Of a stretch of DNA of 64,000 nucleotides, positions 1 through 64,000 are shown piece by piece; the first letter of the stretch is position 1, and the number at the start of each line of letters is the position of its first letter. This stretch comes from an uncultured Bacillota bacterium (GTDB lineage: Bacteria; Bacillota; Clostridia; Peptostreptococcales; Anaerovoracaceae), in assembly GCA_949287095.1 (NCBI GenBank), contig CASEFA010000001.1, forward strand, positions 69,320 through 133,319. Direction: 5' to 3'. Below the pieces are notes generated by a model. The model worked only from the letters and a program-made list of their open reading frames with translations, did not search any database and was not told the DNA's origin. Made by a program: the position numbers and the translations under genes.

Positions 1-655
1 CCCTCTGAAGAAAAGCCCACGGCCTTTTCAGCCTTTTAAGTCTGGCAAAGGCTTTAAGATTCAGGGTGTCTATCTTTGTCTTCACCATGGTCACGAGAAA
101 CTCCTCGTCCGTCTCCTCCGCCGCTTCCAGCATCTGCCTGTAGCAGGCTTTGTCCAGGACTATGTCGATATCCTGAGGGTCGCCGCTCCTGCCGTAGAGA
201 TCGGTGGCCTCCTTTATGGCGTCCTTCATCAAAGGCGGCATAAAGTCGTAGTTTCTCTCCTTCACCATTACCACCGTCTTCATCATGTCCGTATCGCCCG
301 ACGAAATGAGATAGTTGTCGTCCGGGGTCACGCCCAGAATTTCAGCCTTCAGGCATACTTTGATGTTGTGGTAGTCGAAAGGAAACAGCATGAATGCCAG
401 CTCCTTTCTCTCGGGCAGAGTGTTATATATGAGGTCAAAGAGGTTATTCTGCTCTCTTCTTATGAAGGCCTCAACGTCGCCGTTTTTCAGATCCTGCGAA
501 TCGCCATAGCCGTACTCCTTCAGTATTACATCGGCCGCATCAAGGTCTCTGCTTGCGATAACCCGGGAAAGGTCCTTTCTGGTCATGAGATTTCGGGAGA
601 AGCAGCCTATGAAGGCGTCCGCAAAGATGTATTCGTCTGTCTTTCTCTTTGCCAT
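1..655 (-). CDS. ntpC: V-type ATP synthase subunit C, N-terminal part (3' end lies beyond the left edge)
   Basis: Absent from the ORF track because it has no in-window stop. Hand translation of the minus strand from ATG 655-653 gives MAKRKTDEYIFADAFIGCFSRNLMTRKDL...FPFDYHNIKVCLKAEILG..., open to base 1. It follows subunit E in the I-K-E-C order of bacterial V-ATPase operons. Confidence 0.8.
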   Translation of the reverse strand, partial: MAKRKTDEYIFADAFIGCFSRNLMTRKDLSRVIASRDLDAADVILKEYGYGDSQDLKNGDVEAFIRREQNNLFDLIYNTLPERKELAFMLFPFDYHNIKVCLKAEILGVTPDDNYLISSGDTDMMKTVVMVKERNYDFMPPLMKDAIKEATDLYGRSGDPQDIDIVLDKACYRQMLEAAEETDEEFLVTMVKTKIDTLNLKAFARLKRLKRPWAFLQR

Positions 656-666
656 CTTATCTCTCC

Positions 667-1254
667 TTACTTAAACAGCCTTGCCGCAACCTCCGGCACC
701 AGCTCGCTTCTCATTGCGTCTATTCTCGCCTCTACGCTTCCGTTCACGTAGACGCTTCCGCGTTTTACTATAACGCCGGCCTTTATCTTCCTCGTCTCCT
801 CCGAAAGAGCGTACTTTCCGCCGCCGCTTTCTTCCAAAAGTTTTTCCAGCTTTTCGCCGTACTTTTCTCTGTCTCTTTCGCTTAAGATGAGCTCTCCGCC
901 TTCGGGAGCCAGAGTTTTCGCCGTGTCTGCGAGAAACTTAAGGTATACGTCCTCGTCCAGACCGGCAATCTTTTTAACCGCCTCGGCAAGGCACCGCTCT
1001 ATGAGAATCTGCTTCTCCTCCAAAATGAGCTTACCTGCGTCTATCTTTGCGACGGAAACGTTTCTCTCCACCATCGCGGCTCTTTCGGCTTCGCCGTCTG
1101 CTCTCATGGCCTCGCGCTTTTCTTCGGCTTCTTTTCTGGCCAGTGCGAGAATTTCCTCCCGCCTTGCGGCAGCCTCCTGAGATATAGCGACGGCTTCCCT
1201 TTCGGCGTCATATATAATTTTAGAAGTAATGTTGTCTATTGCCATATGACTCAC
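667..1254 (-). CDS. ntpE: V-type ATP synthase subunit E (peripheral stalk)
   Basis: 195-aa ORF with an Ala/Glu/Lys/Arg coiled-coil N-terminus (AEREAVAISQEAAARREEILALARKEAEEKREA) and a globular C-terminus. Operon context between K and C. Confidence 0.85.
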   Translation of the reverse strand: MSHMAIDNITSKIIYDAEREAVAISQEAAARREEILALARKEAEEKREAMRADGEAERAAMVERNVSVAKIDAGKLILEEKQILIERCLAEAVKKIAGLDEDVYLKFLADTAKTLAPEGGELILSERDREKYGEKLEKLLEESGGGKYALSEETRKIKAGVIVKRGSVYVNGSVEARIDAMRSELVPEVAARLFK

Positions 1255-1281
1255 ATCCTTTTTTCCGGATCGGGCTTCCGT

Positions 1282-3732
<2,451 letters not shown>

Positions 3733-3746
<14 letters not shown>

Positions 3747-4059
3747 TTGTGTTCACTATCCTTTCTGTGACGTACGCCACCGCTTCCGGGAAATTTGGTT
3801 CGGCGCGCTGGGCTATAACCGACTGCTGCCTCTTCGCCTCTGCCATGGCGGCGTCGTATTCCTTCTTCGCCTCTTCCTCCCCCTTTGCGATGAGAGTCTT
3901 ATATATACTCTCGGCTTCCTCTTCAGCCTTTTCAATAGTAACTGCGGCATCATTTTCGGCCTTTTCCATCATTTCCCTGGCGTCTGATCTGGCTTTCTTC
4001 AGCGTAGCGTCAGCCTTTGCTTCAGCTGCCTTTACCAGATTCAGCTCTTTTGCAAACAT
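3733..4059 (-). CDS. small coiled-coil V-ATPase stalk subunit (G/H-like)
   Basis: 108 aa, almost entirely Ala/Glu/Lys coiled coil (AAEAKADATLKKARSDAREMMEKAENDAA...). First gene of the operon, overlapping the ntpI start. Confidence 0.55.
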
Positions 4060-4370
4060 ATTCCGTCACCTCCCTGTGTATCGTTGATAATTTTTTCACG
4101 ATACAGCGCAATTCTGACTTTCCTTAATTATTCCCCCGGTTTAGATAAAATCAAAATATTGCACCTATTTTACCCGAATTATACCCCCATTTCAACAAAA
4201 ATACTCGCGCTTTCGTCAAGTATACAGTGTACTTACATTAGTACACGGCGGCGGCACGTATGCGTGAGACGGCTGCGGGGGCGGCAGATTGCCGCAGATA
4301 GTGCGCAGAGGGCGGCAACGATGATTAAAGCGGTCGTTGGTTTGAGAGGATACCGGTTTAATGGGACACC

Positions 4371-4598
4371 GGTTTGGTCAAAACTCTAATCCGATGCTGA
4401 AAGACCAAATTTCTTGGGTTAAATCGTCGATTTCTCTGTTAAAAGCCAAGTTTTTACGCTTATTCTTTACATATTATGACATATATTGGTGTTAGTGGCA
4501 CTATTTTGGCGCTTTTATTTGGTTTTCTTGACTCTTATCCGCAGAAAAGCCAAGAAAATTTGGTTTTTCCGCCTCAATATCTCAGAATGACCAAACTC
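4371..4598. repeat. nested-inverted-repeat intergenic element, copy A (CCAA/TTGG family)
   Basis: Aligns by eye over its whole length with 24478-24718 in the same orientation. Left end GGTTTGGTCA...GAAAGACCAAATTTCTTGG is an imperfect inverted repeat of right end CCAAGAAAATTTGGTTTTT...CAGAATGACCAAAC. No ORF. Confidence 0.7.
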
Positions 4599-4675
4599 GC
4601 CGTCTCTCCTCCTACCACAAAAGCCGCAGAGTAAAGTCAGGTACCGCATCGCTTGAACTTAAACCCTTGCAACAG

Positions 4676-4701
4676 AAAATCCCGGCCGCAACCGGGATTT
4701 T
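4676..4701. terminator. hairpin terminator downstream of whiA
   Basis: AAAATCCCGG-ccgcaa-CCGGGATTTT: a 10-bp stem flanked by A and T runs, 18 nt beyond the whiA stop. Confidence 0.7.
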
Positions 4702-4718
4702 AATATGCACGCAGAGCC

Positions 4719-5660
4719 TTACAGCTTCCCTGCTATTTCTTCTATCTTCTTAAACCTGTTATTCAGGCCCGACTTTTTCATGGGCGGGTCCGTCATCTCC
4801 GCCAGCTGGGTGAGGCTGGCTTCCGGATTTTCAAGGCGAAGTTCTGCCACCTCCCGGAGTTTTTCCGGAAGGCTTGAGAGGCCCTTTTTCTCTTCTATTT
4901 TCCTTATCCACTCTATCTGCTTCTGAGCAGCGTTGATGGTGCGGTCGGCATTGGCGTTGTCACAGTTGGTTATGCGCACCGTCTCGTTGACCAGCTCCTT
5001 CTTTATCTTCACGTTCTCAAAGGCCAGCATCTGGGTGTGGGCGCCCATTATAGCGAGGGTATCGCAGATGTAGTCGGAGTTCTTCATATATACGGCGTAC
5101 CCGCCTCTTCGGCTTACGGTCTTTGCCGACAGATCCACAAAGGTGTTTATCATCTTCTTCAGGTCGTCAGCAAATCTTCTGGAAGCGCAGAGAATCTCAA
5201 GGTGATACGCCTTTTCCGGGTCAGAAACGCTGCCCGAGCCCATGAATACGCCGCGAAGGTATGACTTTCTGCAGCATTTTGTCCTGATGAGGTCGTCGTA
5301 TATTCCGTCGGAAATGTAGTTGTTTCCCTCCCGGACGAGGAGAATTCCCGTCTCGCGGAGAATCTGCTCACTTCGCATTTCCGGGCCTATGGTGAGCATG
5401 TAGATTCTGCCCTTTTTCAGGTTGGTTCCTTCTCCCAGCTCCAGCTCCGTGTCCACCTGAAAGTAGTCCTTAATTAGCTTCTTGTAGTGACGGGCCACCG
5501 CCGGGTTATCTGTCGTAATTACAATCCTAAACTTTCCGCCTCCTGCAAGGCGTATACTTCCGGACACCCGAAGAAAGCCTGCGATTTCGGCAAGCTGGCA
5601 GCATTTTTTAGGCGGATATACCCTTGAAAGCTCGTTTTTCGTCTCGGTTGAAAATGACAT
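4719..5660 (-). CDS. whiA: DNA-binding sporulation/cell-division regulator WhiA
   Basis: 313 aa. MSFSTETKNELSRV...KKCCQLAEIAGFLRVSGSI N-terminus (LAGLIDADG-derived fold) and a C-terminal HTH (SLTQLAEM...SGLNNRFKKI), characteristic of WhiA. Confidence 0.9.
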   Translation of the reverse strand: MSFSTETKNELSRVYPPKKCCQLAEIAGFLRVSGSIRLAGGGKFRIVITTDNPAVARHYKKLIKDYFQVDTELELGEGTNLKKGRIYMLTIGPEMRSEQILRETGILLVREGNNYISDGIYDDLIRTKCCRKSYLRGVFMGSGSVSDPEKAYHLEILCASRRFADDLKKMINTFVDLSAKTVSRRGGYAVYMKNSDYICDTLAIMGAHTQMLAFENVKIKKELVNETVRITNCDNANADRTINAAQKQIEWIRKIEEKKGLSSLPEKLREVAELRLENPEASLTQLAEMTDPPMKKSGLNNRFKKIEEIAGKL

Positions 5661-5678
5661 AATTCTGCACCCTTCGTT

Positions 5679-5712
5679 AAAAAAGAAGCCTCACTCCCTG
5701 ATGAAGTGAGGC
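5679..5712 (-). terminator. rho-independent terminator after the BKACE gene
   Basis: On the minus strand, GCCTCAC-ttcatcaggga-GTGAGGC followed by TTCTTTTTT. It lies only about 19 nt upstream of the whiA ATG. Confidence 0.65.
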
Positions 5713-5730
5713 TGCCGTTAAACTACATAA

Positions 5731-6561
5731 CTATTTTCTCGGTGGAAGTGAGAGAATCTCTCTTGCTTCGTCAGGTGTAGCAATTTCTCTTCCGAGAAGC
5801 TTTGCAATCTGAACTGCCTTAGCTACCATTTCTCCGTTGCTCTTAGCGAGAACGCCCTTCTCCAGGTAGAGGTTATCCTCGAAACCTACTCTTACGTGTC
5901 CTCCCATAGCGATGGTCGCTGCAGCGATGTGCCATGCATTCTTTCCAAGGCCCGTTGCAGTCCAGGTGGATCCCGGAGGAATTGAGCCAACCATGAATAC
6001 CAGGTCTCTGATGGTAGCTGTCATCTGAACTCCGAGAACGAAGTCGAAGTGAAGCGGATGAACCAGAAGACCCTTTCTGTCAGCAACCTTAAGAGCCAGG
6101 TCGATCATGCCCTTGTCGAATACCTCGAGCTCAGGCTTGATTCCTCTTTCCTTAAGGATAGTAGCAAAGTTTTCGATAGTAGTGTCGGAGTTTACAAAGA
6201 TCTCGTCTCCTCCGAAGTTGCAGGTACCGCAGTCCAGTGTAGCCATTTCAGGGGTAGGAACGATCTCGGTGGACTGAAGTCTCTCCAGATCAGTCATGCC
6301 TACTGCTCCGCCTGTGGAAGGCTGAATGATTACATCAGGACATTCCTTTCTGATGGCGTCTACGCAGACCTGGAATCTCTCCTTGCTCTGAGTAGGGGTG
6401 CCGTCGTCTTCTCTTACGTGAAGATGTATGAGCGCTGCTCCTGCGTCATAAGCGGATTTAGCCTCTTTTACAATCTCCTCTACGGTGTAAGGAACTGCCG
6501 GGTTCTGCTCTTTAGTAACTTCTGCACCGCATATGCAGGCGCTGATGATAAGTTTGTCCAT
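5731..6561 (-). CDS. BKACE family enzyme (3-keto-5-aminohexanoate cleavage enzyme-like, DUF849)
   Basis: 276 aa. N-terminal MDKLIISACICGAEVTKEQNPAVPYTVEEIVKEAKSAYDAGAALIHLHVREDDGTPTQ matches the BKACE/DUF849 TIM-barrel signature as I remember it. Confidence 0.75.
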   Translation of the reverse strand: MDKLIISACICGAEVTKEQNPAVPYTVEEIVKEAKSAYDAGAALIHLHVREDDGTPTQSKERFQVCVDAIRKECPDVIIQPSTGGAVGMTDLERLQSTEIVPTPEMATLDCGTCNFGGDEIFVNSDTTIENFATILKERGIKPELEVFDKGMIDLALKVADRKGLLVHPLHFDFVLGVQMTATIRDLVFMVGSIPPGSTWTATGLGKNAWHIAAATIAMGGHVRVGFEDNLYLEKGVLAKSNGEMVAKAVQIAKLLGREIATPDEAREILSLPPRK

Positions 6562-6629
6562 TGGTCTTCTCCTTTAAATCTCTATTACCTGTATCCGCCA
6601 GTGCCGCGGACACCTTTAAACTGATATAG

Positions 6630-6658
6630 ATTATATCATCAAATGTCCCTGTGTTCAA
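6630..6658 (-). promoter_or_regulatory. sigma70-type promoter for the BKACE gene (TTGAAC-17-TATAAT with TG extension)
   Basis: Minus strand reads TTGAACacagggacatttgaTGaTATAAT. It overlaps the last codons and stop of rapZ. Confidence 0.55.
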
Positions 6659-7502
6659 GGGTGAGCCTGAGTCCTTCTTTATCGTTGAGCCTTCTGTACA
6701 TGCAGTTGGCCATGGTGACGCTGCGATGCTGGCCTCCCGTACATCCGAAGGCTACATTAAGGTGGTATTTACCCTCTTTAATGTACGCCGGAATCATCTC
6801 CATGAGAAGGGACTCGAACTTTTCCGCAAAGTCTGCGGCAACCTTCTGCCTCATGACGTAATCGTACACTTTTTTATTGTTCCCAGTAAGCTTCTTCAGG
6901 CTCTTTACGTAATACGGGTTAGGGATGAACCTCATGTCCAGAACCATATCCGCTTCGGCCGGAATGCCCTTTTTAAACCCGAATGACATTATGTTCACCG
7001 CAAAGGACGAACCGCCCTTTTCCTCACCGAACAGCCGCTCTATTTCTCTCTTCAGGTCTGCGACCTTCATCCCGGTAGTGTCTATTATATAGTCCGCGGT
7101 GGCTCTCACATCAGCCAGGGTATCCTTCTCCCGCTCTATTACTTCTCTGCTGGTGGATCCTGCCGCCAGCGGATGGTTTCGCCTGGTCTCGTTGTATCTC
7201 TTTATGAGGGTTTCGTCGGAAGCCTCGATGAAGAGAACCTTGCAGTCTATCCTTTCGTCCTTCCTGAGATCGGCTATGCACGATACCAGTTCAGAGAAAA
7301 ACTCTCCTCCCCGCACGTCAACGACAAAAGCCGCTCTGTCTATCTTCTTCTTCGACAAAGCCGTCAGTCCGATGAAGTCCTTTATCAGGGCAGGAGGCAT
7401 ATTGTCCACGCAGTAATACCCTCTATCCTCGAACCAGTCTATGGCGTTGGTCTTTCCCGCACCGGAAAGTCCCGTCACGATTACAGTCTGCAAAACATCC
7501 AT
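6639..7502 (-). CDS. rapZ: RNase adapter / nucleotide-binding protein RapZ (YvcJ)
   Basis: 287 aa. P-loop VIVTGLSGAGKTNAIDWFEDRGYYCVDNMPPALI and C-terminal GCTGGQHRSV motif. Confidence 0.9.
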   Translation of the reverse strand: MDVLQTVIVTGLSGAGKTNAIDWFEDRGYYCVDNMPPALIKDFIGLTALSKKKIDRAAFVVDVRGGEFFSELVSCIADLRKDERIDCKVLFIEASDETLIKRYNETRRNHPLAAGSTSREVIEREKDTLADVRATADYIIDTTGMKVADLKREIERLFGEEKGGSSFAVNIMSFGFKKGIPAEADMVLDMRFIPNPYYVKSLKKLTGNNKKVYDYVMRQKVAADFAEKFESLLMEMIPAYIKEGKYHLNVAFGCTGGQHRSVTMANCMYRRLNDKEGLRLTLEHRDI

Positions 7503-7507
7503 AGTTC

Positions 7508-8263
7508 CTAAACCTCTTCAATGTTCACAATACGTTCTATATCCAGTCCTGCAGCAAGAGCCCGCCGCACTCCGTTCTCGAAGCTTCCCACTCTTTCCGG
7601 CGTGTGAGCGTCGCTGCTGACTATGAACTTCACATCAAAATCTGCGCAGATTCTTATCTCATCCTCGGTGAGGTGAGAGTGCCACGTGCTTATCTCCATC
7701 CATGTGTCATTGGCCTCGCAGGCTCTGGCCAGCTCCGCAATGTCGAACTTCGCCTTATCCCCCGGATGAGTCAGAATTCTTATGTCGTTTTCATAGAGGC
7801 ACTTTACCGTCATATCTGTATTTGCGGCCATAAGCCTTCTTCCAGAACCGGCCGGCATAACTCCGCCCTTCGCGATACCGTTTTTCAGGCAGTTTCCGTT
7901 AAGAACGCCGTAATGATAACCCGCTATGACGAAGTCGAACATCTTCTTTTCCCTTTCGTTAAGGTCTATGTACGGAGCTTTTTTCAGGACGTTGGCCTCA
8001 ACACTTAAATATATGTCGATGTCCGGATAAAGCTTGTTCAGCCTGTCCACTTCAGCCCGCATTATGGTAAAGTCGCCCCGCTTTACTCCGTATAAGATGT
8101 GTCCCGGACCGTGGTCGGAAATGGCGACTGCCTTAAGTCCCTTCTCTGCGGCCACTTTCACGTTATCCTCTATGCTGCCCTTTCCGTGGGAAAAGGTCGT
8201 ATGGGTATGGTAATCAAAAGTCATACGGTAAGTCTTACCGTTAATTTCTGCCGTATTTATCAT
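7508..8263 (-). CDS. PHP-family phosphoesterase (histidinol-phosphatase-like)
   Basis: 251 aa. DYHTHTTFSHGKGS metal-binding N-terminus and a later SSDAH motif. Confidence 0.75.
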   Translation of the reverse strand: MINTAEINGKTYRMTFDYHTHTTFSHGKGSIEDNVKVAAEKGLKAVAISDHGPGHILYGVKRGDFTIMRAEVDRLNKLYPDIDIYLSVEANVLKKAPYIDLNEREKKMFDFVIAGYHYGVLNGNCLKNGIAKGGVMPAGSGRRLMAANTDMTVKCLYENDIRILTHPGDKAKFDIAELARACEANDTWMEISTWHSHLTEDEIRICADFDVKFIVSSDAHTPERVGSFENGVRRALAAGLDIERIVNIEEV

Positions 8264-9125
8264 CTATAATCCTCACCTCCGGTTCCAGCATTACCCCTGT
8301 TCTGTCATACACCGTGTTCTGCACCAGGTGCATGAGATCCACTATATCCTGCGGGGTTGCGCCTCCGGCGTTTATTACAAAGCCTGCATGCTTTGACGAC
8401 ACCTGCGCTCCCCCTACGCTTATACCCTTAAGTCCCGCATCTTCCACAAGCTTTCCTGCAAAATGTCCGGCGGGTCTTTTGAAAAAGCTTCCCGCGCTGG
8501 GGTACTGAACCGGCTGTTTTTCGTTTCGCTGCCTGGTCAGCTCGGACATTCTGGTTTTGATTTCCGCCCTGTCGCCCTTTGTCAGGCGAAGGCCCACGGA
8601 CACCACGATATCCCCCGTCTCCTCCAGGGCGCTGTGCCTGTAGGAGAGGGCAAGTTCCTCCGGGCGCAAAGTCTTAAGCTCACGTCCGTCCGGTGAAACC
8701 ACGTTTACAAGTTCCACTATGTCCTTCATCTCGCCGCCGTATGCTCCCGCGTTCATAAATACCGCGCCGCCTATGCTCCCCGGAATTCCCGATGCGAACT
8801 CGAAGCCTGCCAGAGAATTTTCAAGAGCCGCCGAAGCCACTTTACTCATAAGGGCCGAAGCTCCGCAGACTAAAAGCGTATCGTCTTTTACCGATATATC
8901 CGAAAACCCTTCTCCCAGCTTCACCACTGTGCCCGGATACATGTCCGCCACGAACAGGGTATTGCTGCCGTTTCCCAGGAGCAGGTGAGGCTCCCCCGAT
9001 TCGGTAAGCTCCGAAAGAAGTTCCCTCAGCTCTTCAACGTTTTCCGCCGTCGCAAGGCGCTTCACCTTTCCTCCCGTGCGAAAAGAAGTGTATGCGCTCA
9101 TATCAACGTCATATCTATATTCCAT
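8241..9125 (-). CDS. murB: UDP-N-acetylenolpyruvoylglucosamine reductase
   Basis: 294 aa. FAD-binding YTSFRTGG...LLLGNGSNTLF and C-terminal GSFFKRP...AGKLVEDAGLKG motifs. Confidence 0.9.
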   Translation of the reverse strand: MEYRYDVDMSAYTSFRTGGKVKRLATAENVEELRELLSELTESGEPHLLLGNGSNTLFVADMYPGTVVKLGEGFSDISVKDDTLLVCGASALMSKVASAALENSLAGFEFASGIPGSIGGAVFMNAGAYGGEMKDIVELVNVVSPDGRELKTLRPEELALSYRHSALEETGDIVVSVGLRLTKGDRAEIKTRMSELTRQRNEKQPVQYPSAGSFFKRPAGHFAGKLVEDAGLKGISVGGAQVSSKHAGFVINAGGATPQDIVDLMHLVQNTVYDRTGVMLEPEVRIIDDKYGRN

Positions 9126-10354
9126 TAAAGTACGTCCTTTCTGTTTATGTCGTATTTATTAAATTCAATGTATTCGTCCGTAGCCTGAGGCATCTCTTTC
9201 CTCTCCAGCTTCCGGCGAATGTATCTGCCGAAGTAGTAGTATATTATGGCGAATACCGGCACGCCCAGCACCATTCCGATAAAGCCGAACATTCCTCCTG
9301 CAACGATTATGGCAAACATTACCCAGAAACTTGCAAGGCCCGTGGTCTCTCCCAGAATCGTCGGCCCTATGACATTTCCATCAAGCTGCTGTATAACCAG
9401 TATCAGCACGAGGAAGTAAAGGGACTGAAGCGGACTTACCAGGAAGATAATTATGGCCGAAGGAATGGCTCCGATGAAAGGGCCGAAAAACGGTATTACA
9501 TTGGTTACGCCCACTATGGTGCTTACGAGAGCCGGATAAGGCAGCCCCAGCAGTCTCATAGAGCAGTAGCATATCACTCCGATTATGGCCGAATCTATTA
9601 TCTTTCCGTTTATAAAGCCTCCGAAGGTTCTGTTGGCGAAGTTTCCGAAATCGAATATCTCATCTGACACCTTCTTTGAGGTGGTGGCGAGAATAATCTT
9701 CTTCGCCTGAGCCTTAAACCGTTCTTTGCTGTTGAGAAGATAAACGCATGCGATTATTCCCACCAGTACGTTGAGCGCAGCCTTGAGTGTTATTATCACG
9801 CCTGTTGAAATAGCTTCCATGTACTTTCCGATGGTGTTCATAAGGTCGCTCTGGACCCACCCGAGTACAGAGTCCTCCATCCTCTGGACGATACTGTCAA
9901 GGGCGTCTGCCGCAGCCGGTGAACTGAATCCGGACGCCACGTCCTGAACCCATTCCGTAAGGGCGTCGAACCTGTCCGGAAGGGTCTGTATTATTCCCGT
10001 AATACTCCTGATAAGCTCAGGTATGAGAAGAGCAATGAGACCTCCGACCACGCCGAACAGGACGAGGAGAGAGATGACAGTTCCGATTATCTTAGATATG
10101 GCAAAAGCTCTCCTTCTGTTTTTCAGCCTGATAAGCCCGTAGGTCTTTCTTACCGCAAGATTATACACGGGACAAAGCAGGTAAGCCATGACGAAACCGT
10201 AAACAAACGGTGATATAATGCTCTCCGCAGTATACAGAATCTCTCTGAATCCCGTAAAATCCATGACTATATGATAAAAGACTATGAGCGCCGCTCCCGT
10301 AAGAAAAAGGGTAACGGCCAGTTTGAAATATCTGCTCTGTCTGAGATGCTTCAT
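9125..10354 (-). CDS. AI-2E family transporter (PerM/YhhT-like, UPF0118)
   Basis: 409 aa polytopic membrane protein. C-terminal VIPFFGPFIGAIPSAII...LDGNVIGPTILG pattern. Confidence 0.8.
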   Translation of the reverse strand: MKHLRQSRYFKLAVTLFLTGAALIVFYHIVMDFTGFREILYTAESIISPFVYGFVMAYLLCPVYNLAVRKTYGLIRLKNRRRAFAISKIIGTVISLLVLFGVVGGLIALLIPELIRSITGIIQTLPDRFDALTEWVQDVASGFSSPAAADALDSIVQRMEDSVLGWVQSDLMNTIGKYMEAISTGVIITLKAALNVLVGIIACVYLLNSKERFKAQAKKIILATTSKKVSDEIFDFGNFANRTFGGFINGKIIDSAIIGVICYCSMRLLGLPYPALVSTIVGVTNVIPFFGPFIGAIPSAIIIFLVSPLQSLYFLVLILVIQQLDGNVIGPTILGETTGLASFWVMFAIIVAGGMFGFIGMVLGVPVFAIIYYYFGRYIRRKLERKEMPQATDEYIEFNKYDINRKDVL

Positions 10355-10504
10355 AACTCATCCTCCTGCTCTTATACTAACACAGTATACCGTTTTTTTC
10401 CACAGGCTGACGACCCTTTCACCTGTGTTTTTTCGCCGTTGAGGAGCAGCGCGCCGGATTGCGGGAATATTTATTATTCATTTTAAGTTTTTATGAAAAA
10501 AGTG

Positions 10505-10532
10505 TTGACTTTTATACGACTGCACGTATAAT
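10505..10532 (+). promoter_or_regulatory. sigma70 promoter TTGACT-16-TATAAT
   Basis: gtgTTGACTtttatacgactgcacgTATAATtat, about 80 nt upstream of the 82-aa ORF. Confidence 0.6.
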
Positions 10533-10610
10533 TATTTTCAGAGGGATCCGTACCGGCGTCCCGGAGAAAAAGCCGGCGGACGCAGATATATTTGTTTTTT
10601 GAAAGGAAGT

Positions 10611-10859
10611 ATGTCAGAGATGCTTAAGAACGTAAAGACCAACTGCCCAACATACGCAGACCTGTATATGGAGAACGGTCACATCAGTAAAATAAACGGT
10701 AAGGAACTCGATGCAGAAGGCGTTGAAAATGTAATCGCATACCTGGGACGCGAAGTCGACGTTACGGTGGAAAATTTTATGGACACCGTTAACAGCAAGG
10801 GTATGCAGGACGGCGAGATGCACGTTAAAATGCATAACGGAGCCGTAAGCTTTGTATAA
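10611..10859 (+). CDS. hypothetical 82-aa soluble protein
   Basis: The track ORF starts at a TTG (10599). GAAAGGAAG precedes ATG 10611 at ribosome-binding-site distance, so MSEMLKNVKTNCPTYADLYMENG... is preferred. It has its own promoter and terminator. I recognise no family. Confidence 0.5.
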   Translation: MSEMLKNVKTNCPTYADLYMENGHISKINGKELDAEGVENVIAYLGREVDVTVENFMDTVNSKGMQDGEMHVKMHNGAVSFV

Positions 10860-10941
10860 TTTTCATACCCGAATCGATTTGCAATAATTCTCCATCTCCA
10901 CATGGAGTAATTATGATATTTCCACCCAATAACAGTTCAGT

Positions 10942-10972
10942 AAAAGAGGACGCCGTGAAAGCGTCCTCTTTT
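10942..10972. terminator. bidirectional rho-independent terminator
   Basis: AAAAGAGGACGC-cgtgaaa-GCGTCCTCTTTT between convergent genes. Confidence 0.75.
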
Positions 10973-10999
10973 ACGTTCATATTTCCTGCCGCAGCTTCC

Positions 11000-11557
11000 T
11001 TAAAACCGGTCGCTGTAATTCAGCATGTTTCTTAAAAAGCCGCCTTTCGTCCCCGTTCCGGCGCCTGCCGTCCCCGAAGGAAAAAGCGTGTCATAGTACA
11101 CAAGATTTGCGAAAAATCCGTGCTCATCCGCCTGTATAAGGGCGCAGGCTCCGCCTTTGCCGTCTCTGGGTCTCGTGAGGCTTCCCGGATTAATTACGTA
11201 TATTCCGTTCATATCCTCACAGAGTGAGACGTGGGTATGTCCAAAGCAGACGGCGCGGCATCCTCTCTCTTCAGCAGCATACAGGACTGCGTTAAGGTCG
11301 TAATCCACCCCTTCAGCGTGACCGTGAGTAACCATTATGTCCCCTGCAGGAGTTCCTACTATCCGCACGTCCCGTGAAGCGCCGTCGCAGTTTCCCGAAA
11401 CCGCCTCCACAGGAGCACCGGTAAGTTCCGACAGTCTCCTGCCGTCATCCCGGTAATCTCCGCAGTGAATAATCAGGTCCGCCCCGCCGGTCTTCTCATA
11501 AATCCTGTACGCTTTATCTATCTGCCCGTGGGTATCGCTTACAACAAATATCTTCAT
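11000..11557 (-). CDS. YfcE/MJ0936-family metallophosphoesterase
   Basis: MKIFVVSDTHG...CGDY...GNCD...THGH...GHTH motif series. The track start at 11659 would overlap dsdA by about 100 nt, so ATG 11557 is preferred. Confidence 0.8.
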   Translation of the reverse strand: MKIFVVSDTHGQIDKAYRIYEKTGGADLIIHCGDYRDDGRRLSELTGAPVEAVSGNCDGASRDVRIVGTPAGDIMVTHGHAEGVDYDLNAVLYAAEERGCRAVCFGHTHVSLCEDMNGIYVINPGSLTRPRDGKGGACALIQADEHGFFANLVYYDTLFPSGTAGAGTGTKGGFLRNMLNYSDRF

Positions 11558-11561
11558 ATTA

Positions 11562-12875
11562 TTATATGCTTTCCTTCCCCATGGCATAGTATTTATCCAT
11601 TTCTTCTCTCGGAACCATGCTTCCGCCCGTAGCCCATATAATGTGAACCGCATTGTCAAGCTTGTCCTTCAGGCCGTTCTTTATGAGATACGCTTCGGAA
11701 GCCAGCACGTGATGAGGCCCCGTAAAGCAGGCGCACGCCGACGGCTCCACCTCTATTCCCTCCGAATCCTTAAGTTCAGCCAGGAAAGGATAGAGCTTTT
11801 CGTCGTTTATGGTAAAGCAGCCGTCGAGAAGCGATTCCATAATGGTTCCCACCAGTCTTGAAGCTCTTCCCACAGCCAGTCCGTCGGCTGCGGTTTTACC
11901 GTCGAGACCTATGTCCTGAACAGAAATTTTATCGTTGAGTCCCGTCATCATTCCGAGGGTCATACACGGCGCATGGGTAGGCTCTCCGAAGAATACGTGG
12001 ATATTCTTCCCGAACACCTCTTTAAGTCCGAAGGTTATTCCTCCCGGCGCTCCCCCTACTCCGCAAGGTATGTACACAAATACCGGATGGTCATCGTCGC
12101 AGAGGATGCCCTGTTCCTCAAACTGCGCAACTATGCGCCTTGCGGCTACAGAATAACCGAGGAACAGATCCGCCGATCCCTCGTCGTCTACAAAGTGGCA
12201 CTTCTTATCGCCTGCCGCCAGCCGTCTTCCCTCAGCCACGGCTTTCTGGTAATCGTCCTCGTACTCAACCACAGTAACGCCCTTGGATCTGAGCAGATCC
12301 TTCTTCCACTGGCGTGCGTCGGCGGACATGTGGACGGTTACCTTGAATCCCAGCTTTGCACTGATTATTCCTATGGAAAGTCCCAGGTTTCCTGTGGATC
12401 CCACCGCCACGCTGTACTGACCGAAAAGTTCCATGAATCTGTCTTCCGTCAGTACGCTGTAGTCGTCGTCTCTCGTCAGCATGCCTTTCTCAGTTGCAAC
12501 TTTCTCCGCAAACTTCAGAACTTCATATATTCCGCCTCTCGCTTTCACCGAACCGGAAACGGCAAGGTGGCTGTCACACTTGAGAAACAGTCTTCCCGGA
12601 ACAGCGGCGCCGGCGTCCTTTTCCAGCTGTCTCTTCATGGCCGGAATCTCCTTAAGCGGTGATTCTATTATGCCTCCGGTGATTTCCGTCTCCGGGAACG
12701 CTTTCATTATATACGGCGCAAAACGCGCAAGTCTCGCCTCGGCATCCTCAATGTCCTTAAGTCCGAAAGGAATCACCATCTCCCCTCCGGATTTTTCGTT
12801 CAGCCACATGATTTCTCTGCACTCCACCATGTCGCTTATCATCGGATATTCCAACTTCAGCTTATCTACGTCCAT
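11562..12875 (-). CDS. dsdA: D-serine ammonia-lyase (D-serine dehydratase family, PLP)
   Basis: 437 aa. ...[20 protein letters not shown]... PLP-lysine region and the overall DsdA-like N-terminus (EIMWLNEK). Confidence 0.8.
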
Positions 12876-12890
12876 CTTTCCCTCCTGTGT

Positions 12891-14960
12891 CTACAGTCCG
12901 TACTTTAACTTCTTCCTTGCGAACGTCGTCTGAGGCAGTCCCAGAATATCCGCCGCCTTCCTCGTCGTTCCGCCCTTTTTTATTGCATATTCTATAAGCT
13001 GTCTTTCCTGTCTTTCCATGATTTCATGGAAATCAACTCTGTTTTTCTCCTCCAGATCCACTGCGATGCTGAAGTGATCGGAGCCTTCGTTTTCCGAAAG
13101 GACCCTGGCCGTTCTTTCTGCTGATATTACAGCTCCATCAGCGCTTATAACCAGCCTGTGAACTACGTTTTCCAGTTCTCGCACATTGCCCGGCCAGTTA
13201 TATCTGTAAAGGACGTCAAGAGCTCCTGCCGACAGCTTCCTGCTTACGTTATACTTCTTCGCCCACTCGCTGACAAAGGCTTCAGCCAGACACCCTATGT
13301 CCTCTCTCCTGTTTCTGAGAGGAGGAACGTCTATGCAGCAGATGTTAAGCCTGTAAAAAAGGTCCTCCCTGAACGCGCCGGCATTTACAAGTTCTCTGAG
13401 AGGCACATTGTTGGCGGCAATGACTCTCACGTTTACGGAAACCTGGTGAGTTCCGCCTACCCTGTAGAAAGTGTTCTCCTGGAGAACCCTGAGAAGCTTG
13501 GACTGCATCGAAAGGGACAGGGTTCCTATCTCGTCCAGGAAGAGTATACCGTTATCGGCCATCTCAAAATATCCCTTTTTCCCTGCAGACGACGCTCCGG
13601 TAAAGGAACCCGGCTCATATCCGAAGAATTCCGATTCTGCCAGATTCTCGTGAATGGTGGCGCAGTTTATCTTGACGCACGGCATGGCGTGCCTTTCGCT
13701 GTTCTGATGTATTATGGAAAGAACTTTTTCCTTACCTGTTCCGGTTTCGCCCTGGATGATGACGTTGCAGTCGTACTTCGCAATGTTCATCACCTCTTCC
13801 ACCATTCTGGCGGTCACGGGACTCTGATATATGAAATCTCCCGCCCTTCCGGTGGCGAATATGTCCTGGCTCTTTGCGCGGCTTTCCGTAACGGCCAAAG
13901 GAACGGGTTTTCTTCCGTACATTTCATCGAGTCTGTCAAGTACAGTCTTTGACGAGCGTACCACATCCATAGTGAACACAGGGTAGTCCCTTATATACTG
14001 GTCAAAGAGGAACATGTATACCGACTTTCCTATGGATTCGGCCACCGTCTGAGCTATGGCATAGTGATTCTCCACCGTGGTAAAGTATATGCATCCCCAA
14101 GGTCTTGCCATAAACACGGCAAGAGTCTCCGCCCCGTAAATATCCTCGGCGACTATTACCATGTCGGCGCCGCAGCACTGCCTGTCCTCCGCCTTAAGCC
14201 TTTCGTAGGTATCCGCAGGGTCCGACAGGTCTGCCAGGATCACGTGATCCACATCCGGTGATACTGCAGCTTCTATAGTCTCTATGTCCAGCTCCCCTCT
14301 CAGGTTTTCATCGATTATGGCAGTAACCTCTGCAGACGGAGATGCTTTTTTCACTGCAGAAGCGTAGATAACAGACGTACAGGCGTTTCTTCCTATTACG
14401 GCGATGTTTACGGCACCTCTCTCTTCTGCCATGTTTCTCGCAGTGAGGAGACAGCCCGCCTCGTTTATGGCGGACATGGTATAAGTTTCCCCCAGAGTCT
14501 CATCTGCGGCAAAAACAGGAGACGTTTCAAAAAGTACTGCGTGTCCCTTCACCTCTATCTGTCCGTAGTTGAAGTCAACGTTTCCTATCTCATCGATATC
14601 AATCGGGATGCCGCAAAGAGAAGCAAGACAGTATACGCGGTCCCCCTCTCTGAGCGGACCTTCATATGCTCTGCCCGTCTTTTCAACGGCGCCGAGAAGA
14701 CATCCTCCCGTCCCCGTAAACGGATTATGCATCTTTCCCCTCTTGTCTACTATGTCCAGTATCTTAGCCCGTATCCGGTTCTCATTAAAACCGCAACTGC
14801 TGCATATCTGCTGGAAGCTGTCCCACTCTATATTAAGCTTTTCAATACCGACCAGAACTTCCCGGTCTGATATTTCCGTGCTGTTGTCCAGTTTCCATGC
14901 AGTTGCCGGAACAGCACCTTTCGGTTCCAGCACCCGGCTGACTCCAAAATCCTTACTCAT
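12891..14960 (-). CDS. sigma54-dependent transcriptional activator with an enzyme-like (3,5-diaminohexanoate-dehydrogenase-like) N-terminal domain
   Basis: AAA+ core with GETGTGKE Walker A, GSFTGA sigma54-contact loop, LFLDEIG Walker B, and a C-terminal Fis-type HTH (TTRKAADILGLPQTTFARKKLKYGL). About 350 N-terminal residues contain no receiver, PAS or GAF motifs. ATG 14960 with GGGAGA upstream is preferred over TTG 14984. Confidence 0.85.
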   Translation of the reverse strand: MSKDFGVSRVLEPKGAVPATAWKLDNSTEISDREVLVGIEKLNIEWDSFQQICSSCGFNENRIRAKILDIVDKRGKMHNPFTGTGGCLLGAVEKTGRAYEGPLREGDRVYCLASLCGIPIDIDEIGNVDFNYGQIEVKGHAVLFETSPVFAADETLGETYTMSAINEAGCLLTARNMAEERGAVNIAVIGRNACTSVIYASAVKKASPSAEVTAIIDENLRGELDIETIEAAVSPDVDHVILADLSDPADTYERLKAEDRQCCGADMVIVAEDIYGAETLAVFMARPWGCIYFTTVENHYAIAQTVAESIGKSVYMFLFDQYIRDYPVFTMDVVRSSKTVLDRLDEMYGRKPVPLAVTESRAKSQDIFATGRAGDFIYQSPVTARMVEEVMNIAKYDCNVIIQGETGTGKEKVLSIIHQNSERHAMPCVKINCATIHENLAESEFFGYEPGSFTGASSAGKKGYFEMADNGILFLDEIGTLSLSMQSKLLRVLQENTFYRVGGTHQVSVNVRVIAANNVPLRELVNAGAFREDLFYRLNICCIDVPPLRNRREDIGCLAEAFVSEWAKKYNVSRKLSAGALDVLYRYNWPGNVRELENVVHRLVISADGAVISAERTARVLSENEGSDHFSIAVDLEEKNRVDFHEIMERQERQLIEYAIKKGGTTRKAADILGLPQTTFARKKLKYGL

Positions 14961-15044
14961 TTTTTCTCCCAATATCGTATTCAATTACACGTTAGCTCCT
15001 ATTATGGTATTATTTCGGACAAAAAAAGTCAATGGTAATCACCG

Positions 15045-15079
15045 TTTTTGGAACACGAATTCAGTGTATATTCCAAAAA
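15045..15079. promoter_or_regulatory. 9-bp inverted repeat, candidate activator-binding site (UAS)
   Basis: TTTTTGGAA-N17-TTCCAAAAA, centred about 100 nt upstream of the -24/-12 promoter at 15160. Confidence 0.3.
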
Positions 15080-15159
15080 TGGGTCAAATGTGCCTGCGTT
15101 CACCTTCATCAGACACTGAAAACCCCGGCTTTGCCTGTATGTTAACTTTTTGGCAATTA

Positions 15160-15175
15160 TGGCACGGTAATTGCT
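15160..15175 (+). promoter_or_regulatory. sigma54 -24/-12 promoter
   Basis: TGGCACggtaaTTGCT, exact TGGCAC-N5-TTGCW spacing, about 70 nt upstream of the NhaC-family gene and divergent from the sigma54 activator gene. Confidence 0.75.
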
Positions 15176-15247
15176 TTTTAAGGGAGTACTCGCAATTATC
15201 AGAACGGGGTATGACATTTACCCGGAAATATGGAAAAGGAGACAGAT

Positions 15248-16756
15248 ATGAGTTTTCTAAAAGCATTTATTAAATTCGTACCGGTGTTCGTCCTTGCGGC
15301 TCTCATGATTATGGGATGGGACGCCCTCATCGCGGCACCACTTGCGACAATCGCGGCGGTTATAATCGCCAACCTTACCGAAAAGCTTAAGTTCAACGAC
15401 TGCCTTAAGGCGGCAATGGACAGCGTGGGCAACATTCTCGTGGCCCTGTTCATTCTCATGTTCGCATACGCCATGGCAAGCGCGTTCATGACCACGGGCG
15501 TAGGAGCATCCGTTGTAAACCTTGCTCTTTCCGTAGGCGTTACCGCTAGAACCACGGCGGTTATCGGACTTTTCGTTACCGGTATTCTTTCCGTTGCTAC
15601 GGGAACCTCCTGGGGAACCTTCGCGGCATGCGCACCTATATTCCTGTGGCTCATCCACATCGTAGACCCTAACTGCGCAGAGACCGGAAGCCTTCTCCTC
15701 ACCACCTGCGCTATCGCAGGCGGAGCATGCTTCGGAGACAACATCGGACTCATCTCCGATACCACTATCGTATCCTCCGGTATTCAGGGCGTAGAGGTAG
15801 TAGACAGAGTAAGAACCCAGGGCGTATGGTCTGTATCATGTCTCATTCTGGCAGGCGTATGCTTCTTCATCGCAGCCACCGTAATGGGACTTCCTAACAC
15901 TGCGGCTGATACCAGCGGCGTTCTGGACGCAATCCCTCAGAGCGGTCTCGACTACCTGGCAGTTGAAAGGCCTGAGGCTATAGACCTTCTCAATCAGGTC
16001 GAAAGCGGTGTATCCTATATAATGATTATTCCGCTCATACTGGTAATCGTCTTTGCAGTCATAGGCTTCAACACCTTTGCCTGCATCGGAACAGGTATAC
16101 TTTCCGCATACATCCTCGGAATCTTTGCCGGAACCACCAGCTTCACAGCAGCAGGTATCACCGAATATCTGGAGCTGTGCATGGACGGATTCGCAGACGC
16201 CGGTTCATGGGTAGTGGTAATGATGATGTGGGTTGCAGCCTTTGGCGGAATCATGGGCAAGATGCACGCCTTCGAGCCGCTTTCCAAGCTCATCGTTTCG
16301 GTTTCCAGAAACGTTAAGCAGCTTATGACCTGCAACGGTCTCCTCTGCCTCATCGGCAACGCCGTTCTCTCCGACGAGATGGCTCAGATCGTAACCGTAG
16401 GTCCTATCACCAAGAACATCGTAGAGGAAAATCTGGAAGGAACCGAAGAGGCTATGTACTCCATAAAGCTGAGAAACGCCACCTTCGGCGATGCCATGGG
16501 CGTGTTCGGCTCCCAGCTTATTCCCTGGCACGTATACCTCGCGTTCTACGTAGGTATCGCCGTAAACGTATATCCGCTGTTCGAGTTCAGCAACACAGAT
16601 TTCATAAAGTACAACTTCATGGCTATGATCGCTGTGGCATCCATGCTTCTCCTCACCCTTACCGGTGCAGACAGATTCGTTCCGCTGTTCAGAATGGCAA
16701 GAGAGCCGGAAATCCAGCTCAAGAAAAACATCAAAAAAGAAGAAGCCGCAGCTTAA
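15248..16756 (+). CDS. NhaC-family (Na+/H+ antiporter-like) transporter, probable amino-acid carrier
   Basis: About 500-aa polytopic protein with GTSWGTFAACAPIF and GACFGDNIGLISDTT motifs typical of the NhaC C-terminal domain family. GGAG precedes ATG 15248 by 6 nt, so this start is preferred over 15230. Confidence 0.8.
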   Translation: MSFLKAFIKFVPVFVLAALMIMGWDALIAAPLATIAAVIIANLTEKLKFNDCLKAAMDSVGNILVALFILMFAYAMASAFMTTGVGASVVNLALSVGVTARTTAVIGLFVTGILSVATGTSWGTFAACAPIFLWLIHIVDPNCAETGSLLLTTCAIAGGACFGDNIGLISDTTIVSSGIQGVEVVDRVRTQGVWSVSCLILAGVCFFIAATVMGLPNTAADTSGVLDAIPQSGLDYLAVERPEAIDLLNQVESGVSYIMIIPLILVIVFAVIGFNTFACIGTGILSAYILGIFAGTTSFTAAGITEYLELCMDGFADAGSWVVVMMMWVAAFGGIMGKMHAFEPLSKLIVSVSRNVKQLMTCNGLLCLIGNAVLSDEMAQIVTVGPITKNIVEENLEGTEEAMYSIKLRNATFGDAMGVFGSQLIPWHVYLAFYVGIAVNVYPLFEFSNTDFIKYNFMAMIAVASMLLLTLTGADRFVPLFRMAREPEIQLKKNIKKEEAAA

Positions 16757-16786
16757 ATCCGGCTTCCTTACTCCTCTTTATATAAG

Positions 16787-16822
16787 ACGGCCGCCCGGCT
16801 TTGCACCGGGCGGTCTCTTTTT
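16787..16822 (+). terminator. rho-independent terminator
   Basis: CCGCCCGG-ctttgca-CCGGGCGG followed by TCTCTTTTT. Confidence 0.75.
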
Positions 16823-16942
16823 GTTCTGTATAGTATCGTAGGTTGTACAAACTTATGTCCCATGAAAATCGCTCATGATAGCAGATTATGCGAGAAGAAG
16901 CCAGTCATCCCCCTGCGCACAAAGACCGCGACGGCAATTATT

Positions 16943-17116
16943 TTAAGTTAATACCTCATTAAGCAATTCAATTACCGCAATTCCAACCATAATCCCCAAC
17001 ACCGCATATGCTGTTTTTTTGTATCCTTTCTTTTCTAAGAACAGAAACAAAAGTGCACATACGATTGAATCTACATAAGAAAATGCTTTCCACAATAGTT
17101 CCAGTATTTCCATCAT
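16943..17116 (-). CDS. possible 57-aa two-helix membrane peptide
   Basis: Below the ORF-track size cutoff. Hand translation gives MMEILELLWKAFSYVDSIVCALLFLFLEKKGYKKTAYAVLGIMVGIAVIELLNEVLT. Only a weak ribosome-binding site (GGGGCGTGAG). Confidence 0.25.
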   Translation of the reverse strand: MMEILELLWKAFSYVDSIVCALLFLFLEKKGYKKTAYAVLGIMVGIAVIELLNEVLT

Positions 17117-17206
17117 TGCAACTCACGCCCCAAATAAAATATTGTCACTTTTATCACGGCTGCTGCCTTCAACACTCTACCACCGAGCACTGACTTTTTC
17201 AGTTCC

Positions 17207-17653
17207 CTATGCTTTCAGTCTGACTACTTTGTCGGCGCCGTAGTCTGCCTTTTCCTCGGATTCGACAAAGTGCAATTCGACGGAGTCCATATCCGGGCTC
17301 ACCATTGCCATGGCGAAGTATGATCCATCAGGGTTGTACAGGTGTACCGCGTACAATCCTGTGTATGTCAGGCTCATCTTCATCATCACAGGATATTCAG
17401 TTTCGTCAATGGTCAGAGTCCCCGTTGCAATTCGCCACTTCTCACCGGAGCTTCGCCCGGGTAAAAGTCTGAATGTACCATCAAAACTTCCCTCCGAGCC
17501 ATCTCCCGAAAGCTCTACGGAAACTTCCTTTTCGTTATACTGCCAAACCGAATAGTATTTTATACTGACAAAGGCCGCTGCGGCTATAAGCAGCACTACC
17601 ACTATCACCACTGCCATTGTCTTTCTCTTTACTCTGCGCTTAGCTACTCCCAT
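17207..17653 (-). CDS. hypothetical membrane-anchored protein
   Basis: 148 aa. Basic N-terminus plus one TM helix (MAVVIVVVLLIAAAAFV), then a beta-rich extracytoplasmic part. Overlaps the upstream stop. Confidence 0.5.
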   Translation of the reverse strand: MGVAKRRVKRKTMAVVIVVVLLIAAAAFVSIKYYSVWQYNEKEVSVELSGDGSEGSFDGTFRLLPGRSSGEKWRIATGTLTIDETEYPVMMKMSLTYTGLYAVHLYNPDGSYFAMAMVSPDMDSVELHFVESEEKADYGADKVVRLKA

Positions 17654-18306
17654 ATTATCGCCTCCTGAACATCGTCACCGCTTATGGTTTCGATGAGTTT
17701 TCCGCCCTTGTCGAAAAGCTCTATTTTTTCGGCTTCTAATACCCCTTCACACGTGAACACTCCGTTTGTTACGGAAGCGGATAAAGCTTTGCCTTCCGAG
17801 CCGTAAATCTTAATTTGAGCGGTACTTTCCGGAACCTTGCCATACATGATGTTTATCTGATTGGATTTATCGCCGCTTTCGTAGCAGTCGAGCACATACC
17901 GCATGTCCGTTGGCTTAAACGACTCGTCATACCTTACGAACGAATCAAAGCGATACTTCACATCGGGCTTTCCGTCCGTCCAGTAAACCGGTGCCAGACA
18001 AATGTATTCCTTAGATTCTCTGACTCCGTCATAAGAATAGGTCACATAGGACATGACGCTGCCGGCAGCAGTTTCCCTGGGTTCCGAAACCTCGCAGATG
18101 GTCAGGTTATCGTAATCTATCTTATCCTCATCAAGCTTTGCTTCTATTTGCTTCACATATTCGCCTGAAGACGCAGTCAAAGCCGCTTTTCTCATATCAT
18201 CTCCTGTCATCTTGGCATTTCCGCAGGCAGACGACGCGAAGCTTAGAGCCACCAGCGCCACCGCAACAATTATTTTCTTTTTGCCATATACTTTTCTTTC
18301 ACTCAT
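17644..18306 (-). CDS. hypothetical lipoprotein
   Basis: 220 aa. Signal peptide with lipobox LSFASSAC. Confidence 0.6.
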   Translation of the reverse strand: MSERKVYGKKKIIVAVALVALSFASSACGNAKMTGDDMRKAALTASSGEYVKQIEAKLDEDKIDYDNLTICEVSEPRETAAGSVMSYVTYSYDGVRESKEYICLAPVYWTDGKPDVKYRFDSFVRYDESFKPTDMRYVLDCYESGDKSNQINIMYGKVPESTAQIKIYGSEGKALSASVTNGVFTCEGVLEAEKIELFDKGGKLIETISGDDVQEAIIWE

Positions 18307-18342
18307 GCCCTCACCCTCCTTTTGGTTTCAATATCACATTTA

Positions 18343-18978
18343 TCATCTCAGCGAGAGATAAATTTTCTCTGCCTCGCCAGTTGAAATCACTCCGTAAACC
18401 TCTATTAGCAAATTCCCCTTTCTGAAAAGATATGACTTGTATTCACCATAATCCAATATTACTACCTGAGTCCCCCTCTCAGTATTTTTGAAGTGAATTC
18501 CTCCCGGCGGTTTCTCCATGTTGCTTGAACTCATTGCAGCATTTCTTTGCCTTATATACAGCCAGTCTCCGCTGCTATTTTCATAAAACTGCCAGAAATA
18601 CCGACCTGCTTTTCCTCCATCAAAGTGGAAGTTGTAATCCTCTGGAATATATATAACTTCGAAAAACTTTACTGGAATTCCCTCTAAACTCTCCGTTTCA
18701 GCATCAGGCGCTATTTTGACGTATTCATCTCCTATATCGAATTCCAATCCTAACGAACTCTTTGTTCCCATTACAGCTAATACGACAAATCCTGATATCA
18801 CCACTGTAAGTAGTATAATACATACCATAATCGTCTTAAACCGCCGTCTAAAGCTGCCGTGACTGACTTCCGAGTATTGATTTTCGTTGGTAAAAGTATT
18901 TATATAACCAATTCTAGCCTCTCTTACTGCAAGCGCGTACTCTTTTAGTATCTTCCCTGCGCGTCGTCTATCGCCCAT
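18343..18978 (-). CDS. membrane protein, probable anti-sigma partner (DUF4367-like C-terminus)
   Basis: Single TM helix (IMVCIILLTVVISGFVVLAV). C-terminal ...YLFRKGNLLIEVYGVISTGEAEKIYLSL resembles DUF4367. Overlaps the sigma-factor stop. ATG 18978 with GAGGGG upstream is preferred over GTG 18987. Confidence 0.55.
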   Translation of the reverse strand: MGDRRRAGKILKEYALAVREARIGYINTFTNENQYSEVSHGSFRRRFKTIMVCIILLTVVISGFVVLAVMGTKSSLGLEFDIGDEYVKIAPDAETESLEGIPVKFFEVIYIPEDYNFHFDGGKAGRYFWQFYENSSGDWLYIRQRNAAMSSSNMEKPPGGIHFKNTERGTQVVILDYGEYKSYLFRKGNLLIEVYGVISTGEAEKIYLSLR

Positions 18979-19519
18979 CACTTTCACCCCTCAGACACGT
19001 TCTCAGTTTTACTAGTGCGCGCTGTATGCGTTTATAAACAAAGTCCGGATTTTTTTCCATCATTTCCGCTATTTCTTTCACGCTGTATCCGTCAGCAAAT
19101 CTGTAGACCAGGATGTCCTTATCGAGCTCATCGAGAGAGGACAACAGCTCCAGAACGTCCTCTCCCAGACCTCTCTCATCACAAAACGCTTCTATATCTA
19201 AATCTCCCTTTATGTTATTAACCTCTTCATCATCGTAAAATTGGACATCTCTCTGAAAATTTTTATTTATTTTTTCACGCATAGTCAGAGCTTCGTTTTT
19301 GGTAACTGTGTAAATATAGTTCTTAGACTTTGCAGAGTCTACATCGTCAAGCTTGTCCAGATTCTTAGAAAGCGCTAAGAGAGATTCCTGCACACTGTCT
19401 TCAGCGTACTGGTAATCCCTTATAATCGAATATGCCAGATTTTTCATCATGGCCCCATATCTAGCATAAATTTCCTCTATGCTTTTTTTCACAATACGTG
19501 CTGCCGTGAGTATAAACAT
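18968..19519 (-). CDS. sigma-70 family (ECF-like) RNA polymerase sigma factor
   Basis: 183 aa. Region 2 (YSIIRDYQYAEDSVQESLLAL) and region 4 HTH (YSVKEIAEMMEKNPDFVYKRIQRALVKL). Confidence 0.8.
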   Translation of the reverse strand: MFILTAARIVKKSIEEIYARYGAMMKNLAYSIIRDYQYAEDSVQESLLALSKNLDKLDDVDSAKSKNYIYTVTKNEALTMREKINKNFQRDVQFYDDEEVNNIKGDLDIEAFCDERGLGEDVLELLSSLDELDKDILVYRFADGYSVKEIAEMMEKNPDFVYKRIQRALVKLRTCLRGESDGR

Positions 19520-19605
19520 GTCTTCGCCCCGTATCCTGAGTAATATCTACAGCTTTCTCCGAGGAAATTGTAACACATTTATATAATTTTCGCAATTGTT
19601 TTTCT

Positions 19606-19680
19606 TTTTTCGAAGCAGAAAAACGCCCGGAATCTGTATCCGGCTCCGCGATGAAGCCGAAAGATTTCGGGGCGTTTTTA
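19606..19680 (-). terminator. compound hairpin terminator after phoU
   Basis: Minus strand AAAAACGCCCC...two inner hairpins...GGGCGTTTTTCTGCTTCGAAAAAAG. Confidence 0.55.
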
Positions 19681-19735
19681 TATATTTGACACACTTTCTT
19701 ATTTCTGTTTCGCCGTGCATTGCTGCCGCGATGCA

Positions 19736-20404
19736 CTATTTGTCGGCGTAGCGTTCCTCGCGGGAGAGGTGCTCGCCAAGGATGGAAAACTCCACCCACT
19801 CGGCGATGTTTACGGCATGGTCGCCTATTCTCTCCAGGTATTTCGCTATCATCATAAGGTCGAGACAGAGCTCTGCCGAAGCCTCGCCACCGCGGATGAA
19901 GGCTATTATGTCCTGTCTCATCTTGTTGAACACTTCGTCCACAATGTCGTCGTCACGCATAACCTGATGAGCAAGCTTAAGGTCTTTGTCCACGAAGGAT
20001 CTTACCGCATCGGCCACCATCTTCGTCGCGGCGTCGGACATCTTCTTGAGATGAGTATGAGTCTGAGCATCCGTTCCCTTGATAATGCCCGCTATCTCGG
20101 CAATGTCGGAGGCCTGGTCGCCGATTCTTTCCATGTCTGAAATCATCTTGAGGGCGGAGGATATCACTCTCAAATCTCTTGCCACCGGCTGCTGCTGGAG
20201 GAGAAGCTTGAGACAGAGGTTTTCTATCTCCTTTTCTTTCTCGTCTATTTCGTGGTCGGTGTCCACTGCGATATTCAGCATTTCCTCGCTGCCGTCAAAG
20301 AGGCCTTTCATGGCGTTTGAAACCGCCAGCTCACAAAGGCTTCCCATTTTTATAAGCTCTACGTTAAGCAGCGCGAGCTGCTCGTCGAATCTGTTTCTCA
20401 TCAA
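19736..20404 (-). CDS. phoU: phosphate transport regulator PhoU
   Basis: 222 aa. Duplicated E(R)IGD motifs ([26 protein letters not shown]). Confidence 0.9.
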
Positions 20405-21156
20405 CCGAACCTCCCTGTAATGTAATCCTCGGTTTTCTTGTTTGACGGTACCGAGAAGAGCTTTTCCGTCTTATCGTATTCTATCATTTCTCCCAGGAGG
20501 AAGAATGCGGTGTTGTCGGATACTCTCACCGCCTGCTGCATGTTGTGGGTAACCATTATTATGGTGTACTTCTCCTTCAGCTCTATGGCAAGATCCTCGA
20601 TTTTCGACGTGGAAATCGGATCGAGGGCCGAGGTGGACTCGTCCATGAGGAGAACCTCAGGCTCTACAGCAAGGGCTCTCGCGATGCAGAGTCTCTGCTG
20701 CTGACCTCCGGAAAGTCCCAGAGCGCTCTTTTTCAGTCTGTCCTTCAGCTCATCCCATATCGCAGCCGCCTTGAGGGAGTTTTCGACTATCTCGTCAAGC
20801 TCAGTTTTGCTCTTAATGCCGTGGGTTCTCGGACCGTAGGCCACGTTGTCGTAAACGCTCATAGGAAAAGGATTCGGCTTCTGGAACACCATGCCTACCC
20901 GCTTTCTCAGGTTGTTCACGTCTACACCCTTTGCGTAGATGTCCATGCCGTCAAGGGCCACGAGGCCGTCAATCTTACACCCTTCGACCAGGTCGTTCAT
21001 TCTGTTCAAAGTCTTTAAAAGTGTGGATTTTCCGCAGCCGGACGGGCCTATGAGGGCGGTTATCTCCTTTTCCGGAATGCTTAAGTTTATATCCTTCAGA
21101 CCGTGAAAATTCCCATAGTAGAGATTCAGGTCCTTTATTTCATATTTTGTCGCCAT
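20401..21156 (-). CDS. pstB: phosphate ABC transporter ATP-binding protein
   Basis: 251 aa. GPSGCGKST Walker [10 protein letters not shown] signature, and a PstB-typical N-terminus. Confidence 0.9.
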
Positions 21157-21174
21157 TTGAATACTCCTCTCCTG

Positions 21175-22008
21175 TTATTCCTTGTTTCTTCCGACCGCTC
21201 TTGCGACCAGTCCGGAAAGAGCGTTGATGATGATTACCATTACCAGCAGGACTACAGCTGTTGCGTACGCCTGATCCGTATAGAGTCCCTCTGAGAGGAG
21301 AGCGTACATGTGTACAGATAAGGTCCTTCCAGACGAGAACAGGCTCGTAGCAACACCTGTAACCGTTCCTGCCGTGTATAGTAAAGCCGCTGTTTCTCCC
21401 ACAATCCTTCCTATACCTAAGATGACTCCCGCCAGGATGCCCGGGATTGCGGAAGGGAGTACTACCCTGAAAACAGTGCGCAGCTTTCCTGCTCCAAGTC
21501 CCAGACTGCCTTCTCTGTAGCTGTCCGGAACGCCTTTTAAGGCTTCTTCCGTAGTTCTCATTATGAGAGGAAGAATCATTATTGCAAGGGTCAGTATACC
21601 TGCCAGAATGTTGTAGGACTTAAAGGCCGTTACGAACATGAGGTAGCCGAACAGTCCGTACACTATGGAAGGTATTCCCGAAAGAGTTTCCGTTGTGATT
21701 CTCACCACGCCGACGATTTTGTTCCCGCGGCCCGCGTACTCCACGAGATAGATCGCCGAGAACACTCCGAACGGCACTGCTATGAGAAGGGCGAGGGCCG
21801 TCATGGTCAGGGTGTTTATGATGGCGGGCATCATGGAAACGTTGTCGGTGGTGTATTCCCATTCAAAGAGTGAAGGGTTAAGGTTAGGTATTCCCATTAT
21901 CAGTATGTATCCCACTACCGCAACCAACACGCCTACTGTAAGCAGGGTCGCCAGCTTTACCAGTATGTTGAGGAACAGGGAAAGGGGATGTCCTTTGAAT
22001 TTCTGCAT
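21175..22008 (-). CDS. pstA: phosphate ABC transporter permease PstA
   Basis: 277-aa permease with EAA-type loop (EEALKGVPDSYREGSLGLGA). Confidence 0.85.
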   Translation of the reverse strand: MQKFKGHPLSLFLNILVKLATLLTVGVLVAVVGYILIMGIPNLNPSLFEWEYTTDNVSMMPAIINTLTMTALALLIAVPFGVFSAIYLVEYAGRGNKIVGVVRITTETLSGIPSIVYGLFGYLMFVTAFKSYNILAGILTLAIMILPLIMRTTEEALKGVPDSYREGSLGLGAGKLRTVFRVVLPSAIPGILAGVILGIGRIVGETAALLYTAGTVTGVATSLFSSGRTLSVHMYALLSEGLYTDQAYATAVVLLVMVIIINALSGLVARAVGRNKE

Positions 22009-22865
22009 TATGCCTTCCCTCCCTTTCGCTTAAGCAGTGAGAACAACAGGTTGATTATGAGTATGAACACGAACAGCACTACTGCCGTCGCGATGAGGGC
22101 TTCTCTGTGAAGTCCTTCCGCATAGCCCATTTCGAGTACTATGTTGGTGGTCATGGTTCTTGCCATATCGAGAACGCTTTCCGGTATTACCGGCGAGTTT
22201 CCCACTATTACGGAAACCGCAAGGGTCTCACCTATGGCTCTTCCCACGCCCAGTATTACGGCCGCGGTAATTCCCGACTTTGCCGCAGGTATTACGGTGA
22301 AGAACACGCTGCGCTCGTGAGTTGCACCCAGAGCCAGAGCGCCTTCGTAATATGCGTCAGGCACCGCTCTTATGTTGGATTCGGACACGCTTATTATCGT
22401 AGGAAGAATCATTATTCCCAGCATTATGGACGCTGTGAGGATTCCCTTTCCTCCCGTGCCGAAGACGTCCTGTATTATAGGGACTATGACCATGAGGCCG
22501 AAGAATCCGTATACTATGGACGGGATGCCTGCCAGAAGATCGATTGCAGGCTTGAGTATTTTGTGGATTTTTGGCGGACAGAATTTCGCCATGTATGTGG
22601 CGCAAAGTATGCCGATTGGCACGCCGATTATTATTGCGCCGATTGTAACGTATATGCTTCCTATTATCATAGGAAGGATTCCGAATATCTCGTTGTTAGG
22701 CTTCCACTCCGTTCCCGTGAGGAACTCCTTGAAGCCTATCTTCTGCATCGCCGGAATTCCGTTTCCGAACATGTAGACGCAGATGAGTATTACGGCTACT
22801 ATGGACGCGCATGCCGCTATGAGAAACACAAGCTGCATGGCCTTTTCCTTAAAGCTACCTTTCAT
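22008..22865 (-). CDS. pstC: phosphate ABC transporter permease PstC
   Basis: 285-aa permease (ESNIRAVPDAYYEGALALGATH). Start/stop junction with pstA. Confidence 0.85.
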   Translation of the reverse strand: MKGSFKEKAMQLVFLIAACASIVAVILICVYMFGNGIPAMQKIGFKEFLTGTEWKPNNEIFGILPMIIGSIYVTIGAIIIGVPIGILCATYMAKFCPPKIHKILKPAIDLLAGIPSIVYGFFGLMVIVPIIQDVFGTGGKGILTASIMLGIMILPTIISVSESNIRAVPDAYYEGALALGATHERSVFFTVIPAAKSGITAAVILGVGRAIGETLAVSVIVGNSPVIPESVLDMARTMTTNIVLEMGYAEGLHREALIATAVVLFVFILIINLLFSLLKRKGGKA

Positions 22866-22915
22866 ACAGCGCTTTTACTCTCCTCTCACTGAATCTTATA
22901 ACCTGTCGACAGGGC

Positions 22916-22944
22916 GAAAGCAGGGAAACGTCTCCCCTGCTTTC
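22916..22944 (-). promoter_or_regulatory. intercistronic stem-loop between pstS and pstC
   Basis: Minus strand GAAAGCAGGGgagacgtttCCCTGCTTTC. This is the usual position for a partial terminator or stabiliser after a binding-protein gene. Confidence 0.5.
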
Positions 22945-22975
22945 TTTCTTATGCTCTGTCTCTGATGTCAATATC

Positions 22976-23869
22976 TTATTTAACGTCGTCCCATGCGGTA
23001 ACTTCGCCGGTGTAGATCTTGGTGATCATGTCGCTTGCGATGTCCTCTACAGGGTTCTCGGAGTTTACGATTACTGCGATTCCGTCAAGAGCGATTACAG
23101 TACCGGTGATTCCCTGGGAAGTTTCATCGTCCTTAAGCTCTCTGGAAGCCATACCGATGTCGCTGATTCCGTTGATTGCGTCGGTTACGCCGGTAGTGGA
23201 GTCGGACTGCTGAATCTCAATCTCAAGGTCAGGGTTTACAGCGTTGTATGCTTCTGCAAGCTTCTCCATAAGCGGGGTTACGGAGGAAGAACCTGACACT
23301 GTGATAGTTCCGCTTACGTCTCCGCCTTCAAAAGCGCCCTGGTTTCCTTCGCTGATGTATCCTTCTTCTTCAGCTACTGCCTGTCCCTCTTCACTCATGA
23401 TGAAGTTTATGAAGTCCTGAGCTTCAGCGCTTACGTCAGCCTTTGTTACGATGTTGAACGGTCTGGACACTTTGTAGTCGCCGCTCTTTACGTTTTCTGC
23501 GGTCGCCTCTACACCGTCAACCTTCAGAGCCTTTACAAGGCTTTCATCGAGGGAGCCGAGGGATACGTATCCGATAGCCTGCTTGTTGCCGCTTACGGTC
23601 TGCATCATTACGGAGGTGCTGTTGGTTACCTCTGCCTCTGCGATAGTGTTATCCGTGCCGTCCTCTCCTTCAATTCCGAACAGCTCTATGAATGCGCCTC
23701 TCGTTCCGGAACCGTCTTCTCTGGTCAGTACACTGATGTCGCCGGTCATTGCTGCTGCGGTATCGCCGCCTTCCTCTTCAGCCGGCTCGTCGTTGCCGCC
23801 GCATGCGGTAAGTGCGCCCATTGCGAGAACTGCAATCATTCCTGCAGCTAAAAGCTTCTTAAGTTTCAT
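22976..23869 (-). CDS. pstS: phosphate-binding lipoprotein PstS
   Basis: 297 aa. Lipobox LTAC and SGSSSVTPLMEKLAEAY motif. Confidence 0.85.
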   Translation of the reverse strand: MKLKKLLAAGMIAVLAMGALTACGGNDEPAEEEGGDTAAAMTGDISVLTREDGSGTRGAFIELFGIEGEDGTDNTIAEAEVTNSTSVMMQTVSGNKQAIGYVSLGSLDESLVKALKVDGVEATAENVKSGDYKVSRPFNIVTKADVSAEAQDFINFIMSEEGQAVAEEEGYISEGNQGAFEGGDVSGTITVSGSSSVTPLMEKLAEAYNAVNPDLEIEIQQSDSTTGVTDAINGISDIGMASRELKDDETSQGITGTVIALDGIAVIVNSENPVEDIASDMITKIYTGEVTAWDDVK

Positions 23870-23940
23870 AATTCTTTACTCTCCTTTTATCAGATTTATT
23901 TTTTATCATCTTGATTACAGGTACCAATATAAAGGAGAAA

Positions 23941-23980
23941 TGTAAAGTGTGTAATCGCAGTTATGTTAAATGTATGTAAA
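23941..23980 (-). promoter_or_regulatory. candidate PhoP (Pho-box) repeats upstream of pstS
   Basis: Minus strand TTTACAtacatTTAACAtaactgcgaTTACACacTTTACA: four TT(A/T/C)ACA-like hexamers, the first two spaced 11 bp. A TATATT -10 candidate follows. Confidence 0.45.
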
Positions 23981-24027
23981 ATCAGGGCAGGGGGTGAAAG
24001 CGGGAAACAGTGAATTCTCCTCCCGCA

Positions 24028-24056
24028 TTGATATTACGTATTATTTATTGTATACT
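24028..24056 (+). promoter_or_regulatory. sigma70 promoter TTGATA-17-TATACT
   Basis: cgcaTTGATAttacgtattatttattgTATACTtta, upstream of the 120-aa gene. Confidence 0.5.
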
Positions 24057-24098
24057 TTAATTCAAAGGTGTTTACAAAGCGGTAAGGAGATTAAAGAT

Positions 24099-24461
24099 AT
24101 GACTAAGAAAAAGAAATTCAAGAAAGTGCTGATTATCGTTGTCGTCCTTTCTCCTCTCTGGCTATGGCTCTGGTTTCATCCTATCCAGAAGTCACTGGCG
24201 GGAATGAGATTCGAAAGCTATATTGCAGAGCAGAATGTTCCGGAAGATGACATCAAAACTAAAGAAGTTATGCGCGATGCTAAAAGGGATGTGTATGAGA
24301 TAACCGTCACATATAAAAGCGACCCGAAGAACATCTATGTCTACACCTATTCCCCGCCATATTCAATGCGCTGCACACCGCAGCTTCCTGACGGGCACGT
24401 GGTCTTCCTGATGAGGGATGTGGTTTATCCTCCTCTTGAAGATCGCAGGCCTCCAAACTAA
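24099..24461 (+). CDS. small membrane-anchored protein (DUF3139-like)
   Basis: AAGGAG precedes ATG 24099. MTKKKKFKKVLIIVVVLSPLWLWLW anchor followed by ...YIAEQNVPEDDIKTKEV...YEITVTYKSDPKNIYVY. Confidence 0.55.
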   Translation: MTKKKKFKKVLIIVVVLSPLWLWLWFHPIQKSLAGMRFESYIAEQNVPEDDIKTKEVMRDAKRDVYEITVTYKSDPKNIYVYTYSPPYSMRCTPQLPDGHVVFLMRDVVYPPLEDRRPPN

Positions 24462-24477
24462 AGCAAAAGACTATACG

Positions 24478-24718
24478 TTGACCAATAATAGTTTGGCTAA
24501 ATTGCATATACGATTGAGAAAAACCAATAAATCTTGGTTAAAAGCGAAAGTTTAAAGGGAAAAGCCAAGAAAAACAGCCGGGACAGCGTAAATAATTTAC
24601 ATTTATAACCATTAATGGTATAAATTATGGCATAAATGTTGGTTTTTCACATTCGATTCCCCTAAAAAACCAAGAAAATTTGGCTTTTTAACAGAGATAT
24701 TACAGAATGACCAATCTC
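24478..24718. repeat. nested-inverted-repeat intergenic element, copy B (CCAA/TTGG family)
   Basis: Collinear with 4371-4598. Shared blocks: ...AAACCAATAAATCTTGGTTAAAA..., AAAAGCCAAG, TTTACATTTATAACCATTAATGG core, GTTGGTTTTT, AAAAACCAAGAAAATTTGGCTTTTT, CAGAATGACCAATCTC. Confidence 0.7.
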
Positions 24719-24835
24719 TTTTTCAACGAACACCGCGCCGGCATGTTTTGGTCGAACGATCATTAAACCGAATGACGATTTTGTCCGGAAAAATTAGAAC
24801 TCATGTCCTCAGCGCAAGTCATCGGAGCCCTGAGA

Positions 24836-25684
24836 CTATCTGTCTATTTCCGTCCTGTCCGCTATCTGTCCCAGGGTCAGGAACTCCGCTCCGTTTTCGG
24901 CCATGTAGGCGATGAACCGCTCCAGGACTATGATGTTGTGGGCCCGGCCCGTAACCTGTGGGTGCATGGTCAGAGCCATCATGCCGCCTTTGATATGAGA
25001 GATTCCGTAATCAAAGTGGTTTTTCCATATCTCGTAGTACTGGCTCGGCGCCTTCATGCCCGTCCTCGTCATGACGAACTCGGAATGAGGAAAGTCGTCA
25101 AGGTACCATGAAACCGGAAGCTCCATTATCTTTGACGGCTCGCCAAAGGAGTTGCCGCGCTCCATATCCGCCGTGCACGGACGTATCATATAAGGATGAA
25201 AGTCGTTTCCCATCAGGCTGGAGTCGTACTTAAAGTCGTACCTTTCCAGAATGGACAAAGTGTTTTCGCTGAAGTCCCAGCCCGGCGAACGGTAGCCGAC
25301 GGGCTTTGCGCCCACTTTATCGAGAGCTTCAAAGCCTTTTTCTATCTCGCGGATCTCCTCGTCACAGTTCTGTTCGGAAGGGTCCAGATGGTCGTAGCTG
25401 TGATGGCAAATCTCATGACCTCTCCTTATTATCTCCTTTACCGTATCGGGATGGGTATCGGCCGTGTGTCCCGGCACGCAGAAAGTGGATTTTATTCCGT
25501 AGTCGTCCAGAAGATCGAGAATCCTCGGAACGGCGACCTCTGCGCCGAACTCTCCCCTGGACATATATACAGGCGAAGTTTTCCCGTAGGCTCCCATCCA
25601 CACGGAAGCCGCATCGAAATCGAACCCCAGATTTACCGCAAGCTTTTTCCCCTCGCTCAGTTTTACTTTTCCCGTGTACTGCAT
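24836..25684 (-). CDS. polysaccharide deacetylase (CE4) family protein
   Basis: About 282 aa from the ATG preceded by GGAGGAACAAAGG. HHSYDH metal motif and NLGFDFDA N-terminal strand. Confidence 0.7.
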   Translation of the reverse strand: MQYTGKVKLSEGKKLAVNLGFDFDAASVWMGAYGKTSPVYMSRGEFGAEVAVPRILDLLDDYGIKSTFCVPGHTADTHPDTVKEIIRRGHEICHHSYDHLDPSEQNCDEEIREIEKGFEALDKVGAKPVGYRSPGWDFSENTLSILERYDFKYDSSLMGNDFHPYMIRPCTADMERGNSFGEPSKIMELPVSWYLDDFPHSEFVMTRTGMKAPSQYYEIWKNHFDYGISHIKGGMMALTMHPQVTGRAHNIIVLERFIAYMAENGAEFLTLGQIADRTEIDR

Positions 25685-25745
25685 CCTTTGTTCCTCCGTA
25701 TATAAATCGGGTGCGGACAGATACGCCCGCACCCTCAGTTTAAAT

Positions 25746-26192
25746 CTAAAGTTTTTCCGAATCCAGAATAACCGTAAACGGCCCGTCGTTTACAAGGCTC
25801 ACCTTCATGTCTGCGCCGAAAACTCCACGCTCCACTACGGGAACGGATTTTCTGCATTCCGAAATGATGTACTCATAGAGCTCTTCCGCAAGGTCGGGCG
25901 CGCCGGCGTCCGTAAACCCCGGGCGGTTGCCCCTTTTGCAGTCGGCGTAAAGGGTGAACTGGGATATTAGAAGAAGGCTTCCTCCCACGGACTCCAGGTT
26001 CAGGTTGGTCTTGCCGTTTTCGTCCTCAAAAATGCGCATACCGATGAGCTTCTTTATCATCTTGTCTGCGGTTTCACGGGTGTCGCCCGATCCGACTCCT
26101 ATTAAGACCATGAAGCCTTTGCCGATCTGTCCGACAACCTCTCCGTCTACGCTGACGCTGCTTTCGAGAACTCTCTGAATAACAAATCTCAT
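25746..26192 (-). CDS. dtd: D-aminoacyl-tRNA deacylase
   Basis: [33 protein letters not shown]...SQFTLYAD...GNRPGF. The start shares one base with the racemase stop (TAATG). Confidence 0.9.
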
Positions 26193-26896
26193 TATTTGAT
26201 TTCTCCTATCGCTCTGTAATATTCTATGCACCTGTCGGCCATGATTTCCATAGGGTCGCGGTAGTATTCCGGAAGATCGAGCTCCTTCTTCACCACGGAA
26301 AGCTCGGTGCAGGCAAGGATTGCGGCTTCACATCCGGCGTCCTTTATTTCCTTTTCTATTTCCGCCCAGAGATCCGCATCTGCCGGCTTGTTCTGCTTGA
26401 TCAGGTCGTAGATGGTGCTCATTACCTTCTTCTGGCCCTCAGGTGAAGGAGTGTACGGAATGATATCGTGCTTTTCGAACTCATTCTGATAGAGCCTCGT
26501 CTTAACTGTTCCGTCGGTGGCGAGAATGGCAACAGGCTTTCCCTTGCAGGTTCTGGCAAGTTCCTTTGCCGTCTCCTCTATCATGTGAATGAACGGGATT
26601 CCTACTTCGTCTCTTACCATGTTGACAAAATAGTGAGCGGTGTTGCAGGTTACGGCAAGGGCGCTGCACCCTGCGTTTTCCAGAACCTTTGCATCCTTAA
26701 GGATTCGGTCGCGCACTTCGGCTACCTTCTCCTCGTCTCCCGAAAGGATTGCGCCGGTTCTGTCAGGCATGCCGGAATCGCTGTATATTATCATATTCAG
26801 ATTTTCCTGGTCGCAGCCTGCGTCGGTCTTATCGATTATCATATCGTAGAAAAGCGATGAAGCCAGCGGCCCCATTCCTCCGATTACTCCTAACAT
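26192..26896 (-). CDS. Asp/Glu/hydantoin-type amino-acid racemase (aspartate racemase-like)
   Basis: [13 protein letters not shown] start after AAAAGGAG. Two catalytic-Cys motifs, TCNTAHYF and ILACTELS. Confidence 0.8.
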
Positions 26897-27028
26897 AGTA
26901 TTATATCTCCTTTTCGTCACAATGTGAAGACGCCGCCGCAGCGGAATCCGATGCTTCGGCGGCGCCCGTTTATTTTTAAGATCCGGCGTCAGTTAGGGAG
27001 GGGGAATGCCGGATCATAGGAATTTGCT

Positions 27029-28072
27029 CTATAAAAACTCTCTGAGTCCGTAATAGATATTTCCGCGAACGCCCTTCGTCGTCTCTGCATGGTACATAGA
27101 GCTGATGACCGATTCTTCCACAGCCTCAACAGCCGCTTCGAACACTTTGTCTATCTTCTCGTCATCGAACATCTTAATATCGATGAGTGACTTATCGCTG
27201 TAATGAGGCACTCTGTTTCCGGTGCTGAAGGCTACGGCTATGTCTCCGCTTCCATTGCCTAAATACGATCCGCATCTTCCCAGGGCTATGGATGAACGTC
27301 TGGCAACTCTCTTCAGCTGGCGGTCGGAAAGAGGAATATCAGTTGCAATGATCATTATGATCGATCCCAGATCCTTCTTATCCTCTGCAGCCATTCTCTC
27401 CCTGATGCGCTTTCCGATGTGGTCTCCGCCTATAACAAGGTTTCCGGATCCGCCGAAGTTGGACATCACTATAGCGCCTACGGTATAGTCTCTGTCGTCG
27501 ACCTTCACTGTTCTGGATGACGAGCCTATGCCGCCCTTGAGGCCCAGGCAGCACATTCCGGTTCCGCCTCCAACAGCTCCCTCTTCGAAAATATCGCCGT
27601 CTGCTTCAGCCTTTGACAGAGCTTCGCGAACGTGTTCCTTCTTTACATGAAGTCCCCTTATATCGTTAAGTCTGCCGTCGTTGCACTCGGTTACGAGGCA
27701 GTTTACAGTTCCGGTCTTCACTCCTATATCATCGTTTCTCTCCAGCATGTATTCGGTCAGCGCCTCAGCTGCCGTTCCCACGCTTAAAGTATTGGTCATT
27801 ACAATCGGCGTCTCTATGGTTCCCAGCTCTTCCACCTGAACCAGTCCGAGACTCTTGCCGAATCCGTTTATAACGGATACGCCTGCCATGACTTTGTCGT
27901 GAAAAATATCTCCCGTATGAGGCAGAACCGCCGTAACGCCGGTATTTATCTCAGCTCCGTCCTGAATTGTCACGTTAGCTACCTTCACTCCCGGAACATC
28001 AGTGATAAGATTCAGCTTTCCTCTCTGCCATTTGGAATGCAGCTCCAGGCCGCAGTCTTTAGGTAATCCCAT
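27029..28072 (-). CDS. P1/S58 (DmpA-type) aminopeptidase / D-Ala-esterase family protein
   Basis: 347 aa. LNLITDVPGVKVANVT N-terminus and TDIPLSDRQLKRVARRSSIALGRCGSYLGNGSGD C-terminal region typical of DmpA/BapA-like Ntn hydrolases. Confidence 0.7.
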   Translation of the reverse strand: MGLPKDCGLELHSKWQRGKLNLITDVPGVKVANVTIQDGAEINTGVTAVLPHTGDIFHDKVMAGVSVINGFGKSLGLVQVEELGTIETPIVMTNTLSVGTAAEALTEYMLERNDDIGVKTGTVNCLVTECNDGRLNDIRGLHVKKEHVREALSKAEADGDIFEEGAVGGGTGMCCLGLKGGIGSSSRTVKVDDRDYTVGAIVMSNFGGSGNLVIGGDHIGKRIRERMAAEDKKDLGSIIMIIATDIPLSDRQLKRVARRSSIALGRCGSYLGNGSGDIAVAFSTGNRVPHYSDKSLIDIKMFDDEKIDKVFEAAVEAVEESVISSMYHAETTKGVRGNIYYGLREFL

Positions 28073-28091
28073 TTTTAAAGTTCCTCCGTAT

Positions 28092-28889
28092 CTATACCAT
28101 AAATGAATATGCTTCCAGCAGATCCGCCACGTCGTCGGTCTCGTATGTTACTGTGCAGTCGTCCTTCAGCACTGCGCCGGGATAGGTGGAAGCTTTCTTT
28201 GCTCTCGTGTGATATTTATATGTGAGCTCCATCTCAAAGTGCTCAGGTATTTCAGCACATTTGAAGTTCTTTTCGGAAACAGCGGCTTTTGCAGCCTCCT
28301 CTATCAGCTCACAGGCTTCTACAGGATGCATGTTGAGAGTTCCTCCGCTGACGCCTTCCTTAACGGCTACGGTCTTAATCCACGGACACGATTCGGCCGC
28401 CTTGTCACAGATTCCCTTATCTCCGGTTATAAGCGCGGAAGGAACGCCGTGTCTTGCCGCGGCAAGGGCATTCACGTCGAACTCCGCCATAGGCTTTCCA
28501 TTAAGAAGAGCCTTCTGGAGAACAGGAAACTCCGTCGTATGGGACAAAGGACTGCTGCTGCTTCCTGCCTCGGCATGATATCCGATGTAGAACGCACAGT
28601 CAAAACCTCCGCCTACTCCGGCCATCATGGCGTCGATATCCTGAGCCCATCCGCGCAGAACCCTTACGCCTCTCGGCATTGCAGACGGCTGTATGTTCAT
28701 GGCATCCTCATGGCCGTCTTTTACGACAACTTCGTCTGCGCCTGCGGCAATGGCGCCTCTGGCAGCCGCAGCCACCTCTTTATTCATCTGCTCAGCCGCT
28801 TCGGCATATCCGGGTTTTCCGTAAAATGTCTCGTCCCAGGTAGTAACTCCGGTACAGCCTTCTATGTCCGCACTAATAAAAACTCTCAT
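28092..28889 (-). CDS. dppA: M55 D-aminopeptidase (DppA family)
   Basis: 265 aa. MRVFISADIEGCTGV N-terminus and GYHA motif, typical of B. subtilis DppA-like peptidases. Confidence 0.8.
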   Translation of the reverse strand: MRVFISADIEGCTGVTTWDETFYGKPGYAEAAEQMNKEVAAAARGAIAAGADEVVVKDGHEDAMNIQPSAMPRGVRVLRGWAQDIDAMMAGVGGGFDCAFYIGYHAEAGSSSSPLSHTTEFPVLQKALLNGKPMAEFDVNALAAARHGVPSALITGDKGICDKAAESCPWIKTVAVKEGVSGGTLNMHPVEACELIEEAAKAAVSEKNFKCAEIPEHFEMELTYKYHTRAKKASTYPGAVLKDDCTVTYETDDVADLLEAYSFMV

Positions 28890-28927
28890 ATTCTGCCTCC
28901 CGTATCTCTGTCTTTGCGGAATATAAA

Positions 28928-28943
28928 AGCAAAAAATATGCCA
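28928..28943 (-). promoter_or_regulatory. sigma54 -24/-12 promoter
   Basis: Minus strand TGGCATatttTTTGCT, read as TGGCAT-N5-TTGCT, about 40 nt upstream of the dppA ATG and divergent from the second sigma54 activator. Confidence 0.7.
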
Positions 28944-29014
28944 AGAATTGGATGTTGAATTTGCTTGCTTTTTATATCAGCAGAACTTCTTTTTTACTGT
29001 ATTCGGATTTTAAA

Positions 29015-29027
29015 TCCCATTAAATCT
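29015..29027. promoter_or_regulatory. 13-bp palindrome, candidate UAS
   Basis: GGATTTtAAATCC, about 80 nt upstream (minus sense) of the -24 element at 28943. Confidence 0.25.
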
Positions 29028-29047
29028 TATTATGACCTTGAAAGCCC

Positions 29048-29076
29048 CGCTGAAAGGGGTTATAATGGACGGGAAT
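29048..29076 (+). promoter_or_regulatory. sigma70 promoter TTGAAA-17-TATAAT
   Basis: ccTTGAAAgccccgctgaaaggggtTATAATgg, about 45 nt upstream of ATG 29119. Confidence 0.6.
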
Positions 29077-29118
29077 TCGGGTAACAGGCATATTTTGAAA
29101 TTTGTAAGGAGCACAGAC

Positions 29119-31227
29119 ATGAAGACAGTAGCCATTGTATATAAGACTTCCTCCAATATGAACGCCATGAACTTTGTAAAGTCCAATCTTGAGGGCATAT
29201 TTGAGGACTTTGTGAGATTTTACAACGTACACCTGGAGGAGTATCCGGAAAACTCCGTACTCCACGCCGACGCATATCTTGTAAGCGGCGACGATCTGTA
29301 CGAACAGCTTAAGGAGCGCGTCGACAACTTCTCCATGATAGTAAAGCTGGAGAGAAGTCCTAACGTCAGAGCTCTGAAATCAATTTCGGAAATTCCGTCA
29401 GGGACAAAGGTTCTCCTGGTCAACGACAGCTATGAAACCGCTCTTTCCACCGCATACTCTTTTTACGAGATGGGCGTCAGCCATATTAACTTCGTACCTT
29501 TTGACAACAGCCTTGACCACACCGGCATTTACGACGACATAACCATCGCCGTAACACCTAACGAGCCGGATCTGGTTCCGGAGCACATCAGCGAAGTCAT
29601 AGATATAGGCTACAGAGTTGTAAGCTTCGACACTGTCGTTAAGCTCAAGCAGCTTCTGGACCTTGAAGCGGAGAGAATCAACAGAAACATATTCCGCTAT
29701 CTCCACACTGTTGTGGAGTCGGCCACCAGTTTCTACTCCAACTTCATTTACGATTATCTAAAGAGTGAAATGATAAAAAGAATCGTTGACGGAAGCGCCA
29801 TAGGCACCATCCTGGTGGATGCGCTCTTTGAGCCTGTATACGCCAACGCCAAAGCATGCTCTATCTTCGGCGTCTCCGACAAAACGGAGCTGAACCTGAG
29901 TGAAAATCTCCCGCCCGATGTCATAAGCTCTCCGGACGTCTCCGGAGCCAAGGTCACCATAAACCTTAACAATTACATTCTGAACAAGTACACCATCACG
30001 CTGATGGACGAAAAGGCGGGCTATTACATGACTCTTCAGGACGAGAGGGATACAGCCCCTCTCCGCCACTCACTTAAAGAAAAGGGTTACGTAGCAAACT
30101 ATCAGTTCAGCGATATCATATACAGGGCCTCGTGCATGGAGAAAGTTATCAGCACGGCCAAGCGTATAGCAGGCACCGATCTTACGGTTCTGATACGCGG
30201 CGAAAGCGGCACCGGAAAGGAAATGATAGCCCAGTCCATACACAACTATTCGGACCGGTCCATCTTCCCCTTTGTCGCCGTCAACTGCGCCGCGCTTCCC
30301 GAAACCCTTCTGGAATCGGAGCTGTTCGGATATGAAGCAGGTTCCTTCACCGGAGCCAGGAGCAAGGGCAAGGCCGGTCTGTTCGAACAGGCCCATCGCG
30401 GAACCATATTCCTCGATGAAATAGGCGATATATCCCCGAAGCTGCAGTCGCGTCTGCTCAGAACCATCCAGGAGATGCAGGTTATGAGAATAGGAAGCGA
30501 CAAAGTCATCAATATAGATGTGAGAATCATTGCCGCCACCAACAAAAATCTTGAAGCCGAAATCGCAAAGGGGAGTTTCAGAAGCGACCTTTTCTTCAGG
30601 CTCAACGTACTGCCGGTCTCCGTACCTCCTCTTCGCGAGAGGAAGGAGGATATTCCGGCGCTGCTGAAAAGCTTTCTGGGCCCGGACTACAAAAACGTAA
30701 GTCCCCACGAAAAGACGCTTATGATGAAATACGACTGGCCGGGCAACGTGAGAGAACTGAGAAATACAGCAGTATACTATAAATCTCTCTCCGAGCTTCC
30801 TGAATATCTGGTCAATATTGAAAACGCACGTTCCGGGCAGGAACAGACCGAAACGCAGAAGCAGGATCCATACGCCGGACAGGCGGCATCCCGTGCGGAA
30901 ATCCCGTCATACAATGGTGAAGTACCGGTCCAAAGCGGTATTTTCAACCCTCCGGAACCGAAGAGATATACGATCAGACGGCTGTCCTTTACCGAGGACG
31001 AACTGAAGCAGAAGGTTCTGTCCCTCATCTACGACAACTCCGCTCCCGCTCACGGCGTCGGACGTACCGTACTGGTACAGATACTTAAATCATCCGGCGT
31101 GAACATAAGCGATGGAAAACTTCGTGAGATACTTTCCGCTCTTTCGTCAGACGGTCTCATACAGATTGGCAAGGGACGCTTCGGCACCAGAATAACGGAA
31201 ATGGGTATAGACAAATTGAAAAGATAG
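29119..31227 (+). CDS. sigma54-dependent activator with PrpR-N-like plus PAS sensor and an atypical C-terminal winged-helix tail
   Basis: AAGGAG precedes ATG 29119, which is preferred over 29032. GESGTGKE, GSFTGA and IFLDEIG AAA+ motifs. After the AAA+ lid there is a low-complexity linker and ...GVGRTVLVQILKSSGVNISDGKLREILSALSSDGLIQIGKG... instead of a Fis-type HTH. Confidence 0.8.
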   Translation: MKTVAIVYKTSSNMNAMNFVKSNLEGIFEDFVRFYNVHLEEYPENSVLHADAYLVSGDDLYEQLKERVDNFSMIVKLERSPNVRALKSISEIPSGTKVLLVNDSYETALSTAYSFYEMGVSHINFVPFDNSLDHTGIYDDITIAVTPNEPDLVPEHISEVIDIGYRVVSFDTVVKLKQLLDLEAERINRNIFRYLHTVVESATSFYSNFIYDYLKSEMIKRIVDGSAIGTILVDALFEPVYANAKACSIFGVSDKTELNLSENLPPDVISSPDVSGAKVTINLNNYILNKYTITLMDEKAGYYMTLQDERDTAPLRHSLKEKGYVANYQFSDIIYRASCMEKVISTAKRIAGTDLTVLIRGESGTGKEMIAQSIHNYSDRSIFPFVAVNCAALPETLLESELFGYEAGSFTGARSKGKAGLFEQAHRGTIFLDEIGDISPKLQSRLLRTIQEMQVMRIGSDKVINIDVRIIAATNKNLEAEIAKGSFRSDLFFRLNVLPVSVPPLRERKEDIPALLKSFLGPDYKNVSPHEKTLMMKYDWPGNVRELRNTAVYYKSLSELPEYLVNIENARSGQEQTETQKQDPYAGQAASRAEIPSYNGEVPVQSGIFNPPEPKRYTIRRLSFTEDELKQKVLSLIYDNSAPAHGVGRTVLVQILKSSGVNISDGKLREILSALSSDGLIQIGKGRFGTRITEMGIDKLKR

Positions 31228-31281
31228 TTTTATTATACATTTTAGAAAAACAATCAGGCTGATTTAATCAGGAGGCATTCA

Positions 31282-32499
31282 ATGGAACCAAGCACAAAGA
31301 CATCAGTTACCCCCGCCGAGCTCATCGAAGCGGCAAAGGAGCTCTACCCGGAGACGGTGAGAATCAGACGCCATCTTCATTCCCATCCCGAGCTTTCAGA
31401 GCATGAAGAGAATACATCCCGGTTCGTACGCTCCATTCTCGATGAACACGGAATAAGCTATACATCCGGCGTGGCCGGATTCGGCATAGTCGCGCAGGTT
31501 GGAGACGTAAAGGACGGCTGCAGATGTATCGCCGTCAGAGCAGACATGGACGCTCTTCCCGTCTGCGAAGCCACCGGCCTTGAGTATGCGTCGGAGAACC
31601 CCGGCGTGATGCACGCCTGCGGTCACGATATGCACACGGCAATACTTCTCTCGACGGGAATACTTCTGAAAAAACTTGACGATGAAGGAAGGCTGAACGG
31701 AGCCGTAAAGCTCTTCTTCCAGCCGGCAGAGGAAACGGTAGGCGGAGCCTCTCCTATGATAGAAGCGGGATTTCTGAAAAATCCCGATGTAAGTGCCGTA
31801 ACGGCTCTTCACGTGGATCCGGAGTACCCTGCGGGAACCATAGTACTGAAATACGGTCCAATGAATGCGGCCACCGGAAGCTTCACCCTTACAGTGAGAG
31901 GAAAAAGCTGCCACGGCGCCCATCCTGATGCAGGTATAGATACAATCGTGGTTTCCGCTCAGGTAATTACCGCCGTCCAGTCAATATCCAGCCGTTTCAT
32001 GGCTCCTACTACTCCCGTAGTGGTGACCATCGGTTCTATAAGCGGCGGAACAGCCGGAAACATAATCGCCGGAGAAGTAGTAATGCGCGGCACCATAAGA
32101 GCCCTTGACATGGACACCATGGCAAAAGCAAAGAACCTGTTCGTGCAGATTGCGAAAAACACCGCATCCGCTTACGGAGCTTCTGCAGAAGTCCAGTGGG
32201 CGGACGACTATTATCCTGCCCTCATAAACGACGATGACGTTACCCGCGCCGTGGAAGAGACCACCGACGAATATCTTGGTCACGATATGGTAAGACACAT
32301 GCCGGAGCCGAGCCTCGGCGCCGACGACTTCGCCTTTTTCACCCAGAGCGTAAAAGGCACCTATTTCAATCTGGGCGTCACGAAGGAAGGGGATCCCGTA
32401 TACTCTCTTCACAACGAACACTTCGCTCCCGCAGAGGAAGCCATGTTAAACGGCGTAATAATACAGACAGCATCTGCACTTAAGCTGCTTGAAAAGTAG
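31282..32499 (+). CDS. M20-family amidohydrolase (N-acyl-amino-acid / peptide amidohydrolase)
   Basis: 405 aa. HPELSEHE...MHACGHDMHTA...FQPAEE motifs. Confidence 0.8.
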   Translation: MEPSTKTSVTPAELIEAAKELYPETVRIRRHLHSHPELSEHEENTSRFVRSILDEHGISYTSGVAGFGIVAQVGDVKDGCRCIAVRADMDALPVCEATGLEYASENPGVMHACGHDMHTAILLSTGILLKKLDDEGRLNGAVKLFFQPAEETVGGASPMIEAGFLKNPDVSAVTALHVDPEYPAGTIVLKYGPMNAATGSFTLTVRGKSCHGAHPDAGIDTIVVSAQVITAVQSISSRFMAPTTPVVVTIGSISGGTAGNIIAGEVVMRGTIRALDMDTMAKAKNLFVQIAKNTASAYGASAEVQWADDYYPALINDDDVTRAVEETTDEYLGHDMVRHMPEPSLGADDFAFFTQSVKGTYFNLGVTKEGDPVYSLHNEHFAPAEEAMLNGVIIQTASALKLLEK

Positions 32500-32509
32500 A
32501 GGAGGAAAC

Positions 32510-33622
32510 ATGAACGTACATTTCGATGAAAAAGCGCCCAGGGATACCCAGGTGCTTGTAGATACACAGGCTATAAGAGAGAACTTCCGCAACATAAGGG
32601 AGATGTGCGGCGAGACCACCGCCGTTATGCCCGTAATAAAGGCTAACGCATACGGCCACGGCGCTGCGGAAATCGCCAGGGTTTTATACGAGGAAGGAGC
32701 CGTTTATCTGGCAGTTGCGACTCTTACAGAGGCTCTTGAACTGAGAGCCGCCAGCGATGACTATCCTCTCTTCATACTCGGACACACTCCGGACAGACTG
32801 CTGGACAGGGTAGTGGAAAACCGTATAACTCAGACGGTTTTCAGCTTCAGACAGGCAGAGCTCCTCAGCGCCCTTGCCGAAGGCAGGGGCGTGAAAGCCC
32901 GCGTACACCTGAAGGTGGACACGGGGTTCCATCGTCTGGGAACAGACGATGTGGAGGAGCTGCGAAAGATTCTCTCTCTCCCGGGCCTCGAGGTTGAAGG
33001 TATTTTTTCTCACCTTGCTCTTGCAGGCTATGAAGACGACATGGCTCAGTTCGACAAGTTCATGAAGATTGCGGATGAGCTCGAGAAGGACGGATTCAGA
33101 TTCAGGTACAGACACATTGCCGACAGCATAGCCTGTGTGGACTATCCGGAATTCCGTCTTGACATGGTGCGCCCGGGCGCACTGGTATTCGGTCTGAAGG
33201 GATTCCACAAGGGACACATAGAAATCCGTCAGGCCATCGGCATGGTTACGAAAATTTCACAGCTTCACCGGATTCCGAAAGGAGAAGGAGTGAGCTATGA
33301 CTACTGCTGGAAAGCTCCGAAAGACTCCGTAATAGCCACGCTGCCGTTCGGATATGCGGACGGATATCCGAGAAACATGCGCGACAAGGGGTACGTTACC
33401 ATCCGCGGAATTAAGTGTCCTCTGGTAGGCGTCCTGTGCATGGACCAGTGCATGGCTGACGTAACGCACGTTCCGGGTGTTTCCGAAGGCGACATCGCAG
33501 TAATATACGGAGACGGCACGGATAACACCATGGACATACAGGAAGCTTCCGAACTTGCGGAAACCAACAAAAACGAGATAATAGCCAGAATCATGGCACG
33601 TCCCGTAAGAGTCTACTACTAA
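32510..33622 (+). CDS. alr: alanine racemase
   Basis: GAGGAGG precedes ATG 32510. PVIKANAYGHGA PLP-lysine motif and C-terminal GYADGYPR. Confidence 0.85.
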   Translation: MNVHFDEKAPRDTQVLVDTQAIRENFRNIREMCGETTAVMPVIKANAYGHGAAEIARVLYEEGAVYLAVATLTEALELRAASDDYPLFILGHTPDRLLDRVVENRITQTVFSFRQAELLSALAEGRGVKARVHLKVDTGFHRLGTDDVEELRKILSLPGLEVEGIFSHLALAGYEDDMAQFDKFMKIADELEKDGFRFRYRHIADSIACVDYPEFRLDMVRPGALVFGLKGFHKGHIEIRQAIGMVTKISQLHRIPKGEGVSYDYCWKAPKDSVIATLPFGYADGYPRNMRDKGYVTIRGIKCPLVGVLCMDQCMADVTHVPGVSEGDIAVIYGDGTDNTMDIQEASELAETNKNEIIARIMARPVRVYY

Positions 33623-33631
33623 ACCGTAAAC

Positions 33632-33688
33632 AAAAGGCTGCCCGGCCGGCGATGAGTCCAACTGACTTTGCCGGCGGGCAGCCTTGTT
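33632..33688. terminator. bidirectional hairpin between convergent alr and dipeptidase genes
   Basis: AAGGCTGCCCGgCCGGC...GCCGGCGGGCAGCCTT long stem. Confidence 0.65.
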
Positions 33689-33699
33689 AATTCTGACGA

Positions 33700-34647
33700 T
33701 TAACCTATAACCTCTTTTATAACTCTCATTGCGTTACTGTAGCAGATTTTGTCGATTTCATCGTCTGTGTACTCTTTTTCCATTGCAGCGATTATCTTTT
33801 TGAATCCCAGATAATTCTCCAGTTCACCGGCGGATTCAATACCGTCAAAGTCGGAGCCGAAGCCTACGCTTTCGATGCCTGCCTTATCTGTCATATATCT
33901 CATGTGCTTCATGATGAGATCTACCGTAGGATAATCACAGTCATCCTCCAGGAAGCAGCCGTAGAAGTTTATTCCCGCTACACCGCCCTTTTCGCCAAGA
34001 GTCTTAAGCTGACCGTCAGTCAGATTTCTTCTGTGTCCGCAGAGAGCTCTTGCGCAGGAATGGCTGGCTATAAAAGGTTTTTTGCTGTACTTTGCAACGT
34101 CGTAGAACACTCCTTCAGAGGAATGAGAAAGATCGACGATGATTCCAAGGTCGTTCATCCTCTCCACGGCCTCGATGCCGAAAGGCTTCAGTCCCCTCAT
34201 GTGTTCTTCAGGGTCGTCGCTTGACGGATAGCCCAGCGAGTTCTCAAAATTCCAGAGGAGAGTTATGAGTCTTACGCCCTTTTCGTACGCCTCGTCCACT
34301 CTTTCGATATGGCCGTCCAGAAATACTCCATCCTCAACTGTCAGGAGCGAAGATATCTTTCCGGCCTTTTCGTTTTTCTCTATATCTTCAGCTTTTAGCA
34401 CCGGCAGAACGTGTTCCCTGTTCAGCTCCATCTGCTTTACATATGTGTCGTACATTCTGTGAAACAGGTCGTACGCACCGTACTTCTCTATGCAGTCCCT
34501 GTACATGAACAGCGCAAAAAACTGCACAGTGCCGCCGACCTTTTCAATCATCTCAAGATCGAGATGGCCGCCTTTGTTTAAAATATTCTGCTCCGGATGA
34601 AGGAACACCTCTCCCATGGAGTCGCAATGCATGTCTATAAGCTTCAT
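33700..34647 (-). CDS. M19 membrane-dipeptidase (renal dipeptidase) family protein
   Basis: 315 aa. MKLIDMHCDS start, LSHS and GSDFDG motifs. Confidence 0.8.
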   Translation of the reverse strand: MKLIDMHCDSMGEVFLHPEQNILNKGGHLDLEMIEKVGGTVQFFALFMYRDCIEKYGAYDLFHRMYDTYVKQMELNREHVLPVLKAEDIEKNEKAGKISSLLTVEDGVFLDGHIERVDEAYEKGVRLITLLWNFENSLGYPSSDDPEEHMRGLKPFGIEAVERMNDLGIIVDLSHSSEGVFYDVAKYSKKPFIASHSCARALCGHRRNLTDGQLKTLGEKGGVAGINFYGCFLEDDCDYPTVDLIMKHMRYMTDKAGIESVGFGSDFDGIESAGELENYLGFKKIIAAMEKEYTDDEIDKICYSNAMRVIKEVIG

Positions 34648-34686
34648 AATAACCTCCTGTGTGCTGCGAATTAATTTTTCACATAC

Positions 34687-34714
34687 ATTATAGCACTAAG
34701 TCTCTTCATGTAAA
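34687..34714 (-). promoter_or_regulatory. sigma70 promoter TTTACA-16-TATAAT
   Basis: Minus strand TTTACAtgaagagacttagtgcTATAAT, upstream of the dipeptidase gene. Confidence 0.55.
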
Positions 34715-34726
34715 GCCGTTTATTAC

Positions 34727-34766
34727 AAAAGCGGCGCCGCCGGAAATTTCCGGCAGTGCGCCGCTT
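34727..34766 (-). terminator. rho-independent terminator after the SNF transporter genes
   Basis: Minus strand AAGCGGCGCACTGCCGGaaatttCCGGCGGCGCCGCTTTT. Confidence 0.75.
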
Positions 34767-34786
34767 AAATGCGCATTCTTTGATTT

Positions 34787-36193
34787 TTAGCTGAACCAGC
34801 CCAGCTTGAAGAAGGTGTCTATCTGTCCCAGGAGAACCAGGAGCAGAATAGGCGGGGCTATGAACTTGATGGAGTAGTGGAAGTACTTCTTCATCTTATA
34901 CTCCCTGCCTCCGTAGGTAATCTCGTCATCCAGATACGCAGGCTTTATCCAGCCGAATACTATGGCCATTATCATGGCGCCGAGAGGCATGAGTATTCCC
35001 TCCGATACCAGGTCGAAGGAGTCAAGCCAGGTGCTCTGGCCGAATATCTGCGGGAATCCGTTGGCGCCAAGTCCGTCCAGAGCCACGAAGGTTCCTTCCA
35101 GCGCAACGAATATTCCCACCATGGTTATTATCTTTCTCCTGTTTATCGCCTTGCCCTTTTCTATGTGCCTGTCCATTATTGCTGAACTTACAGCCTCTGT
35201 AAGGGATATGGACGAGGTTATTGCAGCTATGAACACCAGAACGTAGAACAGGAATCCGAACAGCGGGCCAAGGCTGCCCATGGCCTGGAATACGGTCTGA
35301 AGAGTTATGAACAGAAGCCCCGGGCCCTGTGCAGGATCCTGCCCGGCGGAGAATACCGCAGGCATGATTGCAAGTGAAGCCATTACTGCAACTGTGGTGT
35401 CGGCAAGAGGAATTATGAGGGAGTTCTGCTGAAGATCCTCCTCCTTCTTCATATACGAGCCGTATGTAACCATGATGCCCATGCCCAGTGAGAGGGAGAA
35501 GAACATCTGGCCTCCCGCCGAAGCAAGGACGTTAATCCAGCCGGTTCCCTTAAACACCTCGAAGTTAGGCTTGAATATGAATTCAAGACCTGCGTCCGCG
35601 CCCGGAAGAGTAACGCTTCTTATTATCACTATGAGAAGCATTACGAACAGGGCCGGCATTGCAAAGGTCGTAAACTTTTCGATACCGCCCGATACTCCCG
35701 CCTGAACGATTATCATGGTAAGAGCCACGAATATGAGTGTGTATATGGTGCTTTCCACCTGGTTTGCGGTAAATCCCGCAAAGAATTCCGCGCTGTCGGC
35801 TCCCGCAACGCCCCAGGAGGCGTTGAAAAGGTCTCCGATATTGGCTATGGCGTATTTGATGCAGTAGCCTCCCAGCATGCAGTAAAATCCCAGGATCAGC
35901 ACCGGCGAAATCCATCCGAACCAGCCTATTATCTTATATTTTCTGCCCAGGGTTTCGTAAGCCGCGATAACGCCTTTGCCGCTCTTTCTTCCGAGAGCCA
36001 GCTCAGCCAGCATTACCACAACGCCTACAAATATAACGAGAGCAAGGTACACTACGAGAAATGCGAACCCGCCGTTGTTTCCCATTTTATAAGGGAAGCC
36101 CCAGAGGTTGCCCAGTCCCACAGCGGAACCTATGGCCGCCATGAGGAAGCCGAACCTGCTTCCCCACTGGCCTTTCTGATTGCTATGTTCCAT
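34787..36193 (-). CDS. sodium-dependent transporter, neurotransmitter:sodium symporter (SNF) family
   Basis: 468 aa. WGSRFGFLMAAIGSAVGLGNLWGFPY signature. Confidence 0.85.
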   Translation of the reverse strand: MEHSNQKGQWGSRFGFLMAAIGSAVGLGNLWGFPYKMGNNGGFAFLVVYLALVIFVGVVVMLAELALGRKSGKGVIAAYETLGRKYKIIGWFGWISPVLILGFYCMLGGYCIKYAIANIGDLFNASWGVAGADSAEFFAGFTANQVESTIYTLIFVALTMIIVQAGVSGGIEKFTTFAMPALFVMLLIVIIRSVTLPGADAGLEFIFKPNFEVFKGTGWINVLASAGGQMFFSLSLGMGIMVTYGSYMKKEEDLQQNSLIIPLADTTVAVMASLAIMPAVFSAGQDPAQGPGLLFITLQTVFQAMGSLGPLFGFLFYVLVFIAAITSSISLTEAVSSAIMDRHIEKGKAINRRKIITMVGIFVALEGTFVALDGLGANGFPQIFGQSTWLDSFDLVSEGILMPLGAMIMAIVFGWIKPAYLDDEITYGGREYKMKKYFHYSIKFIAPPILLLVLLGQIDTFFKLGWFS

Positions 36194-36212
36194 TTAAATT
36201 ATCCTTCCTGTT

Positions 36213-37613
36213 TTAGAACAGTCCCAGTTTAAAGAATCCGTCCATCTGTACTACAACGATAAACGCCAGGAATACAGGTGCGAGGAACTTGAGACATATT
36301 TCCACGAACGGCTTGCTTCTGTAGCTTCCGCTCAGCTTAATCTCGTCGTCGATGTATCCCGGTCTGATCCAGCCGAGGATTATGGTCATGATGAGACATC
36401 CGCCAGGCATCAGGATACCTTCGCTGAAGAGGTCGAATGTGTCAAGCCATGTGCTGAATCCGAAGAGATGCGGAAGTCCTGCCGCTCCGAGAGCGTCAAG
36501 GGCTACCAGTACTGCACCTGCGGTGGATATTCCTCCTATGGTGAGGCAGAGGAATGTTCTTCCCTGACTCTTGCCCTTCTCCAGCCTTCTGTCCATAAAT
36601 GATGACACGGAGCCTTCAAGCATGGATATGGATGAAGTGAGAGCCGCCAGGAATACCAGCAGGTAGAATATAGTTCCGAATATCGGGCCTGCTCCGCTCA
36701 TGCTCTGGAACACGGTCTGAAGAGTTACGAAGAGCATTCCCGGTCCCTGAGTAGGCTCCAGTCCGGACGCAAATACGGCAGGAAGTGTAGCAAGACCGCA
36801 GAGAATCGCAACGGTAGTGTCTGCCGCAGGTACGATAAGTGCGTTTTTCTCAAGATTTTCTTTTTTGTCAAGGTATGAGCTGTAGGCTATGAGCGCGCTG
36901 GATGCGAGGGACAGCGAGAAGAAAAGCTGTCCTCCGGCGGAAGCCAGAACCTTGAGCCAGCCCCAGCCTTTGAATACCTCGAAGTTAGGCTTGAACATAA
37001 ATGCAAGACCCTCTGCCGCTCCCGGAAGGGTAACGCTTCTTATAACCGTTATAAGCAGCATGACAAAGAGCGCAGGCATCGCGATTACGGAGAATCTCTC
37101 AAGACCGTTTGCAACACCGCCCATTACGATGACGATGGTCAGAACCGCAAAGATGAGAGTGAATCCCACAGCCTGTACGGGGTCCGCAACGAAGGTGTTG
37201 AAGAAGTCGCCGCTGGCCACGTCTCCCACTCCCCAGGACGCTCCGAAAATGTCTCCGAAGTTGGCTACGAGATACTTGATGCAGTAGCCGCCCAGGCAGA
37301 GATAGAACATCATAAGGAAGAAAGGAGCCATAGTGGCAATCCATCCGTTGAACATAAACCTGCGTCCTATGCGCTCGTAGGCTCCTATCGCTCCCTTTCC
37401 CGATTTACGGCCGATCGCAAACTCCGCAAGCATACAGCTGTAGCCGATACATACGGCCAGAATCAGGTAGAGAAACAGAAAGGCGAATCCGCCTCCGTTA
37501 CCCATTTTGTACGGAAACCCCCAAAGGTTTCCCAGGCCTACGGCCGACCCTATCGCAGCCATGAGAAAGCCGAAATTACTCTGAAACTTTCCCTTCTGCT
37601 TACTGTTTTCCAT
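36213..37613 (-). CDS. sodium-dependent transporter, SNF family (paralogue)
   Basis: 466 aa. FQSNFGFLMAAIGSAVGLGNLWGFPY signature. Collinear with the neighbouring paralogue. Confidence 0.85.
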   Translation of the reverse strand: MENSKQKGKFQSNFGFLMAAIGSAVGLGNLWGFPYKMGNGGGFAFLFLYLILAVCIGYSCMLAEFAIGRKSGKGAIGAYERIGRRFMFNGWIATMAPFFLMMFYLCLGGYCIKYLVANFGDIFGASWGVGDVASGDFFNTFVADPVQAVGFTLIFAVLTIVIVMGGVANGLERFSVIAMPALFVMLLITVIRSVTLPGAAEGLAFMFKPNFEVFKGWGWLKVLASAGGQLFFSLSLASSALIAYSSYLDKKENLEKNALIVPAADTTVAILCGLATLPAVFASGLEPTQGPGMLFVTLQTVFQSMSGAGPIFGTIFYLLVFLAALTSSISMLEGSVSSFMDRRLEKGKSQGRTFLCLTIGGISTAGAVLVALDALGAAGLPHLFGFSTWLDTFDLFSEGILMPGGCLIMTIILGWIRPGYIDDEIKLSGSYRSKPFVEICLKFLAPVFLAFIVVVQMDGFFKLGLF

Positions 37614-37660
37614 TGATAATAACCTCCTGATAATTGCATAATTATTTGACGTGCCATATC

Positions 37661-37689
37661 ATTATATATGCCCGCATTGTTTCTGTCAA
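37661..37689 (-). promoter_or_regulatory. sigma70 promoter TTGACA-17-TATAAT
   Basis: Minus strand TTGACAgaaacaatgcgggcataTATAAT, about 45 nt upstream of ATG 37613. Confidence 0.65.
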
Positions 37690-37806
37690 TTACAACAAAA
37701 TGCAATGTTAGAAATTTGTGTTTTATCACAAGTTATAAGTGTTTACGGTGTATAAATATGTCTCTGGATTTAAAACGTATGCCTATCCACCGGCTGCGGA
37801 AAATGT

Positions 37807-37834
37807 TTGAATTTAAACCCCGGTGTGCTAAAAT
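37807..37834 (+). promoter_or_regulatory. sigma70 promoter TTGAAT-16-TAAAAT
   Basis: TTGAATttaaaccccggtgtgcTAAAAT, about 35 nt upstream of ATG 37868. Confidence 0.45.
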
Positions 37835-37867
37835 AAAGAAAACAGTTCATCACCCGGAGGTATTGTA

Positions 37868-38353
37868 ATGTCAATTGAAAAAGCCAGAAAACACCTCGCA
37901 GAATACGGCATGGAGGACAGGATATTGGAGTTCGACGTCTCCAGCGCCACAGTGGAGCTTGCCGCCATAGCTGTAGGAGTGGAAGGCGCGCGGATATGTA
38001 AAACCCTTTCTTTTAAAGACCCCGACGGCGGATGCATTCTCATTCAGACCGCCGGAGACTCCAGGATAGATAACTCCAAGTTTAAGAAATTCTTCGGCTT
38101 CAAGGCGAAAATGCTGCCCTTTGACGAGGTGGAGGCCCTGACCGGTCACGAACCCGGCGGCGTCTGCGCTTTCGGTGCCGACCATGACCTTGCGAGAATA
38201 TACTGCGACGTTTCTCTTAAACGTTTTGAGACCGTGTTCCCCGCATGCGGCTCCGATAACAGCGCTATAGAGATGACCTGTGATGAGCTTTTCAAAGTAT
38301 CCGAAGCTCTTGAATGGATAGACGTATCAAAGCTTCCCGACGGAGGAAAATAA
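37868..38353 (+). CDS. YbaK/EbsC-type aminoacyl-tRNA deacylase domain protein
   Basis: 161 aa. KTLSFKD...GGVCAFG pattern of the YbaK/ProX editing-domain family. Confidence 0.7.
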   Translation: MSIEKARKHLAEYGMEDRILEFDVSSATVELAAIAVGVEGARICKTLSFKDPDGGCILIQTAGDSRIDNSKFKKFFGFKAKMLPFDEVEALTGHEPGGVCAFGADHDLARIYCDVSLKRFETVFPACGSDNSAIEMTCDELFKVSEALEWIDVSKLPDGGK

Positions 38354-39232
38354 ATGGAAATTATAAAGAACGATGACCACAGGGGTACAAAATTCATCAA
38401 GCGTATTATAGTGGTATCCTTAAGCGCCATAGTCATGGCCTTTAACATACAGAGTTTCGTACATACAGGCGGTCTCTTTCCGGGGGGCATCAACGGCCTT
38501 ACCCTCCTTCTTCAAAGAGTGGGTGACGAATACTTCGGTACGCAGATACCTTACACCCTGCTCTACGTACCTTTAAATCTCATACCCATATTCGTAGGAG
38601 TAAAGTACGTAGGACGCAACTTCACGGTTTTTTCCCTCTATCAGATAGTGCTCACCAGCATACTTACCGACCTGATACCGGAAATTGCAATAACCTACGA
38701 CGAGCTTTTAGTGGGCATATTCGGCGGAATGGTGAACGGCTTTTCCATCACCCTCTGTCTTTTCGTAGGCGCTTCATCGGGAGGAATGGACTTTGTGTCC
38801 GTATACCTTTCCGAGCGTAGAGGACTGGATTCTTGGAATTTCATCCTCGCCGGAAACATCTGTGTTCTGGTGGCTGCAGGACTGCTGTTCGGCTTCGACA
38901 AAGCCCTGTACTCCATTATCTTCCAGTTCTCATCCACCCAAGTGATTCATAACCTGTACCGCAGATACACCAAGCACACCCTCCTCGTCATCACGGAGCT
39001 GCCCGACGCGGTATACGCCCGCATCAAAACCATTACCCGTCACGACGCCACCCTCTTTAAAGGCGAGGGCATGTTCGAGCGTCAGGAGCGTTCCATGGTC
39101 TACTCCGTAATCGCAGGAGACGAGCTTGGAAAAGTTATGAGAGCCATCAAATCAGTAGACCCCCGGGCTTTTGTCAATGTAGTCCGCACGGAGCAGGTGG
39201 ACGGCACCTTCTATAAGCGCCCTATGGAATAA
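38354..39232 (+). CDS. YitT-family membrane protein (DUF2179 C-terminal domain)
   Basis: 292 aa. Five or six TM helices, then ...TLLVITELPDAVYARIKTITRHDATLFKGEGMF...VVRTEQVDG. Confidence 0.75.
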   Translation: MEIIKNDDHRGTKFIKRIIVVSLSAIVMAFNIQSFVHTGGLFPGGINGLTLLLQRVGDEYFGTQIPYTLLYVPLNLIPIFVGVKYVGRNFTVFSLYQIVLTSILTDLIPEIAITYDELLVGIFGGMVNGFSITLCLFVGASSGGMDFVSVYLSERRGLDSWNFILAGNICVLVAAGLLFGFDKALYSIIFQFSSTQVIHNLYRRYTKHTLLVITELPDAVYARIKTITRHDATLFKGEGMFERQERSMVYSVIAGDELGKVMRAIKSVDPRAFVNVVRTEQVDGTFYKRPME

Positions 39233-39248
39233 GTCTTAAAATCAGCTT

Positions 39249-39293
39249 AAAACCGCTGTATCTATTGAAATTTCAATAGTTACAGCGGTTTTT
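39249..39293. terminator. bidirectional rho-independent terminator
   Basis: AAAACCGCTGTAtctattgaaatttcaatagtTACAGCGGTTTTT. Confidence 0.8.
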
Positions 39294-39320
39294 ATAAACA
39301 CTTTTGTCATATAACCTGTA

Positions 39321-39923
39321 TTACAGCTCTCTTCTTCCTTCCATGGCCTTGAGAAGTGTAACCTCGTCGGCATATTCCAGGTCTCCGCCCACAGGTATGC
39401 CGTTGGCGATTCTGCTGACTTTGATGCCTGAAGGCTTTAAGAGTCTTGCTATGTACATGGCCGTGGCCTCTCCCTCGATGTTAGGATTGGTAGCGAGAAT
39501 CACCTCTTTAACGCCCGGGTTTTCCTGAAGCCTTACTATGAGGCTCTTAAGGTTTATATCCTCGGGTCCCACTCCCTCCATAGGAGAGATGGCTCCGTGA
39601 AGGACGTGGTAAAGCCCGTCGAATTCCCTTATCCTCTCCATGGCCATTACGTCCTTGGGACTTTCCACCACGCATATTACGTCCTGCCTGCGCCCTTTGT
39701 CGGAGCATATGGCGCACGGGTCGGTGTCGGTAAGGTTTCCGCAGACCGAGCAGTATTTCATCTTTTCCTTTGCGTCCACGATGGACTCGGCCAGGTTTTT
39801 CGCTTCCTTATCCTCCATGGACATAATGTAAAAGGCCAGGCGCTGAGCCGTCTTGCCTCCGATTCCCGGAAGATGTGAAAGCTCGTTTATAAGCCGCGCA
39901 AGGGGCTGGGGATAATTTCTCAT
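39321..39923 (-). CDS. recR: recombination protein RecR
   Basis: 200 aa. [14 protein letters not shown] Hh[17 protein letters not shown] zinc finger, Toprim domain. Confidence 0.95.
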
Positions 39924-39934
39924 ACTCCGCCCCG

Positions 39935-40297
39935 CTACATGAGTCCCGGAATGTTAAGGCCGCCCGTAAGCTTACCCATTTCCTGTCCGGAAACCTCGTC
40001 CACCTGTCTCATAACCTCGTTTACGGCCGCCAGAATAAGGTCCTGAAGCATTTCCACGTCATCAGGATCCACGACGTCCTTATCTATAACCAGATTCTTA
40101 AGTTCCTTCTTTCCGTTAGCGGTTACGGAAACTGCGCCGCCGCCCGATGTTGCAGTAAACTCTCTCTCTTCAAGCTCCGCCTGAATCTGCTCCATCTGGC
40201 GCTGCATGGCCTGAACCTGCTGGAGCTGCTTCTGCATATTTCCGCCGCCCATTCCCTGAGGTTTAGGTCTCTTTCCGGCTTTCATTCCTCTTCCCAT
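39935..40297 (-). CDS. ybaB: nucleoid-associated protein YbaB/EbfC
   Basis: 120 aa. Q-rich N-terminus, ...[40 protein letters not shown]. Confidence 0.9.
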
Positions 40298-40317
40298 ATT
40301 ATCTGTCCTCCGTTTCT

Positions 40318-41904
40318 CTATTCTATGGTTACATTATCTATGTGAAGTTTTTCTCTCACTTCTTCCGCAATCTCCCGGGCTTTTTCCTCAGCCTCATCCT
40401 CATCCGGCTCCGCTCCCTCAAGTCTGCACACAGGCCTCAGCTTTCTCCCGATCTCCTCTTCCATGAGCTCCGCTATGAGACGGCTGTCCTTTTCGATTAT
40501 GTTCTTTATAAACTCTGTCCTGACCAGAATCTTAAAGGAATCCTTTCCGATTTCCGCAAGCGTCGAACCGGTCTTTATCAGGTTGAAGCTGGGTCTTACC
40601 TTCTCCGCCTTTCGGAAGATGCTGTGCCAGATCTCGTCCAGATTATATTCCTCTTCACCCCTGCTTTTCTCCGCCGGAGGTTCTGAGACTTTCGGCTTTT
40701 CTTCAGCCGTCTTGACAGGCGCGGCTTCAGGCGGTTTCGCGGTAACCTCCTTCTTCGTTTCCGCGGAGTGAATCCGCTCCGTCCTGATTTCGGCAGATTT
40801 TGACACTTCACGATCCGACTCCCTGACTCCGTCCGCAAGGGTCGCTGCAGCCAGTTCCAGAAGCACTCTCGGCTGCGATGAATATCTGGCGTCATTTATG
40901 GTTTTCGCCAGAGTCAGTATTCCTTCGTTGATCTCATCGAGGGAGATTCTGCCGCTCTGTTCCCTCAACGTCTTTATGTTATCCGCAGACATGTTCAGCA
41001 CGTCTTCCGGTTTTTTTACGTATTTCGTTATGAGAAGGCACCGGTAATGACTCATCCAGTCCTTCATAATCTGCTTCGCGTCTTTGCCTTCCCTCAGAGC
41101 TTCATCGAGTATCATCAGCGCGCCGCCTACATTCTTCAGGAGCACTTTCTCCGTAAGCTCGATGAAGTATTCCTCCGACACTGTGCCGAGAAAGTCGAGA
41201 ATAAGATCCCTGTCTATCTCTCTGTCGCCTCCGGACAGGCACTGATCGAGAATGCTTAGACCGTCTCTTACCGAGCCGTCTGCATTTGCAGCCAAAAGGT
41301 GAAGGGCGCTGTCCGTTATCTTCACTCCCCGCTCATCGCATATGGCCTTCATATGACCTGCCAGCTCCCTTTCCGGTACTCTCCTGAAATCCAGCCTCAT
41401 ACACCTTGAAAGGATGGTCTGAGGAAGCTTCTGAGGGTCTGTAGTAGCCAGTATGAACATGACGTTCTCAGGCGGCTCCTCCAGAGTTTTCAGCAGAGCG
41501 TTGGACGCACCCGCAGAAAGCATGTGAACCTCATCTATTATATATACTTTTTTTCTCCCCGCTGCAGGAGGATACTTTACGCTTTCGCGAAGTTCTCTGA
41601 TATTATCCACGCCGTTGTTGGAAGCGGCGTCTATTTCTATGACGTCCAGAAACGTTCCGTTCTTTATAGCCGTGCAGTTTTCGCAGATTCCGCACGGTCT
41701 GTCGCCATCGGACAGACAGTTTACCGCCTTGGCGAGAATCCTCGCAGTAGACGTCTTTCCTGTTCCTCTGGTGCCGCAGAAAAGATAAGCGTGACTTACC
41801 GTATCAGTCTTAATCTGGTTGCGAAGCACCTTAACGATGTGCTCCTGACCCAGTATCTCAGAAAACACTTCGGGTCTTTTCGCTCTGTACAGGGCTGTAT
41901 ACAT
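40318..41904 (-). CDS. dnaX: DNA polymerase III subunits gamma/tau
   Basis: 528 aa. [19 protein letters not shown]...[11 protein letters not shown], zinc module [16 protein letters not shown]. Confidence 0.95.
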
Positions 41905-41934
41905 CAGCTTTCTCTCCTTTCTGCACCGCTGAAT

Positions 41935-42098
41935 AAAATATGCCCCTTAACAGCTCCGCCAAACAAATGGAAAAGGCTTATCTGCGGCACATAAGAACCT
42001 CCGCTTATTGCTGCTTCCTTCCGGACCTGACAAGGTTCACGGTGTCTCATTGCGCAGGACCCAGACCAAGCCGGGCGAAGCTGTTAAAGGGCATATTT
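41935..42098 (-). ncRNA. ffs: signal recognition particle RNA (4.5S/scRNA, ffs)
   Basis: Minus strand contains the invariant domain IV motif GTCAGGTCCGGAAGGAAGCAGC. It is closed by a long terminal stem (ATGCCCTTTAACAGC...GCTGTTAAGGGGCAT) and sits in the classical ffs-dnaX-ybaB-recR arrangement. Ends are approximate. Confidence 0.85.
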
Positions 42099-42109
42099 AC
42101 AACGTATTA

Positions 42110-42138
42110 ATTATATTGGTTTTAGCCTGCCGTGTCAA
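42110..42138 (-). promoter_or_regulatory. sigma70 promoter TTGACA-17-TATAAT for ffs
   Basis: Minus strand TTGACAcggcaggctaaaaccaaTATAAT, immediately upstream of the SRP RNA. Confidence 0.7.
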
Positions 42139-42166
42139 GTTTTGCACCTGACCGGCAGGCTGAATT

Positions 42167-43090
42167 TTATCTTCCCGTCATGAACCTGAGTTCTTTCTTT
42201 GACGTGTCTATGCAGGTCATCGCTCCGAGAGGAATGTTTATCATCGGATTGTCATGTCCTGACTGAATGTTATATATTACCGGGATATCTTTATCACCTA
42301 TGGCGTCGAGAATAATACGGGTCATGTCGTAGCCCGGCACATCTTCTCTGCAGTCCGTGAACTGGCCGAGGACGATACCTTTAATGTTGTCGAACTTTCC
42401 GGCGTTTCTGAGCTGATATACATGTCTGTCCAGATTGCCTACATGCTCGCCTACTTCTTCGATGAACAGAATCTTACCGTCTGTATCCATATCGTAAGGC
42501 GTTCCCAGGGATGCACAGATGACCGTAAGGTTTCCGCCTGTCATTACGCCTTCGGCTTTTCCTTCTCTCGCTACCTTAAGCTCATGTCCGGCAGGCGCCT
42601 TATAGATGTATTCCGCGTCAGCGTTTATGGCTGCGAAGAATGCCTCTTTCACTTCAGGTGTGAAATTGTCAACGATGTTGGAAGAAACCATCGGGCCGTG
42701 GAAGGTAACCATGTCGCATTTCTGATTGAACAGAAGGTGCAGGCTGGATACGTCGCTGTATCCTACAAAAGGTTTCCTGTTGTCACGGATCACGTCAAGA
42801 TCCAGATAATCGATAATGCGGTTGGCTCCGTCTCCGCCTCTTATGCAGAATATGGCGTCGACGTCTTTGTCCGCAAACATTGAATTCAGGATTTCGCCGC
42901 GGAGAGATTCCTCTCCTGCCATGTATCCGCCCTTTGAGGCGGTAATGTTAGGCGCTTTCTTTACTTTGAAGCCCATCTCCTCGATGGCTTTAACGCACTG
43001 CTCTTCTCTTTCCGCTGTGATTGGTGAGCTGGTGCTTACAAGACCTATAGTAGCGCCTTCCTTTATTTTGTCAGGATATACCATGAACAT
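42167..43090 (-). CDS. S66-family LD-carboxypeptidase (LdcA/MccF-like), copy 1
   Basis: 307 aa. GYSDVSSLH serine-nucleophile motif and SGH near the C-terminus. Confidence 0.8.
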   Translation of the reverse strand: MFMVYPDKIKEGATIGLVSTSSPITAEREEQCVKAIEEMGFKVKKAPNITASKGGYMAGEESLRGEILNSMFADKDVDAIFCIRGGDGANRIIDYLDLDVIRDNRKPFVGYSDVSSLHLLFNQKCDMVTFHGPMVSSNIVDNFTPEVKEAFFAAINADAEYIYKAPAGHELKVAREGKAEGVMTGGNLTVICASLGTPYDMDTDGKILFIEEVGEHVGNLDRHVYQLRNAGKFDNIKGIVLGQFTDCREDVPGYDMTRIILDAIGDKDIPVIYNIQSGHDNPMINIPLGAMTCIDTSKKELRFMTGR

Positions 43091-43102
43091 TCACCTCCGG
43101 TA

Positions 43103-43639
43103 TTAATATCCCCACATGAGGTTTACGATGATTGCCGACATGATAAGGGAGAAAAGGTCTCCTGAAAGTCCTGCCAGCAGGGACTGTCTTGAGTTGGTGA
43201 TTCCTACGGCTCCAAAGTATACCGCAAGTACGTAGAATGTAGTCTCTGTAGATCCCATTGCAACGGATGCGATACGTCCGATCTGGCTCTGTGTTCCGTA
43301 CGTTTCCAGAAGGTCCGCACAGAGTCCCTGAGCGCCGCCTCCGGAGAAGGAACGCATGATTCCCATCGGAAGAACCTCTCCCGGAAGGCCTACCAGACTG
43401 GTAATCGGATCAAGGATTGCCACGATCCAGTCCATGGCTCCCGAAGCTCTGAGCATACCTATGGCGCAGAGCATTGCAACCAGATAAGGTATGATCATTA
43501 CGGATGTTTCGAAACCTTCCTTCGCACCTTCGGTGAAGGAGGAATAAACCGGAACTCTCTTTATTATAGCATAAAATGCTATAAGCATTACTATTACCGG
43601 TATAGCGTATACGGATATTGCATTTAATACTGCTGTCAT
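43103..43639 (-). CDS. spmB: SpmB-like nucleoside-recognition (Gate) domain membrane protein, copy 1
   Basis: 178 aa. EGAKEGFETSVMIIPYLVAMLCAIGMLRASGAMD, closely resembling B. subtilis SpmB as remembered. Confidence 0.75.
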   Translation of the reverse strand: MTAVLNAISVYAIPVIVMLIAFYAIIKRVPVYSSFTEGAKEGFETSVMIIPYLVAMLCAIGMLRASGAMDWIVAILDPITSLVGLPGEVLPMGIMRSFSGGGAQGLCADLLETYGTQSQIGRIASVAMGSTETTFYVLAVYFGAVGITNSRQSLLAGLSGDLFSLIMSAIIVNLMWGY

Positions 43640-43652
43640 TTTCTATACCTCC

Positions 43653-44360
43653 TTAACCTTCAATTGCACCTGCAGTATCGTCTGATGCCGATACCGGCTC
43701 CAGCGGATCGTCGCCGATGTATTCCTCGTTTATGATAAGAGTTCCGGCGGCTCTTTCCTTTTCGATATTGTAATCGTAGGTGAATATCTTAATCTTGTTA
43801 AGAAGCTTGGTCATGATAACACATACTGCAGCGGCGCAGAGAGTGGTCAGAATGGTAGGGCCTACGATTTCTGCGGCGCCTTCAGTCTGAACGGCCGATC
43901 TCATTGCGATGGCTGTAGTAGGCAGAATAGTAATAGATCCCGTGGAAATAGCCATTACCATTGTCTGAGCATCCGTTGCAACATTCTTTGACTTGTTGAG
44001 AGTCTGCAGGTCCTGCATGGCTCTGATTCCAAGAGGAGTGCACGCATTTCCGAGACCCAGAATGCTGGATGCGATGTAGAGAGAAATAGAAGAGTTTGCA
44101 GGATGGCCTTCCGGTATTCCCGGGAACATCCATCTCAGCAGAGGCGCCAATGCCTTACTCATCTTCTCACAAAGTCCGGCTTCTTCCATAACCTTCATAA
44201 GTCCGCAGAAGAATGCCATTGTACCGATAAGTCCGAGAGCGATTTCTACGGCCGAATCTGCAAAAGTGAACAGACTGTCCTGAATCGCTTCCACATTGCC
44301 GGTGATTATTCCGGCAACTACGGCGATGACCACCATGGCCACCCAAATGTAGTTCATCAT
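43653..44360 (-). CDS. spmA: SpmA-like nucleoside-recognition (Gate) domain membrane protein, copy 1
   Basis: 235 aa. MMNYIWVAMVVIAVVAGIITGN...GLIGTMAFFCGLMKVMEEAGL...GHPANS...LGLGNACTPLG. Confidence 0.75.
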   Translation of the reverse strand: MMNYIWVAMVVIAVVAGIITGNVEAIQDSLFTFADSAVEIALGLIGTMAFFCGLMKVMEEAGLCEKMSKALAPLLRWMFPGIPEGHPANSSISLYIASSILGLGNACTPLGIRAMQDLQTLNKSKNVATDAQTMVMAISTGSITILPTTAIAMRSAVQTEGAAEIVGPTILTTLCAAAVCVIMTKLLNKIKIFTYDYNIEKERAAGTLIINEEYIGDDPLEPVSASDDTAGAIEG

Positions 44361-44444
44361 AATTACTTTACCTCCAGTTTGAATAAATTTTTCCCCGTTT
44401 CGGGGAAATTCACGCCAGTAATTATAAAAACAGCCTATTCATAT

Positions 44445-44460
44445 TGCAATTCACGTGCCA
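44445..44460 (-). promoter_or_regulatory. sigma54 -24/-12 promoter
   Basis: Minus strand TGGCACgtgaaTTGCA, about 85 nt upstream of the spmA-like ATG at 44360. Confidence 0.75.
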
Positions 44461-44678
44461 CTACTCAGCTCCTTTCAATAATACTGTTTTTTTCAGTGTC
44501 GCCCGCCGTGTCACACGGCCCTTCGTTCCGATCAAATCCTGTCTGTCACTTCTTCAAATTGCACGATAATATGATTAAATGGGGTTTTATCGGGTGTTTG
44601 CGGAAATTTCATATTATACTGTTATGTTGCCAACACCCGGCTAATTGTGTATCATACACTGAGGAGGATTTAAGACTT

Positions 44679-45317
44679 ATGACCGATAATACCGAAAGAA
44701 TGAATACTGAAGACAGAATAAGATACGTATCCACCAACAAGGCCAAGATTATGTTCTTTATAACGGTAATGATTCTTTTTCTTCTCAGATTCATCATTAC
44801 CCTGCAGATAAAGTTTTACGGCATAGAGGGATACACGGTATACATCATTCCTACTCTCATATACTACGCCCTCATATTCCTTGCCGTTATTATTCTGTTT
44901 TTCTGCTATAAATGCTTCGTCACCACTTATGATGACAAATCCATCACGTATACCAACCACCTGCTGCGGAAATCCCGAACGGTAACGGTGGATGAAATAA
45001 GGTATGCGCTTCTCGACTGGAGAGGCATTCATCTTAAGAGGAGTTCCGCCGAAAACGAGCCTGATGCACTTACTATTCCTTTTTTCAGAGGCGGTATTGT
45101 AAACGCTTTCGATGCGGACAGGTTCTTCAGGATGCTCATAGCCAATGAAAATATCCGGGTAAACAAAACTTTCAAAACTCTCCCGGGATACACGAAAAAA
45201 TGGAAATGGGTTTCCATAATCTACGCACTTCTGGCTATATGCACACTACTCGCCTCTGCAAATTATCTTTATACGGTGATCGTGCTGTTTACCGCAAGCA
45301 GCAATAACCTCATATAG
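44679..45317 (+). CDS. hypothetical membrane protein (2 TM plus cytoplasmic beta-rich, PH-like domain plus C-terminal TM), paralogue 1
   Basis: GAGGAGG precedes ATG 44679. The rest of track ORF 44103-45317 is antisense to spmA and is discarded. Paralogous to 50655-51269. Confidence 0.6.
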   Translation: MTDNTERMNTEDRIRYVSTNKAKIMFFITVMILFLLRFIITLQIKFYGIEGYTVYIIPTLIYYALIFLAVIILFFCYKCFVTTYDDKSITYTNHLLRKSRTVTVDEIRYALLDWRGIHLKRSSAENEPDALTIPFFRGGIVNAFDADRFFRMLIANENIRVNKTFKTLPGYTKKWKWVSIIYALLAICTLLASANYLYTVIVLFTASSNNLI

Positions 45318-45336
45318 CAGCACATCAGGCAGTACG

Positions 45337-45390
45337 AAAAAGCACCGCTTTCCGGCAAGATCATATCCGGATAAAGCGGTGCTTACTTTA
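45337..45390. terminator. bidirectional hairpin terminator
   Basis: AAAAAGCACCGCTTTccgg...ccggATAAAGCGGTGCTT between convergent genes. Confidence 0.7.
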
Positions 45391-45421
45391 TGATGCAGTT
45401 TTTTCTTTCAGCTTATACGTC

Positions 45422-46720
45422 TTACACATCGTTTCTCGCCACGTCTTCGAAAGTTTCCCTCTTAACGGCGATGTAGCTTTCGCCGCCTTTGAGCATAACC
45501 GTTGCAGGCTTTGGCAGACGGTTATAGTTGGAAGCCATGGAGTAGTGATATGCTCCGGCGGTACATACGGCTACCGTATCGTATCTGGTGATGGATTCAG
45601 GGAACATTACGTCCTCCTGGATTATATCTCCCGATTCACAGCATCTTCCTACCAGTGACGCCTTAAAGTCGGCCTTTTCGTTCATCTTGTTCGCGGTAAG
45701 GCAGGTGTAGGCGGCCTTGTAGAGGGCATATCTCGGACTGTCGGTCATTCCTCCGTCAATGGAAACGTAGTTCTTGTATCCCGCTATCTTCTTTACCGTT
45801 CCGACGGTGTAGAGCACCATTCCGGCATCTGCCACTATGGAGCGGCCCGGTTCCATGTGAATCTCCGGCATGTCAAGTCCCAGCCTTGCGCATGTATCCT
45901 TTACGACCTTTGCAACCTGGGAAATCTTTTCGGCAATGTCAAGGTGCGGATCCGATTCCACATAGCGAACTCCGTAACCTCCGCCGAGGTCGAGAACTTT
46001 CGTGACAAATCCGTGCTTCTCCTTCATTTCGGCTATGAACTCAAGCATTACGACGGCGGCTCTCTCGAACACGTCCTCCGCGAATACCTGAGAGCCTACG
46101 TGGCAGTGGAAACCTCTCAGATCCACGTTAGGATAGCCCATGGCGGCAACGGTTATCTCCTCTGCCTGCCCCGTCTCTATGGCGCTGCCGAACTTAGAGT
46201 CAACCTGTCCGGTGGAAATGGCCTCGTAGGTGTGTGGGTCGATTCCCGGAGTTAGCCTTAAAATAATCTTCTGTCTGAAGCCTCTCTTTGCGGCCTCCTT
46301 ATCTACGGCCTTCACTTCTTCGATGTTATCAGCGACAAAGTATCCGATGCCGTTATCCATGGCGTAGGCTATGTCCTCATCTGTCTTATTGTTTGAATGG
46401 AAAAACGCCTTTGACAGATCGTATCCGGCCTTTACCGCAGTATATATCTCTCCCGAGGACACCACGTCTATTCCCATGTCCTCTTCCTTCATTATCTCGT
46501 AGATTCTCTTGAAGCAGTTGGCCTTTGAGGCGTAAAGAGGAGCGGCATCATCGCCGAAGCTTTCCTTCATCGCCTTCTTGTAAAGCCTGCAGTTGGCGCG
46601 GATTCTGTCCTCGTCCATGAGATAGAGAGGCGTTCCGTATTTTTTCGCAAGCTCCACCGTATCCTGTCCCGCAAACAGCAGATGTCCTTCAGGTGATACT
46701 GAAATGTTTTCACAGATCAT
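45422..46720 (-). CDS. lysA: diaminopimelate decarboxylase
   Basis: Start at ATG 46720 (MICENISVSPEGHLLFAG...), preferred because the longer track ORF would overlap dapF. YASKAN PLP-lysine, GGGYGV and CESGD motifs. Confidence 0.9.
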   Translation of the reverse strand: MICENISVSPEGHLLFAGQDTVELAKKYGTPLYLMDEDRIRANCRLYKKAMKESFGDDAAPLYASKANCFKRIYEIMKEEDMGIDVVSSGEIYTAVKAGYDLSKAFFHSNNKTDEDIAYAMDNGIGYFVADNIEEVKAVDKEAAKRGFRQKIILRLTPGIDPHTYEAISTGQVDSKFGSAIETGQAEEITVAAMGYPNVDLRGFHCHVGSQVFAEDVFERAAVVMLEFIAEMKEKHGFVTKVLDLGGGYGVRYVESDPHLDIAEKISQVAKVVKDTCARLGLDMPEIHMEPGRSIVADAGMVLYTVGTVKKIAGYKNYVSIDGGMTDSPRYALYKAAYTCLTANKMNEKADFKASLVGRCCESGDIIQEDVMFPESITRYDTVAVCTAGAYHYSMASNYNRLPKPATVMLKGGESYIAVKRETFEDVARNDV

Positions 46721-46751
46721 TTTTTTACCTTTCCTTTCACATAAAACATAT

Positions 46752-47591
46752 TTACAGGCTGAAGTCCTCAGCGACGGCTTCACCCTTTGCAACGACATCG
46801 GCAGGTCCCGAGAGAAAGATATCTCTGACCCGTTCTCCTTCAGACGCAACGTCAATTACGAGGCGTCCTCCTTCCATATCGACGGCAACATTTTTCCCGG
46901 AAACGACGCCCTTCATGGTCAGAACTGCTGCAACGGCTCCTGTTCCCGTTCCGCATGCAAAGGTAAAATCCTCCACGCCTCTTTCAAAGGTTCGCTCGAA
47001 AAGGATTCCATCTTCCTCCAGGTCGTAAAAATTTACGTTGGCGCCTTTTGGATAGCCTTCATAAGCTCTGAGGGCTCTTGCGGCAGCGTAAAGTCCCTCC
47101 TTAGGGTACCGCCTTAATCCCTTCCATTCTACCACACAATGGGGGATTCCGGGATCTCCCAGCTCGACATAAGAGCATATGTACGTTTTTTCATCGGCAG
47201 TCAGCTTCTCATCTATACGCACCTTCGTCGGTTCGTTGAGCCTTATCCGATACTCGCTTTCCGATAATCTTTCGCCAATAACGAGCCCTGCGGTAGTTTC
47301 CACTCTCTGGATTTCACCTGCCAGACCGTTTTCAAATCCGTACCTGCATATGCACCTGGCTCCGTTTCCGCACATCTCCCCCATGGAGCCGTCCGAATTG
47401 AAAAAGAGCATCCGAAAATCACCGGTTACTTCGGCTCTTTCCACCGCCATAAAGCCATCGGCTCCTATGGAAAATCTCCTGTGACAAAGGGTTCTCGCTA
47501 AATCGGAAAGCCGGTTAAGCGGAATGTTTTCGTCTATATTATTTATTATGATGAAGTCGTTTCCGGCTCCGTTCATTTTCCAAAATTTCAT
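46752..47591 (-). CDS. dapF: diaminopimelate epimerase
   Basis: 279 aa. MNGAGNDFIIINN, catalytic MCGNGARC and ACGTGTGA. Confidence 0.9.
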   Translation of the reverse strand: MKFWKMNGAGNDFIIINNIDENIPLNRLSDLARTLCHRRFSIGADGFMAVERAEVTGDFRMLFFNSDGSMGEMCGNGARCICRYGFENGLAGEIQRVETTAGLVIGERLSESEYRIRLNEPTKVRIDEKLTADEKTYICSYVELGDPGIPHCVVEWKGLRRYPKEGLYAAARALRAYEGYPKGANVNFYDLEEDGILFERTFERGVEDFTFACGTGTGAVAAVLTMKGVVSGKNVAVDMEGGRLVIDVASEGERVRDIFLSGPADVVAKGEAVAEDFSL

Positions 47592-47601
47592 ATCTATATA
47601 T

Positions 47602-48003
47602 CTATACGCTTCGCATTTCGTCAGCCCGCTTCTTAAGCTGGGAAACAGTCATTTCCTCACCTACAAGGAGCATGTTCTTCGCGTTCTTATATTCAAAACC
47701 TATTTTTATCACCGTAACGTAAGGTTCATTCATTACCTTACCCTGACGGGCCTTCTTCTTGCCGCTGGAGCTGGCTTTAGAAAATGACAGGCCTGTAATA
47801 TCATCCTTCGGTACCATCAGCTCCGACTCGCAGCACGGACACTTGAAATACACGCTGTTGTTGCCCAGAAGCTTCCACTCTTCGCGGTAAAGCCACTTCG
47901 GTTCTTTATTCTGACAAAAGGGACATTCCCCTATATCTTTGTCTGCAAATCTCTGATATATATCGTATACGGCATCTTCTTTTCTCGTGTATTCTTCCGC
48001 CAT
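47602..48003 (-). CDS. hypothetical zinc-ribbon protein
   Basis: 133 aa. CPFCQ...22 residues...CPCCES four-Cys ribbon, then a Lys-rich linker and a small beta-rich C-terminal domain. 10 nt upstream of dapF. Confidence 0.55.
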   Translation of the reverse strand: MAEEYTRKEDAVYDIYQRFADKDIGECPFCQNKEPKWLYREEWKLLGNNSVYFKCPCCESELMVPKDDITGLSFSKASSSGKKKARQGKVMNEPYVTVIKIGFEYKNAKNMLLVGEEMTVSQLKKRADEMRSV

Positions 48004-48024
48004 CCTTATCTCCTGTTTAAATAC

Positions 48025-48046
48025 GGGGCAGTACGCATACTGCCCC
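48025..48046 (-). terminator. hairpin after LD-carboxypeptidase copy 2
   Basis: GGGGCAGTA-cgca-TACTGCCCC 9-bp stem. Weak U tract. Confidence 0.45.
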
Positions 48047-48059
48047 TAAATGAATAAAG

Positions 48060-48980
48060 CTATCTTTCAACCTTGAAGGTGATTTTTCCCGTAGCGGTAT
48101 CCATAGTGCATACTGCACCTAAAGGAAGCGTCATCATAGGCTTGCTGTGACCTGACTGAACATTATACATTACAGGTATGTCGATACCCTCAAGTATATC
48201 CTTTATGTCTGCATACACATCATACTCAGGCAGCTTCTCGTTTTCCACTTCTGTGAACTGTCCGAGCAGAATTCCGCTGCACTTTGCAAGCTTGCCGGAA
48301 TTTCTCAGGTGGTACATCCACTTCTCGATCTTTGACAGCGGCTCGCATACCTCTTCGACGAAGAGGATTCTTCCTTCTGTATCCAGGTCGTAAGGAGTTC
48401 CCACACTGGCGGAAAGAAGAGAAAGATTTCCGCCTGTGAGTATTCCTTCTGCCTTTCCTTCCTTCAGAACTTTCACGTCAAAGCCTGCAGGGTTCTTGAA
48501 TTCGAAATCTCCGTCTGCGTTTATTGCCGCAAAGAGAGACTCTGCAGTCTCATCGTCAAAATCGTTGAGGATATTGGATGAAACCATAGGTCCATGGAAC
48601 GTTACCAGGCCGCAGTTCTGGTTTATTCCCAGATGGATGTTGGTAACGTCGCTGTAGCCTACGAAGATCTTAGGATTGTTTCTGATTACATCGTAATCGA
48701 GGTATTCCATAATTCTGCTGCTTCCGTCGCCGCCTCTCACGCAGAACACAGCCTTAACCTCAGGGTCTGCGAACATTTTGTTTATCCACTCGCCTCTGGT
48801 TTTGCCGGTTCCGGCCATGAAGCCGCCGTAGTTTTCCTCGAGATTATCAGCAGCCTTTACCTTGTATCCGAGATCCTCCATCTTCTTTATGAGAGCAGGG
48901 GTCTTGCCCTCATCTACAGGAGAGCTCGGGCATATGATACCTATGGTATCGCCTTTGTTTAATTTTTCAGGATATCTCAT
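48060..48980 (-). CDS. S66-family LD-carboxypeptidase, copy 2
   Basis: 306 aa. GYSDVTNIH and SGH motifs. Collinear with 42167-43090; roughly half the residues look identical by eye. Confidence 0.8.
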   Translation of the reverse strand: MRYPEKLNKGDTIGIICPSSPVDEGKTPALIKKMEDLGYKVKAADNLEENYGGFMAGTGKTRGEWINKMFADPEVKAVFCVRGGDGSSRIMEYLDYDVIRNNPKIFVGYSDVTNIHLGINQNCGLVTFHGPMVSSNILNDFDDETAESLFAAINADGDFEFKNPAGFDVKVLKEGKAEGILTGGNLSLLSASVGTPYDLDTEGRILFVEEVCEPLSKIEKWMYHLRNSGKLAKCSGILLGQFTEVENEKLPEYDVYADIKDILEGIDIPVMYNVQSGHSKPMMTLPLGAVCTMDTATGKITFKVER

Positions 48981-49008
48981 TTTAGTTTACCTTCTTTCAG
49001 ACAAAATC

Positions 49009-49557
49009 CTAGAATCCGTATCCCCAGAGAAGGTTTACGATTACGCAGGATGCAATAAGGGAAGCCAGGTCGCCGAGAAGGCCTGCCGCTACGGAATGTC
49101 TGGAGTTGGAAACGCCTACAGATCCGAAGTATACGGCAAGGATGTAGAATGTGGTCTCGGTGGAGCCCATTGCAACGGATGCGATACGTCCGATCTGGCT
49201 CTGAGTTCCGTAAGTGGTAACCAGCTCGGTCATCATACCTTCAGCACCGCCGCCGGAGAAGGATCTCATTACCGCGAAAGGAAGAACCTCTCCAGGACAT
49301 CCGATAATGCTAGTTATAGGGTCTATCAGGTTACAAAATGCGTCCATTGCGCCGGATGCTCTCAGCATACCGATAGCGCAGAGCATTGCAACCAGATAAG
49401 GAATAATCATTACTGCTGTGGAGAATCCGTCTTTTGCTCCCGTTGTAAATACGGAGTAAATAGGTACTCTCTTTGTAAGTGCGTAACCTACCACAATGAA
49501 GATTACCACAGGTATGGCCCATGTGGATATTGCGTTAAATACGTCCTGAACTGACAT
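49009..49557 (-). CDS. spmB: SpmB-like membrane protein, copy 2
   Basis: 182 aa. TGAKDGFSTAVMIIPYLVAMLCAIGMLRASGAMD. Confidence 0.75.
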   Translation of the reverse strand: MSVQDVFNAISTWAIPVVIFIVVGYALTKRVPIYSVFTTGAKDGFSTAVMIIPYLVAMLCAIGMLRASGAMDAFCNLIDPITSIIGCPGEVLPFAVMRSFSGGGAEGMMTELVTTYGTQSQIGRIASVAMGSTETTFYILAVYFGSVGVSNSRHSVAAGLLGDLASLIASCVIVNLLWGYGF

Positions 49558-49572
49558 TATATTAGCCCTCCT

Positions 49573-50286
49573 TTACGCTTCTTTGCTTCCGAAATCGGTC
49601 TTCAGCTTGTAACCTTCAGGAAGAACTATAGGGTCGTCTCCTATGTAGTCTTCGTTTACCTCTAAGGTGCCTGCTGCGATTTCTCTCTCGATTACGTTCT
49701 CAAGCTTCCATCTCTTTGTTCTCTGGAAGAGGAGAGAGAAGCCTACGCCTGTTACAGTGGAAATAGTCGTAGCTATGATAACAGGTACAACGATTTCAGC
49801 TGCGCCATCTGCCTGGATGGAAGCACGGATGCTTATTACAGTGGATGGAAGCAGAGTGATGGACGTTGTGGAAATAGCCATGAGCATGCACTGAGCGTTA
49901 GTTGCGATGTTCTTCGTCTTGTTGAGAGTCTGAAGCTCCTGCATGGTCTTAAGTCCGAAAGGTGTTGCAGCATTACCGATTCCCAGGATGTTGGCTGCGA
50001 AGTAAAGAGCCATTATGGAGTTGGCAGGGTGATCAGCCGGAACATCAGGGAAGAGCAGTCTCATAACAGGGTAGATTGCCTTGCCCAGCTTATCGCAGAG
50101 GCCGGATTCCTCCATGAGCTTCATCAGTCCGCAGAAGAATGCCATGGTACCGATGAGTCCGAGAGCGATGTCAACGCCGGACTGTGCGAAGTCAAAAATG
50201 TTCTGAAGTACGGCATCCATAGTGCCCGTGATGCCGCCGGCAACCACGCCTATGAGCATGAATGCCGCGAAGAGATAGTTCATCAT
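49573..50286 (-). CDS. spmA: SpmA-like membrane protein, copy 2
   Basis: AAGGAGGAAATTCTAATT precedes ATGATG at 50286. The 38 extra codons in the track ORF would run through the sigma54 promoter's 5' UTR and are discarded. Confidence 0.75.
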   Translation of the reverse strand: MMNYLFAAFMLIGVVAGGITGTMDAVLQNIFDFAQSGVDIALGLIGTMAFFCGLMKLMEESGLCDKLGKAIYPVMRLLFPDVPADHPANSIMALYFAANILGIGNAATPFGLKTMQELQTLNKTKNIATNAQCMLMAISTTSITLLPSTVISIRASIQADGAAEIVVPVIIATTISTVTGVGFSLLFQRTKRWKLENVIEREIAAGTLEVNEDYIGDDPIVLPEGYKLKTDFGSKEA

Positions 50287-50395
50287 AATTAGAATTTCCT
50301 CCTTCTTTGGTGAAGTTATGCATAATTGCATGATACATGTATCCCGTTCCGGCTGTAAGCTTCCCATGGTTTCGCCGGAACACACGGGGTAGAAT

Positions 50396-50411
50396 TGCAA
50401 TTAGTGTGCCA
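50396..50411 (-). promoter_or_regulatory. sigma54 -24/-12 promoter
   Basis: Minus strand TGGCACactaaTTGCA, about 110 nt upstream of ATG 50286. Confidence 0.75.
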
Positions 50412-50654
50412 AGAAATATTGTGATGAAATTGTGGTAATTTCGGGGTTTATATGTGGACATAGGACGTATATCGCCAAAATGTGTCCTGTTTTCAGGAGG
50501 CGTATTCCTGATTTTAGGACTATACTTCCCGGTGCACCTGTCCGTAACCTCTATTCCCGCCCCTTTTTCACCAAATTAAAGGTTATATGAAGGCATGATT
50601 TTTGCTATAATATATCCTACGGTAATTCATATTTTTTACGAGGTGACAATACAC

Positions 50655-51269
50655 ATGAAAATGCGCAAAATAGAATACAACTATTCCAGTGCCTTCAAGC
50701 AGCTTCTGCTGGCCGTGATAGCTCTCTACGTTCTCCTTTACTATCTGGTAGTAGTGGAGATAAAGGTTTTCGATATTAAGGAATATGCGGACAGCATACT
50801 TTTCTTCCGCTCGACCATCGTGTACCTGGTTATCTTTGCGGTGCTGGGATGTCTGTTCTTCGCCCACAGGTTCTGCTACAGCATATATACCCCTGATGAG
50901 CTGACATTCTACAACCGTCTGCTTTTCCGACAGAAAACGCTGGACTTTTCCAGAGTGAAGCTTGCAGTCTTTGATACGTTCGGAGTGAAGTTCTACGATA
51001 AGGAAGTGTCTTTTCCCATCACCGAAAAGCCCTTCTTTACGCTTCCTTTCTACAGGGGTGGCTTTATAGACCCGGTGCAGATAGACAAGCTGCACCATTT
51101 CCTGCAAGACAGCAAAAAAATACCCGTAGTCAAAAACTACAAGGTACTTTTGGGATACGGCAAGAGCTGGAGACTGCTCTACGCGTTCTACATATTCTTC
51201 ACCATATGCTTCATCATAGCCGGCGTAACTCCGCTGACTGCGGTAATCGTGCTGTTTTTAAACCACTAG
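50655..51269 (+). CDS. hypothetical membrane protein, paralogue 2 of 44679-45317
   Basis: GAGGTGA precedes ATG 50655. Same architecture and shared C-terminal blocks (L/TxPFxRGG...D..F/L..L, ...LPGY/LLGYxKxWK/R... final TM). Confidence 0.6.
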   Translation: MKMRKIEYNYSSAFKQLLLAVIALYVLLYYLVVVEIKVFDIKEYADSILFFRSTIVYLVIFAVLGCLFFAHRFCYSIYTPDELTFYNRLLFRQKTLDFSRVKLAVFDTFGVKFYDKEVSFPITEKPFFTLPFYRGGFIDPVQIDKLHHFLQDSKKIPVVKNYKVLLGYGKSWRLLYAFYIFFTICFIIAGVTPLTAVIVLFLNH

Positions 51270-51270
51270 G

Positions 51271-51528
51271 CTAGGTTTCGGAATTTCCGCCGTCTCCGGC
51301 GGTTTCACCGGTTTTACCGGCTTTGTCCGATTCGCCCGGCTCCTGTGATTTCTCTGAGTTTTCCAGAGCTTCACGGATCCGCTGCTCCTTTTCCATCTTT
51401 TTCTTCTGCTGTTCCTTGAGACTGTCCATCATGCTCATTCCGGGACGCCTGAGGATGTAGATGAAGCAGAATATGAGGAGTATCACTCCTATTACGGACT
51501 TTACCGATATATCGAGATTGTCAAACAT
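51271..51528 (-). CDS. hypothetical small membrane protein with charged tail
   Basis: 85 aa. One TM helix (VIGVILLIFCFIYIL), then a Lys/Glu-rich and Gly/Glu/Thr tail. Confidence 0.4.
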   Translation of the reverse strand: MFDNLDISVKSVIGVILLIFCFIYILRRPGMSMMDSLKEQQKKKMEKEQRIREALENSEKSQEPGESDKAGKTGETAGDGGNSET

Positions 51529-51604
51529 GTTACCATTATCCTTTCGCGAAAAATTTCATTTCGCATTATAAACGATTGTTCAGATTAAATCAAGGAGGTA
51601 CCTT

Positions 51605-52087
51605 TTGAATAAGCATTTTTCCATCGTAAACAGGCGCAGCGTCATCTACGTTACTATAGGTATGCTGCTTCTCATAGCGCTCCTTGGAGTATGTCTTTCC
51701 TTCGCCCTCAAAGGCAGCAAGCTCTGGTTCATAGGAGTCGTAATATTCGGCGGGCTGCTGCTCTTCGGAGTGCTCATAGCACGTTCAGTTCTGGATGCCG
51801 GAATCGACGTAATAAGGGGAACTGTCATTCTCCCGGACATCAAACACCCGGAAAGGGGCAAAGTTCCCGCTTTTCACGTGGCTGACCTTGAAGATGTCGG
51901 CCTCTTCACCCTTGACGGTAAAGAGCTTGATCCTGCAGCGGATAAGCTTGCAGGGGCCAAAGTGGTCTTCTCCCTCAAGGACGGAGACAGTAAAGAATAC
52001 TTTCCCCTCTCCATTACGAAAAAGCAGTTTGACAGGCTTAGGCGCGGAATGCTCCTCATGGCCTCCGAAGCCGATGACAACTTCTAA
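51605..52087 (+). CDS. hypothetical membrane protein (2 TM plus soluble domain)
   Basis: AGGAGG 6 nt before a TTG start. 160 aa. Architecture is reminiscent of the two paralogues at 44679 and 50655. Confidence 0.5.
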   Translation: MNKHFSIVNRRSVIYVTIGMLLLIALLGVCLSFALKGSKLWFIGVVIFGGLLLFGVLIARSVLDAGIDVIRGTVILPDIKHPERGKVPAFHVADLEDVGLFTLDGKELDPAADKLAGAKVVFSLKDGDSKEYFPLSITKKQFDRLRRGMLLMASEADDNF

Positions 52088-52096
52088 AATGCGCCG

Positions 52097-53950
52097 TCAG
52101 AACTTTATGCCGTATTTTTTAAGCTTGTCGTAAAATACGCTCTTTGACATATCCAGTTCCTCCATAGCCTTGTGCTTGTCCCCTTGATACTTCAGCAGAG
52201 CGGTTTCGAGCACCCTCGCCTCCTCCATGGCGAGGTGCTCTTTCATGGTGACCGGCTCTTTTTGGCGTCCTATTCTGAGATGCTCTATGTAGATTATGTT
52301 AGAATCGCATATGGTCACGGCCCGCTCGATGACGTTTTCGAGCTCTCTTACGTTTCCAGGCCAGTCATATGACAAAAGCTTTCTGAGCGCTCCTCCGGAA
52401 AACTGCTTCATTTCCATTCCGTAAGTTTCGCATATTCTCTTCATCAGCTTTGTTATGAGTATGTAGAGGTCCGATTTTCTGTCCCTTATAGGCGGTATCT
52501 CTATGGGAAATACGTTTATCCTGTAAAAGAGATCCTGCCTGAACCTTCCCGCCGCTACCTCCTCTTCCAGATTTCTGTTCGTCGCGGCGATTACCCTGAC
52601 GTCAATTTTTACAGGCTTTGATGAACCTACCCTGTATATTATCTTGTCCTGCAGGACGTGCAGCAGCTTTACCTGAATATCCATGGGGATATCGCCTATT
52701 TCGTCCAGGAATATGGTTCCCTTGTCGGCGGCCTCGAAAAATCCGATCTTGCCTTCCGCCCTGGCTCCGGTAAACGCGCCTCCAACGTAGCCGAAAAGCT
52801 CGCTCTCGAACAAACTGGGTGCTATGGCGTTGCAGTTCACCTCTATAAAAGGGGCTCCCGGCGTACCTGCATTATGTATGTCCCTTGCCAGCATTGATTT
52901 TCCGGTCCCGCTTTCACCTGTGATTATGACGTTGAATTTACTCCTTGAGGCCTTATAGGCCATGTACTTCACCTCACGGATCTGGCTGCTTACTCCGGCA
53001 AAATTCTCGAAGGGTTCCTCCGGAAAGTCCCCCGTATGCTCCACTTCGTTTTCCGACGCCTTCTGTTCCAGCTGATGTATGATCTCATTTCTATCGCTTA
53101 AGAGCCGTTCCAGGTTCTCGGCAGCCTCCAGTATGAGGTACACCCCGTTTTCCGGACATTCACCCATGCCGTGACACGGAACTACGCTGCATATGAAGGG
53201 TCTCTTATTTATTTCGTATATTCTTTCAAGAAAGCCGTCGGATCTTCCGTCCAGTACAGCAAAAAGCTCTGAGGCGACGGCTGAATCGTCAAACACGTCA
53301 AAGTAGTTTCTTCCGGTAACTTCTATCCTGGAGTACCCGGCTTCCTTCTCCATGTACGGCTTTCCTCTCAGAAGGCCGCCCGCATCCTCGTTCCTGACGC
53401 TGTATCCCCTCGCCTGAAAGAACTTTATCTCCCCTGTCGCTCCGTCTATTACCACCATATTTCCCACGGCTGAGAAATAGCCCATCCTGTACTTTTTATC
53501 GTTTACCGAAATGAGTGTCTCATGCTTTACAGTATCCACGGAAACAAAGATCCGAAATCCGTAGTAGACCGCTTCCACCGTCATAGGAGTGGAAAGCTGA
53601 TGCTCCCGCATCGCCTTATATATCGGTCTTACCTTTTCGTTCTTATATACTCCCATGGCTATTATGACGTCGCCTTCCCTGATCTCGCCGTCTTTTATGT
53701 TCAGCATCTTAAGATCCTCTGTGGAAAGGTTCCCGTCGTCTTCACCCATTTTGCTGTCCGCTATTATTACGATATCACCGTCTTCTATTTTCCCCGCAGG
53801 ATGAGACTCTCCCGCGCTTATGGAAATTCCGGTAATCTCCTCCGCGCGTCGGTTGCACATCCTGATTATTCCGTCTTTGTCTAAAAGGATAACCCCCATA
53901 TTCAGGCTATCCATAAGGCGCTGCACCTCATAACCACAGTTTTTATTCAA
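52097..53950 (-). CDS. sigma54-dependent activator (PAS-like N-terminus plus unknown domain, AAA+, Fis-type HTH)
   Basis: 617 aa from a TTG start preceded by GGGAG. GESGTGKS, GGAFTGA, IFLDEIG, and C-terminal KHKAMEELDMSKSVFYDKLKKYGI. Confidence 0.85.
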   Translation of the reverse strand: MNKNCGYEVQRLMDSLNMGVILLDKDGIIRMCNRRAEEITGISISAGESHPAGKIEDGDIVIIADSKMGEDDGNLSTEDLKMLNIKDGEIREGDVIIAMGVYKNEKVRPIYKAMREHQLSTPMTVEAVYYGFRIFVSVDTVKHETLISVNDKKYRMGYFSAVGNMVVIDGATGEIKFFQARGYSVRNEDAGGLLRGKPYMEKEAGYSRIEVTGRNYFDVFDDSAVASELFAVLDGRSDGFLERIYEINKRPFICSVVPCHGMGECPENGVYLILEAAENLERLLSDRNEIIHQLEQKASENEVEHTGDFPEEPFENFAGVSSQIREVKYMAYKASRSKFNVIITGESGTGKSMLARDIHNAGTPGAPFIEVNCNAIAPSLFESELFGYVGGAFTGARAEGKIGFFEAADKGTIFLDEIGDIPMDIQVKLLHVLQDKIIYRVGSSKPVKIDVRVIAATNRNLEEEVAAGRFRQDLFYRINVFPIEIPPIRDRKSDLYILITKLMKRICETYGMEMKQFSGGALRKLLSYDWPGNVRELENVIERAVTICDSNIIYIEHLRIGRQKEPVTMKEHLAMEEARVLETALLKYQGDKHKAMEELDMSKSVFYDKLKKYGIKF

Positions 53951-54001
53951 TGACTGACTCCCTGTATTGATTTCTTCTCCTTTAACTTACAATAATTCTA
54001 C

Positions 54002-54032
54002 AAGAAAAGCGCGCCCCCTGCAATACGGGCGC
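54002..54032 (-). terminator. hairpin after the ABC transporter operon
   Basis: Minus strand GCGCCCgtattgcaggGGGCGCgCTTTTCTT. Confidence 0.45.
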
Positions 54033-54059
54033 AGCTTAATGCGGATATTCATTCATCAT

Positions 54060-54755
54060 TTATGAACGGATTATGGATTTAAGAAAAGCCTTGAGCCTTT
54101 CGGATCTCGGATTTTCGAATATGTCTTCAGGAGAACCTTCCTCCACTATCTCGCCGTCGTTCATGAATATTACCCTGTCGGCAACCTCTCTGGCAAATCC
54201 CATCTCGTGGGTAACCACTATCATAGTCGTGTGCTCCTCTGCCAGCTTTTTCATAACGTTCAGCACCTCTCCGGTTATCTCCGGATCGAGGGCCGAAGTC
54301 GGCTCGTCGAAGAGCATGAGGTCAGGGTTCATGGCAAGAGCTCTCGCTATGGCCACTCTCTGCTTCTGTCCGCCGGAGATGTGAGCCGGATACACGTCAG
54401 CCTTTGTCTCAAGGCCTACCATCTTAAGGAGCTCCATGGCCCTTTTCCTCGCCTCCTCCTTATCCATGCCCTTTACCTTTACAGGCGCGTAGGTAATGTT
54501 CTCAAGGCATGTCATATGAGGGAACAGGTTGAAGTGCTGGAACACCATTCCCGTCTCGCCGTTAAGTTCTATATTTCCCGAAGTCACTTTGTTGAGTCCG
54601 TTTATGCAGCGAAGGAGGGTGCTCTTTCCGGAGCCGGAAGGCCCGATGATGGCGACGGTTTCACCTTTTGATACCGTAAGACTAACACCTTTGACGACTC
54701 TCAGGTCTCCGAAGTCCTTCACTATATCCGTCATCTTGAGGATTATCCTGTCCAT
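54060..54755 (-). CDS. amino-acid ABC transporter ATP-binding protein (GlnQ-like)
   Basis: 231 aa. [36 protein letters not shown]. Confidence 0.9.
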
Positions 54756-55417
54756 CAGTATTCCTCCTTTGCATCATATCTCATAAAGTACTTCTCTATC
54801 CGGCCCGCAACGAGGGTCAGAATGCTGCACATGATGAGATAAATTGCCGCAGCCCAGAAAAATATCGATATATCGGTCTCCCTGTTCACAGCGCTCTGAG
54901 TAGCCTTCATCAGCTCTATAACGCCTATACTGGAGGCGAGAGCCGTGTCCTTTACCAGCGTTATGGCTTCGTTTACAACCGGAGGAAGTATAGTCTTCAT
55001 GGTCTGGGGAAGTATGATATCCTTCATAGTCTGCCCTCTGGAAAGACCCAGGACGTGGGCTGCTTCATACTGTCCTCTGTCGATGCCGTTTATTCCTCCC
55101 CTGTATATCTCCGCAAAATACGCGGCGTAGTTAAGGACAAAGGTTATGCAGGCAGTCGGCAATGCCGGTATTGTTATATCCAGAGTAAAAGGGAAAAAGA
55201 AATAAAAGAAAAACAGCTGAAGCATCAGCGGCGTTCCTCTGAAAACCCATACGTAGAATTTACATACCCAGCTTAGAGGCTTGAACCTGCTTCTCTCTCC
55301 AAGAGCTATGGGCAGCCCCAGCGGAAGAGACAAGACCAATGTTATTACGAAAAGAATTATTGTGGTTTTAACGCCCGTAACCATGAAGGGCATAAACTGT
55401 GAGAAGTATTCACTCAT
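54755..55417 (-). CDS. amino-acid ABC transporter permease (His/Glu/Gln/Arg/opine family)
   Basis: 220 aa. [15 protein letters not shown] and the EAA loop region. Confidence 0.85.
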
Positions 55418-55446
55418 TTACATTTCCTGCTTCCATTCATAGATCA

Positions 55447-55466
55447 GGCGGGGCAAAGACCCCGCC
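55447..55466 (-). promoter_or_regulatory. intercistronic stem-loop after the binding-protein gene
   Basis: GGCGGGGcaaagaCCCCGCC between the binding-protein and permease genes. No U tract. Confidence 0.45.
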
Positions 55467-55537
55467 GGTTTATTATAATATGTGCCGCAGCTTTTATCAA
55501 GTGCCATGCCGTGCCGTCAAGGCGCTCCGGCCGGACT

Positions 55538-56386
55538 TTACTCTATCGGTTCGCATATTACGATATCTCTTCCGAACCACTTTTCGCTTATTTCAGCAGC
55601 CGTTCCGTCATCTACCAGAGCCTGAAGCGCCTCGTTTACCTTGTCTCTCAGCTCAGTGTTATCCTGCGCAAATCCGATGGCATAGAAGTCGTCTCCCAGG
55701 TCGTAGGTGCACTCCTTCATCTCTCCGCCTAAGTTGTTGTTAGTGTATTCGCCCAGAACCTGGTCGACTGCTATTACATCCACTCTGCCTGCCTTAAGAT
55801 CCATTATCGCCAGGTCGTAGGTGTCGTACTCGGTGATGTTGCCTGCGAAGGAATCGTACGCCGGATCAGCCTCCAGCATCTGAAGTGCTGATGAATCCAC
55901 CTGCGTTCCTATCTTAAGGTCTGCGAGCTCTTCGCCTGACTGAACATCAGGACCTCCGTCTGCAAGGGACATGAGAACGATTTTATTGTTGAGATATTTG
56001 TTGGAAAATGCCATAGCCTCCATTCTCTCAGGAGTTACCGAAAGGCCGTTCCAGAGGCAGTCTACCGTACCTGCCTTAAGCTCGATTTCCTTGGCGTCCC
56101 AGTCTATAACCTTGAATTCCATGGTCATGCCCAGCTTCTCGCCTACGGCGTTGGCAAGGTCGATGTCAAAGCCAACTATATTTCCTTCCTCGTCTCTGAA
56201 GCCCATAGGTGCAAAAGCATCATCGATGCCGACTACTATGGTGTCGCTTTCCTCTTCGGCCGCATCTGCGTCTGCTTCTCCCTCAGCGTTTCCGCCTGAC
56301 GCCTCATCGCTTCCGCATGCCGTAAGAGCTGTCATTCCAAGTACCATGGCCGCAGCCATGAAAACCGCAAGTAATTTCTTCTTCAT
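55538..56386 (-). CDS. amino-acid ABC transporter substrate-binding lipoprotein
   Basis: 282 aa. Lipobox LTAC and family-3 binding-protein motifs (GFDIDLANAVGEKLG). Confidence 0.85.
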   Translation of the reverse strand: MKKKLLAVFMAAAMVLGMTALTACGSDEASGGNAEGEADADAAEEESDTIVVGIDDAFAPMGFRDEEGNIVGFDIDLANAVGEKLGMTMEFKVIDWDAKEIELKAGTVDCLWNGLSVTPERMEAMAFSNKYLNNKIVLMSLADGGPDVQSGEELADLKIGTQVDSSALQMLEADPAYDSFAGNITEYDTYDLAIMDLKAGRVDVIAVDQVLGEYTNNNLGGEMKECTYDLGDDFYAIGFAQDNTELRDKVNEALQALVDDGTAAEISEKWFGRDIVICEPIE

Positions 56387-56529
56387 ATCTTTTTTCGTCC
56401 TTTCCGTGTAGTCTGATCTGTATTGCGGCGCGTTTTGAGTGTGTCTCTTCTTCGCTTCACCGGGACGCTCTGTCCGCCGCTTTATCTGTCACTTTATCGC
56501 TTTAACTCACTAAACCGATAACAGTATAA

Positions 56530-56558
56530 AGTCTACCACGGCAGGCTGCGGTTGTCAA
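56530..56558 (-). promoter_or_regulatory. sigma70-type promoter TTGACA-17-TAGACT
   Basis: Minus strand TTGACAaccgcagcctgccgtggTAGACT, about 145 nt upstream of the binding-protein ATG. Confidence 0.4.
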
Positions 56559-56664
56559 TAGGCTCTTTGCTGTTTTAACAATTTAAGTCTTTGCTGCTCG
56601 GGTGACTTTAAAGCATAACGCCTTGTATGACCTTAACGCGTAACTGCTCGTGGGATTTTAAGGA

Positions 56665-56865
56665 AATGTTCGACAAGAGACCGGGTTTTTATATATCATG
56701 CCGAACGATTTTCGGCATTTTTGACGTGGAATCAAAATATGTCGAAAAAATAGGCGGCTCAAGCCTGCTTAGACCGATGATAATTCGACATAATCTTTAA
56801 ATACTGCATTTAAAGCCGAAAATCATTCGGCATTTTAGCAAAAATACGCACCTGAAGTCGAAAAG
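56665..56865. repeat. nested palindromic intergenic element (CGAA/TTCG type)
   Basis: Three concentric inverted-repeat pairs: TTCGAC...GTCGAA; ATGCCGAACGATTTTCGGCAT (56698-56718) versus AAGCCGAAAATCATTCGGCAT (56813-56833), reverse complements apart from one base; ATATGTCGAA...TTCGACATAA. No ORF. Confidence 0.6.
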
Positions 56866-56891
56866 CGGATTCCCGCCGGGCAGGAATCCGC
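56861..56891 (-). terminator. rho-independent terminator
   Basis: Minus strand GCGGATTCCtgcccggcgGGAATCCGCTTTT, 9 nt after the stop at 56900. Confidence 0.75.
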
Positions 56892-56899
56892 TCATTTCA

Positions 56900-57439
56900 C
56901 TATACAGCCATATCGTCCAGATACTCATACAGCCTGTCAAACATCTCAGAGTCTGTCGGCGTGTAGGTTCTGACCTTTATTCCCCCTTCAGCGGTCTCGT
57001 AGTTGACGACCTTTACCAGACCTGCGTCTATGAGGTGAAGATGGCATATGTACCTTTCCGCCTCAGAATCGTAGAAGCCCAGCATCATATTTCTGCCGTC
57101 ATAAGTCTGCGTAGACGTTGCCGAATTGGAAAACGGATACCGTATATCCTTTCTGTAGTCCGACGAGGTCAGAATGCTCATCACATCGCCAATCTCCCCC
57201 GAGGCGCTCAGTTCTTTAAATCTGTAGTCCTCCACGAACGGGTCGCTCTGCACGTTGCAGCGTATATGCACCCCTTCAGTGATTTCCACTCCCGTTATTC
57301 CTTCGAAGCTTCTCGGGTAGAACGCCCAAACGAGGAAGCATACTGCCAGAACTGCAAATACCGCAAGTATTATCCAATTTTTCTTTCCGGCTGAACTGCC
57401 GCCTTTGTCATTGCCGATCCTTTTCTTCGTTTCCTCCAT
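56900..57439 (-). CDS. hypothetical membrane-anchored protein
   Basis: Start at ATG 57439 (MEETKKRIG...) after GGGGGAAG. One TM helix (WIILAVFAVLAVCFLVWAF) plus an extracytoplasmic domain. Overlaps the upstream gene by about 30 nt. Confidence 0.5.
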   Translation of the reverse strand: MEETKKRIGNDKGGSSAGKKNWIILAVFAVLAVCFLVWAFYPRSFEGITGVEITEGVHIRCNVQSDPFVEDYRFKELSASGEIGDVMSILTSSDYRKDIRYPFSNSATSTQTYDGRNMMLGFYDSEAERYICHLHLIDAGLVKVVNYETAEGGIKVRTYTPTDSEMFDRLYEYLDDMAV

Positions 57440-58154
57440 CTGTTTCTTCCCCCTTCTCACCGGCGTCCGTATCCGCACCCGGTTCCTTTACGGGTTCCAC
57501 GTAAACGTAAGACGGGGCAGTCTCGCCTGAATCCTGACTCTGCTGCTCCCCTGCGGCAAAACCGGGAACCGGACCGCTGTAATCTCTGAAAACCGCCATA
57601 GTCTTGTAGATGTACACCAGCTTCACTATGCCGATTACGAGCATTATTAACCCGCCTACGACCGTTGCCATTGTCCCCAGCGACGGAACGATGAACAGCA
57701 TCACCGCGCCTATCCCGGTGCAGATATATCCGCCGAGCATCCACTTCCATATGGTCATCCAAGTCTCGGAAAGCGGATTGCCCACTTCCTCAAGGCATGT
57801 GGAGTGGCCTTTGATTTCGCAGTATGTGCCGTATATGGTCAGCACCACGATTACAATGGTCACCAGAAGGGCCATGTAAATACCCGCAGCGCCGATTCCG
57901 TACGCGAAAAGGGCCGCCGTCGTCGCTATGAGCCAGATTACTGTCACTCCCATGGAAACGAAAACTATGACGCCGGATTTCCTGTAGAAACCATTCAGCT
58001 TTCCCATCATTATAAGAAGCACCGCATATATGATTCCGCATACTGCCGCCACTATGCTGTCCGAATCTATCAGGTCTATCACCGCAACTATAACACCGAC
58101 CCAGAACAGTACATTCAGCTTTTTACTCAGTTCCCTCGCTTTTTCAACGTTCAT
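57408..58154 (-). CDS. hypothetical polytopic membrane protein, paralogue A
   Basis: 248 aa. MNVEKARELSKKLNVLFWVGVIV..., about 6 TM helices, acidic and Gly-rich tail. ATGA overlap with the upstream paralogue. Confidence 0.55.
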   Translation of the reverse strand: MNVEKARELSKKLNVLFWVGVIVAVIDLIDSDSIVAAVCGIIYAVLLIMMGKLNGFYRKSGVIVFVSMGVTVIWLIATTAALFAYGIGAAGIYMALLVTIVIVVLTIYGTYCEIKGHSTCLEEVGNPLSETWMTIWKWMLGGYICTGIGAVMLFIVPSLGTMATVVGGLIMLVIGIVKLVYIYKTMAVFRDYSGPVPGFAAGEQQSQDSGETAPSYVYVEPVKEPGADTDAGEKGEETDGGNEEKDRQ

Positions 58155-58786
58155 TCCCTCACGTCCTTTCCGTAATTATCAATTATCTTCATCGTCTTAT
58201 GCAGATATACAAGTCTGATTATGCCGACCACGGTAACTATAACGATACTTGCAGCAGCTGCAATTACGCCGAGCACCCAGAATATAAATACCAGCAGTAT
58301 GCTGCATATGGAGCACACGAATCCAATTATATACCAGTTCCACAGCTTCATCCAGGCTTCCGATTGTTTTCTGTCTATGTGACTCAGCACTTCGGAATGA
58401 GCCTTATATTCACAGTACACTGCATATATGGCCAATATACCGGCGGCAGCAGCCAGAAGACTTAAGCCTGCTGCTCCGACACTGACGGCATCATTTTCAG
58501 TTCCTGTAATATTTTCCACCACAGGTATTATGCCGCTTAAAACTGCACATAGCACGTTTATTATTCCTGCCGTCCTGTACCTTTCATTTACCGCCCCCAT
58601 GGTGATGAGAACAGCTCCGGCCAGTGCGTTAAACACACATACTCCTATACCCGCAATCAGGCCCGTCTTTATAAATCGCCCCAGCAGGTCGTCCTCAAAA
58701 AACCCCAGAATAATCGCCGCTACAGCAAACCAGAACAGTAAATTAATCTTCCTGCTCAGCGAACGAGCCGTTTCAGCACTCATCAT
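58151..58786 (-). CDS. hypothetical polytopic membrane protein, paralogue B
   Basis: AAGGAG precedes ATGATG at 58786. MMSAETARSLSRKINLLFWFAVAAI... is collinear with paralogue A, including ...YCE(I/Y)K(G/A)HS...W...W and ...(I/V)KLVY(I/L)(Y/H)KTM. Confidence 0.55.
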   Translation of the reverse strand: MMSAETARSLSRKINLLFWFAVAAIILGFFEDDLLGRFIKTGLIAGIGVCVFNALAGAVLITMGAVNERYRTAGIINVLCAVLSGIIPVVENITGTENDAVSVGAAGLSLLAAAAGILAIYAVYCEYKAHSEVLSHIDRKQSEAWMKLWNWYIIGFVCSICSILLVFIFWVLGVIAAAASIVIVTVVGIIRLVYLHKTMKIIDNYGKDVRE

Positions 58787-58910
58787 AACAGAATCTCCTT
58801 TCCCTTGTTTTAATGCGCTCAGAGTCATTTTCCGAATATTTTCTATTTCTCACACAAATCATACCACAGTGCATACATATATTCAACTTAAGTTTTCTTA
58901 ACAGTCCCTG

Positions 58911-58953
58911 AAAAAAAACAGGCCTCGCATGCGTTTACCGCGTGCGAAGCCTG
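58911..58953 (-). terminator. rho-independent terminator after rplQ
   Basis: Minus strand CAGGCTTCGCACGCGgtaaaCGCATGCGAGGCCTGTTTTTTTT. Confidence 0.8.
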
Positions 58954-58973
58954 CAGGCTTTGTTTAATACTTA

Positions 58974-59315
58974 TTAAACGAGCTCGAGGAATACCACCTC
59001 AGCGCAGTCACCTCTGCGAGGTCCCAGCTTGAGAATTCTGGTATATCCGCCGTTTCTCTCAGCATATTTAGGAGCGATTTCCTCAAACAGCTTGGTTACA
59101 ACGGACTCGTCGTATATGTAGGCAAGCACCTGTCTCCTTGCGTGGAGATCGCCGCGCTTTGCCAAAGTGATGAGCTTTTCTGCTTCTCTTCTGGCTTCCT
59201 TAGCTCTGCAGTCGGTAGTAGAAATTCTGCCCTCTCTGAAGAGATCGGTTACAAGATTTCTAAGCATAGCCTTTCTGTGAGCTGTAGGTCTGCCCAGCTT
59301 TCTATATCCTGGCAT
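58974..59315 (-). CDS. rplQ: 50S ribosomal protein L17
   Basis: 113 aa. [25 protein letters not shown]. Confidence 0.95.
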
Positions 59316-59343
59316 CTTGTTTCTCCTTTCGTAGCATTGACTA

Positions 59344-60288
59344 TTACTCTTCCGAAGGCTTCAGGCTCAGTCCCAGCTCTTCCAGCTTGGCCTTGACTTC
59401 GTCCAGAGATTTCTTGCCGAGGTTTCTTACCTTCATCATATCCTCTTCGGTACGCTCAGTAAGCTCCTCAACAGTATTGATTGACGCTCTCTTCAGGCAG
59501 TTGAAGGAACGGACTGAAAGTTCCAGTTCTTCTATAGTCATTTCGAGAGCTTTTTCTTTCTGATCCTCTTCCTTTTCCACCATGATCTCCATGCTGTCAG
59601 TTGCATCGTCAAGCTGAATGAACAGATTCAGATGCTCCTGCATTATCTTGGCGCCGATGGAAACCCCCTCTTCAGGCGAGATGGAGCCGTCGGTCCATAT
59701 TTCGAGGATGAGACGGTCGTAGTCAGTTACCTGACCTACTCTGGTGTGCTCCACGGTGTAGTTCACCTTCTTCACCGGAGTGAAGATGGAGTCCACCGGA
59801 ATCACTGAAATCGGAGTGGTTTCGGTCTTGTTCTGCTCTGCAGGAACGTAACCTCTGCCCTTTGCAAGATTCAGCTCCATAACCAGTGTCGCATTTTCCT
59901 CGAGAGTTGCAATGTGGAGGTCCGGATTAAAAATTTCAAGTTCGGAGTCTCCGATGATGTCGGCTGCGGTAACCTCCTTAGGTCCCACTGCGTTTATGAT
60001 TACTCTCTTTGTGCTTTCCCCGTTAAGTCTGATTGCAAGTTTCTTCAGGTTGAGAATGATCTCGGTTACATCCTCTCTGACTCCCGGAATGGTGGAGAAC
60101 TCGTGGAGTATGCCGTCAATCTTAATGGATGTTACCGCTGCACCCGGAAGAGAGCTGAGAAGAATTCTTCTCATGCTGTTACCGAGGGTCAGGCCGTAGC
60201 CTCTTTCAAGCGGCTCTAAGACAAACCTGCCGTAATGCGCGCTTTCGTCCACAGTCTTTGATATTGTTGGTTTTTCGATTTCTATCAT
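59344..60288 (-). CDS. rpoA: DNA-directed RNA polymerase subunit alpha
   Basis: 314 aa. [30 protein letters not shown] and C-terminal [14 protein letters not shown]. Confidence 0.95.
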
Positions 60289-60341
60289 TTAAAAAACCTC
60301 CTCTTTCTTCCAAAGTAATAATAACGGCCTTAGCTTTCTTA

Positions 60342-60929
60342 TTATTTGGAGTACAGTTCGACGATAAGCTGCTCTTCAACAGGTGTGTCGATTTCGTCTC
60401 TCTCAGGTACGGATAATACCTTACCTTCGAGCTTGTCAACGTCTACTGTCAGCCAGGAAGGAGTTGTAACCACCATGTCTCTAATCTCCTTGAACTTAGG
60501 GGATTTGGTGCTGGCTTCCTTTACCTTGATGACATCGCCAGGCTTAACCTGCAGTCCAGGGGAGCTTACTTTCTTTCCGTTTACGGTAAAGTGACCGTGA
60601 ACGATAAGCTGTCTTGCCTCTTTTCTGGTAGCTGCAAGGCCCAGTCTGAATATAACATTATCGAGACGGCATTCCAGGAGAACCATAAGGTTAGTACCTG
60701 TAATTCCGCTCATCTTCTTTGCCTTTTCGTAGTAGTTTCTGAACGGCTTTTCTAATATGCCGTAGATGAACTTGGCCTTCTGCTTTTCACGGAGCTGAAG
60801 TCCGTATTCGCTCATTTTTCTGTTAGTCCTCTTAACCTGTCTCTTGGACTTTTTGCTGATTCCAAGGTATGCAGGGTCGATTCCGAGGGAACGACATCTC
60901 TTGAGGACAGGTGTTCTGTTTACTGCCAT
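60342..60929 (-). CDS. rpsD: 30S ribosomal protein S4
   Basis: 195 aa. LKRCRSLGI..., [13 protein letters not shown]4 domain. Confidence 0.95.
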
Positions 60930-60944
60930 TTTTATACCCTCCTA

Positions 60945-61343
60945 TTACACTCTTCTTCTCTTCGGCGGTCTGCATCCGTTATGCGGAATCGGTGTTATAT
61001 CTTTAATCATTGTGATTTCAAGACCAGCAGCCTGAAGCGCTCTGATAGCGGCTTCTCTTCCGGCACCCGGACCCTTTACAAAAACTTCAACGGTCTTAAG
61101 ACCATGCTCCATTGCAGCCTTTGTAGCAGTCTCTGCCGCCATCTGTGCCGCAAAAGGAGTCGACTTTCTGGAACCCTTGAATCCGAGGGAACCTGCGCTG
61201 GACCATGCAAGCGCGTTACCGTTTGAATCTGTAAGAGTAACTAAAGTATTGTTAAAGGTGGATTGGATATGTGCCTGGCCTTTTTCAATGTTCTTGCGTT
61301 CTCTTTTCTTTTTTCTGACTGTCTTCTTTACAGCTTTAGCCAT
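60945..61343 (-). CDS. rpsK: 30S ribosomal protein S11
   Basis: 132 aa. [18 protein letters not shown]...[17 protein letters not shown]. Confidence 0.95.
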
Positions 61344-61360
61344 TGTTTCCTACCTCCTTC

Positions 61361-61729
61361 TTATTTTTTCTTTCTGCCCACGGTCTTCTTAGGACCTTTG
61401 CGGGTTCTGGCATTAGTCTTGGTTTTCTGACCTCTTACAGGAAGGCCTCTTCTGTGTCTGATGCCCCTGTAGCTTCCGATTTCCATGAGACGCTTGATGT
61501 TCATGGAAACCTCTCTTCTGAGATCTCCCTCAACTGCATATTCGCTGTCGATAATCTTTCTGATTCTGCCGGCCTCATCTTCTGTGAGGTCCTTAACTCT
61601 GGTGTCAGGGTTTACTCCGGCCTTCTCTAAGATTGCCAGCGAGGTAGGTCTGCCTATACCGTAAATGTAAGTTAAACCGATTTCTACCCTCTTTTCTCTT
61701 GGTAAGTCTACACCGGCTATACGAGCCAT
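61361..61729 (-). CDS. rpsM: 30S ribosomal protein S13
   Basis: [26 protein letters not shown] from ATG 61729. The upstream extension in the track ORF is not S13-like. Confidence 0.95.
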
Positions 61730-61853
61730 ACGTTTCCTCCTTCTCCTATCTTCCGTCACCTTTCCGGGGGTGATATAGACAGGCGCTCTAAAAAACAAAT
61801 ATTACTTTACACGCTGCATACCCGGTTCGTGCAGCGAAATTAAACTGACTTAA

Positions 61854-61967
61854 TCAGCCCTGTCTCTGCTTGTGCTTAGGGTTCTCGCAGATGACCATTA
61901 CTTTTCCGTGTCTCTTGATAACCTTGCACTTTTCGCAGATTGGCTTTACGGATGCTCTTACTTTCAT
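61854..61967 (-). CDS. rpmJ: 50S ribosomal protein L36
   Basis: Below the track cutoff. Hand translation gives [37 protein letters not shown]. Confidence 0.9.
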
Positions 61968-62000
61968 CTTTAAACTCCTTCCATTCTGCCTTTTTAACGG

Positions 62001-62219
62001 TTATTTATCTCTCCATATGATTCTGCCGCGGGTAAGGTCGTAAGGTGAAAGCTCTACTTTAACCTTATCTCCCGGAAGAATCCTTATGTAGTTCATTCTT
62101 ATCTTGCCGGAAATATGCGCCAGCACCTCGAATCCGTTTTCAAGCCTGACCTTGAACATGGCGTTAGGCTGGGCGTCTACAACCGTTCCGACTGCCTCGA
62201 TTACATCTTTCTTAGCCAT
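62001..62219 (-). CDS. infA: translation initiation factor IF-1
   Basis: 72 aa. [29 protein letters not shown]. Confidence 0.95.
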
Positions 62220-62236
62220 TTGGTTTACACCTCTTC

Positions 62237-62995
62237 CTATATCAATGTAAGCAGCTCAGGCTCACCATCGTTTATAACTACAGTATTCTCATAGTGGGCT
62301 GAAAGCTTTCCGTCTGCCGTCACCACAGTCCAGTCGTTGCCCAGGGTTTCCACCTCGTAGGTTCCCTCCGCAATCATCGGCTCTATGGCAAAGACCATTC
62401 CTTCCGCAAGGCGCGGTCCCTTTCCCGGCTTTCCGTAGTTGGGAATCTGAGGATCTTCATGAAGCTCCCTTCCGACTCCGTGACCCACGAAATCTCTTAT
62501 TACCGAAAAGCCCGCAGCTTCCGCCTCACACTGTATGGCGTGAGAAATGTCGGAAAGTCTGTATCCGACTCTGGCGTACTTTATGCCGGCAAAGAAGCTT
62601 TGGCGGGTTACGTCTATAAGCCGCTGGGCTTCCTCGCTTATTTTTCCCACAGGATACGTTCTTGCGGCGTCGCTGACATAGCCCTTATAGGTAGAGCCCA
62701 CGTCCACGCTGACGATGTCGCCCTCCTGAAGCACTCTGTCCGCCGAAGGAATCCCGTGTACTATTTCATCGTTTACCGAAACACAGGCGTTGCCGGGGAA
62801 TCCGCCGTAGTCTTTAAACGTCGGAATCATCTTATGGCTCGTGATTATTTCACGAACAAAATCGTCAATGTCCAAAGTTGTCAGCCCCGGCTTTATGTAG
62901 TCAGACAGGGCGTTGAGAACATGTCCCGTAACCTTGCCCGACTCACGCATAAGCCCTATTTCTTCTTTTGATTTGATGACTATCATTTTACTCAC
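62237..62995 (-). CDS. map: type I methionine aminopeptidase
   Basis: 252 aa. VCHGIP-like [31 protein letters not shown]. Confidence 0.95.
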
Positions 62996-63635
62996 CCAGT
63001 GCTTTTACGATATCCGCAAATACTCTGTCGAGATCACCGGATCCGTCGATCTCGGCAAGATTTCCTGCCTTCTTGTAGTAGTCCACTAAAGGCATTGTCT
63101 GCGCCTTATAGACTTCTATTCTGTTCTCAACGGTTTCTACGGTGTCGTCGTCTCTCTGGAAGAGTTCTCCGCCGCAGATGTCACAAATGCCTTCCTTCTT
63201 AGGAGGTATGTTTACGATGTGGTAGCTTGCGCCGCACTTCCTGCAAACACGCCGTCCGGTAAGTCTGGTAAGCAGCTCCTGCTTTTCCACCTCTATATCG
63301 ATCACGACATCAAGCTTCTGGCCGTGAGCCTGTAAAAACTCATCCAGTTTTTCAGCCTGAAATACTGTTCTCGGGAAACCGTCAAGAAGGAAACCTTCTT
63401 TACAGTCGTCCTTAAGAAGTCTGTCGGTGGCTATTTCAACCACCAGTTCGTCGGGAACCAGCTCTCCGCGGTTCATATACTCCTGAGCCTTCTTTCCAAG
63501 CTCAGTGCCGTTTTTGATGTTCTCACGGAAGATATCCCCCGTGGAAATGTGCGGAATGCCGTACTTCTCAACTATTTTCACAGCCTGAGTGCCTTTGCCG
63601 GCTCCCGGAGGCCCTAACAGAATTGTTCTCAGCAT
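62988..63635 (-). CDS. adk: adenylate kinase
   Basis: ILLGPPGAGKGTQA P-loop and lid zinc motif CRKCGASYH...CDICGGEL. ATG 63635 is preferred over 63644 on ribosome-binding-site spacing. Confidence 0.9.
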   Translation of the reverse strand: MLRTILLGPPGAGKGTQAVKIVEKYGIPHISTGDIFRENIKNGTELGKKAQEYMNRGELVPDELVVEIATDRLLKDDCKEGFLLDGFPRTVFQAEKLDEFLQAHGQKLDVVIDIEVEKQELLTRLTGRRVCRKCGASYHIVNIPPKKEGICDICGGELFQRDDDTVETVENRIEVYKAQTMPLVDYYKKAGNLAEIDGSGDLDRVFADIVKALGE

Positions 63636-63650
63636 TTGTCTCATCCCCTC

Positions 63651-64000
63651 TTATTTAAGAAATCCGGAATAATTTCTCATTACCATCTGATTTTCCAGCT
63701 GCTTCATGGTATCTATAGCCACACCTACAGCAATAAGGAGTGACGTTCCGCCGAAGTGGATGTTCATTCCCGTAAGCTGTCCTACGATAGTAGGAAGTGT
63801 TGCAACAACAGCCAGGAAGATTGCTCCCACGAAGGAAATTCTGCTCATTACCTTTGTGAGATATTCCACGGTAGCTCTGCCCGGTCTTATACCCGGGATA
63901 AATCCGCCGTTCTGCTTCATGTTCTGCGCTATTTCCACAGGATTGAATGTAACCGTAGTGTAGAAATAGTTGAAGAATATGATGAGCAGAATGTTAAATG
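63651..64000 (-). CDS. secY: preprotein translocase SecY, C-terminal part (5' end beyond the right edge)
   Basis: The frame is open to base 64000: ...VTFNPVEIAQNMKQNGGFIPGIRPGRATVEYL...GGTSLLIAVGVAIDTMKQLE... Confidence 0.9.
   Translation of the reverse strand, partial: FNILLIIFFNYFYTTVTFNPVEIAQNMKQNGGFIPGIRPGRATVEYLTKVMSRISFVGAIFLAVVATLPTIVGQLTGMNIHFGGTSLLIAVGVAIDTMKQLENQMVMRNYSGFLK

Follow-up and report, generated by a model that had tools for sequence, protein, structure and literature searches.

Bacterial enhancer-binding proteins (EBPs) are classified by their sensor modules. Among the ligand-gated members are XylR and DmpR (V4R sensor), NorR (GAF), TyrR (ACT-PAS), PrpR, and AcoR, which share their module order of sensor, AAA+ core, and helix-turn-helix (HTH) with the EBP described here; a divergent target with a −24/−12 promoter and an upstream inverted-repeat enhancer, as predicted for this EBP, is likewise common to them. 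In XylR/DmpR and NorR, the sensor holds the AAA+ domain inactive until a ligand binds, a logic that may by analogy apply to our protein as well. What differs is the sensor itself, which in this EBP is a 350-aa enzyme-derived module of the MDR type; a catalogue of the sensor domains of Clostridiales EBPs contains no such complete, dehydrogenase-derived pseudoenzyme module (PMC6615313).

The enzyme in question is Kdd, the L-erythro-3,5-diaminohexanoate dehydrogenase (3,5-DAHDH) of lysine fermentation. We analyzed the EBP gene within a 64,000-nucleotide stretch of DNA from an uncultured gut Bacillota bacterium (hereafter the window; positions are counted from its first letter). Our main reading, to which we assign a probability of about 0.6, is that the regulatory module (aa 1–350) is a Kdd-derived pseudoenzyme receptor whose effector is most likely a cationic lysine-pathway amino acid.

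Results

ORF and domain searches place the EBP gene on the minus strand at 12891..14960, with its stop codon at 12891–12893, and show a 689-aa product made of a Kdd-like sensor, an AAA+ core, and an HTH. The ORF (12891..14984, minus strand) begins with TTG; the ATG at 14960, which gives the 689-aa protein, agrees with the N-termini of homologues (M-KDFGVSRV) and is preceded by a GGGAG ribosome-binding site 7–8 nt upstream. The identical protein is encoded on seven metagenome contigs. Pfam assigns aa 377–543 (13332..13832, minus strand) to the sigma-54 interaction domain (Sigma54_activat, PF00158, E = 1.5e-62), aa 549–626 to AAA_lid_14, and the C-terminal aa 643–689 (12894..13034, minus strand) to a Fis-type HTH (HTH_50, E = 2.5e-7; HTH_8 weakly). 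A motif scan of the AAA+ part located Walker A GETGTGKE (404), the GSFTGA loop (451), Walker B LFLDEI (473), and REDLFYRL (531), and WPGNVREL (589) falls in the lid just downstream. The protein is thus a sigma-54 activator with intact AAA+ core and HTH, and Pfam and the motif scan bear out the fusion described in the original prediction, in which a sensor is joined to an intact AAA+ core (GSFTGA) and a Fis-type HTH. All of the segments quoted there were located, namely GVSRVLEPKG...FQQI at aa 6–52, KRGKMHNPFTGTGGCLLGAVEKTG at aa 73–96, IAVIGRNACTSV at aa 186–197, and GSFTGA at aa 451–456.

The sensor had been proposed to be non-standard and to resemble Kdd in its GroES-like plus Rossmann architecture, and both proposals hold. 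Pfam found no receiver, PAS, GAF, or V4R domain on aa 1–376 at E ≤ 0.1; the set searched did not include the KDD_N model, and homology was settled with NCBIfam, a PDB sequence search, and Foldseek. The NCBIfam model Lys_ferment_KDD (NF052381) matches aa 6–170 (E = 2.4e-43) with 148.1 bits, which is below the 200-bit equivalog cut-off for Kdd, whereas genuine neighbouring Kdd proteins reach 218–247 bits. By phmmer, aa 5–349 align with residues 8–351 of the 358 residues of 3,5-DAHDH in the PDB (E = 6.7e-30), and the newer Pfam model PF26370 (KDD_N) also matches in precomputed results. An AF2 model (pLDDT 90.2, pTM 0.88) gave 7DL0, 7DL1, 7DL3, and 7DL7 as its best seven Foldseek matches (E about 1e-30, TM up to 0.79), with MDR alcohol dehydrogenases next in rank (E about 1e-11). 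Profile and structure comparisons with Kdd and MDR folds therefore agree on strong similarity over aa 5–349: the sensor is a complete Kdd/MDR-type fold of two subdomains, and the resemblance is far beyond chance. Subdomain 1 (KDD_N/GroES-like, aa 1–170, 14451..14960, minus strand), delimited by the NCBIfam match and conservation tables, is the part best conserved relative to the enzymes (mean identity 38%) and keeps R9, R74, K76, H78, N79, T82, G85, and G86. Subdomain 2 (the Rossmann-like half, aa 171–350, 13911..14450, minus strand), delimited by the phmmer and Foldseek alignments to 7DL0–7DL7 and by motif tables, is only 19% identical to them.

We surveyed the distribution of this fusion and found it to define a conserved family, with 38 loci among GTDB species genomes that belong mostly to Anaerovoracaceae. 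An exhaustive search gave about 21 full-length representatives, which correspond to 50%-identity clusters. In every one of the 37 complete loci, the AAA+ part and HTH come straight after the Kdd-like part, for a total of about 690 aa. Some distant members (P0087, P0118, and P0075) keep a glycine-rich loop in the sensor, and the subclade with a degenerate loop is monophyletic in a neighbour-joining tree computed without bootstrap. We found no paper describing the family; databases give its members generic names only, such as 'sigma-54 interacting regulator', 'Nif-specific regulatory protein', or 'with PAS'.

The neighbourhoods of the relatives were then compared, leaving out P0118, P0128, P0074, and P0085, which lie on short contigs. 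Outside the window's clade, all five informative contexts have kdd, kce, kal, or a related BKACE-family gene downstream, four of them with a sigma-54 promoter, and the deep-branching members, some of which have the glycine-rich loop, stand directly upstream of sigma-54 promoters that precede kdd, kce, and kal. The downstream gene is kdd in L044 and L053; in L046/L047 the order is kdd, a permease, kce, and a 4HBT (hotdog-fold) gene; L051 has kal, a true kce, and dctPQM; and L048 has a non-Kce BKACE gene, a 468-aa gene, and dctP, with no separate kdd in the stretch seen of either L051 or L048. The neighbouring Kdd, Kce, and Kal proteins of the relatives pass their NCBIfam equivalog cut-offs. The exact sigma-54 consensus has no match in L046 or L053; the sole candidate in L046 and L047 departs from it at two positions. 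In two further loci (L035 and L038), a sigma-54 promoter lies ahead of a LysP-like permease gene, and LysO-family genes occur near seven family members. These contexts point to lysine fermentation, and genomic context in general supports the diamino-acid or amino-acid inducer that the original prediction put forward; the effector itself is suggested by ancestry and gene context. The window's clade no longer sits at kdd/kce operons, and so its ligand may have changed. We found no paper on a regulator of lysine-to-butyrate fermentation, and the Intestinimonas lysine paper does not describe the present one. The window also has a kce gene (3-keto-5-aminohexanoate cleavage enzyme; 5731..6561, minus strand; NCBIfam Lys_ferment_KCE, 408 bits against an equivalog cut-off of 382), which encodes the pathway step after Kdd and is context evidence for lysine fermentation in this organism. 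An Rfam search of the window returned no lysine riboswitch, an SRP RNA being the sole match.

Members of the window's clade share a different neighbour, an NhaC-type gene that diverges from the EBP gene and is preceded by a sigma-54 promoter and an inverted-repeat enhancer, both conserved. Here this gene lies at 15230..16756 on the plus strand and encodes a 508-aa transporter of the NhaC superfamily (Pfam Na_H_antiporter; weak NCBIfam matches to NhaC and NhaC-type ArcD); its ortholog adjoins the activator in about 28 of the 38 loci, with 61–78% identity. A −24/−12 element, TGGCACGGTAATTGCT (15160..15175, plus strand), lies 55 nt upstream of the transporter start codon and matches the sigma-54 consensus. 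Exact matches number four in the window against 0.06 expected, and in 26 related loci the transporter ortholog is preceded by the same element. A repeat search together with the family half-site consensus revealed a putative enhancer at 15042..15086, an inverted repeat with arms at 15042–15053 and 15071–15082. Its right half-site, CCAAAAATGGGTCA (15073–15086), matches the family consensus exactly and starts 87 bp upstream of the −24 element, while its left half is degenerate, with five mismatches to the consensus. Most NhaC-linked loci keep the half-site TGACCCATTTTTGG about 130–150 bp upstream of −24, with an inverted partner 35 bp away, and within the 64-kb window the exact half-site occurs in this enhancer alone.

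Gut metatranscriptome contigs, which are unstranded and do not give true depth, include one that spans the transporter gene (15198–16755) at a depth of 17, the highest of the region. In three RNA runs, the depth by the same contig-based, unstranded measure was zero over 14766–15139. The contigs cover the transporter as a separate unit. From the promoter and the enhancer, we infer that the transporter gene is a direct sigma-54 target of the EBP, which most likely switches on this neighbouring amino-acid transporter. The 64-kb window does not encode an RpoN box. That rpoN is present in the genome is implied by the window's three EBP genes together with its four consensus promoters. The second EBP (29032–31227) shares only the AAA+ part with ours and has an N-terminus with no NCBIfam match, and the third (52097–53950) was matched only over its C-terminal part. 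Sigma-54 operons for the catabolism of D-amino acids and peptidoglycan peptides are found in the window as well.

On the other side of the EBP gene, 15 bp downstream, is dsdA (D-serine ammonia-lyase; 11562..12875, minus strand; NCBIfam NF002823, 675 bits against a cut-off of 246). An unstranded RNA contig (12573–12943) crosses the junction, and dsdA is probably co-transcribed with the EBP gene. As a sigma-54 target, dsdA was rejected: no −24/−12 element precedes it in the window or in the relatives, and the promoters seen before it in L010 and L021 are of the extended −10, sigma-70 type.

The position of dsdA downstream of the EBP gene makes D-serine the main rival effector. The EBP would then sense D-serine (or D-/L-serine) and induce the NhaC-type importer, and DsdA would deaminate what is imported, a three-gene utilisation module analogous to dsdC-dsdX-dsdA of E. 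coli. The high-confidence dsdA with its RNA-covered junction speaks for such a module, as do the D-amino-acid and peptidoglycan-peptide operons nearby; moreover, the six of the 38 loci in which dsdA adjoins the activator are spread across the NhaC-linked clade, a pattern that suggests old synteny and could mean that the module is ancestral. However, about 22 of the 28 NhaC-linked loci have no dsdA in the neighbourhood, a sigma-54 promoter never precedes dsdA itself, the chemistry of D-serine is far from that of the ancestral substrate, and the relatives control kdd, kce, and kal. We thus regard a D-serine sensor as rather unlikely, although it is the strongest competitor of a lysine-pathway receptor.

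Further evidence for the lysine-pathway receptor comes from the cofactor site in subdomain 2. Alignments to the enzymes identify IAVIGRNACTSV (14370..14405, minus strand) as the remnant of the dinucleotide loop: the enzyme loop I-x-G-A-G-G-K-S-G has become I-G-R-N-A-C-T-S, so that G-R-N-A-C-T-S replaces G-x-G-G-x-x-G and the first Gly (G190) is the sole survivor. Gly193 and Gly196 are each present in 96 of 98 enzymes and missing in all 28 sequences of the window's clade. An intact GxGxxG, which would have suited a real enzyme fusion, is not present in the aligned sensor, and the degenerate nucleotide-binding site that had been predicted for this one protein is a property of its clade. The nicotinamide-side motif FFSMATSF of the enzymes is replaced by YFTTVENHY, GNGY (Gly323) by FDQY, and LGAEG (Glu310) by VAESIG, in which the Glu is kept as Glu308. 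In the enzyme, E310 forms a hydrogen bond with the NADPH amide, and an E310G variant alters the substrate scope (PMC9902596).

Position 217 at the end of beta-2 is Asp in the EBP vs. H/R/Y in the enzymes, which we read as the NADP-side residue. It is one of five acidic residues of the clade, E167 (28/28), D217 (27/28), E272 (27/28), D273 (26/28), and D320 (24/28), at positions where the enzymes have the uncharged or basic residues V, H/R/Y, V/I, N, and N, respectively, and the net charge of the Rossmann half drops to −6.5, from −0.3 in the enzymes. All seven residues of the degenerate-loop subclade (E167, D217, E272, D273, N298, Y300, and D320) are found in the EBP. Judged from Rossmann/MDR topology and the sequence alignment to 7DL3, the new acidic residues would sit in the former cofactor cleft. 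The sensor looks like a pseudoenzyme, and the motifs suggest that it is both catalytically dead and ligand-binding, as originally proposed.

Loss of the cofactor motifs would also suit a module that binds no small molecule and serves as a scaffold for dimerisation or repression, with activity set by protein level or a partner. MDR-type enzymes oligomerise via the Rossmann half, which fits such a role. Yet the strong, clade-specific conservation of the seven replaced pocket residues and that of the N-subdomain motifs speak for a binding site kept by selection and against relaxed constraint, and no candidate partner gene is conserved in the neighbourhoods of the loci; a pure scaffold is improbable.

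Still less probable is a module that has switched from NADP(H) to NAD(H) and gives a Rex-like redox readout. Rossmann folds with a preference for NAD classically carry an Asp where beta-2 ends, so the conserved D217 would fit, as would the retained E308, whose enzyme equivalent contacts the nicotinamide amide. Nevertheless, a single Gly of G-x-G-G-x-x-G is left, the motifs after beta-4 and beta-5 and GNGY are all replaced, and the four further acidic residues should repel the pyrophosphate. That the N-terminal module is still an active 3,5-diaminohexanoate dehydrogenase in a PutA-like bifunctional enzyme-regulator is hardly credible, since full-length homology to Kdd, E308, the N-subdomain motifs, and the loop-retaining distant members are set against a protein without the glycine-rich loop, the beta-2-end H/R/Y, FFSMATSF, and GNGY, with 148 bits against the 200 of the Kdd equivalog and a strongly diverged Rossmann half.

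Discussion

If the sensor is a lysine-pathway receptor, the system could work as follows. The HTH would bind the inverted repeat at 15042–15086, and the Kdd-like module would keep the AAA+ domain inactive until a small ligand, possibly L-lysine, beta-lysine, or 3,5-diaminohexanoate, is bound. This effector may be held by the retained N-subdomain motifs together with the newly acidic former NADPH cleft. Upon binding, the AAA+ ring would remodel sigma-54 RNA polymerase at 15160–15175 and turn on the transporter gene, whose product would be the uptake system for the effector substrate. The dsdA gene would ride on the regulator's own transcript, outside the control of the sigma-54 promoter.

We also offer, tentatively, the broader view that the family is a living record of a pathway enzyme becoming a receptor, with the present EBP as a receptor for lysine or a diamino acid. 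A duplicate of kdd could have been fused to a sigma-54 AAA+ activator beside a lysine-fermentation operon. The earliest-branching fusions with a glycine-rich loop (L048 and L051) might still act as dehydrogenases, that is, as PutA-like enzyme-regulators, given that their BKACE-family operons lack a separate kdd in the stretch seen. In later members, the cofactor site would have disappeared and the NADPH cleft would have turned into an acidic pocket for a cationic amino acid. Expansion of the family in Anaerovoracaceae may then have given rise to paralogues with different amino-acid transporters (NhaC-type and LysP-like) under their control.

If this is true, the EBP, as a receptor for lysine or a diamino acid, would represent a structural class new to enhancer-binding proteins. 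The family provides a candidate regulator of lysine-to-butyrate fermentation and the related uptake in gut and oral amino-acid fermenters (Emergencia, Eubacterium nodatum, Hornefia, and Aminicella), and the domain is a possible biosensor part for lysine-pathway or beta-amino acids. The series from loop-retaining to cofactor-less members offers a case in which to study pseudoenzyme-to-receptor evolution.

Compared with Kdd itself (7DL0, 7DL1, 7DL3, 7DL7; NF052381; PF26370), the EBP sensor shares the two-subdomain fold over its whole length, the N-subdomain motifs RVLEPKG and RGKMHNP-TG-GG, and a Glu (308 here, 310 in the enzyme). In contrast to the enzyme, it is fused to AAA+ and HTH parts, has its cofactor motifs replaced and five acidic residues gained, and scores under the equivalog cut-off, and its gene is not beside kam, kce, or kal. 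In NCBIfam, the C-terminal two thirds are best matched by PrdR of Clostridioides difficile, only over aa 376–686, and PrdR has the theme of amino-acid catabolism in common with the EBP. On the transporter side, LysW is an NhaC-superfamily protein and a candidate lysine transporter under a lysine riboswitch (PMC5584792, PMC11477304). LysW and the window's transporter are likened here by superfamily; expression of LysW is tied to a lysine-related signal through riboswitch control, whereas a protein activator and sigma-54 would act here.

Enzyme-derived sensors occur elsewhere, as in the aminotransferase-like domains of MocR/GabR, the ROK repressors derived from sugar kinases, and PutA. They and the EBP alike take a catalytic fold from the pathway under regulation and employ it as the effector-binding module of a transcription factor. 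The EBP differs from them in that its output is an AAA+ sigma-54 activator, its donor is a dehydrogenase, and it is the cofactor site, not the substrate site, that appears to have been rebuilt.

The N-terminal domain of the activator is homologous to Kdd

The open reading frame of the enhancer-binding protein (EBP) spans 12891..14984 on the minus strand with a TTG start; started from the ATG at 14960, which agrees with the N-termini of its homologues and has a GGGAG ribosome-binding site upstream, it encodes 689 aa, and all segments quoted in the original prediction were found in this protein. Pfam placed Sigma54_activat at aa 377-543 (E 1.5e-62), AAA_lid_14 at aa 549-626, and HTH_50 at aa 643-689, and a motif scan found the AAA+ motifs undamaged (GETGTGKE, GSFTGA, LFLDEI, REDLFYRL, and WPGNVREL), in line with the predicted fusion to an AAA+ core and a Fis-type HTH. 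Every property of an enhancer-binding protein that could be tested was present. Pfam gave no match on aa 1-376, so the domain has no receiver, PAS, GAF, or V4R signature, as had been proposed. An identical protein is encoded on seven metagenome contigs, and a 98%-identical copy occurs in a Candidatus Avanaerovorax faecigallinarum MAG from chicken gut. In public records, an orthologue appears in a MAG as a 343-aa protein only (GenBank HIV80648.1), and JGI labels a protein of identical length 'regulator with PAS, ATPase and Fis domain', with no PAS domain detectable.

The resemblance of this N-terminal region to L-erythro-3,5-diaminohexanoate dehydrogenase (Kdd) is genuine and extends across the entire enzyme length. 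The NCBIfam model Lys_ferment_KDD matches aa 6-170 (E 2.4e-43, 148 bits, under the 200-bit equivalog cut-off), and phmmer, run against all PDB sequences, extended the match to aa 5-349, paired with residues 8-351 of the Candidatus Cloacamonas acidaminovorans enzyme, which is 358 residues long (7DL0/1/3/7; E 6.7e-30). AlphaFold2 modelled aa 1-360 with confidence (pLDDT 90.2, pTM 0.88), and in a Foldseek search the top seven structures were Kdd chains (E about 1e-30, TM 0.68-0.79), followed by medium-chain alcohol dehydrogenases (E about 1e-11). These results bear out the 'GroES-like plus Rossmann' description. The protein also has a precomputed match to KDD_N (PF26370), a more recent Pfam model; the fusion architecture is therefore machine-detectable, though source names stay generic.

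The cofactor side is degenerate and the N-subdomain is retained

Ninety-eight stand-alone enzymes were aligned with 60 fusion sequences and P0062, a 363-aa protein that carries the sensor motifs. In window numbering, the enzymes have the dinucleotide loop G190-x-G-G193-x-x-G196 (G193 and G196 each in 96/98), of which G190 alone is left in the 28 sequences of the window's clade (G-R-N-A-C-T-S in the window), and the predicted degeneracy of the nucleotide-binding site was thus confirmed. At position 217, the end of beta-2, the enzymes have H, R, or Y and the clade has Asp (27/28); judging from Rossmann-fold topology, this would be the side meeting the NADP 2'-phosphate. The enzyme segment FFSMATSF after beta-5 reads YFT(S/T)VENHY in the clade, and GNGY near the nicotinamide amide reads FDQY. 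The replacements are conserved within the clade (E167 in 28/28, E272 in 27/28, D273 in 26/28, N298 and Y300 in 25/28 each, and D320 in 24/28), and the net charge of the Rossmann half shifts from -0.3 in the enzymes to -6.5. The N-subdomain motifs R9, R74, K76, H78, N79, T82, G85, and G86 are retained across all groups; identity between the window's protein and the enzymes is 38% in the N-subdomain and only 19% in the Rossmann half. Glu308 is also retained, the equivalent of enzyme Glu310, which hydrogen-bonds the NADPH amide and whose E310G variant alters substrate scope (PMC9902596).

The window's protein is not a Kdd enzyme, since three defining features were tested and none was found. From the alignment, its cofactor side is degenerate, yet not decaying. 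We infer that the substrate-facing part has been preserved and that the one-time NADPH cleft may have been remodelled as an acidic pocket, which should shut out a dinucleotide and favour a cationic ligand.

Kdd-domain activators form a family, with lysine-fermentation neighbors outside the window's clade

When one genome per GTDB species was scanned with a fusion-specific Rossmann-half alignment, 38 loci were found, nearly all in Anaerovoracaceae / Eubacteriales Family XIII, with hosts including Emergencia timonensis, Senimuribacter, Eubacterium nodatum, Hornefia butyriciproducens, and Aminicella lysinilytica. In each of the 37 complete loci, the AAA+ core and HTH come immediately after the Kdd-like part. 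HMMER, run exhaustively over 1.84 billion representatives, retrieved 728 matches; the best 150 of these include about 21 full-length fusion clusters (680-720 aa), the remaining full-length matches being stand-alone enzymes of about 345 aa. Six fusion representatives keep the glycine-rich loop or a remnant (P0075, P0087, P0091, P0114, P0118, and P0128), and in a neighbor-joining tree without bootstrap they branch between the enzymes and one clade of all degenerate-loop fusions.

Outside the window's clade, five contexts were long enough to read, and all five have lysine-fermentation or related genes directly downstream of the fusion. The P0087 gene (locus L044) precedes kdd, with the sigma-54 promoter TGGCATACAGCTTGCA; P0075 (L046/L047) precedes kdd, an amino-acid permease, kce, and a 4HBT (hotdog-fold) gene, with TGGAACGAAATATGCA, which has two mismatches; P0114 (L048) precedes a different BKACE (not Kce), a 468-aa gene, and DctP, with AGGCATAAATATTGCT; P0091 (L051) precedes kal, kce, and dctPQM, with TGGCACGATACTTGCT; and P0065 (L053), whose loop is already degenerate, precedes kdd, with no sigma-54 promoter found. 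The Kdd, Kce, and Kal calls exceed the NCBIfam equivalog cut-offs, a comparison outside which the 4HBT gene falls. These neighbors suggest that the regulator arose beside the pathway whose enzyme it copies, and its cofactor loop was apparently lost while it was still attached to kdd.

The window's activator faces a divergent transporter gene

The partner gene conserved in the Anaerovoracaceae clade encodes an NhaC-superfamily transporter and is divergently oriented (about 28/38 loci; 15230-16756, plus strand, in the window); its identity of 61-78% is above the 28-51% seen for the sensor domain. In 26 related loci it is preceded by a -24/-12 element, 11-75 nt away wherever a gene start was called; the window's element, TGGCACGGTAATTGCT, is at 15160-15175, 55 nt ahead of the ATG at 15230. 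The strict sigma-54 consensus occurs four times in the window (0.06 expected), each time ahead of a gene. A 14-nt half-site, TGACCCATTTTTGG, recurs about 130-150 bp upstream of the -24 element and is paired with an inverted counterpart at a distance of 35 bp. The window has the exact right half-site at 15073-15086, its sole exact match in 64 kb, and a 12-nt inverted repeat, 92% complementary, with arms at 15042-15053 and 15071-15082; this is the anatomy expected of an EBP enhancer, here a putative one (UAS).

RNA contigs from three gut metatranscriptome runs, of a strain roughly 97-98% identical, cover the transporter as a separate unit (15198-16755) at the region's highest depth and leave 14766-15139 uncovered, and one contig bridges the EBP stop and the dsdA start. 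As the contigs carry no strand information, this evidence is supportive only.

Other EBP paralogues pair with other transporters. In L035 and L038, a sigma-54 promoter lies ahead of an APC permease whose best model is PRK10836 (646 bits), which we take to be that of E. coli LysP. Aminicella lysinilytica has two paralogous fusion genes 3 kb apart (L034, 5668-12595), one divergent from an NhaC-type gene and the other from a LysP-like permease; the latter intergenic region has a UAS-like half-site and no clear -24/-12 element. LysO-family exporter genes lie near seven deeper-branching members.

A lysine-pathway diamino acid is the favored candidate ligand

If the Kdd-derived sensor switches on the transporter gene in response to a ligand, we put the probability that this is a lysine-pathway diamino acid at about 0.4. 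In its favor are the control of kdd, kce, and kal in relatives, the ancestry of the module, the LysP-like and LysO-like neighbors, and the acidified pocket. A genuine kce in the window (5731-6561; 408 bits, cut-off 382) also counts toward it; this gene sits between a rapZ-like gene and whiA (within 4719-7502, minus strand), a position usually held by yvcK in Firmicutes, and neither kdd nor kam was seen near it. A further point is that LysW, of the NhaC superfamily, has been linked to lysine riboswitches (PMC5584792, PMC11477304); members of the NhaC family have also been predicted to act as amino-acid transporters regulated by T-boxes (PMC2494555). D-serine is an unlikely ligand, even though the EBP gene is followed after 15 bp by a bona fide dsdA (11562-12875, minus strand; 675 bits), which is probably co-transcribed with it and adjoins it in six loci scattered over the clade: most EBP neighborhoods lack dsdA, and the gene is never preceded by a sigma-54 promoter, having instead an extended -10 promoter in L010 and L021.

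Other elements in the window and in related loci

In some relatives, a small uncharacterized gene lies opposite in strand to the EBP gene and immediately downstream of it (minus; L010 7805-8311, L014 7811-8317, L021 about 2865-3095, and L039 about 7852-8085); in L010, L014, and L021 it separates the EBP gene from dsdA. Its product is either 168 aa long, made of two repeats, or about 77 aa long. The gene has a sigma-54 promoter to itself in L010, L021, and L039, and in the first two also a UAS-like half-site; neither was detected in L014, where inspection did not extend to the intergenic sequence. It appears to be a second activator target in these relatives, and a search of the window gave no homologue. 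The place of dsdA behind the EBP gene is taken in Emergencia and relatives by a conserved gene of about 1590 aa (L009, L011, L012, L015-L017, L019, L022-L024, and L030; cut off by the end of the contig in L013 and L018).

In all, the 64-kb window contains three EBP genes, along with four sigma-54 promoters that fit the consensus. The second EBP (29032-31227, plus strand, 731 aa), whose 360-aa N-terminus has no family match and no Kdd likeness, belongs to a module at 26192-33622. The genes under a divergent consensus promoter (28928-28943, minus strand) encode a D-aminopeptidase (M55), a peptidase S58, and an Asp/Glu racemase, and downstream of the EBP gene are a CpsA-like amidohydrolase and an alanine or serine racemase. 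In two paralogous modules (42167-44460 and 48060-50411), consensus promoters at 44445-44460 and 50396-50411, both on the minus strand, each precede a 'Gate'-domain membrane protein, with an LD-carboxypeptidase (S66) gene farther along that strand in the downstream direction; the interval between the modules holds DapF (46752-47591) and an Orn/DAP-type decarboxylase (45422-46855). These modules look like sigma-54-controlled salvage of peptidoglycan peptides. The third EBP gene (52097-53950, minus strand, 617 aa) best matches PrdR over its C-terminal part. The sole Rfam match in the window is a bacterial small SRP RNA (41967-42066, minus strand; RF00169, 73 bits).

Comparison with known systems

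A survey of Clostridiales EBPs names as sensors PAS, GAF, HPr-like, PrpR_N, ACT, and CBS domains, together with Fe-S and hydrogenase-like domains, V4R, and receiver (PMC6615313); the Kdd-like sensor is absent from these. Another survey predicted sigma-54 control of lysine 2,3-aminomutase in Bacilli (PMC12316311). In the literature on sigma-54 with lysine fermentation, we found no description of a Kdd-domain regulator. The Kdd-domain EBP is real, conserved, and uncharacterized; the reuse of enzyme folds for sensing is itself a known principle, as in MocR/GabR, ROK repressors, and PutA.

Follow-up and report, generated by a model that had tools for sequence, protein, structure and literature searches.

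We find that the 64-kb stretch of DNA analysed here (the window) is best explained as one sigma-54 regulon, in which three activator-specific branches would control five promoters in the scavenging of cell-wall peptides and D-amino acids, and we consider this explanation as a whole, its physiological role included, to be probable. The host is a gut anaerobe close to Candidatus Avanaerovorax faecigallinarum, of the family Anaerovoracaceae. The sigma-54 arrangement over cell-wall-peptide and D-amino-acid genes is kept across dozens of related species, and in the literature searched we found no earlier description of such genes under the control of sigma-54 and an activator (EBP). The promoters, of which the first four are exact matches to the pattern TGGCAY-N5-TTGCW, are as follows:

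15160 to 15175, plus strand: P1, TGGCACGGTAATTGCT
28928 to 28943, minus strand: P2, TGGCATATTTTTTGCT
44445 to 44460, minus strand: P3, TGGCACGTGAATTGCA
50396 to 50411, minus strand: P4, TGGCACACTAATTGCA
50591 to 50606, plus strand: P5, AGGCATGATTTTTGCT, newly found, 49 nt before the start codon of the membrane protein gene B_mem

An earlier note on this DNA had named P1 to P4, and a pattern search returned all four at the same coordinates, on the same strands and with sequences exactly as written there. Measured against 100 dinucleotide shuffles of the window, these 4 matches compare with 0.06 expected (four were reached in 0/100 shuffles); allowing one mismatch added only four further matches, with 3.5 expected by chance. 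In a scan requiring GG and GC at the correct spacing, the four sites held 10-11 of 11 consensus positions and all others at most 9. Each of the four is intergenic and aimed at a gene starting 55-110 nt downstream, in keeping with the claim that they precede genes. The set was nonetheless short of one conserved -24/-12 element, P5, which the TGGCAY pattern misses because its first base is A; NGGYAY-N5-TTGCN stands upstream of mem in 43/60 loci, mostly as AGGCAY.

Three sigma-54 activators are encoded in the window:

12891 to 14984, minus strand: EBP1, with a Kdd-like N-terminal sensor, AAA+ and HTH_50 (Sigma54_activat 1.5e-62)
29119 to 31227, plus strand: EBP2, with an N-domain, PAS, AAA+ and a winged-helix-like C-terminus (Sigma54_activat 1.9e-68)
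52097 to 53950, minus strand: EBP3, with two PAS domains, AAA+ and HTH_8 (Pfam)

That these are activators with non-receiver sensors was borne out: Pfam finds Sigma54_activat in all three (E 1e-62 to 1e-68), and domain searches returned no receiver domain in EBP1, EBP2 or EBP3. Their translations each contain the P-loop GE[ST]GTGK[ES], and the sigma-54 contact loop reads GSFTGA in EBP1 and EBP2 and GAFTGA in EBP3; PMC6615313 takes GSFTGA variants as functional in Clostridiales EBPs. By analogy with the family, sigma-54 RNA polymerase would wait at each -24/-12 element for the cognate AAA+ activator. This protein would bind 75-130 bp upstream, sense a small molecule with its N-terminal domain and, once activated, remodel the closed complex, and only then would the promoter fire.

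The first branch comprises EBP1, P1 and these features:

11562 to 12875, minus strand: dsdA, D-serine ammonia-lyase (NCBIfam equivalog NF002823, 675 bits against a cut-off of 246; Pfam PALP)
15042 to 15086: candidate EBP1 enhancer, read from the sequence, with inverted CCGTTTTTGG / CCAAAAATGG arms and a GGGTCA block
15230 to 16756, plus strand: NhaC-family transporter, the P1 target (Pfam Na_H_antiporter; start at 15230 or 15248)

EBP1 would activate P1 and hence the amino-acid transporter, which has weak NCBIfam matches to NhaC and ArcD; dsdA, which begins 15 nt after EBP1 and is read in the same direction, would be co-transcribed with the activator. The candidate enhancer lies 74-118 bp upstream of P1, and its block is partly conserved in the related loci L081 and L082, with GGGTCA repeats in L166. 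In these three loci the transporter is divergent from KDD_N-type activators, and P1 is kept before the same transporter gene, as TGGCACAGATATTGCT in L081/L082 and TGGCATAACTATTGCT in L166. Residues 13-357 of EBP1 span the whole of PDB 7dl3, L-erythro-3,5-diaminohexanoate dehydrogenase (Kdd; E=6e-30), but the EBP1 copy is fused to an AAA+ sigma-54 activator and its glycine-rich dinucleotide motif, GANGKSG, reads GRNACTS. Because of this replacement, we believe that the full-length Kdd-like domain is probably inactive as an enzyme and serves as a ligand sensor instead. Such fusions form a family: ~21 of the best 150 representatives at 50% identity are 679-717 aa long, and Sigma54_activat was found in 7/7 of those sampled.

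The second branch is organised around EBP2 and P2:

24836 to 28889, minus strand: P2 operon, encoding an M55 D-aminopeptidase, an S58/P1 peptidase, an amino-acid racemase, Dtd (D-aminoacyl-tRNA deacylase) and a polysaccharide-deacetylase-family protein (Pfam, NCBIfam)
29008 to 29033, minus strand: candidate EBP2 enhancer at P2, tandem units AATAAGATTTAATG and AATGGGATTTAAAA (relatives-only weight matrix)
31282 to 32499: M20 amidohydrolase gene, after EBP2 (Pfam)
32489 to 33622: alanine racemase (Alr) gene, after EBP2 and the M20 gene (Pfam)

Here EBP2 is predicted to activate P2 and so the M55 and S58 D-aminopeptidases, the racemase, Dtd and the deacetylase. The activator matches PAS_8 (3e-4) and HTH_12 (2e-3), its N-domain having no assignment; its ORF extends back to 29032, and the start at 29119, as given previously, is likely because homologues align from M30. 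Related loci also uphold the description of EBP1/P1 and EBP2/P2 as divergent pairs, which are conserved there. Most EBP2-family genes in L083-L130 are accompanied by divergent sigma-54 promoters, and the gene families of the P2 operon stand behind such promoters beside EBP2-family genes in L087, L088, L089, L091, L092 and others.

The third branch contains P4, P5 and EBP3, together with the following:

45422 to 50286, minus strand: module B operon, encoding SpmA-like and SpmB-like proteins, an S66 LD-carboxypeptidase, a 133-aa four-cysteine protein, DapF and LysA (Pfam)
50485 to 50519, read on the plus strand: candidate EBP3 enhancer, dyads TCCTGTTTTCAGGA (50485-50498) and TCCTGATTTTAGGA (50506-50519)
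50655 to 51269, plus strand: B_mem, a membrane protein with two TM helices, a PH-like domain and a third TM helix (AlphaFold2, pLDDT 85)
54060 to 56386: amino-acid ABC transporter operon, with EBP3 as the last gene after it

The gene order of module B is conserved in many loci, and its LysA is a lysA equivalog (408 bits, NCBIfam). DapF and LysA, which the earlier note had placed nearby, are indeed present, and are more than neighbours: the P4 operon closes with them, just before the terminator-like hairpin (45357-45343) at which it ends. A Pfam search with B_mem gave no match, and the best PDB fold matches of its model, PH-like domains, are weak (E=4e-3).

The two candidate dyads are 21 bp apart, with P4 and P5 each ~90 bp away, and within the intergenic DNA of the window the dyad TCCK-N6-MGGA occurs only between these promoters. 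B-type upstream regions contain it at 3.5 per kb and the loci overall at 0.125 per kb, a 28-fold difference; it is found in 32/49 B-type upstream regions (13 with the exact 21-bp pair) and is absent within 260 bp in 17/49, and some dyads lie nearer the mem promoter. In 34 B-type loci an orthologue of EBP3, recognised by the N-domain, is encoded no more than ~8 kb from the module, usually 3-8 kb upstream of it. Judged by sequence, EBP3 fits P4 and P5, which flank the candidate dyad pair. It would bind the two dyads midway between the divergent promoters and activate both, with P5 driving B_mem and P4 the SpmA-like and SpmB-like proteins, the LD-carboxypeptidase, the four-cysteine protein, DapF and LysA.

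The gene content here and in relatives supports a role in which stem peptides from cell walls, and D-amino acids, are scavenged. This theme had been proposed from the window alone, and it is strengthened by what lies behind the same activator families in relatives: M19, VanX-like M15, S11 DD-carboxypeptidase, S12, M55, S58, racemase, alr and Opp. Of these, M19, VanX-like M15, S11, S12 and Opp are additions to the window's set, and they follow promoters of this same type. In the window, DsdA and LysA are assigned at NCBIfam equivalog level and S66, M55, S58, M20, Alr, racemase, Dtd and DapF by Pfam. The S66 proteins have no obvious N-terminal signal peptide as read from their sequences, and therefore their substrates would have to be imported; because the LD-carboxypeptidases score 138 bits, far under the LdcA equivalog cut-off of 378 (NCBIfam), the substrate is uncertain. 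Peptidoglycan stem peptides may thus be imported, probably via the SpmAB-like Gate-domain pair, and trimmed by cytoplasmic peptidases, whereupon D-Ala, D-Glu, D-Ser and meso-diaminopimelate would be converted to usable L-amino acids, and DAP to lysine via LysA.

The modules might instead serve turnover of the cell's own wall and the supply of lysine and DAP, as housekeeping recycling rather than the use of foreign debris as food, a role that we regard as possible but rather unlikely. In E. coli, enzymes of the LdcA type work in recycling, the modules are located among the housekeeping genes ffs, dnaX and recR, and DapF and LysA, as the final steps of lysine biosynthesis, could have that plain function here. 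However, modules that are duplicated and vary in presence fit a nutritional trait of the accessory kind; a heavy load of D-amino acids is indicated by Dtd, racemases, DsdA and several D-aminopeptidases; and sigma-54 promoters with ligand-sensing activators typify inducible catabolic operons in Clostridia, according to PMC6615313. Recycling and the scavenging that we favour are compatible with each other and not mutually exclusive.

Another question is which activator serves P3, in front of module A:

43653 to 44360, minus strand: SpmA-like protein (Pfam Gate)
43103 to 43639, minus strand: SpmB-like protein (Pfam Gate)
42167 to 43090, minus strand: S66 LD-carboxypeptidase (Pfam S66, S66C)
44566 to 44591, plus strand: candidate EBP2-family enhancer at P3, AATATGATTAAATG and AATGGGGTTTTATC (relatives-only weight matrix)
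44679 to 45317, plus strand: A_mem, a membrane protein divergent from P3 and a paralogue of B_mem (E=8e-23), with no match in a Pfam search

Module A, a 3.3-kb presence/absence cassette, is paralogous to module B (56, 71 and 52% identity), and the -24/-12 element is found in 11/11 A-type sequences (10 loci and the window; 9 strict, 2 ending TTGCG). We propose that P3, too, is probably activated by EBP2, or else by a paralogue encoded at another place in the genome. A tandem site of the AATRGGATTWAA type is common to the P3 and EBP2/P2 regions: in a likeness spotted post hoc, 44566-44587 is identical to the P2 site at 19/22 bases (maximum 17 in 300 shuffles), and AATRGGRTTWWA is present only at these two sites (0.16 expected). 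A weight matrix built solely from relatives' sites, which were chosen by eye, ranks the P2 site first in the window (17 bits) and the P3 site second, and by this matrix A-type promoters outscore B-type (p=0.006); the narrow regex RGRTDWAA found none of the window's P3 units, which fit only a looser form of the motif. Among relatives, L002, L007, L008 and L086 have an EBP2-like gene after A_mem, and in L084, L088 and L129 such a gene is divergent from A-type ldc.

We think it unlikely that the window's EBP2 controls P2 only and that another EBP2-family paralogue, outside the window, serves P3. Because module A is a presence/absence cassette, it may have been acquired with no regulator of its own, or its regulator may lie elsewhere, and relatives such as L002 and L007 do carry two EBP2-family paralogues, one by A_mem and one by the racemase/peptidase operon; yet the near-identity of the P2 and P3 sites is as expected of one protein recognising both, and the 64 kb contain no second EBP2-like gene. 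The earlier note had paired EBP3 with both module promoters, which stands for P4, with its two dyads, but not for P3, where an EBP2-type site is found in place of the dyad. EBP3 is the sole activator without a divergent promoter directly beside it, it lies 1.7 kb from P4, and the two modules are paralogous, but that it alone activates both P3 and P4 seems to us very doubtful: the dyad that accompanies its orthologues is missing at P3 and throughout the A-type promoter regions (0/11), the A-type modules of relatives adjoin EBP2-family rather than EBP3-type genes, and P3 has its upstream site in common with P2.

Whichever member of the EBP2 family acts at P3, it is very likely that the elements are genuine sigma-54 promoters served by cognate activators, because they are kept before the same genes in dozens of species in which the surrounding intergenic DNA is unalignable. 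A -24/-12 element lies 60-200 bp from spmA in ~58/62 related loci. That the sites arose by chance or are ordinary sigma-70 promoters, with the activators acting elsewhere, is extremely improbable: TTGCAA of P3 does overlap a sigma-70-like -35 box with TATAAT 17 bp downstream (in this species only), TATAAT immediately follows P5, and no rpoN gene was found within the 64-kb window, but chance would give a small fraction of one site, the elements upstream of spmA and mem are kept in different species whereas flanks and TATAAT are not, and even the T ahead of TGG, which was not selected for, is conserved at 1.0 bit.

Parts of this regulon resemble known systems. LdcA is the cytoplasmic LD-carboxypeptidase of murein-peptide recycling in E. 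coli and Pseudomonas; the LD-carboxypeptidases here carry both Pfam S66 domains, and a cytoplasmic S66 enzyme would likewise take the terminal D-Ala off imported tetrapeptides. The window's genes differ in being duplicated, predicted to be sigma-54-dependent, and in operons with Gate-domain membrane proteins and DapF-LysA, in modules without an AmpG, Opp or Mpp uptake system. The B. subtilis dpp (dciA) operon encodes the D-aminopeptidase DppA under CodY/AbrB regulation, and E. coli dsdC-dsdXA, with the LysR-type DsdC and a GntP/DsdX transporter, serves D-serine detoxification. The window shares with the former an M55 D-aminopeptidase for D-Ala peptides and with the latter a D-serine ammonia-lyase that goes together with a transporter and a specific activator of its own, but it has sigma-54 activators in place of CodY/AbrB or DsdC, and an NhaC-family transporter where E. 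coli has GntP/DsdX.

The B. subtilis dacB-spmA-spmB operon is a sporulation operon, with a DD- (S11) carboxypeptidase and a sporulation sigma factor. There as here, a peptidoglycan carboxypeptidase gene is co-transcribed with an SpmA/SpmB pair of Gate-domain membrane proteins, but the window has an LD- (S66) enzyme and a sigma-54 promoter with a ligand-sensing activator. Public sources label the window's proteins 'spore maturation protein A/B', and most hosts (Emergencia, [Eubacterium] infirmum, Filifactor) are, to our knowledge, non-spore-forming. The status of SpmA/SpmB is treated in bioRxiv 10.1101/2022.02.25.481979.

Sigma-54/EBP regulons for amino acids and peptides have been described in Clostridiales, including those of PrdR, OrdR, LeuR, XcyR, YpdR and others (Nie et al. 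2019, PMC6615313). In that paper, LD-carboxypeptidase, SpmAB-like, DapF-LysA, M55/S58 D-aminopeptidase or DsdA targets appear in 0/39 of the groups listed, a Kdd-like sensor is not among the sensor domain types listed, and the words "carboxypeptidase", "peptidoglycan", "D-amino" and "D-serine" are absent; Anaerovoracaceae are not among the genera named in the part covered. The likeness lies in one-component activators, mostly with PAS sensors, that stand beside or divergent from TGGCA-N6-TTGC promoters; these promoters drive amino-acid and peptide catabolic operons, and NhaC-family amino-acid transporters are among their targets.

The earlier note had proposed four exact -24/-12 promoters of the form TGGCAY-N5-TTGCW, and their coordinates and strands were borne out: the 64-kb window holds four exact matches, against a mean of 0.06 in dinucleotide-preserving shuffles, and 0 of 100 such shuffles reached four sites. 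As had also been claimed, these promoters (P1 to P4) precede genes for transport or peptide degradation, namely an NhaC-family transporter (P1), M55 and S58 peptidases (P2), and two modules with S66 enzymes (P3 and P4). The predicted promoters, the three sigma-54 activator genes (EBP1 to EBP3), and the genes that accompany them are as follows.

Predicted sigma-54 promoters, activator genes, and associated genes (window coordinates, strand, feature)
15160-15175, plus strand: promoter P1; behind it, the NhaC-family transporter gene
28928-28943, minus strand: promoter P2; operon of M55 D-aminopeptidase, S58 peptidase, amino-acid racemase, D-aminoacyl-tRNA deacylase (Dtd), and a deacetylase-family protein
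44445-44460, minus strand: promoter P3; operon of two Gate-domain membrane proteins (SpmA-like, SpmB-like) and an S66 LD-carboxypeptidase (module A)
50396-50411, minus strand: promoter P4; operon with the same three gene types (module B), then a 133-aa four-cysteine protein, DapF, and LysA, with a terminator-like hairpin at its end
50591-50606, plus strand: promoter P5
12891-14984, minus strand: EBP1 (Sigma54_activat 1.5e-62, contact loop GSFTGA); 15 nt after it, D-serine ammonia-lyase, DsdA (NCBIfam equivalog, 675 bits against a cut-off of 246)
29119-31227, plus strand: EBP2 (Sigma54_activat 1.9e-68, contact loop GSFTGA); after it, M20 amidohydrolase and alanine racemase
52097-53950, minus strand: EBP3 (Sigma54_activat 2.4e-63, contact loop GAFTGA)
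44679-45317, plus strand: A_mem, membrane protein, divergent from the P3 operon
50655-51269, plus strand: B_mem, membrane protein, divergent from the P4 operon
41967-42066: SRP RNA gene (Rfam), beyond the end of module A, with its own perfect sigma-70 promoter and followed by dnaX-ybaB-recR

In a scan of the window for GG and GC at the right spacing, the four promoters matched 10-11 of 11 consensus positions and all other sites matched at most 9. Their GG and GC doublets are exactly 10 bp apart, and all four are intergenic, each aimed at a gene start 55-110 nt downstream. A one-mismatch search added four promoter-like matches where 3.5 were expected; these were dropped as chance level, with the exception of 50591-50606. 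We also rejected a TGGCAC at about 37650, upstream of an operon that encodes two SNF transporters and an M19 dipeptidase, because its spacing to any GC is wrong; the adjoining promoter of that operon (37640-37720, minus strand) is a perfect sigma-70 sequence, TTGACA-17-TATAAT. In one relative (L091), M19 and alr are sigma-54-dependent, unlike this operon. No rpoN gene lies within the 64-kb window.

To place these sites among relatives we drew on an SpmB-like alignment scan with one genome per species, which gave 80 loci, and on a metagenome scan that used an alignment of the EBP2 sensor domain, which gave 80 more; a metagenome scan with the EBP2 N-domain alone gave no loci. One locus of the SpmB scan (L040), from a chicken-gut MAG of Candidatus Avanaerovorax faecigallinarum, is 96-100% identical to the window in most of its proteins, and the other loci of that scan belong mostly to Anaerovoracaceae and their allies (Emergencia, Ihubacter, Senimuribacter, Hornefia, [Eubacterium] infirmum, Filifactor, and Aminipila). 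About 58 of 62 evaluable loci have, at 60-200 bp upstream of spmA, a -24/-12 element that is strict or nearly so, within a preserved gene order of mem, promoter, and spmA-spmB-ldc, and the T before TGG is conserved though it was not selected for, matching the extended sigma-54 consensus. P1 is kept before the same transporter gene in three loci (L081, L082, and L166), beside activators with the same type of N-terminal domain (KDD_N) as EBP1 that are 47-48% identical to it in the first two and 40% in the third; in most of the 80 EBP2-sensor loci the activator gene and a sigma-54 promoter are divergent. This conservation across species makes it very unlikely that the sites are chance matches or plain sigma-70 promoters. 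At P3 the -12 element TTGCAA doubles as the -35 box of a sigma-70-like TTGCAA-17-TATAAT with a perfect -10 box (44390-44449, minus strand); the overlap is found only in this species, and other A-type loci (the relatives' counterparts of module A) do not conserve the TATAAT.

The exempted one-mismatch site, AGGCATGATTTTTGCT, is predicted to be a fifth promoter, P5, which takes the observation from four to five. It lies 49 nt before the start codon of B_mem, keeps both doublets with A for T at position one, and is like P2 at 18 of 22 bases, beyond the core. NGGYAY-N5-TTGCN, mostly as AGGCAY, occurs upstream of mem in 43 of 60 loci, against a chance rate of about 0.004 per locus as estimated from base composition. 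The mem gene is always divergent from the spmAB-ldc operon and in most loci is sigma-54-dependent too; in L002, L007, L008, and L086 a sigma-54 promoter of its own precedes A_mem. A_mem and B_mem are related (E=8e-23), and the duplication of the modules takes in this fourth gene. In the predicted fold (pLDDT 85) a PH-like beta-sandwich with a helix comes after two transmembrane helices and before a third; it gave weak matches to PH-like domains, and apart from this generic fold mem matched no Pfam or NCBIfam family and had no clear relative in the PDB. Because mem is co-transcribed with an EBP2-like activator in some relatives, it may be a regulatory partner. Two small uncharacterized genes occupy the gap between B_mem and EBP3 (51270-52087), one of 85 aa on the minus strand and one of 160 aa, membrane-anchored, on the plus strand; in relatives this gap measures 2-3 kb and holds an extra sigma-54 promoter with M19 or M15 peptidase genes.

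The claim of three activators with non-receiver sensors was upheld by Sigma54_activat matches of 1e-62 to 1e-68, by P-loops in the translations (GETGTGKE, GESGTGKE, and GESGTGKS for EBP1 to EBP3), and by the GAFTGA or GSFTGA loops; none of the three has a receiver domain. GSFTGA is reported as a functional sigma-54 contact loop in the available text of a clostridial survey (PMC6615313). EBP3 combines two PAS domains with a C-terminal HTH_8, and EBP1 ends in HTH_50. EBP2 begins with about 215 aa that have no family assignment, followed by PAS, and its C-terminus, conserved in the family, has no Fis-type HTH and a weak winged-helix match (HTH_12, E=0.002). Residues 13-357 of EBP1 (window 13845-14984, minus strand) align with 8-351 of the 358-residue L-erythro-3,5-diaminohexanoate dehydrogenase 7dl3 (E=6e-30), are covered by Pfam KDD_N (PF26370) in precomputed matches, and are fused to the sigma-54 AAA+ domain. 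Since the glycine-rich dinucleotide-binding motif GANGKSG of 7dl3 reads GRNACTS in EBP1, this Kdd-like domain has probably arisen from an enzyme and serves as a ligand sensor. The length of EBP1-type proteins (679-717 aa) recurs in about 21 of the best 150 representatives at 50% identity, and all seven sampled representatives of that length carry the sigma-54 AAA+ domain; the architecture is a family of its own.

The earlier note had offered EBP3 as the candidate activator for both module promoters, and this stood for P4. Sensor-domain orthologues of EBP3, 30-54% identical, occur within about 8 kb of the module in 34 loci with counterparts of module B (B-type), mostly 3-8 kb upstream. K-mer counts in B-type upstream regions yielded a dyad, TCC[TG]-N6-[AC]GGA, that is present in 32 of 49 such regions, in 13 of them as a pair exactly 21 bp apart, at 3.5 per kb against 0.125 per kb in the DNA of all loci. 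In relatives it also accompanies sigma-54 promoters that stand before lysA and directly behind the EBP3 orthologue. The window has three copies of the stricter form, TCCT-N6-AGGA: one falls within the gene for EBP2, and the other two, at 50485-50498 and 50506-50519, sit in the P4-P5 interval at distances of about 80 and 100 bp from each -24 element. With these two copies between them, P4 and P5 are a divergent pair that would share one candidate enhancer, a candidate site for EBP3. Neither a sigma-54 element nor the dyad was seen upstream of the amino-acid ABC operon that precedes EBP3; that operon has a sigma-70-like promoter, TTGACA...TATACT (56387-56560, minus strand), and a leader of about 130-170 nt without an Rfam match.

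For P3 the assignment to EBP3 was not supported, though the earlier interpretation as a whole largely was. The dyad is absent from all 11 A-type promoters, P3 included, and P3 carries a candidate EBP2-type site instead. An EBP2-like gene directly follows A_mem in L002, L007, and L008 (46-56% identical over the full length) and likewise in L086, and in L084, L088, and L129 an EBP2-like gene is divergent from the sigma-54 promoter of an LD-carboxypeptidase 61% identical to the module A enzyme, which in L088 is followed by M55 and racemase genes. A 22-mer, noticed post hoc, is shared between the P2/EBP2 region (29012-29033, minus strand) and the P3 region (44566-44587, plus strand) at 19 of 22 positions, where the best of 300 shuffled pairs reached 17. 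Intergenic regions of the EBP2 family contain AATRGGATTWAAA-like units that repeat at about 10 bp; a narrow regular expression for this repeat gave a weak contrast between A-type and B-type and missed the window's own site, and a weight matrix was used in its place, built from eight sites picked by eye in relatives only. Among all positions on both strands of the window this matrix gave its highest score, 17.0 bits, to the P2 site and its next highest, 14.7 bits, to the P3 site, and A-type promoters outscored B-type promoters (median 9.5 against 4.6, p=0.006). We therefore assign P3 to the EBP2 family, and lean toward the window's own EBP2 as the activator that serves it. Service by an EBP2-family paralogue elsewhere in the genome we consider unlikely. 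That EBP3 drives both modules is improbable, given the missing dyads, the EBP2-like genes adjoining A_mem or A-type ldc in relatives, and the 22-mer shared with P2. Caveats to the assignment of P3 are the choice by eye of the sites from relatives, the post hoc origin of the 22-mer, and the sigma-70-like sequence that overlaps P3. The spmA leader behind P3 includes a terminator-like hairpin, TTTCCCCGAAACGGGGAAA, with a T-rich tail after it; hairpins are present in both the P3 and P4 leaders, one of them terminator-like, but we withheld a claim of attenuation because the fold z-scores are weak (-1.8 for P3 and -1.6 for P4). The SRP RNA was the sole Rfam match, with no riboswitch in any leader.

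Modules A and B are, as judged from protein comparison, old paralogues (SpmA-like 56%, SpmB-like 71%, and S66 52% identical), and their P3 and P4 intergenic regions gave no alignment in MAFFT. Module A, comprising A_mem, P3, spmA-like, spmB-like, and ldc (42140-45427), is a 3.3-kb presence/absence polymorphism within one population: it is present in L163 and L165, and in L164, with a 100% identical B_mem, 248 bp of unrelated DNA takes its place, with homology picking up at 42139 (ffs promoter) and 45428 (lysA end). It is also missing from L039 and L041, in which identity along module B is a mosaic (in L041, 100% for B_spmA, 95% for B_ldc, 76% for dapF, 96% for lysA, and 77% for dnaX) that suggests recombination among close relatives. 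The 133-aa protein (47602-48003, minus strand) has a zinc-ribbon-like CPFC...CPCC pattern and no family match, and is found in many B-type operons between ldc and dapF/lysA.

The theme of cell-wall peptides and D-amino acids was reinforced by relatives. Downstream of its EBP3 orthologue, L026 has a sigma-54 promoter and an M19 dipeptidase, and a VanX-like M15 D-Ala-D-Ala dipeptidase stands beside mem; L002 has an S11 DD-carboxypeptidase after its EBP2-like gene, with more sigma-54 promoters before a racemase and before an S12 beta-lactamase-family protein with an Opp transporter; and in several genomes (L010, L015) dapF-lysA has its own sigma-54 promoter and adjoins the EBP3 orthologue. In the window, LysA reaches NCBIfam equivalog level (408 against a cut-off of 298). 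Both S66 paralogues contain Peptidase_S66 and S66C domains (E 1e-32 to 1e-38) but score 138 bits, below the cut-off of 378, against the muramoyltetrapeptide carboxypeptidase equivalog NF008424; they are LdcA-type at the family level, with a substrate assignment that is predicted only. An MccF-like role in antibiotic detoxification (compare the "nucleoside recognition" name of Gate) was set aside because of the consistent neighborhood of DapF/LysA, VanX, DD-carboxypeptidase, and M19.

The S66 enzymes have no obvious signal peptide, so their substrates must be imported, and of the module genes just the SpmAB-like pair and mem encode membrane proteins. The simplest model that the gene content offers has four steps: stem peptides or DAP-containing fragments would be imported, terminal D-Ala would be taken off, more peptidase steps would follow, and D-Ala, D-Glu, D-Ser, and meso-DAP would be racemized, deaminated, or decarboxylated to L-amino acids, pyruvate, and lysine. 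The presence of Dtd in the P2 operon is in keeping with a cell prepared for a heavy D-amino-acid load.

All four SpmA/SpmB-like proteins match Pfam Gate and are named spore maturation protein A or B in public sources, yet the pair stands here outside a sporulation context, with an S66 LD-carboxypeptidase as neighbor and a sigma-54 promoter, and neither module contains dacB. Dipicolinate derives from an intermediate of the DAP pathway, and in B. subtilis spmAB is linked to a peptidoglycan carboxypeptidase gene. The role of SpmA/SpmB in spore maturation is biochemically unexplained, and SpoVV/YlbJ, a related Gate-domain protein, has been described as a dipicolinate transporter (bioRxiv 10.1101/2022.02.25.481979). 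We tentatively propose, as a possibility that we rate below even, that the SpmA/SpmB-type Gate pair imports DAP stem peptides or DAP, that a cytoplasmic LD-carboxypeptidase-DapF-LysA route makes lysine from foreign wall, and that EBP1 represents an activator class with a disabled amino-acid dehydrogenase as sensor. The importer reading fits both dipicolinate transport by SpoVV/YlbJ and the B. subtilis linkage. If true, it would be the first biochemical function assigned to the SpmAB family, and it suggests a lead on what SpmA and SpmB transport, a question in spore biology.

The sigma-54/EBP mechanism is known, and the window shares the standard design described for clostridial amino-acid catabolism (PMC6615313); what is new is the activator families and their targets. 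In its available text, that 2019 survey has 39 activator groups, none with the targets found here, lists sensor types without a Kdd-like one, and mentions neither carboxypeptidase, peptidoglycan, nor D-amino acids. The clostridial sigma-54 catalogue would thus gain regulon types and a Kdd-like sensor type absent from that reconstruction. Peptidoglycan and carboxypeptidase also go unmentioned in a 2025 cross-phylum survey, and a 2011 comparative study tied sigma-54 generally to cell-exterior precursors and not to stem-peptide catabolism. Among the top-ranked full-text literature matches no paper joined sigma-54 with LD-carboxypeptidase or SpmAB, and a full-text search gave none joining it with diaminohexanoate dehydrogenase.

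Bacterial cell-wall debris is plentiful in the gut. Which gut anaerobes eat and sense wall peptides with D-amino acids is a poorly known matter, on which these loci provide a testable hypothesis for a family of amino-acid-fermenting gut bacteria, with inducible sigma-54 operons, candidate enhancers, and three activator families. A gene of the BKACE family (beta-keto acid cleavage enzyme), which includes the lysine-fermentation enzyme Kce, stands alone between rapZ and whiA (5731-6561, minus strand) and is of interest given the proposed route from DAP to lysine.

Follow-up and report, generated by a model that had tools for sequence, protein, structure and literature searches.

SpmA/SpmB-type membrane proteins have, to our knowledge, gone without an assigned function for 30 years, and in the dacB-spmA-spmB string of B. 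subtilis they act in spore maturation. Characterised LdcA enzymes act on tetrapeptide, and enzymes of this type serve recycling in Gram-negatives. On the uptake side, the Bacillus permease for free stem peptides has been described as unidentified (PMC2954226). The 64,000-nucleotide stretch of DNA analysed here (the window) instead pairs spmAB with S66, in two modules. Both lie on the minus strand and run spmA-like, spmB-like and S66 LD-carboxypeptidase, each with a divergent membrane-protein gene, and an ORF check placed all of these genes where the preliminary description had put them (Table 1). We read this chicken-gut anaerobe locus as a system for the inducible uptake and breakdown of peptidoglycan stem peptides, comprising two related modules under separate control, and give this reading, drawn from sequence, a probability of roughly 60%; the cargo and the direction of transport are proposed from gene neighbourhood, by guilt by association. 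The whole locus is part of a larger D-amino-acid peptidase island; neither this adjoining island nor either sigma-54 activator gene was in the preliminary description, and both were now found.

Table 1 Features of the spmAB-S66 locus and the adjoining peptidase island, in window coordinates.
Feature	Position	Strand	Basis or description
S58 peptidase	27029-28072	-	M55-S58 operon
M55 D-aminopeptidase	28092-28889	-	M55-S58 operon
Sigma-54 promoter of M55-S58 operon, TGGCATatttttTGCT	28928-28943	-	-24/-12 search
Candidate type-1 enhancer of M55-S58 operon	29015-29030	.	motif match
Type-1 sigma-54 activator EBPb	29032-31227	+	Pfam Sigma54_activat
M20 amidohydrolase	31282-32499	+	Pfam/NCBIfam
Alanine racemase	32489-33622	+	Pfam/NCBIfam
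M19 dipeptidase	33700-34647	-	Pfam/NCBIfam
S66_1, LD-carboxypeptidase family, module 1	42167-43090	-	Pfam Peptidase_S66 + S66C; motifs GYSD, EE, SGH
SpmB-like Gate-domain membrane protein, module 1	43103-43639	-	Pfam Gate 54.6 bits
SpmA-like Gate-domain membrane protein, module 1	43653-44360	-	Pfam Gate 35 bits vs cut-off 29.6; conserved C-terminal tail
Hairpin in module-1 leader, TTTCCCCGAAACGGGGAAA	44390-44408	-	fold/hairpin scan
Sigma-54 promoter, module 1, TGGCACgtgaaTTGCA	44445-44460	-	exact -24/-12 consensus
Candidate type-1 enhancer site, ATATGATTAAATGGGG	44569-44584	+	109-124 bp 5' of module-1 promoter
MP1, divergent membrane protein	~44679-45317	+	small clade-specific family
Intrinsic terminator after lysA	45336-45384	-	long GC-rich hairpin then UUUUU, -26 kcal/mol, z = -3.0
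lysA, diaminopimelate decarboxylase	45422-46720	-	NCBIfam TIGR01048, 408.7 bits vs cut-off 297.9
dapF, diaminopimelate epimerase	46752-47591	-	NCBIfam TIGR00652, 204.8 bits vs cut-off 114.65
Zinc-ribbon protein, znr	47602-48003	-	motif CPFC...CPCC
Intercistronic hairpin, S66_2/zinc-ribbon gene	48025-48046	-	9-bp GC-rich stem, z = -2.5, no U tract
S66_2, LD-carboxypeptidase family, module 2	48060-48980	-	Pfam S66 + S66C; triad Ser110, Glu209, His278
SpmB-like protein, module 2	49009-49557	-	Pfam Gate 52.3 bits
SpmA-like protein, module 2	49573-50286	-	Pfam Gate 48.3 bits
Sigma-54 promoter, module 2, TGGCACactaaTTGCA	50396-50411	-	exact -24/-12 consensus; conserved in type-2 loci
Candidate type-2 enhancer, two TCCT-N6-AGGA palindromes 21 bp apart	50485-50519	.	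74-108 bp 5' of promoter
MP2, divergent membrane protein	50655-51269	+	AlphaFold model pLDDT 88
Small membrane-protein gene, 85 aa	51271-51528	-	between MP2 and type-2 activator
Small membrane-protein gene, 160 aa	51605-52087	+	between MP2 and type-2 activator
Type-2 sigma-54 activator (PAS, AAA+ with GAFTGA, HTH_8)	52097-53950	-	Pfam Sigma54_activat 213 bits

For comparison, 80 loci from GTDB species genomes were found with an SpmB profile and annotated by phmmer (31 from Firmicutes, 49 from other phyla). S66 lay directly 3' of spmA-spmB in 28 of the 31 Firmicutes loci, and the same order was present in four Cetobacterium loci. Marinimicrobia-like loci carried S66 5' of spmAB, immediately adjacent in L048 and L049 and at a distance of about 3 kb in L044; the string S13-S66-spmAB was found in three loci of this group, with NamZ upstream in one. 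Five Gemmatimonadota loci contained spmA-spmB-mpl-X-S66, in which the Mur ligase is Mpl (446 bits against an equivalog cut-off of 389), and an AmiA-like amidase or an M14 carboxypeptidase was found beside spmB in other clades. The spmAB-S66 linkage, on which the preliminary description had staked its hypothesis, thus extends beyond this genome, and the recurrence of peptidoglycan enzymes next to spmAB in independent lineages supports the stem-peptide reading; about 31 of the 49 other-phylum loci, with no recognised peptidoglycan gene near spmAB, count against it. Within the 31 Firmicutes loci, co-occurring genes encoded the membrane protein (23), LysA (21), DapF (13), M19 (13), M20 (13), alanine racemase (10), M15 (10) and M55 (7), the loci being rich in M15 D-Ala-D-Ala dipeptidase, M19, M20, M55, alanine racemase, S11 and beta-lactamase-fold hydrolases.

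In Pfam searches, each of the four Spm-like proteins scored above the gathering threshold of Gate (PF07670), and both S66 proteins matched Peptidase_S66 together with S66C (E-values 1e-32 to 1e-38), in line with the families first named for them. The true start of the module-2 SpmA-like protein is ATGATG, as opposed to the longer frame in the ORF list. SpmA and SpmB are small, at ~410 residues together. As the predicted SpmB structure had a pLDDT of 45, support for a transporter fold is confined to the Pfam Gate match. Between the modules, the paralogues share 71% (SpmB), 56% (SpmA), 52% (S66) and 29% (membrane protein) identity. An earlier estimate of roughly half the residues, attributed to an old duplication, holds as to identity (29-71%) and age, but not as to a local duplication in place: with two old clades and different activators, modules 1 and 2 are, as judged from their sequences, two old lineages (58% identity).

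Both module promoters match the -24/-12 consensus exactly, 84 nt (module 1) and 109 nt (module 2) from the spmA start codon, in agreement with the sigma-54 type first proposed. With at most one mismatch allowed, four such sites occur in the whole window, each just 5' of a gene start, and one activator was assigned per site, with unequal support. The element was present 5' of spmA in 19 Firmicutes loci among those examined; the type-1 relatives L007 and L008 have it; it was seen in none of the other-phylum loci, except for an off-consensus regex match in L058. The module-1 leader hairpin was not conserved across other loci, and its role is thus uncertain.

The tandem TCCT-N6-AGGA site of module 2 is unique in the window (0 expected), and a further 15 Firmicutes loci have it 5' of spmA, against a background of 6 per 780 kb. 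Activator matches were obtained in 16 Firmicutes loci, and in 13 of them, all type-2, the type-2 activator was the best query (447-981 bits). This pairs module 2 with the PAS-type activator, which would bind the tandem palindromes. The type-1 enhancer motif is A/T-rich and in part derived from sites then recovered with it. It matches the window just twice, against 0.04 expected, and its second match is 5' of the M55 sigma-54 promoter. L007 and L008 carry similar sites at -85 to -106, and their type-1 modules are flanked by EBPb orthologues (675-783 bits). Module 1 most likely answers to EBPb via ATAAGATTTAATGGG, jointly with the M55-S58 operon, and each module is accordingly assigned a putative activator and upstream site of its own.

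These promoters bear on whether the pairs could be genuine sporulation genes, serving to mature the spore cortex and dehydrate the core while S66 trims cortex peptides. Close relatives are indeed annotated as spore maturation proteins (those of module-1 SpmB above 70% identity as spore maturation protein B), the type-2 locus of a related organism adjoins spoIIGA-sigE-sigG, and in four loci genes for S11 DD-carboxypeptidases are found close to spmAB. We nevertheless consider this highly improbable, since the promoters are of the sigma-54 type with dedicated activators and not of the sigma-E type, S66, LysA and DapF are cytoplasmic enzymes, and the spmAB pair also occurs in Fusobacteriota, Gemmatimonadota, Marinimicrobia and Rhodothermales, for which we know of no endospore formation.

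MP1, preceded by a sigma-70-like promoter (TTGCCA-17-TATCAT, 44627-44655), gave no match in Pfam. The AlphaFold model of MP2 comprises two N-terminal TM helices, a beta-sandwich with a helix and a C-terminal helical hairpin. The "2-TM, PH-like" label given earlier is thereby right about the N-terminal helices but misses the hairpin, and its PH-like part is weakly favoured: the top Foldseek matches were Spt16/Pob3/SSRP1 PH-like domains (probability 0.95, E 0.08), with nothing at 1e-3 or better. Among 1.84 billion proteins, just 61 representatives of the MP2 family are known. Pfam searches with the 85-aa and 160-aa membrane proteins were likewise without match; relatives of their genes occupy the corresponding membrane-protein/activator neighbourhood in L014, L019, L021 and L028.

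The Ser-Glu-His triad is invariant among 32 spmAB-linked S66 copies. S66_1 has no hydrophobic N-terminal signal, and the S66 proteins are without signal peptide; in related contigs the S66_1 start is annotated two codons further downstream. Alignment to the LdcA structures 5z01, 1zl0 and 6uuk gave a single colinear stretch, whereas alignment to MccF structures gave two, with ~21 interdomain residues of Bacillus anthracis MccF missing. The architecture thus says LdcA-type, as had been supposed, rather than MccF-type, and from it we infer the substrate. Two results count against this: both proteins miss the NCBIfam LdcA equivalog cut-off of 378 (138-149 bits), and their best PDB E-values (1e-36) go to MccF-named proteins. 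An MccF-type function in immunity or detoxification, with S66 hydrolysing aminoacyl-nucleotide antibiotics and the Gate proteins moving a nucleotide-like compound, would account for those E-values and suit the Pfam Gate name, which refers to nucleoside recognition. It is scarcely credible given the missing MccF residues, the conserved neighbours (lysA, dapF, D-Ala-D-Ala dipeptidase, alanine racemase and Mpl) and the finding of no microcin genes in the annotated loci.

The zinc-ribbon gene, dapF and lysA had been described correctly in identity and position, but as genes between the modules rather than as what they appear to be, the conserved distal part of the module-2 string. Of the 26 loci with enough sequence, 22 have one of the three immediately 3' of S66 and in the same orientation, in varying gene order, which lends support to the proposed muropeptide-to-lysine route; znr, itself without a Pfam or NCBIfam match, stands beside lysA or dapF in an equivalent downstream string in five other loci. 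The hairpin between S66_2 and znr has no U tract and was not reported by the terminator scan, so read-through is predicted to be likely; the terminator behind lysA, in contrast, is a strong one. Counting against the preferred explanation, a weak internal sigma-70-like promoter may lie within S66_2, and dapF and lysA could be ordinary biosynthetic genes of the organism. The latter would fit an alternative in which peptides from turnover of the cell's own wall are recycled, rather than foreign peptidoglycan scavenged, and dapF-lysA are housekeeping genes of lysine/DAP biosynthesis. LysA and DapF do score as ordinary equivalogs, LdcA-type enzymes act in Gram-negative recycling, and in Gemmatimonadota spmAB adjoins Mpl, which returns the tripeptide to synthesis instead of degrading it. 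Own-wall recycling nonetheless seems unlikely to us: the Firmicutes loci carry the degradative M15, M19, M55, alanine racemase and M20 genes and no Mpl, the link of lysA or dapF to S66 persists despite rearrangements, and no lysine riboswitch (L-box) or other Rfam element was found 5' of dapF-lysA. Furthermore, when clostridia use sigma-54 together with a dedicated activator, it is typically for inducible catabolism (PMC6615313).

In the stem-peptide reading, an enhancer-binding protein would sense a cell-wall-derived signal, bind the upstream sites and activate the sigma-54 promoter. The SpmA-like and SpmB-like products would form a two-part Gate-domain permease importing DAP-containing stem peptides, e.g. 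L-Ala-gamma-D-Glu-mDAP-D-Ala, from which a cytoplasmic S66 would split off the terminal D-Ala at the L,D bond. The module-2 string runs on into the zinc-ribbon gene, dapF and lysA, and DAP freed by further peptidases would be epimerised and decarboxylated to lysine. Judging from family names, M55, S58, M20, M19 and alanine racemase would process the remaining fragments, joined in relatives by M15 D-Ala-D-Ala dipeptidase; in 10-13 other loci, type-2 modules likewise have members of the M20, alanine racemase and M19 families as neighbours. Neither a gamma-D-Glu-DAP endopeptidase (YkfC or MpaA type) nor an L-Ala-D/L-Glu epimerase was found among the genes scanned, and the DAP-freeing step therefore falls to unassigned peptidases.

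An alternative is a smaller D-amino-acid cargo (mDAP-D-Ala, D-Ala-D-Ala, free DAP or another L,D-dipeptide), with S66 acting on such a compound. Were it mDAP-D-Ala, S66 alone would free DAP for DapF and LysA, and an endopeptidase would be superfluous. The small size of the SpmA/SpmB pair and the predominance of dipeptidases and aminopeptidases (M15, M19, M55) among the neighbours would suit this. We hold it to be doubtful, because the tripeptide substrate of the Gemmatimonadota Mpl and the amidase, NamZ and S13 associations in other phyla point to a tri- or tetrapeptide, as does the use of the tetrapeptide by characterised LdcA enzymes. With stem peptides as the probable cargo, the locus would represent a variant of peptidoglycan-peptide recycling, through which the function of SpmAB becomes testable.

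Both modules outlined in the preliminary description, each comprising minus-strand spmA-like, spmB-like and S66 peptidase genes and, divergently on the plus strand, a gene encoding a small membrane protein (MP), were recovered in the ORF list and the Pfam scan, as were the zinc-ribbon gene (znr), dapF and lysA between them; numerals on protein names refer to the module. The organism, an uncultured member of the Bacillota, was sampled from chicken faeces. The MAG GCA_019113145.1 encodes proteins identical to those of the window, and a cluster member carries the name Candidatus Avanaerovorax faecigallinarum. For the SpmB-like proteins, the closest relatives (>70% identity) belong to Anaerovoracaceae and allied amino-acid fermenters, e.g. 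Aminicella, Aminipila, Emergencia and Senimuribacter. Identity between the paralogues, previously estimated at roughly half, was found to be 52% for S66, 56% for SpmA, 71% for SpmB and 29% for the membrane protein.

Features of the window considered in this analysis (window coordinates)
Feature	Position	Strand	Annotation
BKACE-family gene	5731-6561		
PALP enzyme gene	11562-12875		Beside the third activator gene
Third activator gene	12891-14984	minus	KDD_N-type N-terminal domain (Pfam)
Sigma-54 promoter	15160-15175	plus	Exact; divergent from third activator gene
Transporter gene	15230-16756		NhaC/Na_H_antiporter family
D-amino-acid peptidase island	27029-37613		M55, S58, EBPb, M20 amidohydrolase (TIGR01891 subfamily), alanine racemase, M19 dipeptidase, two SNF-family transporters
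Sigma-54 promoter	28928-28943		Drives M55 D-aminopeptidase and S58 peptidase
Type-1 activator (EBPb)	29032-31227		Sigma54_activat, 230 bits
SRP RNA gene	41967-42138		Rfam RF00169, 73 bits
Module 1: spmA-like, spmB-like, S66	44360 to 42167	minus	ORF list, Pfam
3' end of module-1 spmA	43653-43730		Conserved C-terminal tail
Module-1 leader hairpin	44390-44408		GC-rich
Zinc-ribbon gene (znr)	47602-48003		
Hairpin between S66_2 and znr	48025-48046		9 bp, U-less
Module 2: spmA-like, spmB-like, S66	50286 to 48060	minus	ORF list, Pfam
3' end of module-2 spmA	49573-49660		Conserved C-terminal tail
Module-2 leader hairpin	50346-50381		GC-rich
Tandem palindromes	50485-50519		TCCT-N6-AGGA, two copies
Small membrane protein gene	51271-51528		
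Small membrane protein gene	51605-52087		
Type-2 activator	52097-53950	minus	PAS, AAA+ Sigma54_activat 213 bits with GAFTGA, AAA_lid_14, HTH_8

All four Spm-like proteins scored above the Pfam gathering threshold for the Gate domain (PF07670), and each module encodes them as an adjacent pair of small membrane proteins, with A preceding B. Their relatives carry the NCBI and JGI names spore maturation protein or SpmB; the NCBIfam SpmA/B models gave no match to the window proteins, for which the YjiG model alone matched, weakly, and no PDB sequence was matched by SpmA or SpmB in single-sequence or profile searches. An AlphaFold model of SpmB built from a 14-sequence alignment reached a pLDDT of 45, too low for use. 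In the sigma-54-linked Firmicutes clade, SpmA of both types defined below ends in a conserved tail, E-x-E-IAAGTLEINEDYIGDDPIVLPEGY, which may be a docking or regulatory segment; the Cetobacterium and Marinimicrobia SpmA proteins lack it. MP matched no model in Pfam or NCBIfam, and its family has only 61 representatives in 1.84 billion proteins. In the confident AlphaFold model, MP starts with two TM helices, continues as a seven-strand sandwich that has a C-terminal helix, and ends in a helical hairpin; the best matches of this fold in the PDB were PH-like domains, none of them significant. MP could be an accessory protein or a sensor.

S66_1 and S66_2 have the two-domain architecture PF02016 + PF17676, far over the gathering thresholds (E 1e-32 to 1e-38). 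The GYSD serine, EE glutamate and SGH histidine, which we take to be the catalytic triad on the basis of LdcA structures, were invariant in 32 of 32 aligned spmAB-linked S66 proteins. An MccF-type identity had been raised as a possibility for these enzymes, and the microcin C immunity peptidases of this type indeed share the fold and the Ser-His-Glu triad with them and gave the strongest PDB sequence scores, the E-values being slightly better for MccF-named Firmicutes proteins than for LdcA structures. The alignments themselves point to LdcA: S66_2 is colinear with E. coli LdcA (5z01), Pseudomonas PA5198 (1zl0) and 6uuk in one stretch with zero net length difference, whereas the alignments to MccF structures fall into two stretches with approximately 21 interdomain residues missing (against 3sr3, query residues 146–173 face chain residues 153–201, making the query about 21 residues shorter). 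In MccF, an extended interdomain loop holds the nucleotide. The comparison thus favours an LdcA-like architecture for both enzymes, which does not in itself prove specificity, and the genomic context, one of cell-wall peptide metabolism, decides in favour of cell-wall peptides. As they reached 138 and 149 bits against the 378-bit cut-off of the NCBIfam LdcA equivalog NF008424, the two proteins are members of the S66 family and not certified equivalogs of enterobacterial LdcA. LysA and DapF both scored above their NCBIfam equivalog cut-offs.

To survey the gene linkage, GTDB species genomes were scanned with an SpmB profile, and the best 80 loci were kept and annotated by phmmer, first with the window proteins and subsequently with extra queries. 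The 31 Firmicutes loci among these derive from Anaerovoracaceae, Sedimentibacter, Tissierellia and unnamed MAGs. The spmAB-S66 linkage proved conserved outside this genome, with S66 directly 3' of spmA-spmB in 28 of the 31 loci (nominal gaps −38 to 80 bp). The divergent membrane protein was found in 23 loci, LysA in 21 and DapF in 13, while 16 had a match to a sigma-54 enhancer-binding activator (EBP); in 13 of the latter, all type-2, the same EBP was the top match (447–981 bits). Of the 26 loci whose sequence extends far enough downstream, 22 have lysA, dapF or znr directly after S66 and on the same strand, in orders including lysA-dapF, dapF-lysA, lysA alone and znr-dapF-lysA. The retention of the linkage despite this variable order speaks for selection and against mere inherited synteny.

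Within module 2, one hairpin separates S66_2 from znr, the next intergenic gaps in znr-dapF-lysA are 10 and 28 bp, and lysA is followed by a strong hairpin and U-tract terminator; neither a lysine riboswitch nor any other Rfam element was found in the gene string by the Rfam scan. The U-less hairpin, short gaps, terminator and lack of a riboswitch, together with the synteny, make a six-gene sigma-54 operon likely, and a weak internal sigma-70-like site inside S66_2 is conceivable.

A neighbour-joining tree from concatenated SpmA, SpmB and S66 sequences split into two clades, with module 2 in the main one (type 2) and module 1 grouping with the loci L007 and L008 (type 1) at 68–69% identity. 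Module 2 is 98% identical to L021, a locus with a single module, in which EBP, a 160-aa gene, an 85-aa gene and MP are followed divergently by spmA-spmB-S66-znr-dapF-lysA; modules 1 and 2 are only 58% identical. The modules represent two lineages and not a local duplication. Anaerovoracaceae bacterium 42-11 appears to carry a type-1 locus (L007) as well as a type-2 locus, so the pair is maintained beyond this genome. The activators flanking L007 and L008 are orthologues of EBPb (675–783 bits) and not of the type-2 activator, and in L008, S58 and M55 peptidase genes come after the module. Small proteins also recur in type-2 loci, namely the zinc-ribbon protein beside dapF or lysA and the two small membrane proteins between the MP and activator genes. 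In a related Anaerovoracaceae organism, a type-2 locus is directly followed by spoIIGA, sigE and sigG (L089/L090, 12759–15269), which shows that at least some carriers keep sporulation genes.

The sigma-54 promoters of both modules were verified as exact TGGCAC-N5-TTGCW elements (16/16 positions), situated 84 nt (module 1) and 109 nt (module 2) upstream of the start codons, and a −24/−12 element precedes spmA in 19 Firmicutes loci. Four sigma-54-type promoters were found in the window, all just 5' of gene starts, and sigma-54 is clearly in routine use by the organism; rpoN was not identified among the annotated window genes. The type-2 and type-1 activator genes had been overlooked in the preliminary description, and with the third activator gene one activator can be assigned to each of the four promoters, with unequal support. 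For module 2, two TCCT-N6-AGGA palindromes 21 bp apart lie 74–108 bp 5' of the promoter. This tandem arrangement is unique in the window, is also found 5' of spmA in 15 other Firmicutes loci, and has a background of 6 occurrences per 780 kb in control loci; module 1 does not have it. A different 16-mer, ATAAGATTTAATGGGA / ATATGATTAAATGGGG, has exactly two copies in the window (0.04 expected), located 109–124 bp 5' of the module-1 promoter and 72–87 bp 5' of the promoter of the M55-S58 operon; the candidate type-1 activator site can also be written ATAAGATTTAATGGG. In L007 and L008, promoters next to the orthologous activators have similar sites, at −85 to −106. As the motif is A/T-rich and partly derived from the same sites, the assignment is a probable one: EBPb probably acts through the 16-mer on both module 1 and the M55-S58 operon. 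A single enhancer site common to both modules was also considered, and their upstream regions yielded no convincing shared motif, the tandem palindrome being missing from module 1; this leads to a model with two activators.

The exact sigma-54 promoter at 15160 was evaluated as a further part of the module system and was found to belong to a separate activator and transporter pair, with a PALP enzyme gene in the same neighbourhood. For the divergent MP genes of the window no convincing sigma-54 promoter was seen, and sigma-70-like elements fit better. In L007 (9046) and L008 (9083), a minus-strand −24/−12-like element, TGGTAC/TGGTAT-N5-TTGCA, faces the divergent MP-activator genes and suggests autoregulation in these loci; the window MP genes are without such an element. 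A leader riboswitch or attenuator was likewise not upheld, as Rfam gave the SRP RNA alone in the window and the related leaders, of 37–150 nt, were unrelated in sequence. The leader hairpins of the two modules, the first followed by a weak U-rich stretch, have unremarkable fold z-scores of −1.5 and are not conserved in other loci. The SRP RNA gene lies directly downstream of module 1 and is preceded by a perfect sigma-70 promoter (TTGACA-17-TATAAT), which is embedded in the hairpin after S66_1.

Clostridial sigma-54 amino-acid regulons, e.g. that of PrdR, resemble this arrangement in having an AAA+ activator with GAFTGA and HTH, upstream palindromes and a catabolic operon. Among NCBIfam models, PrdR gave the type-2 activator its best match, below cut-off; the sensor domain and the binding motif of the window activators differ from those of PrdR-type regulons. 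A published reconstruction of 39 activator groups makes no mention of carboxypeptidase, peptidoglycan or lysine targets (PMC6615313), and the genes of the spmAB-S66 system are not mentioned in the sigma-54 regulon papers and supplement consulted.

The enzyme families of the wider island carry annotations for action on bonds characteristic of stem peptides (D-Ala, D-Ala-D-Ala and L,D). Such genes also accompany spmAB elsewhere: of the 31 Firmicutes loci, M19 and M20 are each found in 13, Alr and M15 in 10 each, and M55 in 7; 6 loci have a beta-lactamase-fold serine hydrolase and 4 an S11 DD-carboxypeptidase. The type-2 locus of Emergencia timonensis combines EBP-M55, Alr-M20, M19, MP and spmA-spmB-S66-lysA-dapF-M15 (M15 being a D-Ala-D-Ala dipeptidase), with additional sigma-54 promoters between the M20-Alr and M19 genes. 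A Pfam scan of approximately 35 window and locus proteins revealed neither the YkfB epimerase nor the YkfC endopeptidase, and the M20 amidohydrolase, M19 dipeptidase and S58 peptidase could substitute for these steps. No enzyme among the genes scanned was assigned to gamma-D-Glu-DAP cleavage, for which analogy alone suggests the M20 N-acyl-amino-acid amidohydrolase as a candidate. Elsewhere in the window is a gene of the BKACE family, to which the 3-keto-5-aminohexanoate cleavage enzyme of lysine fermentation belongs; the gene hints that the organism may ferment lysine.

The observed gene content, the promoters and activators, and the conservation of both sites and linkage are compatible with a model of stem-peptide uptake and catabolism, which on this genomic evidence we consider rather probable (roughly 0.6). 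The SpmA/SpmB pair would import DAP-type stem peptides, from which the cytoplasmic S66 enzyme would take off the D-Ala at the end, while DAP, D-Glu and Ala would be released by further peptidases of the island. DapF and LysA would convert LL- or meso-DAP to lysine, and D-Ala would be converted by alanine racemase. Walls containing LL-DAP are known in gut Actinobacteria (table quoted in PMC11382707), which makes a catabolic role available to DapF. Comparative genomics thereby supports the earlier proposal of an SpmAB-based stem-peptide salvage system, with four amendments: the modules represent two old lineages, each has its own predicted activator and upstream site, znr-dapF-lysA forms the conserved end of the module-2 gene string, and the locus is part of a wider D-amino-acid peptidase island.

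E. coli (LdcA, Mpl, MpaA) and B. subtilis (dpp, ykfABCD) are known to recycle or catabolise stem peptides. The B. subtilis dppA-E and ykfABCD genes, thought to break down imported stem peptides, encode an M55 D-aminopeptidase (DppA) and a cytoplasmic S66 LD-carboxypeptidase (YkfA), families also present here, together with a peptide transporter (PMC2954226, PMC3305447). Transport is assigned there to the Dpp/YkfD ABC system or an "unidentified permease", the term used for the free stem-peptide permease of Bacillus (PMC2954226), whereas in the window an SpmA/SpmB-type Gate pair would fill that position. The window locus further differs in adding dapF-lysA, sigma-54 promoters and dedicated activators. 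Gram-negative recycling (AmpG or Opp-MppA, LdcA, Mpl, MpaA) shares with the model the cytoplasmic LdcA-type trimming of tetrapeptides after import, and a further likeness is the clustering of spmAB with Mpl and S66 in Gemmatimonadota. In contrast, the Firmicutes loci are without AmpG, Opp and Mpl, are predicted to be regulated by sigma-54, and appear catabolic in outcome (DAP to lysine, D-Ala to L-Ala) and not directed at wall re-use.

SpmA and SpmB have counted as conserved "spore maturation" proteins since the 1990s. By domain and gene order, the B. subtilis dacB-spmA-spmB genes resemble the window in having a two-gene Gate pair, arranged in the same way and linked to a gene for a peptidoglycan carboxypeptidase. 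The B. subtilis partner is an extracytoplasmic DD-carboxypeptidase encoded upstream and under a sporulation promoter, whereas that of the window is a cytoplasmic LD-carboxypeptidase encoded downstream and under a sigma-54 promoter. No dacB was found upstream of the window spmAB pairs, both of which are preceded by sigma-54 promoters and activator sites. The biochemical role of SpmA/SpmB is still called unknown (bioRxiv 10.1101/2022.02.25.481979), and the function of YjiG elusive (PMC13311989). The E. coli yjiH-yjiG-iadA genes likewise pair two small membrane-protein genes (YjiG being of the Gate family) with an unusual-bond peptidase, an isoaspartyl dipeptidase of a family other than S66. YjiG and SpmB2 are distant relatives (29% identity over 86 residues, E 2e-9); YjiH was rejected as an SpmA relative, as BLASTP revealed no similarity to SpmA2. 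In literature coverage largely without subscription journals, no report linking SpmAB or the COG names to peptidoglycan peptides or recycling was found.

Cell-wall genes also accompany spmAB in other phyla. Cetobacterium has spmA-spmB-S66, and five Gemmatimonadota loci (L051, L052, L053, L065, L086) encode spmA-spmB, a Mur ligase, a 545-aa protein without a Pfam match and S66. The ligase passed the Mpl equivalog cut-off of 388.7 bits (446 and 439 bits) and did not reach that of MurC; Mpl and LdcA form the classic pair for tripeptide recycling. Three Marinimicrobia-like loci (L044, L048, L049) contain an S13 DD-peptidase, S66 and spmA-spmB, one with S66 approximately 3 kb from spmA; NagB is near in all three, and in L049 the exo-muramidase NamZ and a secreted GH18 are encoded upstream. 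In four Neomarinimicrobiota loci (L054, L056, L062, L063), an AmiA-like MurNAc-L-Ala amidase follows spmB by about 1 kb in three, and six loci from Rhodothermales and allied groups (L067, L069, L073, L080, L082, L083) have an M14 carboxypeptidase-like gene near spmB, within approximately 70 bp in three. As no recognised cell-wall gene was seen near spmAB in approximately 31 of the 49 non-Firmicutes loci, the association is frequent and not universal.

It is tempting, if still speculative, to view SpmA/SpmB-type Gate pairs as a widespread and previously unrecognised family of stem-peptide permeases, serving scavenging in gut fermenters, Mpl/LdcA recycling in Gemmatimonadota and necromass use in Marinimicrobia. 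If so, the spore-maturation phenotype of B. subtilis spmAB would reflect the movement of cortex-derived peptides. The occurrence of SpmAB-type pairs beside LdcA, Mpl, NamZ, amidase and DAP-converting genes, here and in at least four other lineages, provides a concrete hypothesis, testable by complementation, that they are carriers of cell-wall peptides, and two new predicted activator/binding-site pairs are offered for clostridial sigma-54 regulons. Through such a sigma-54-controlled route, gut amino-acid fermenters could turn the walls of other bacteria into lysine and alanine, which would be of relevance to the turnover of NOD1/NOD2-active muropeptides in the gut.
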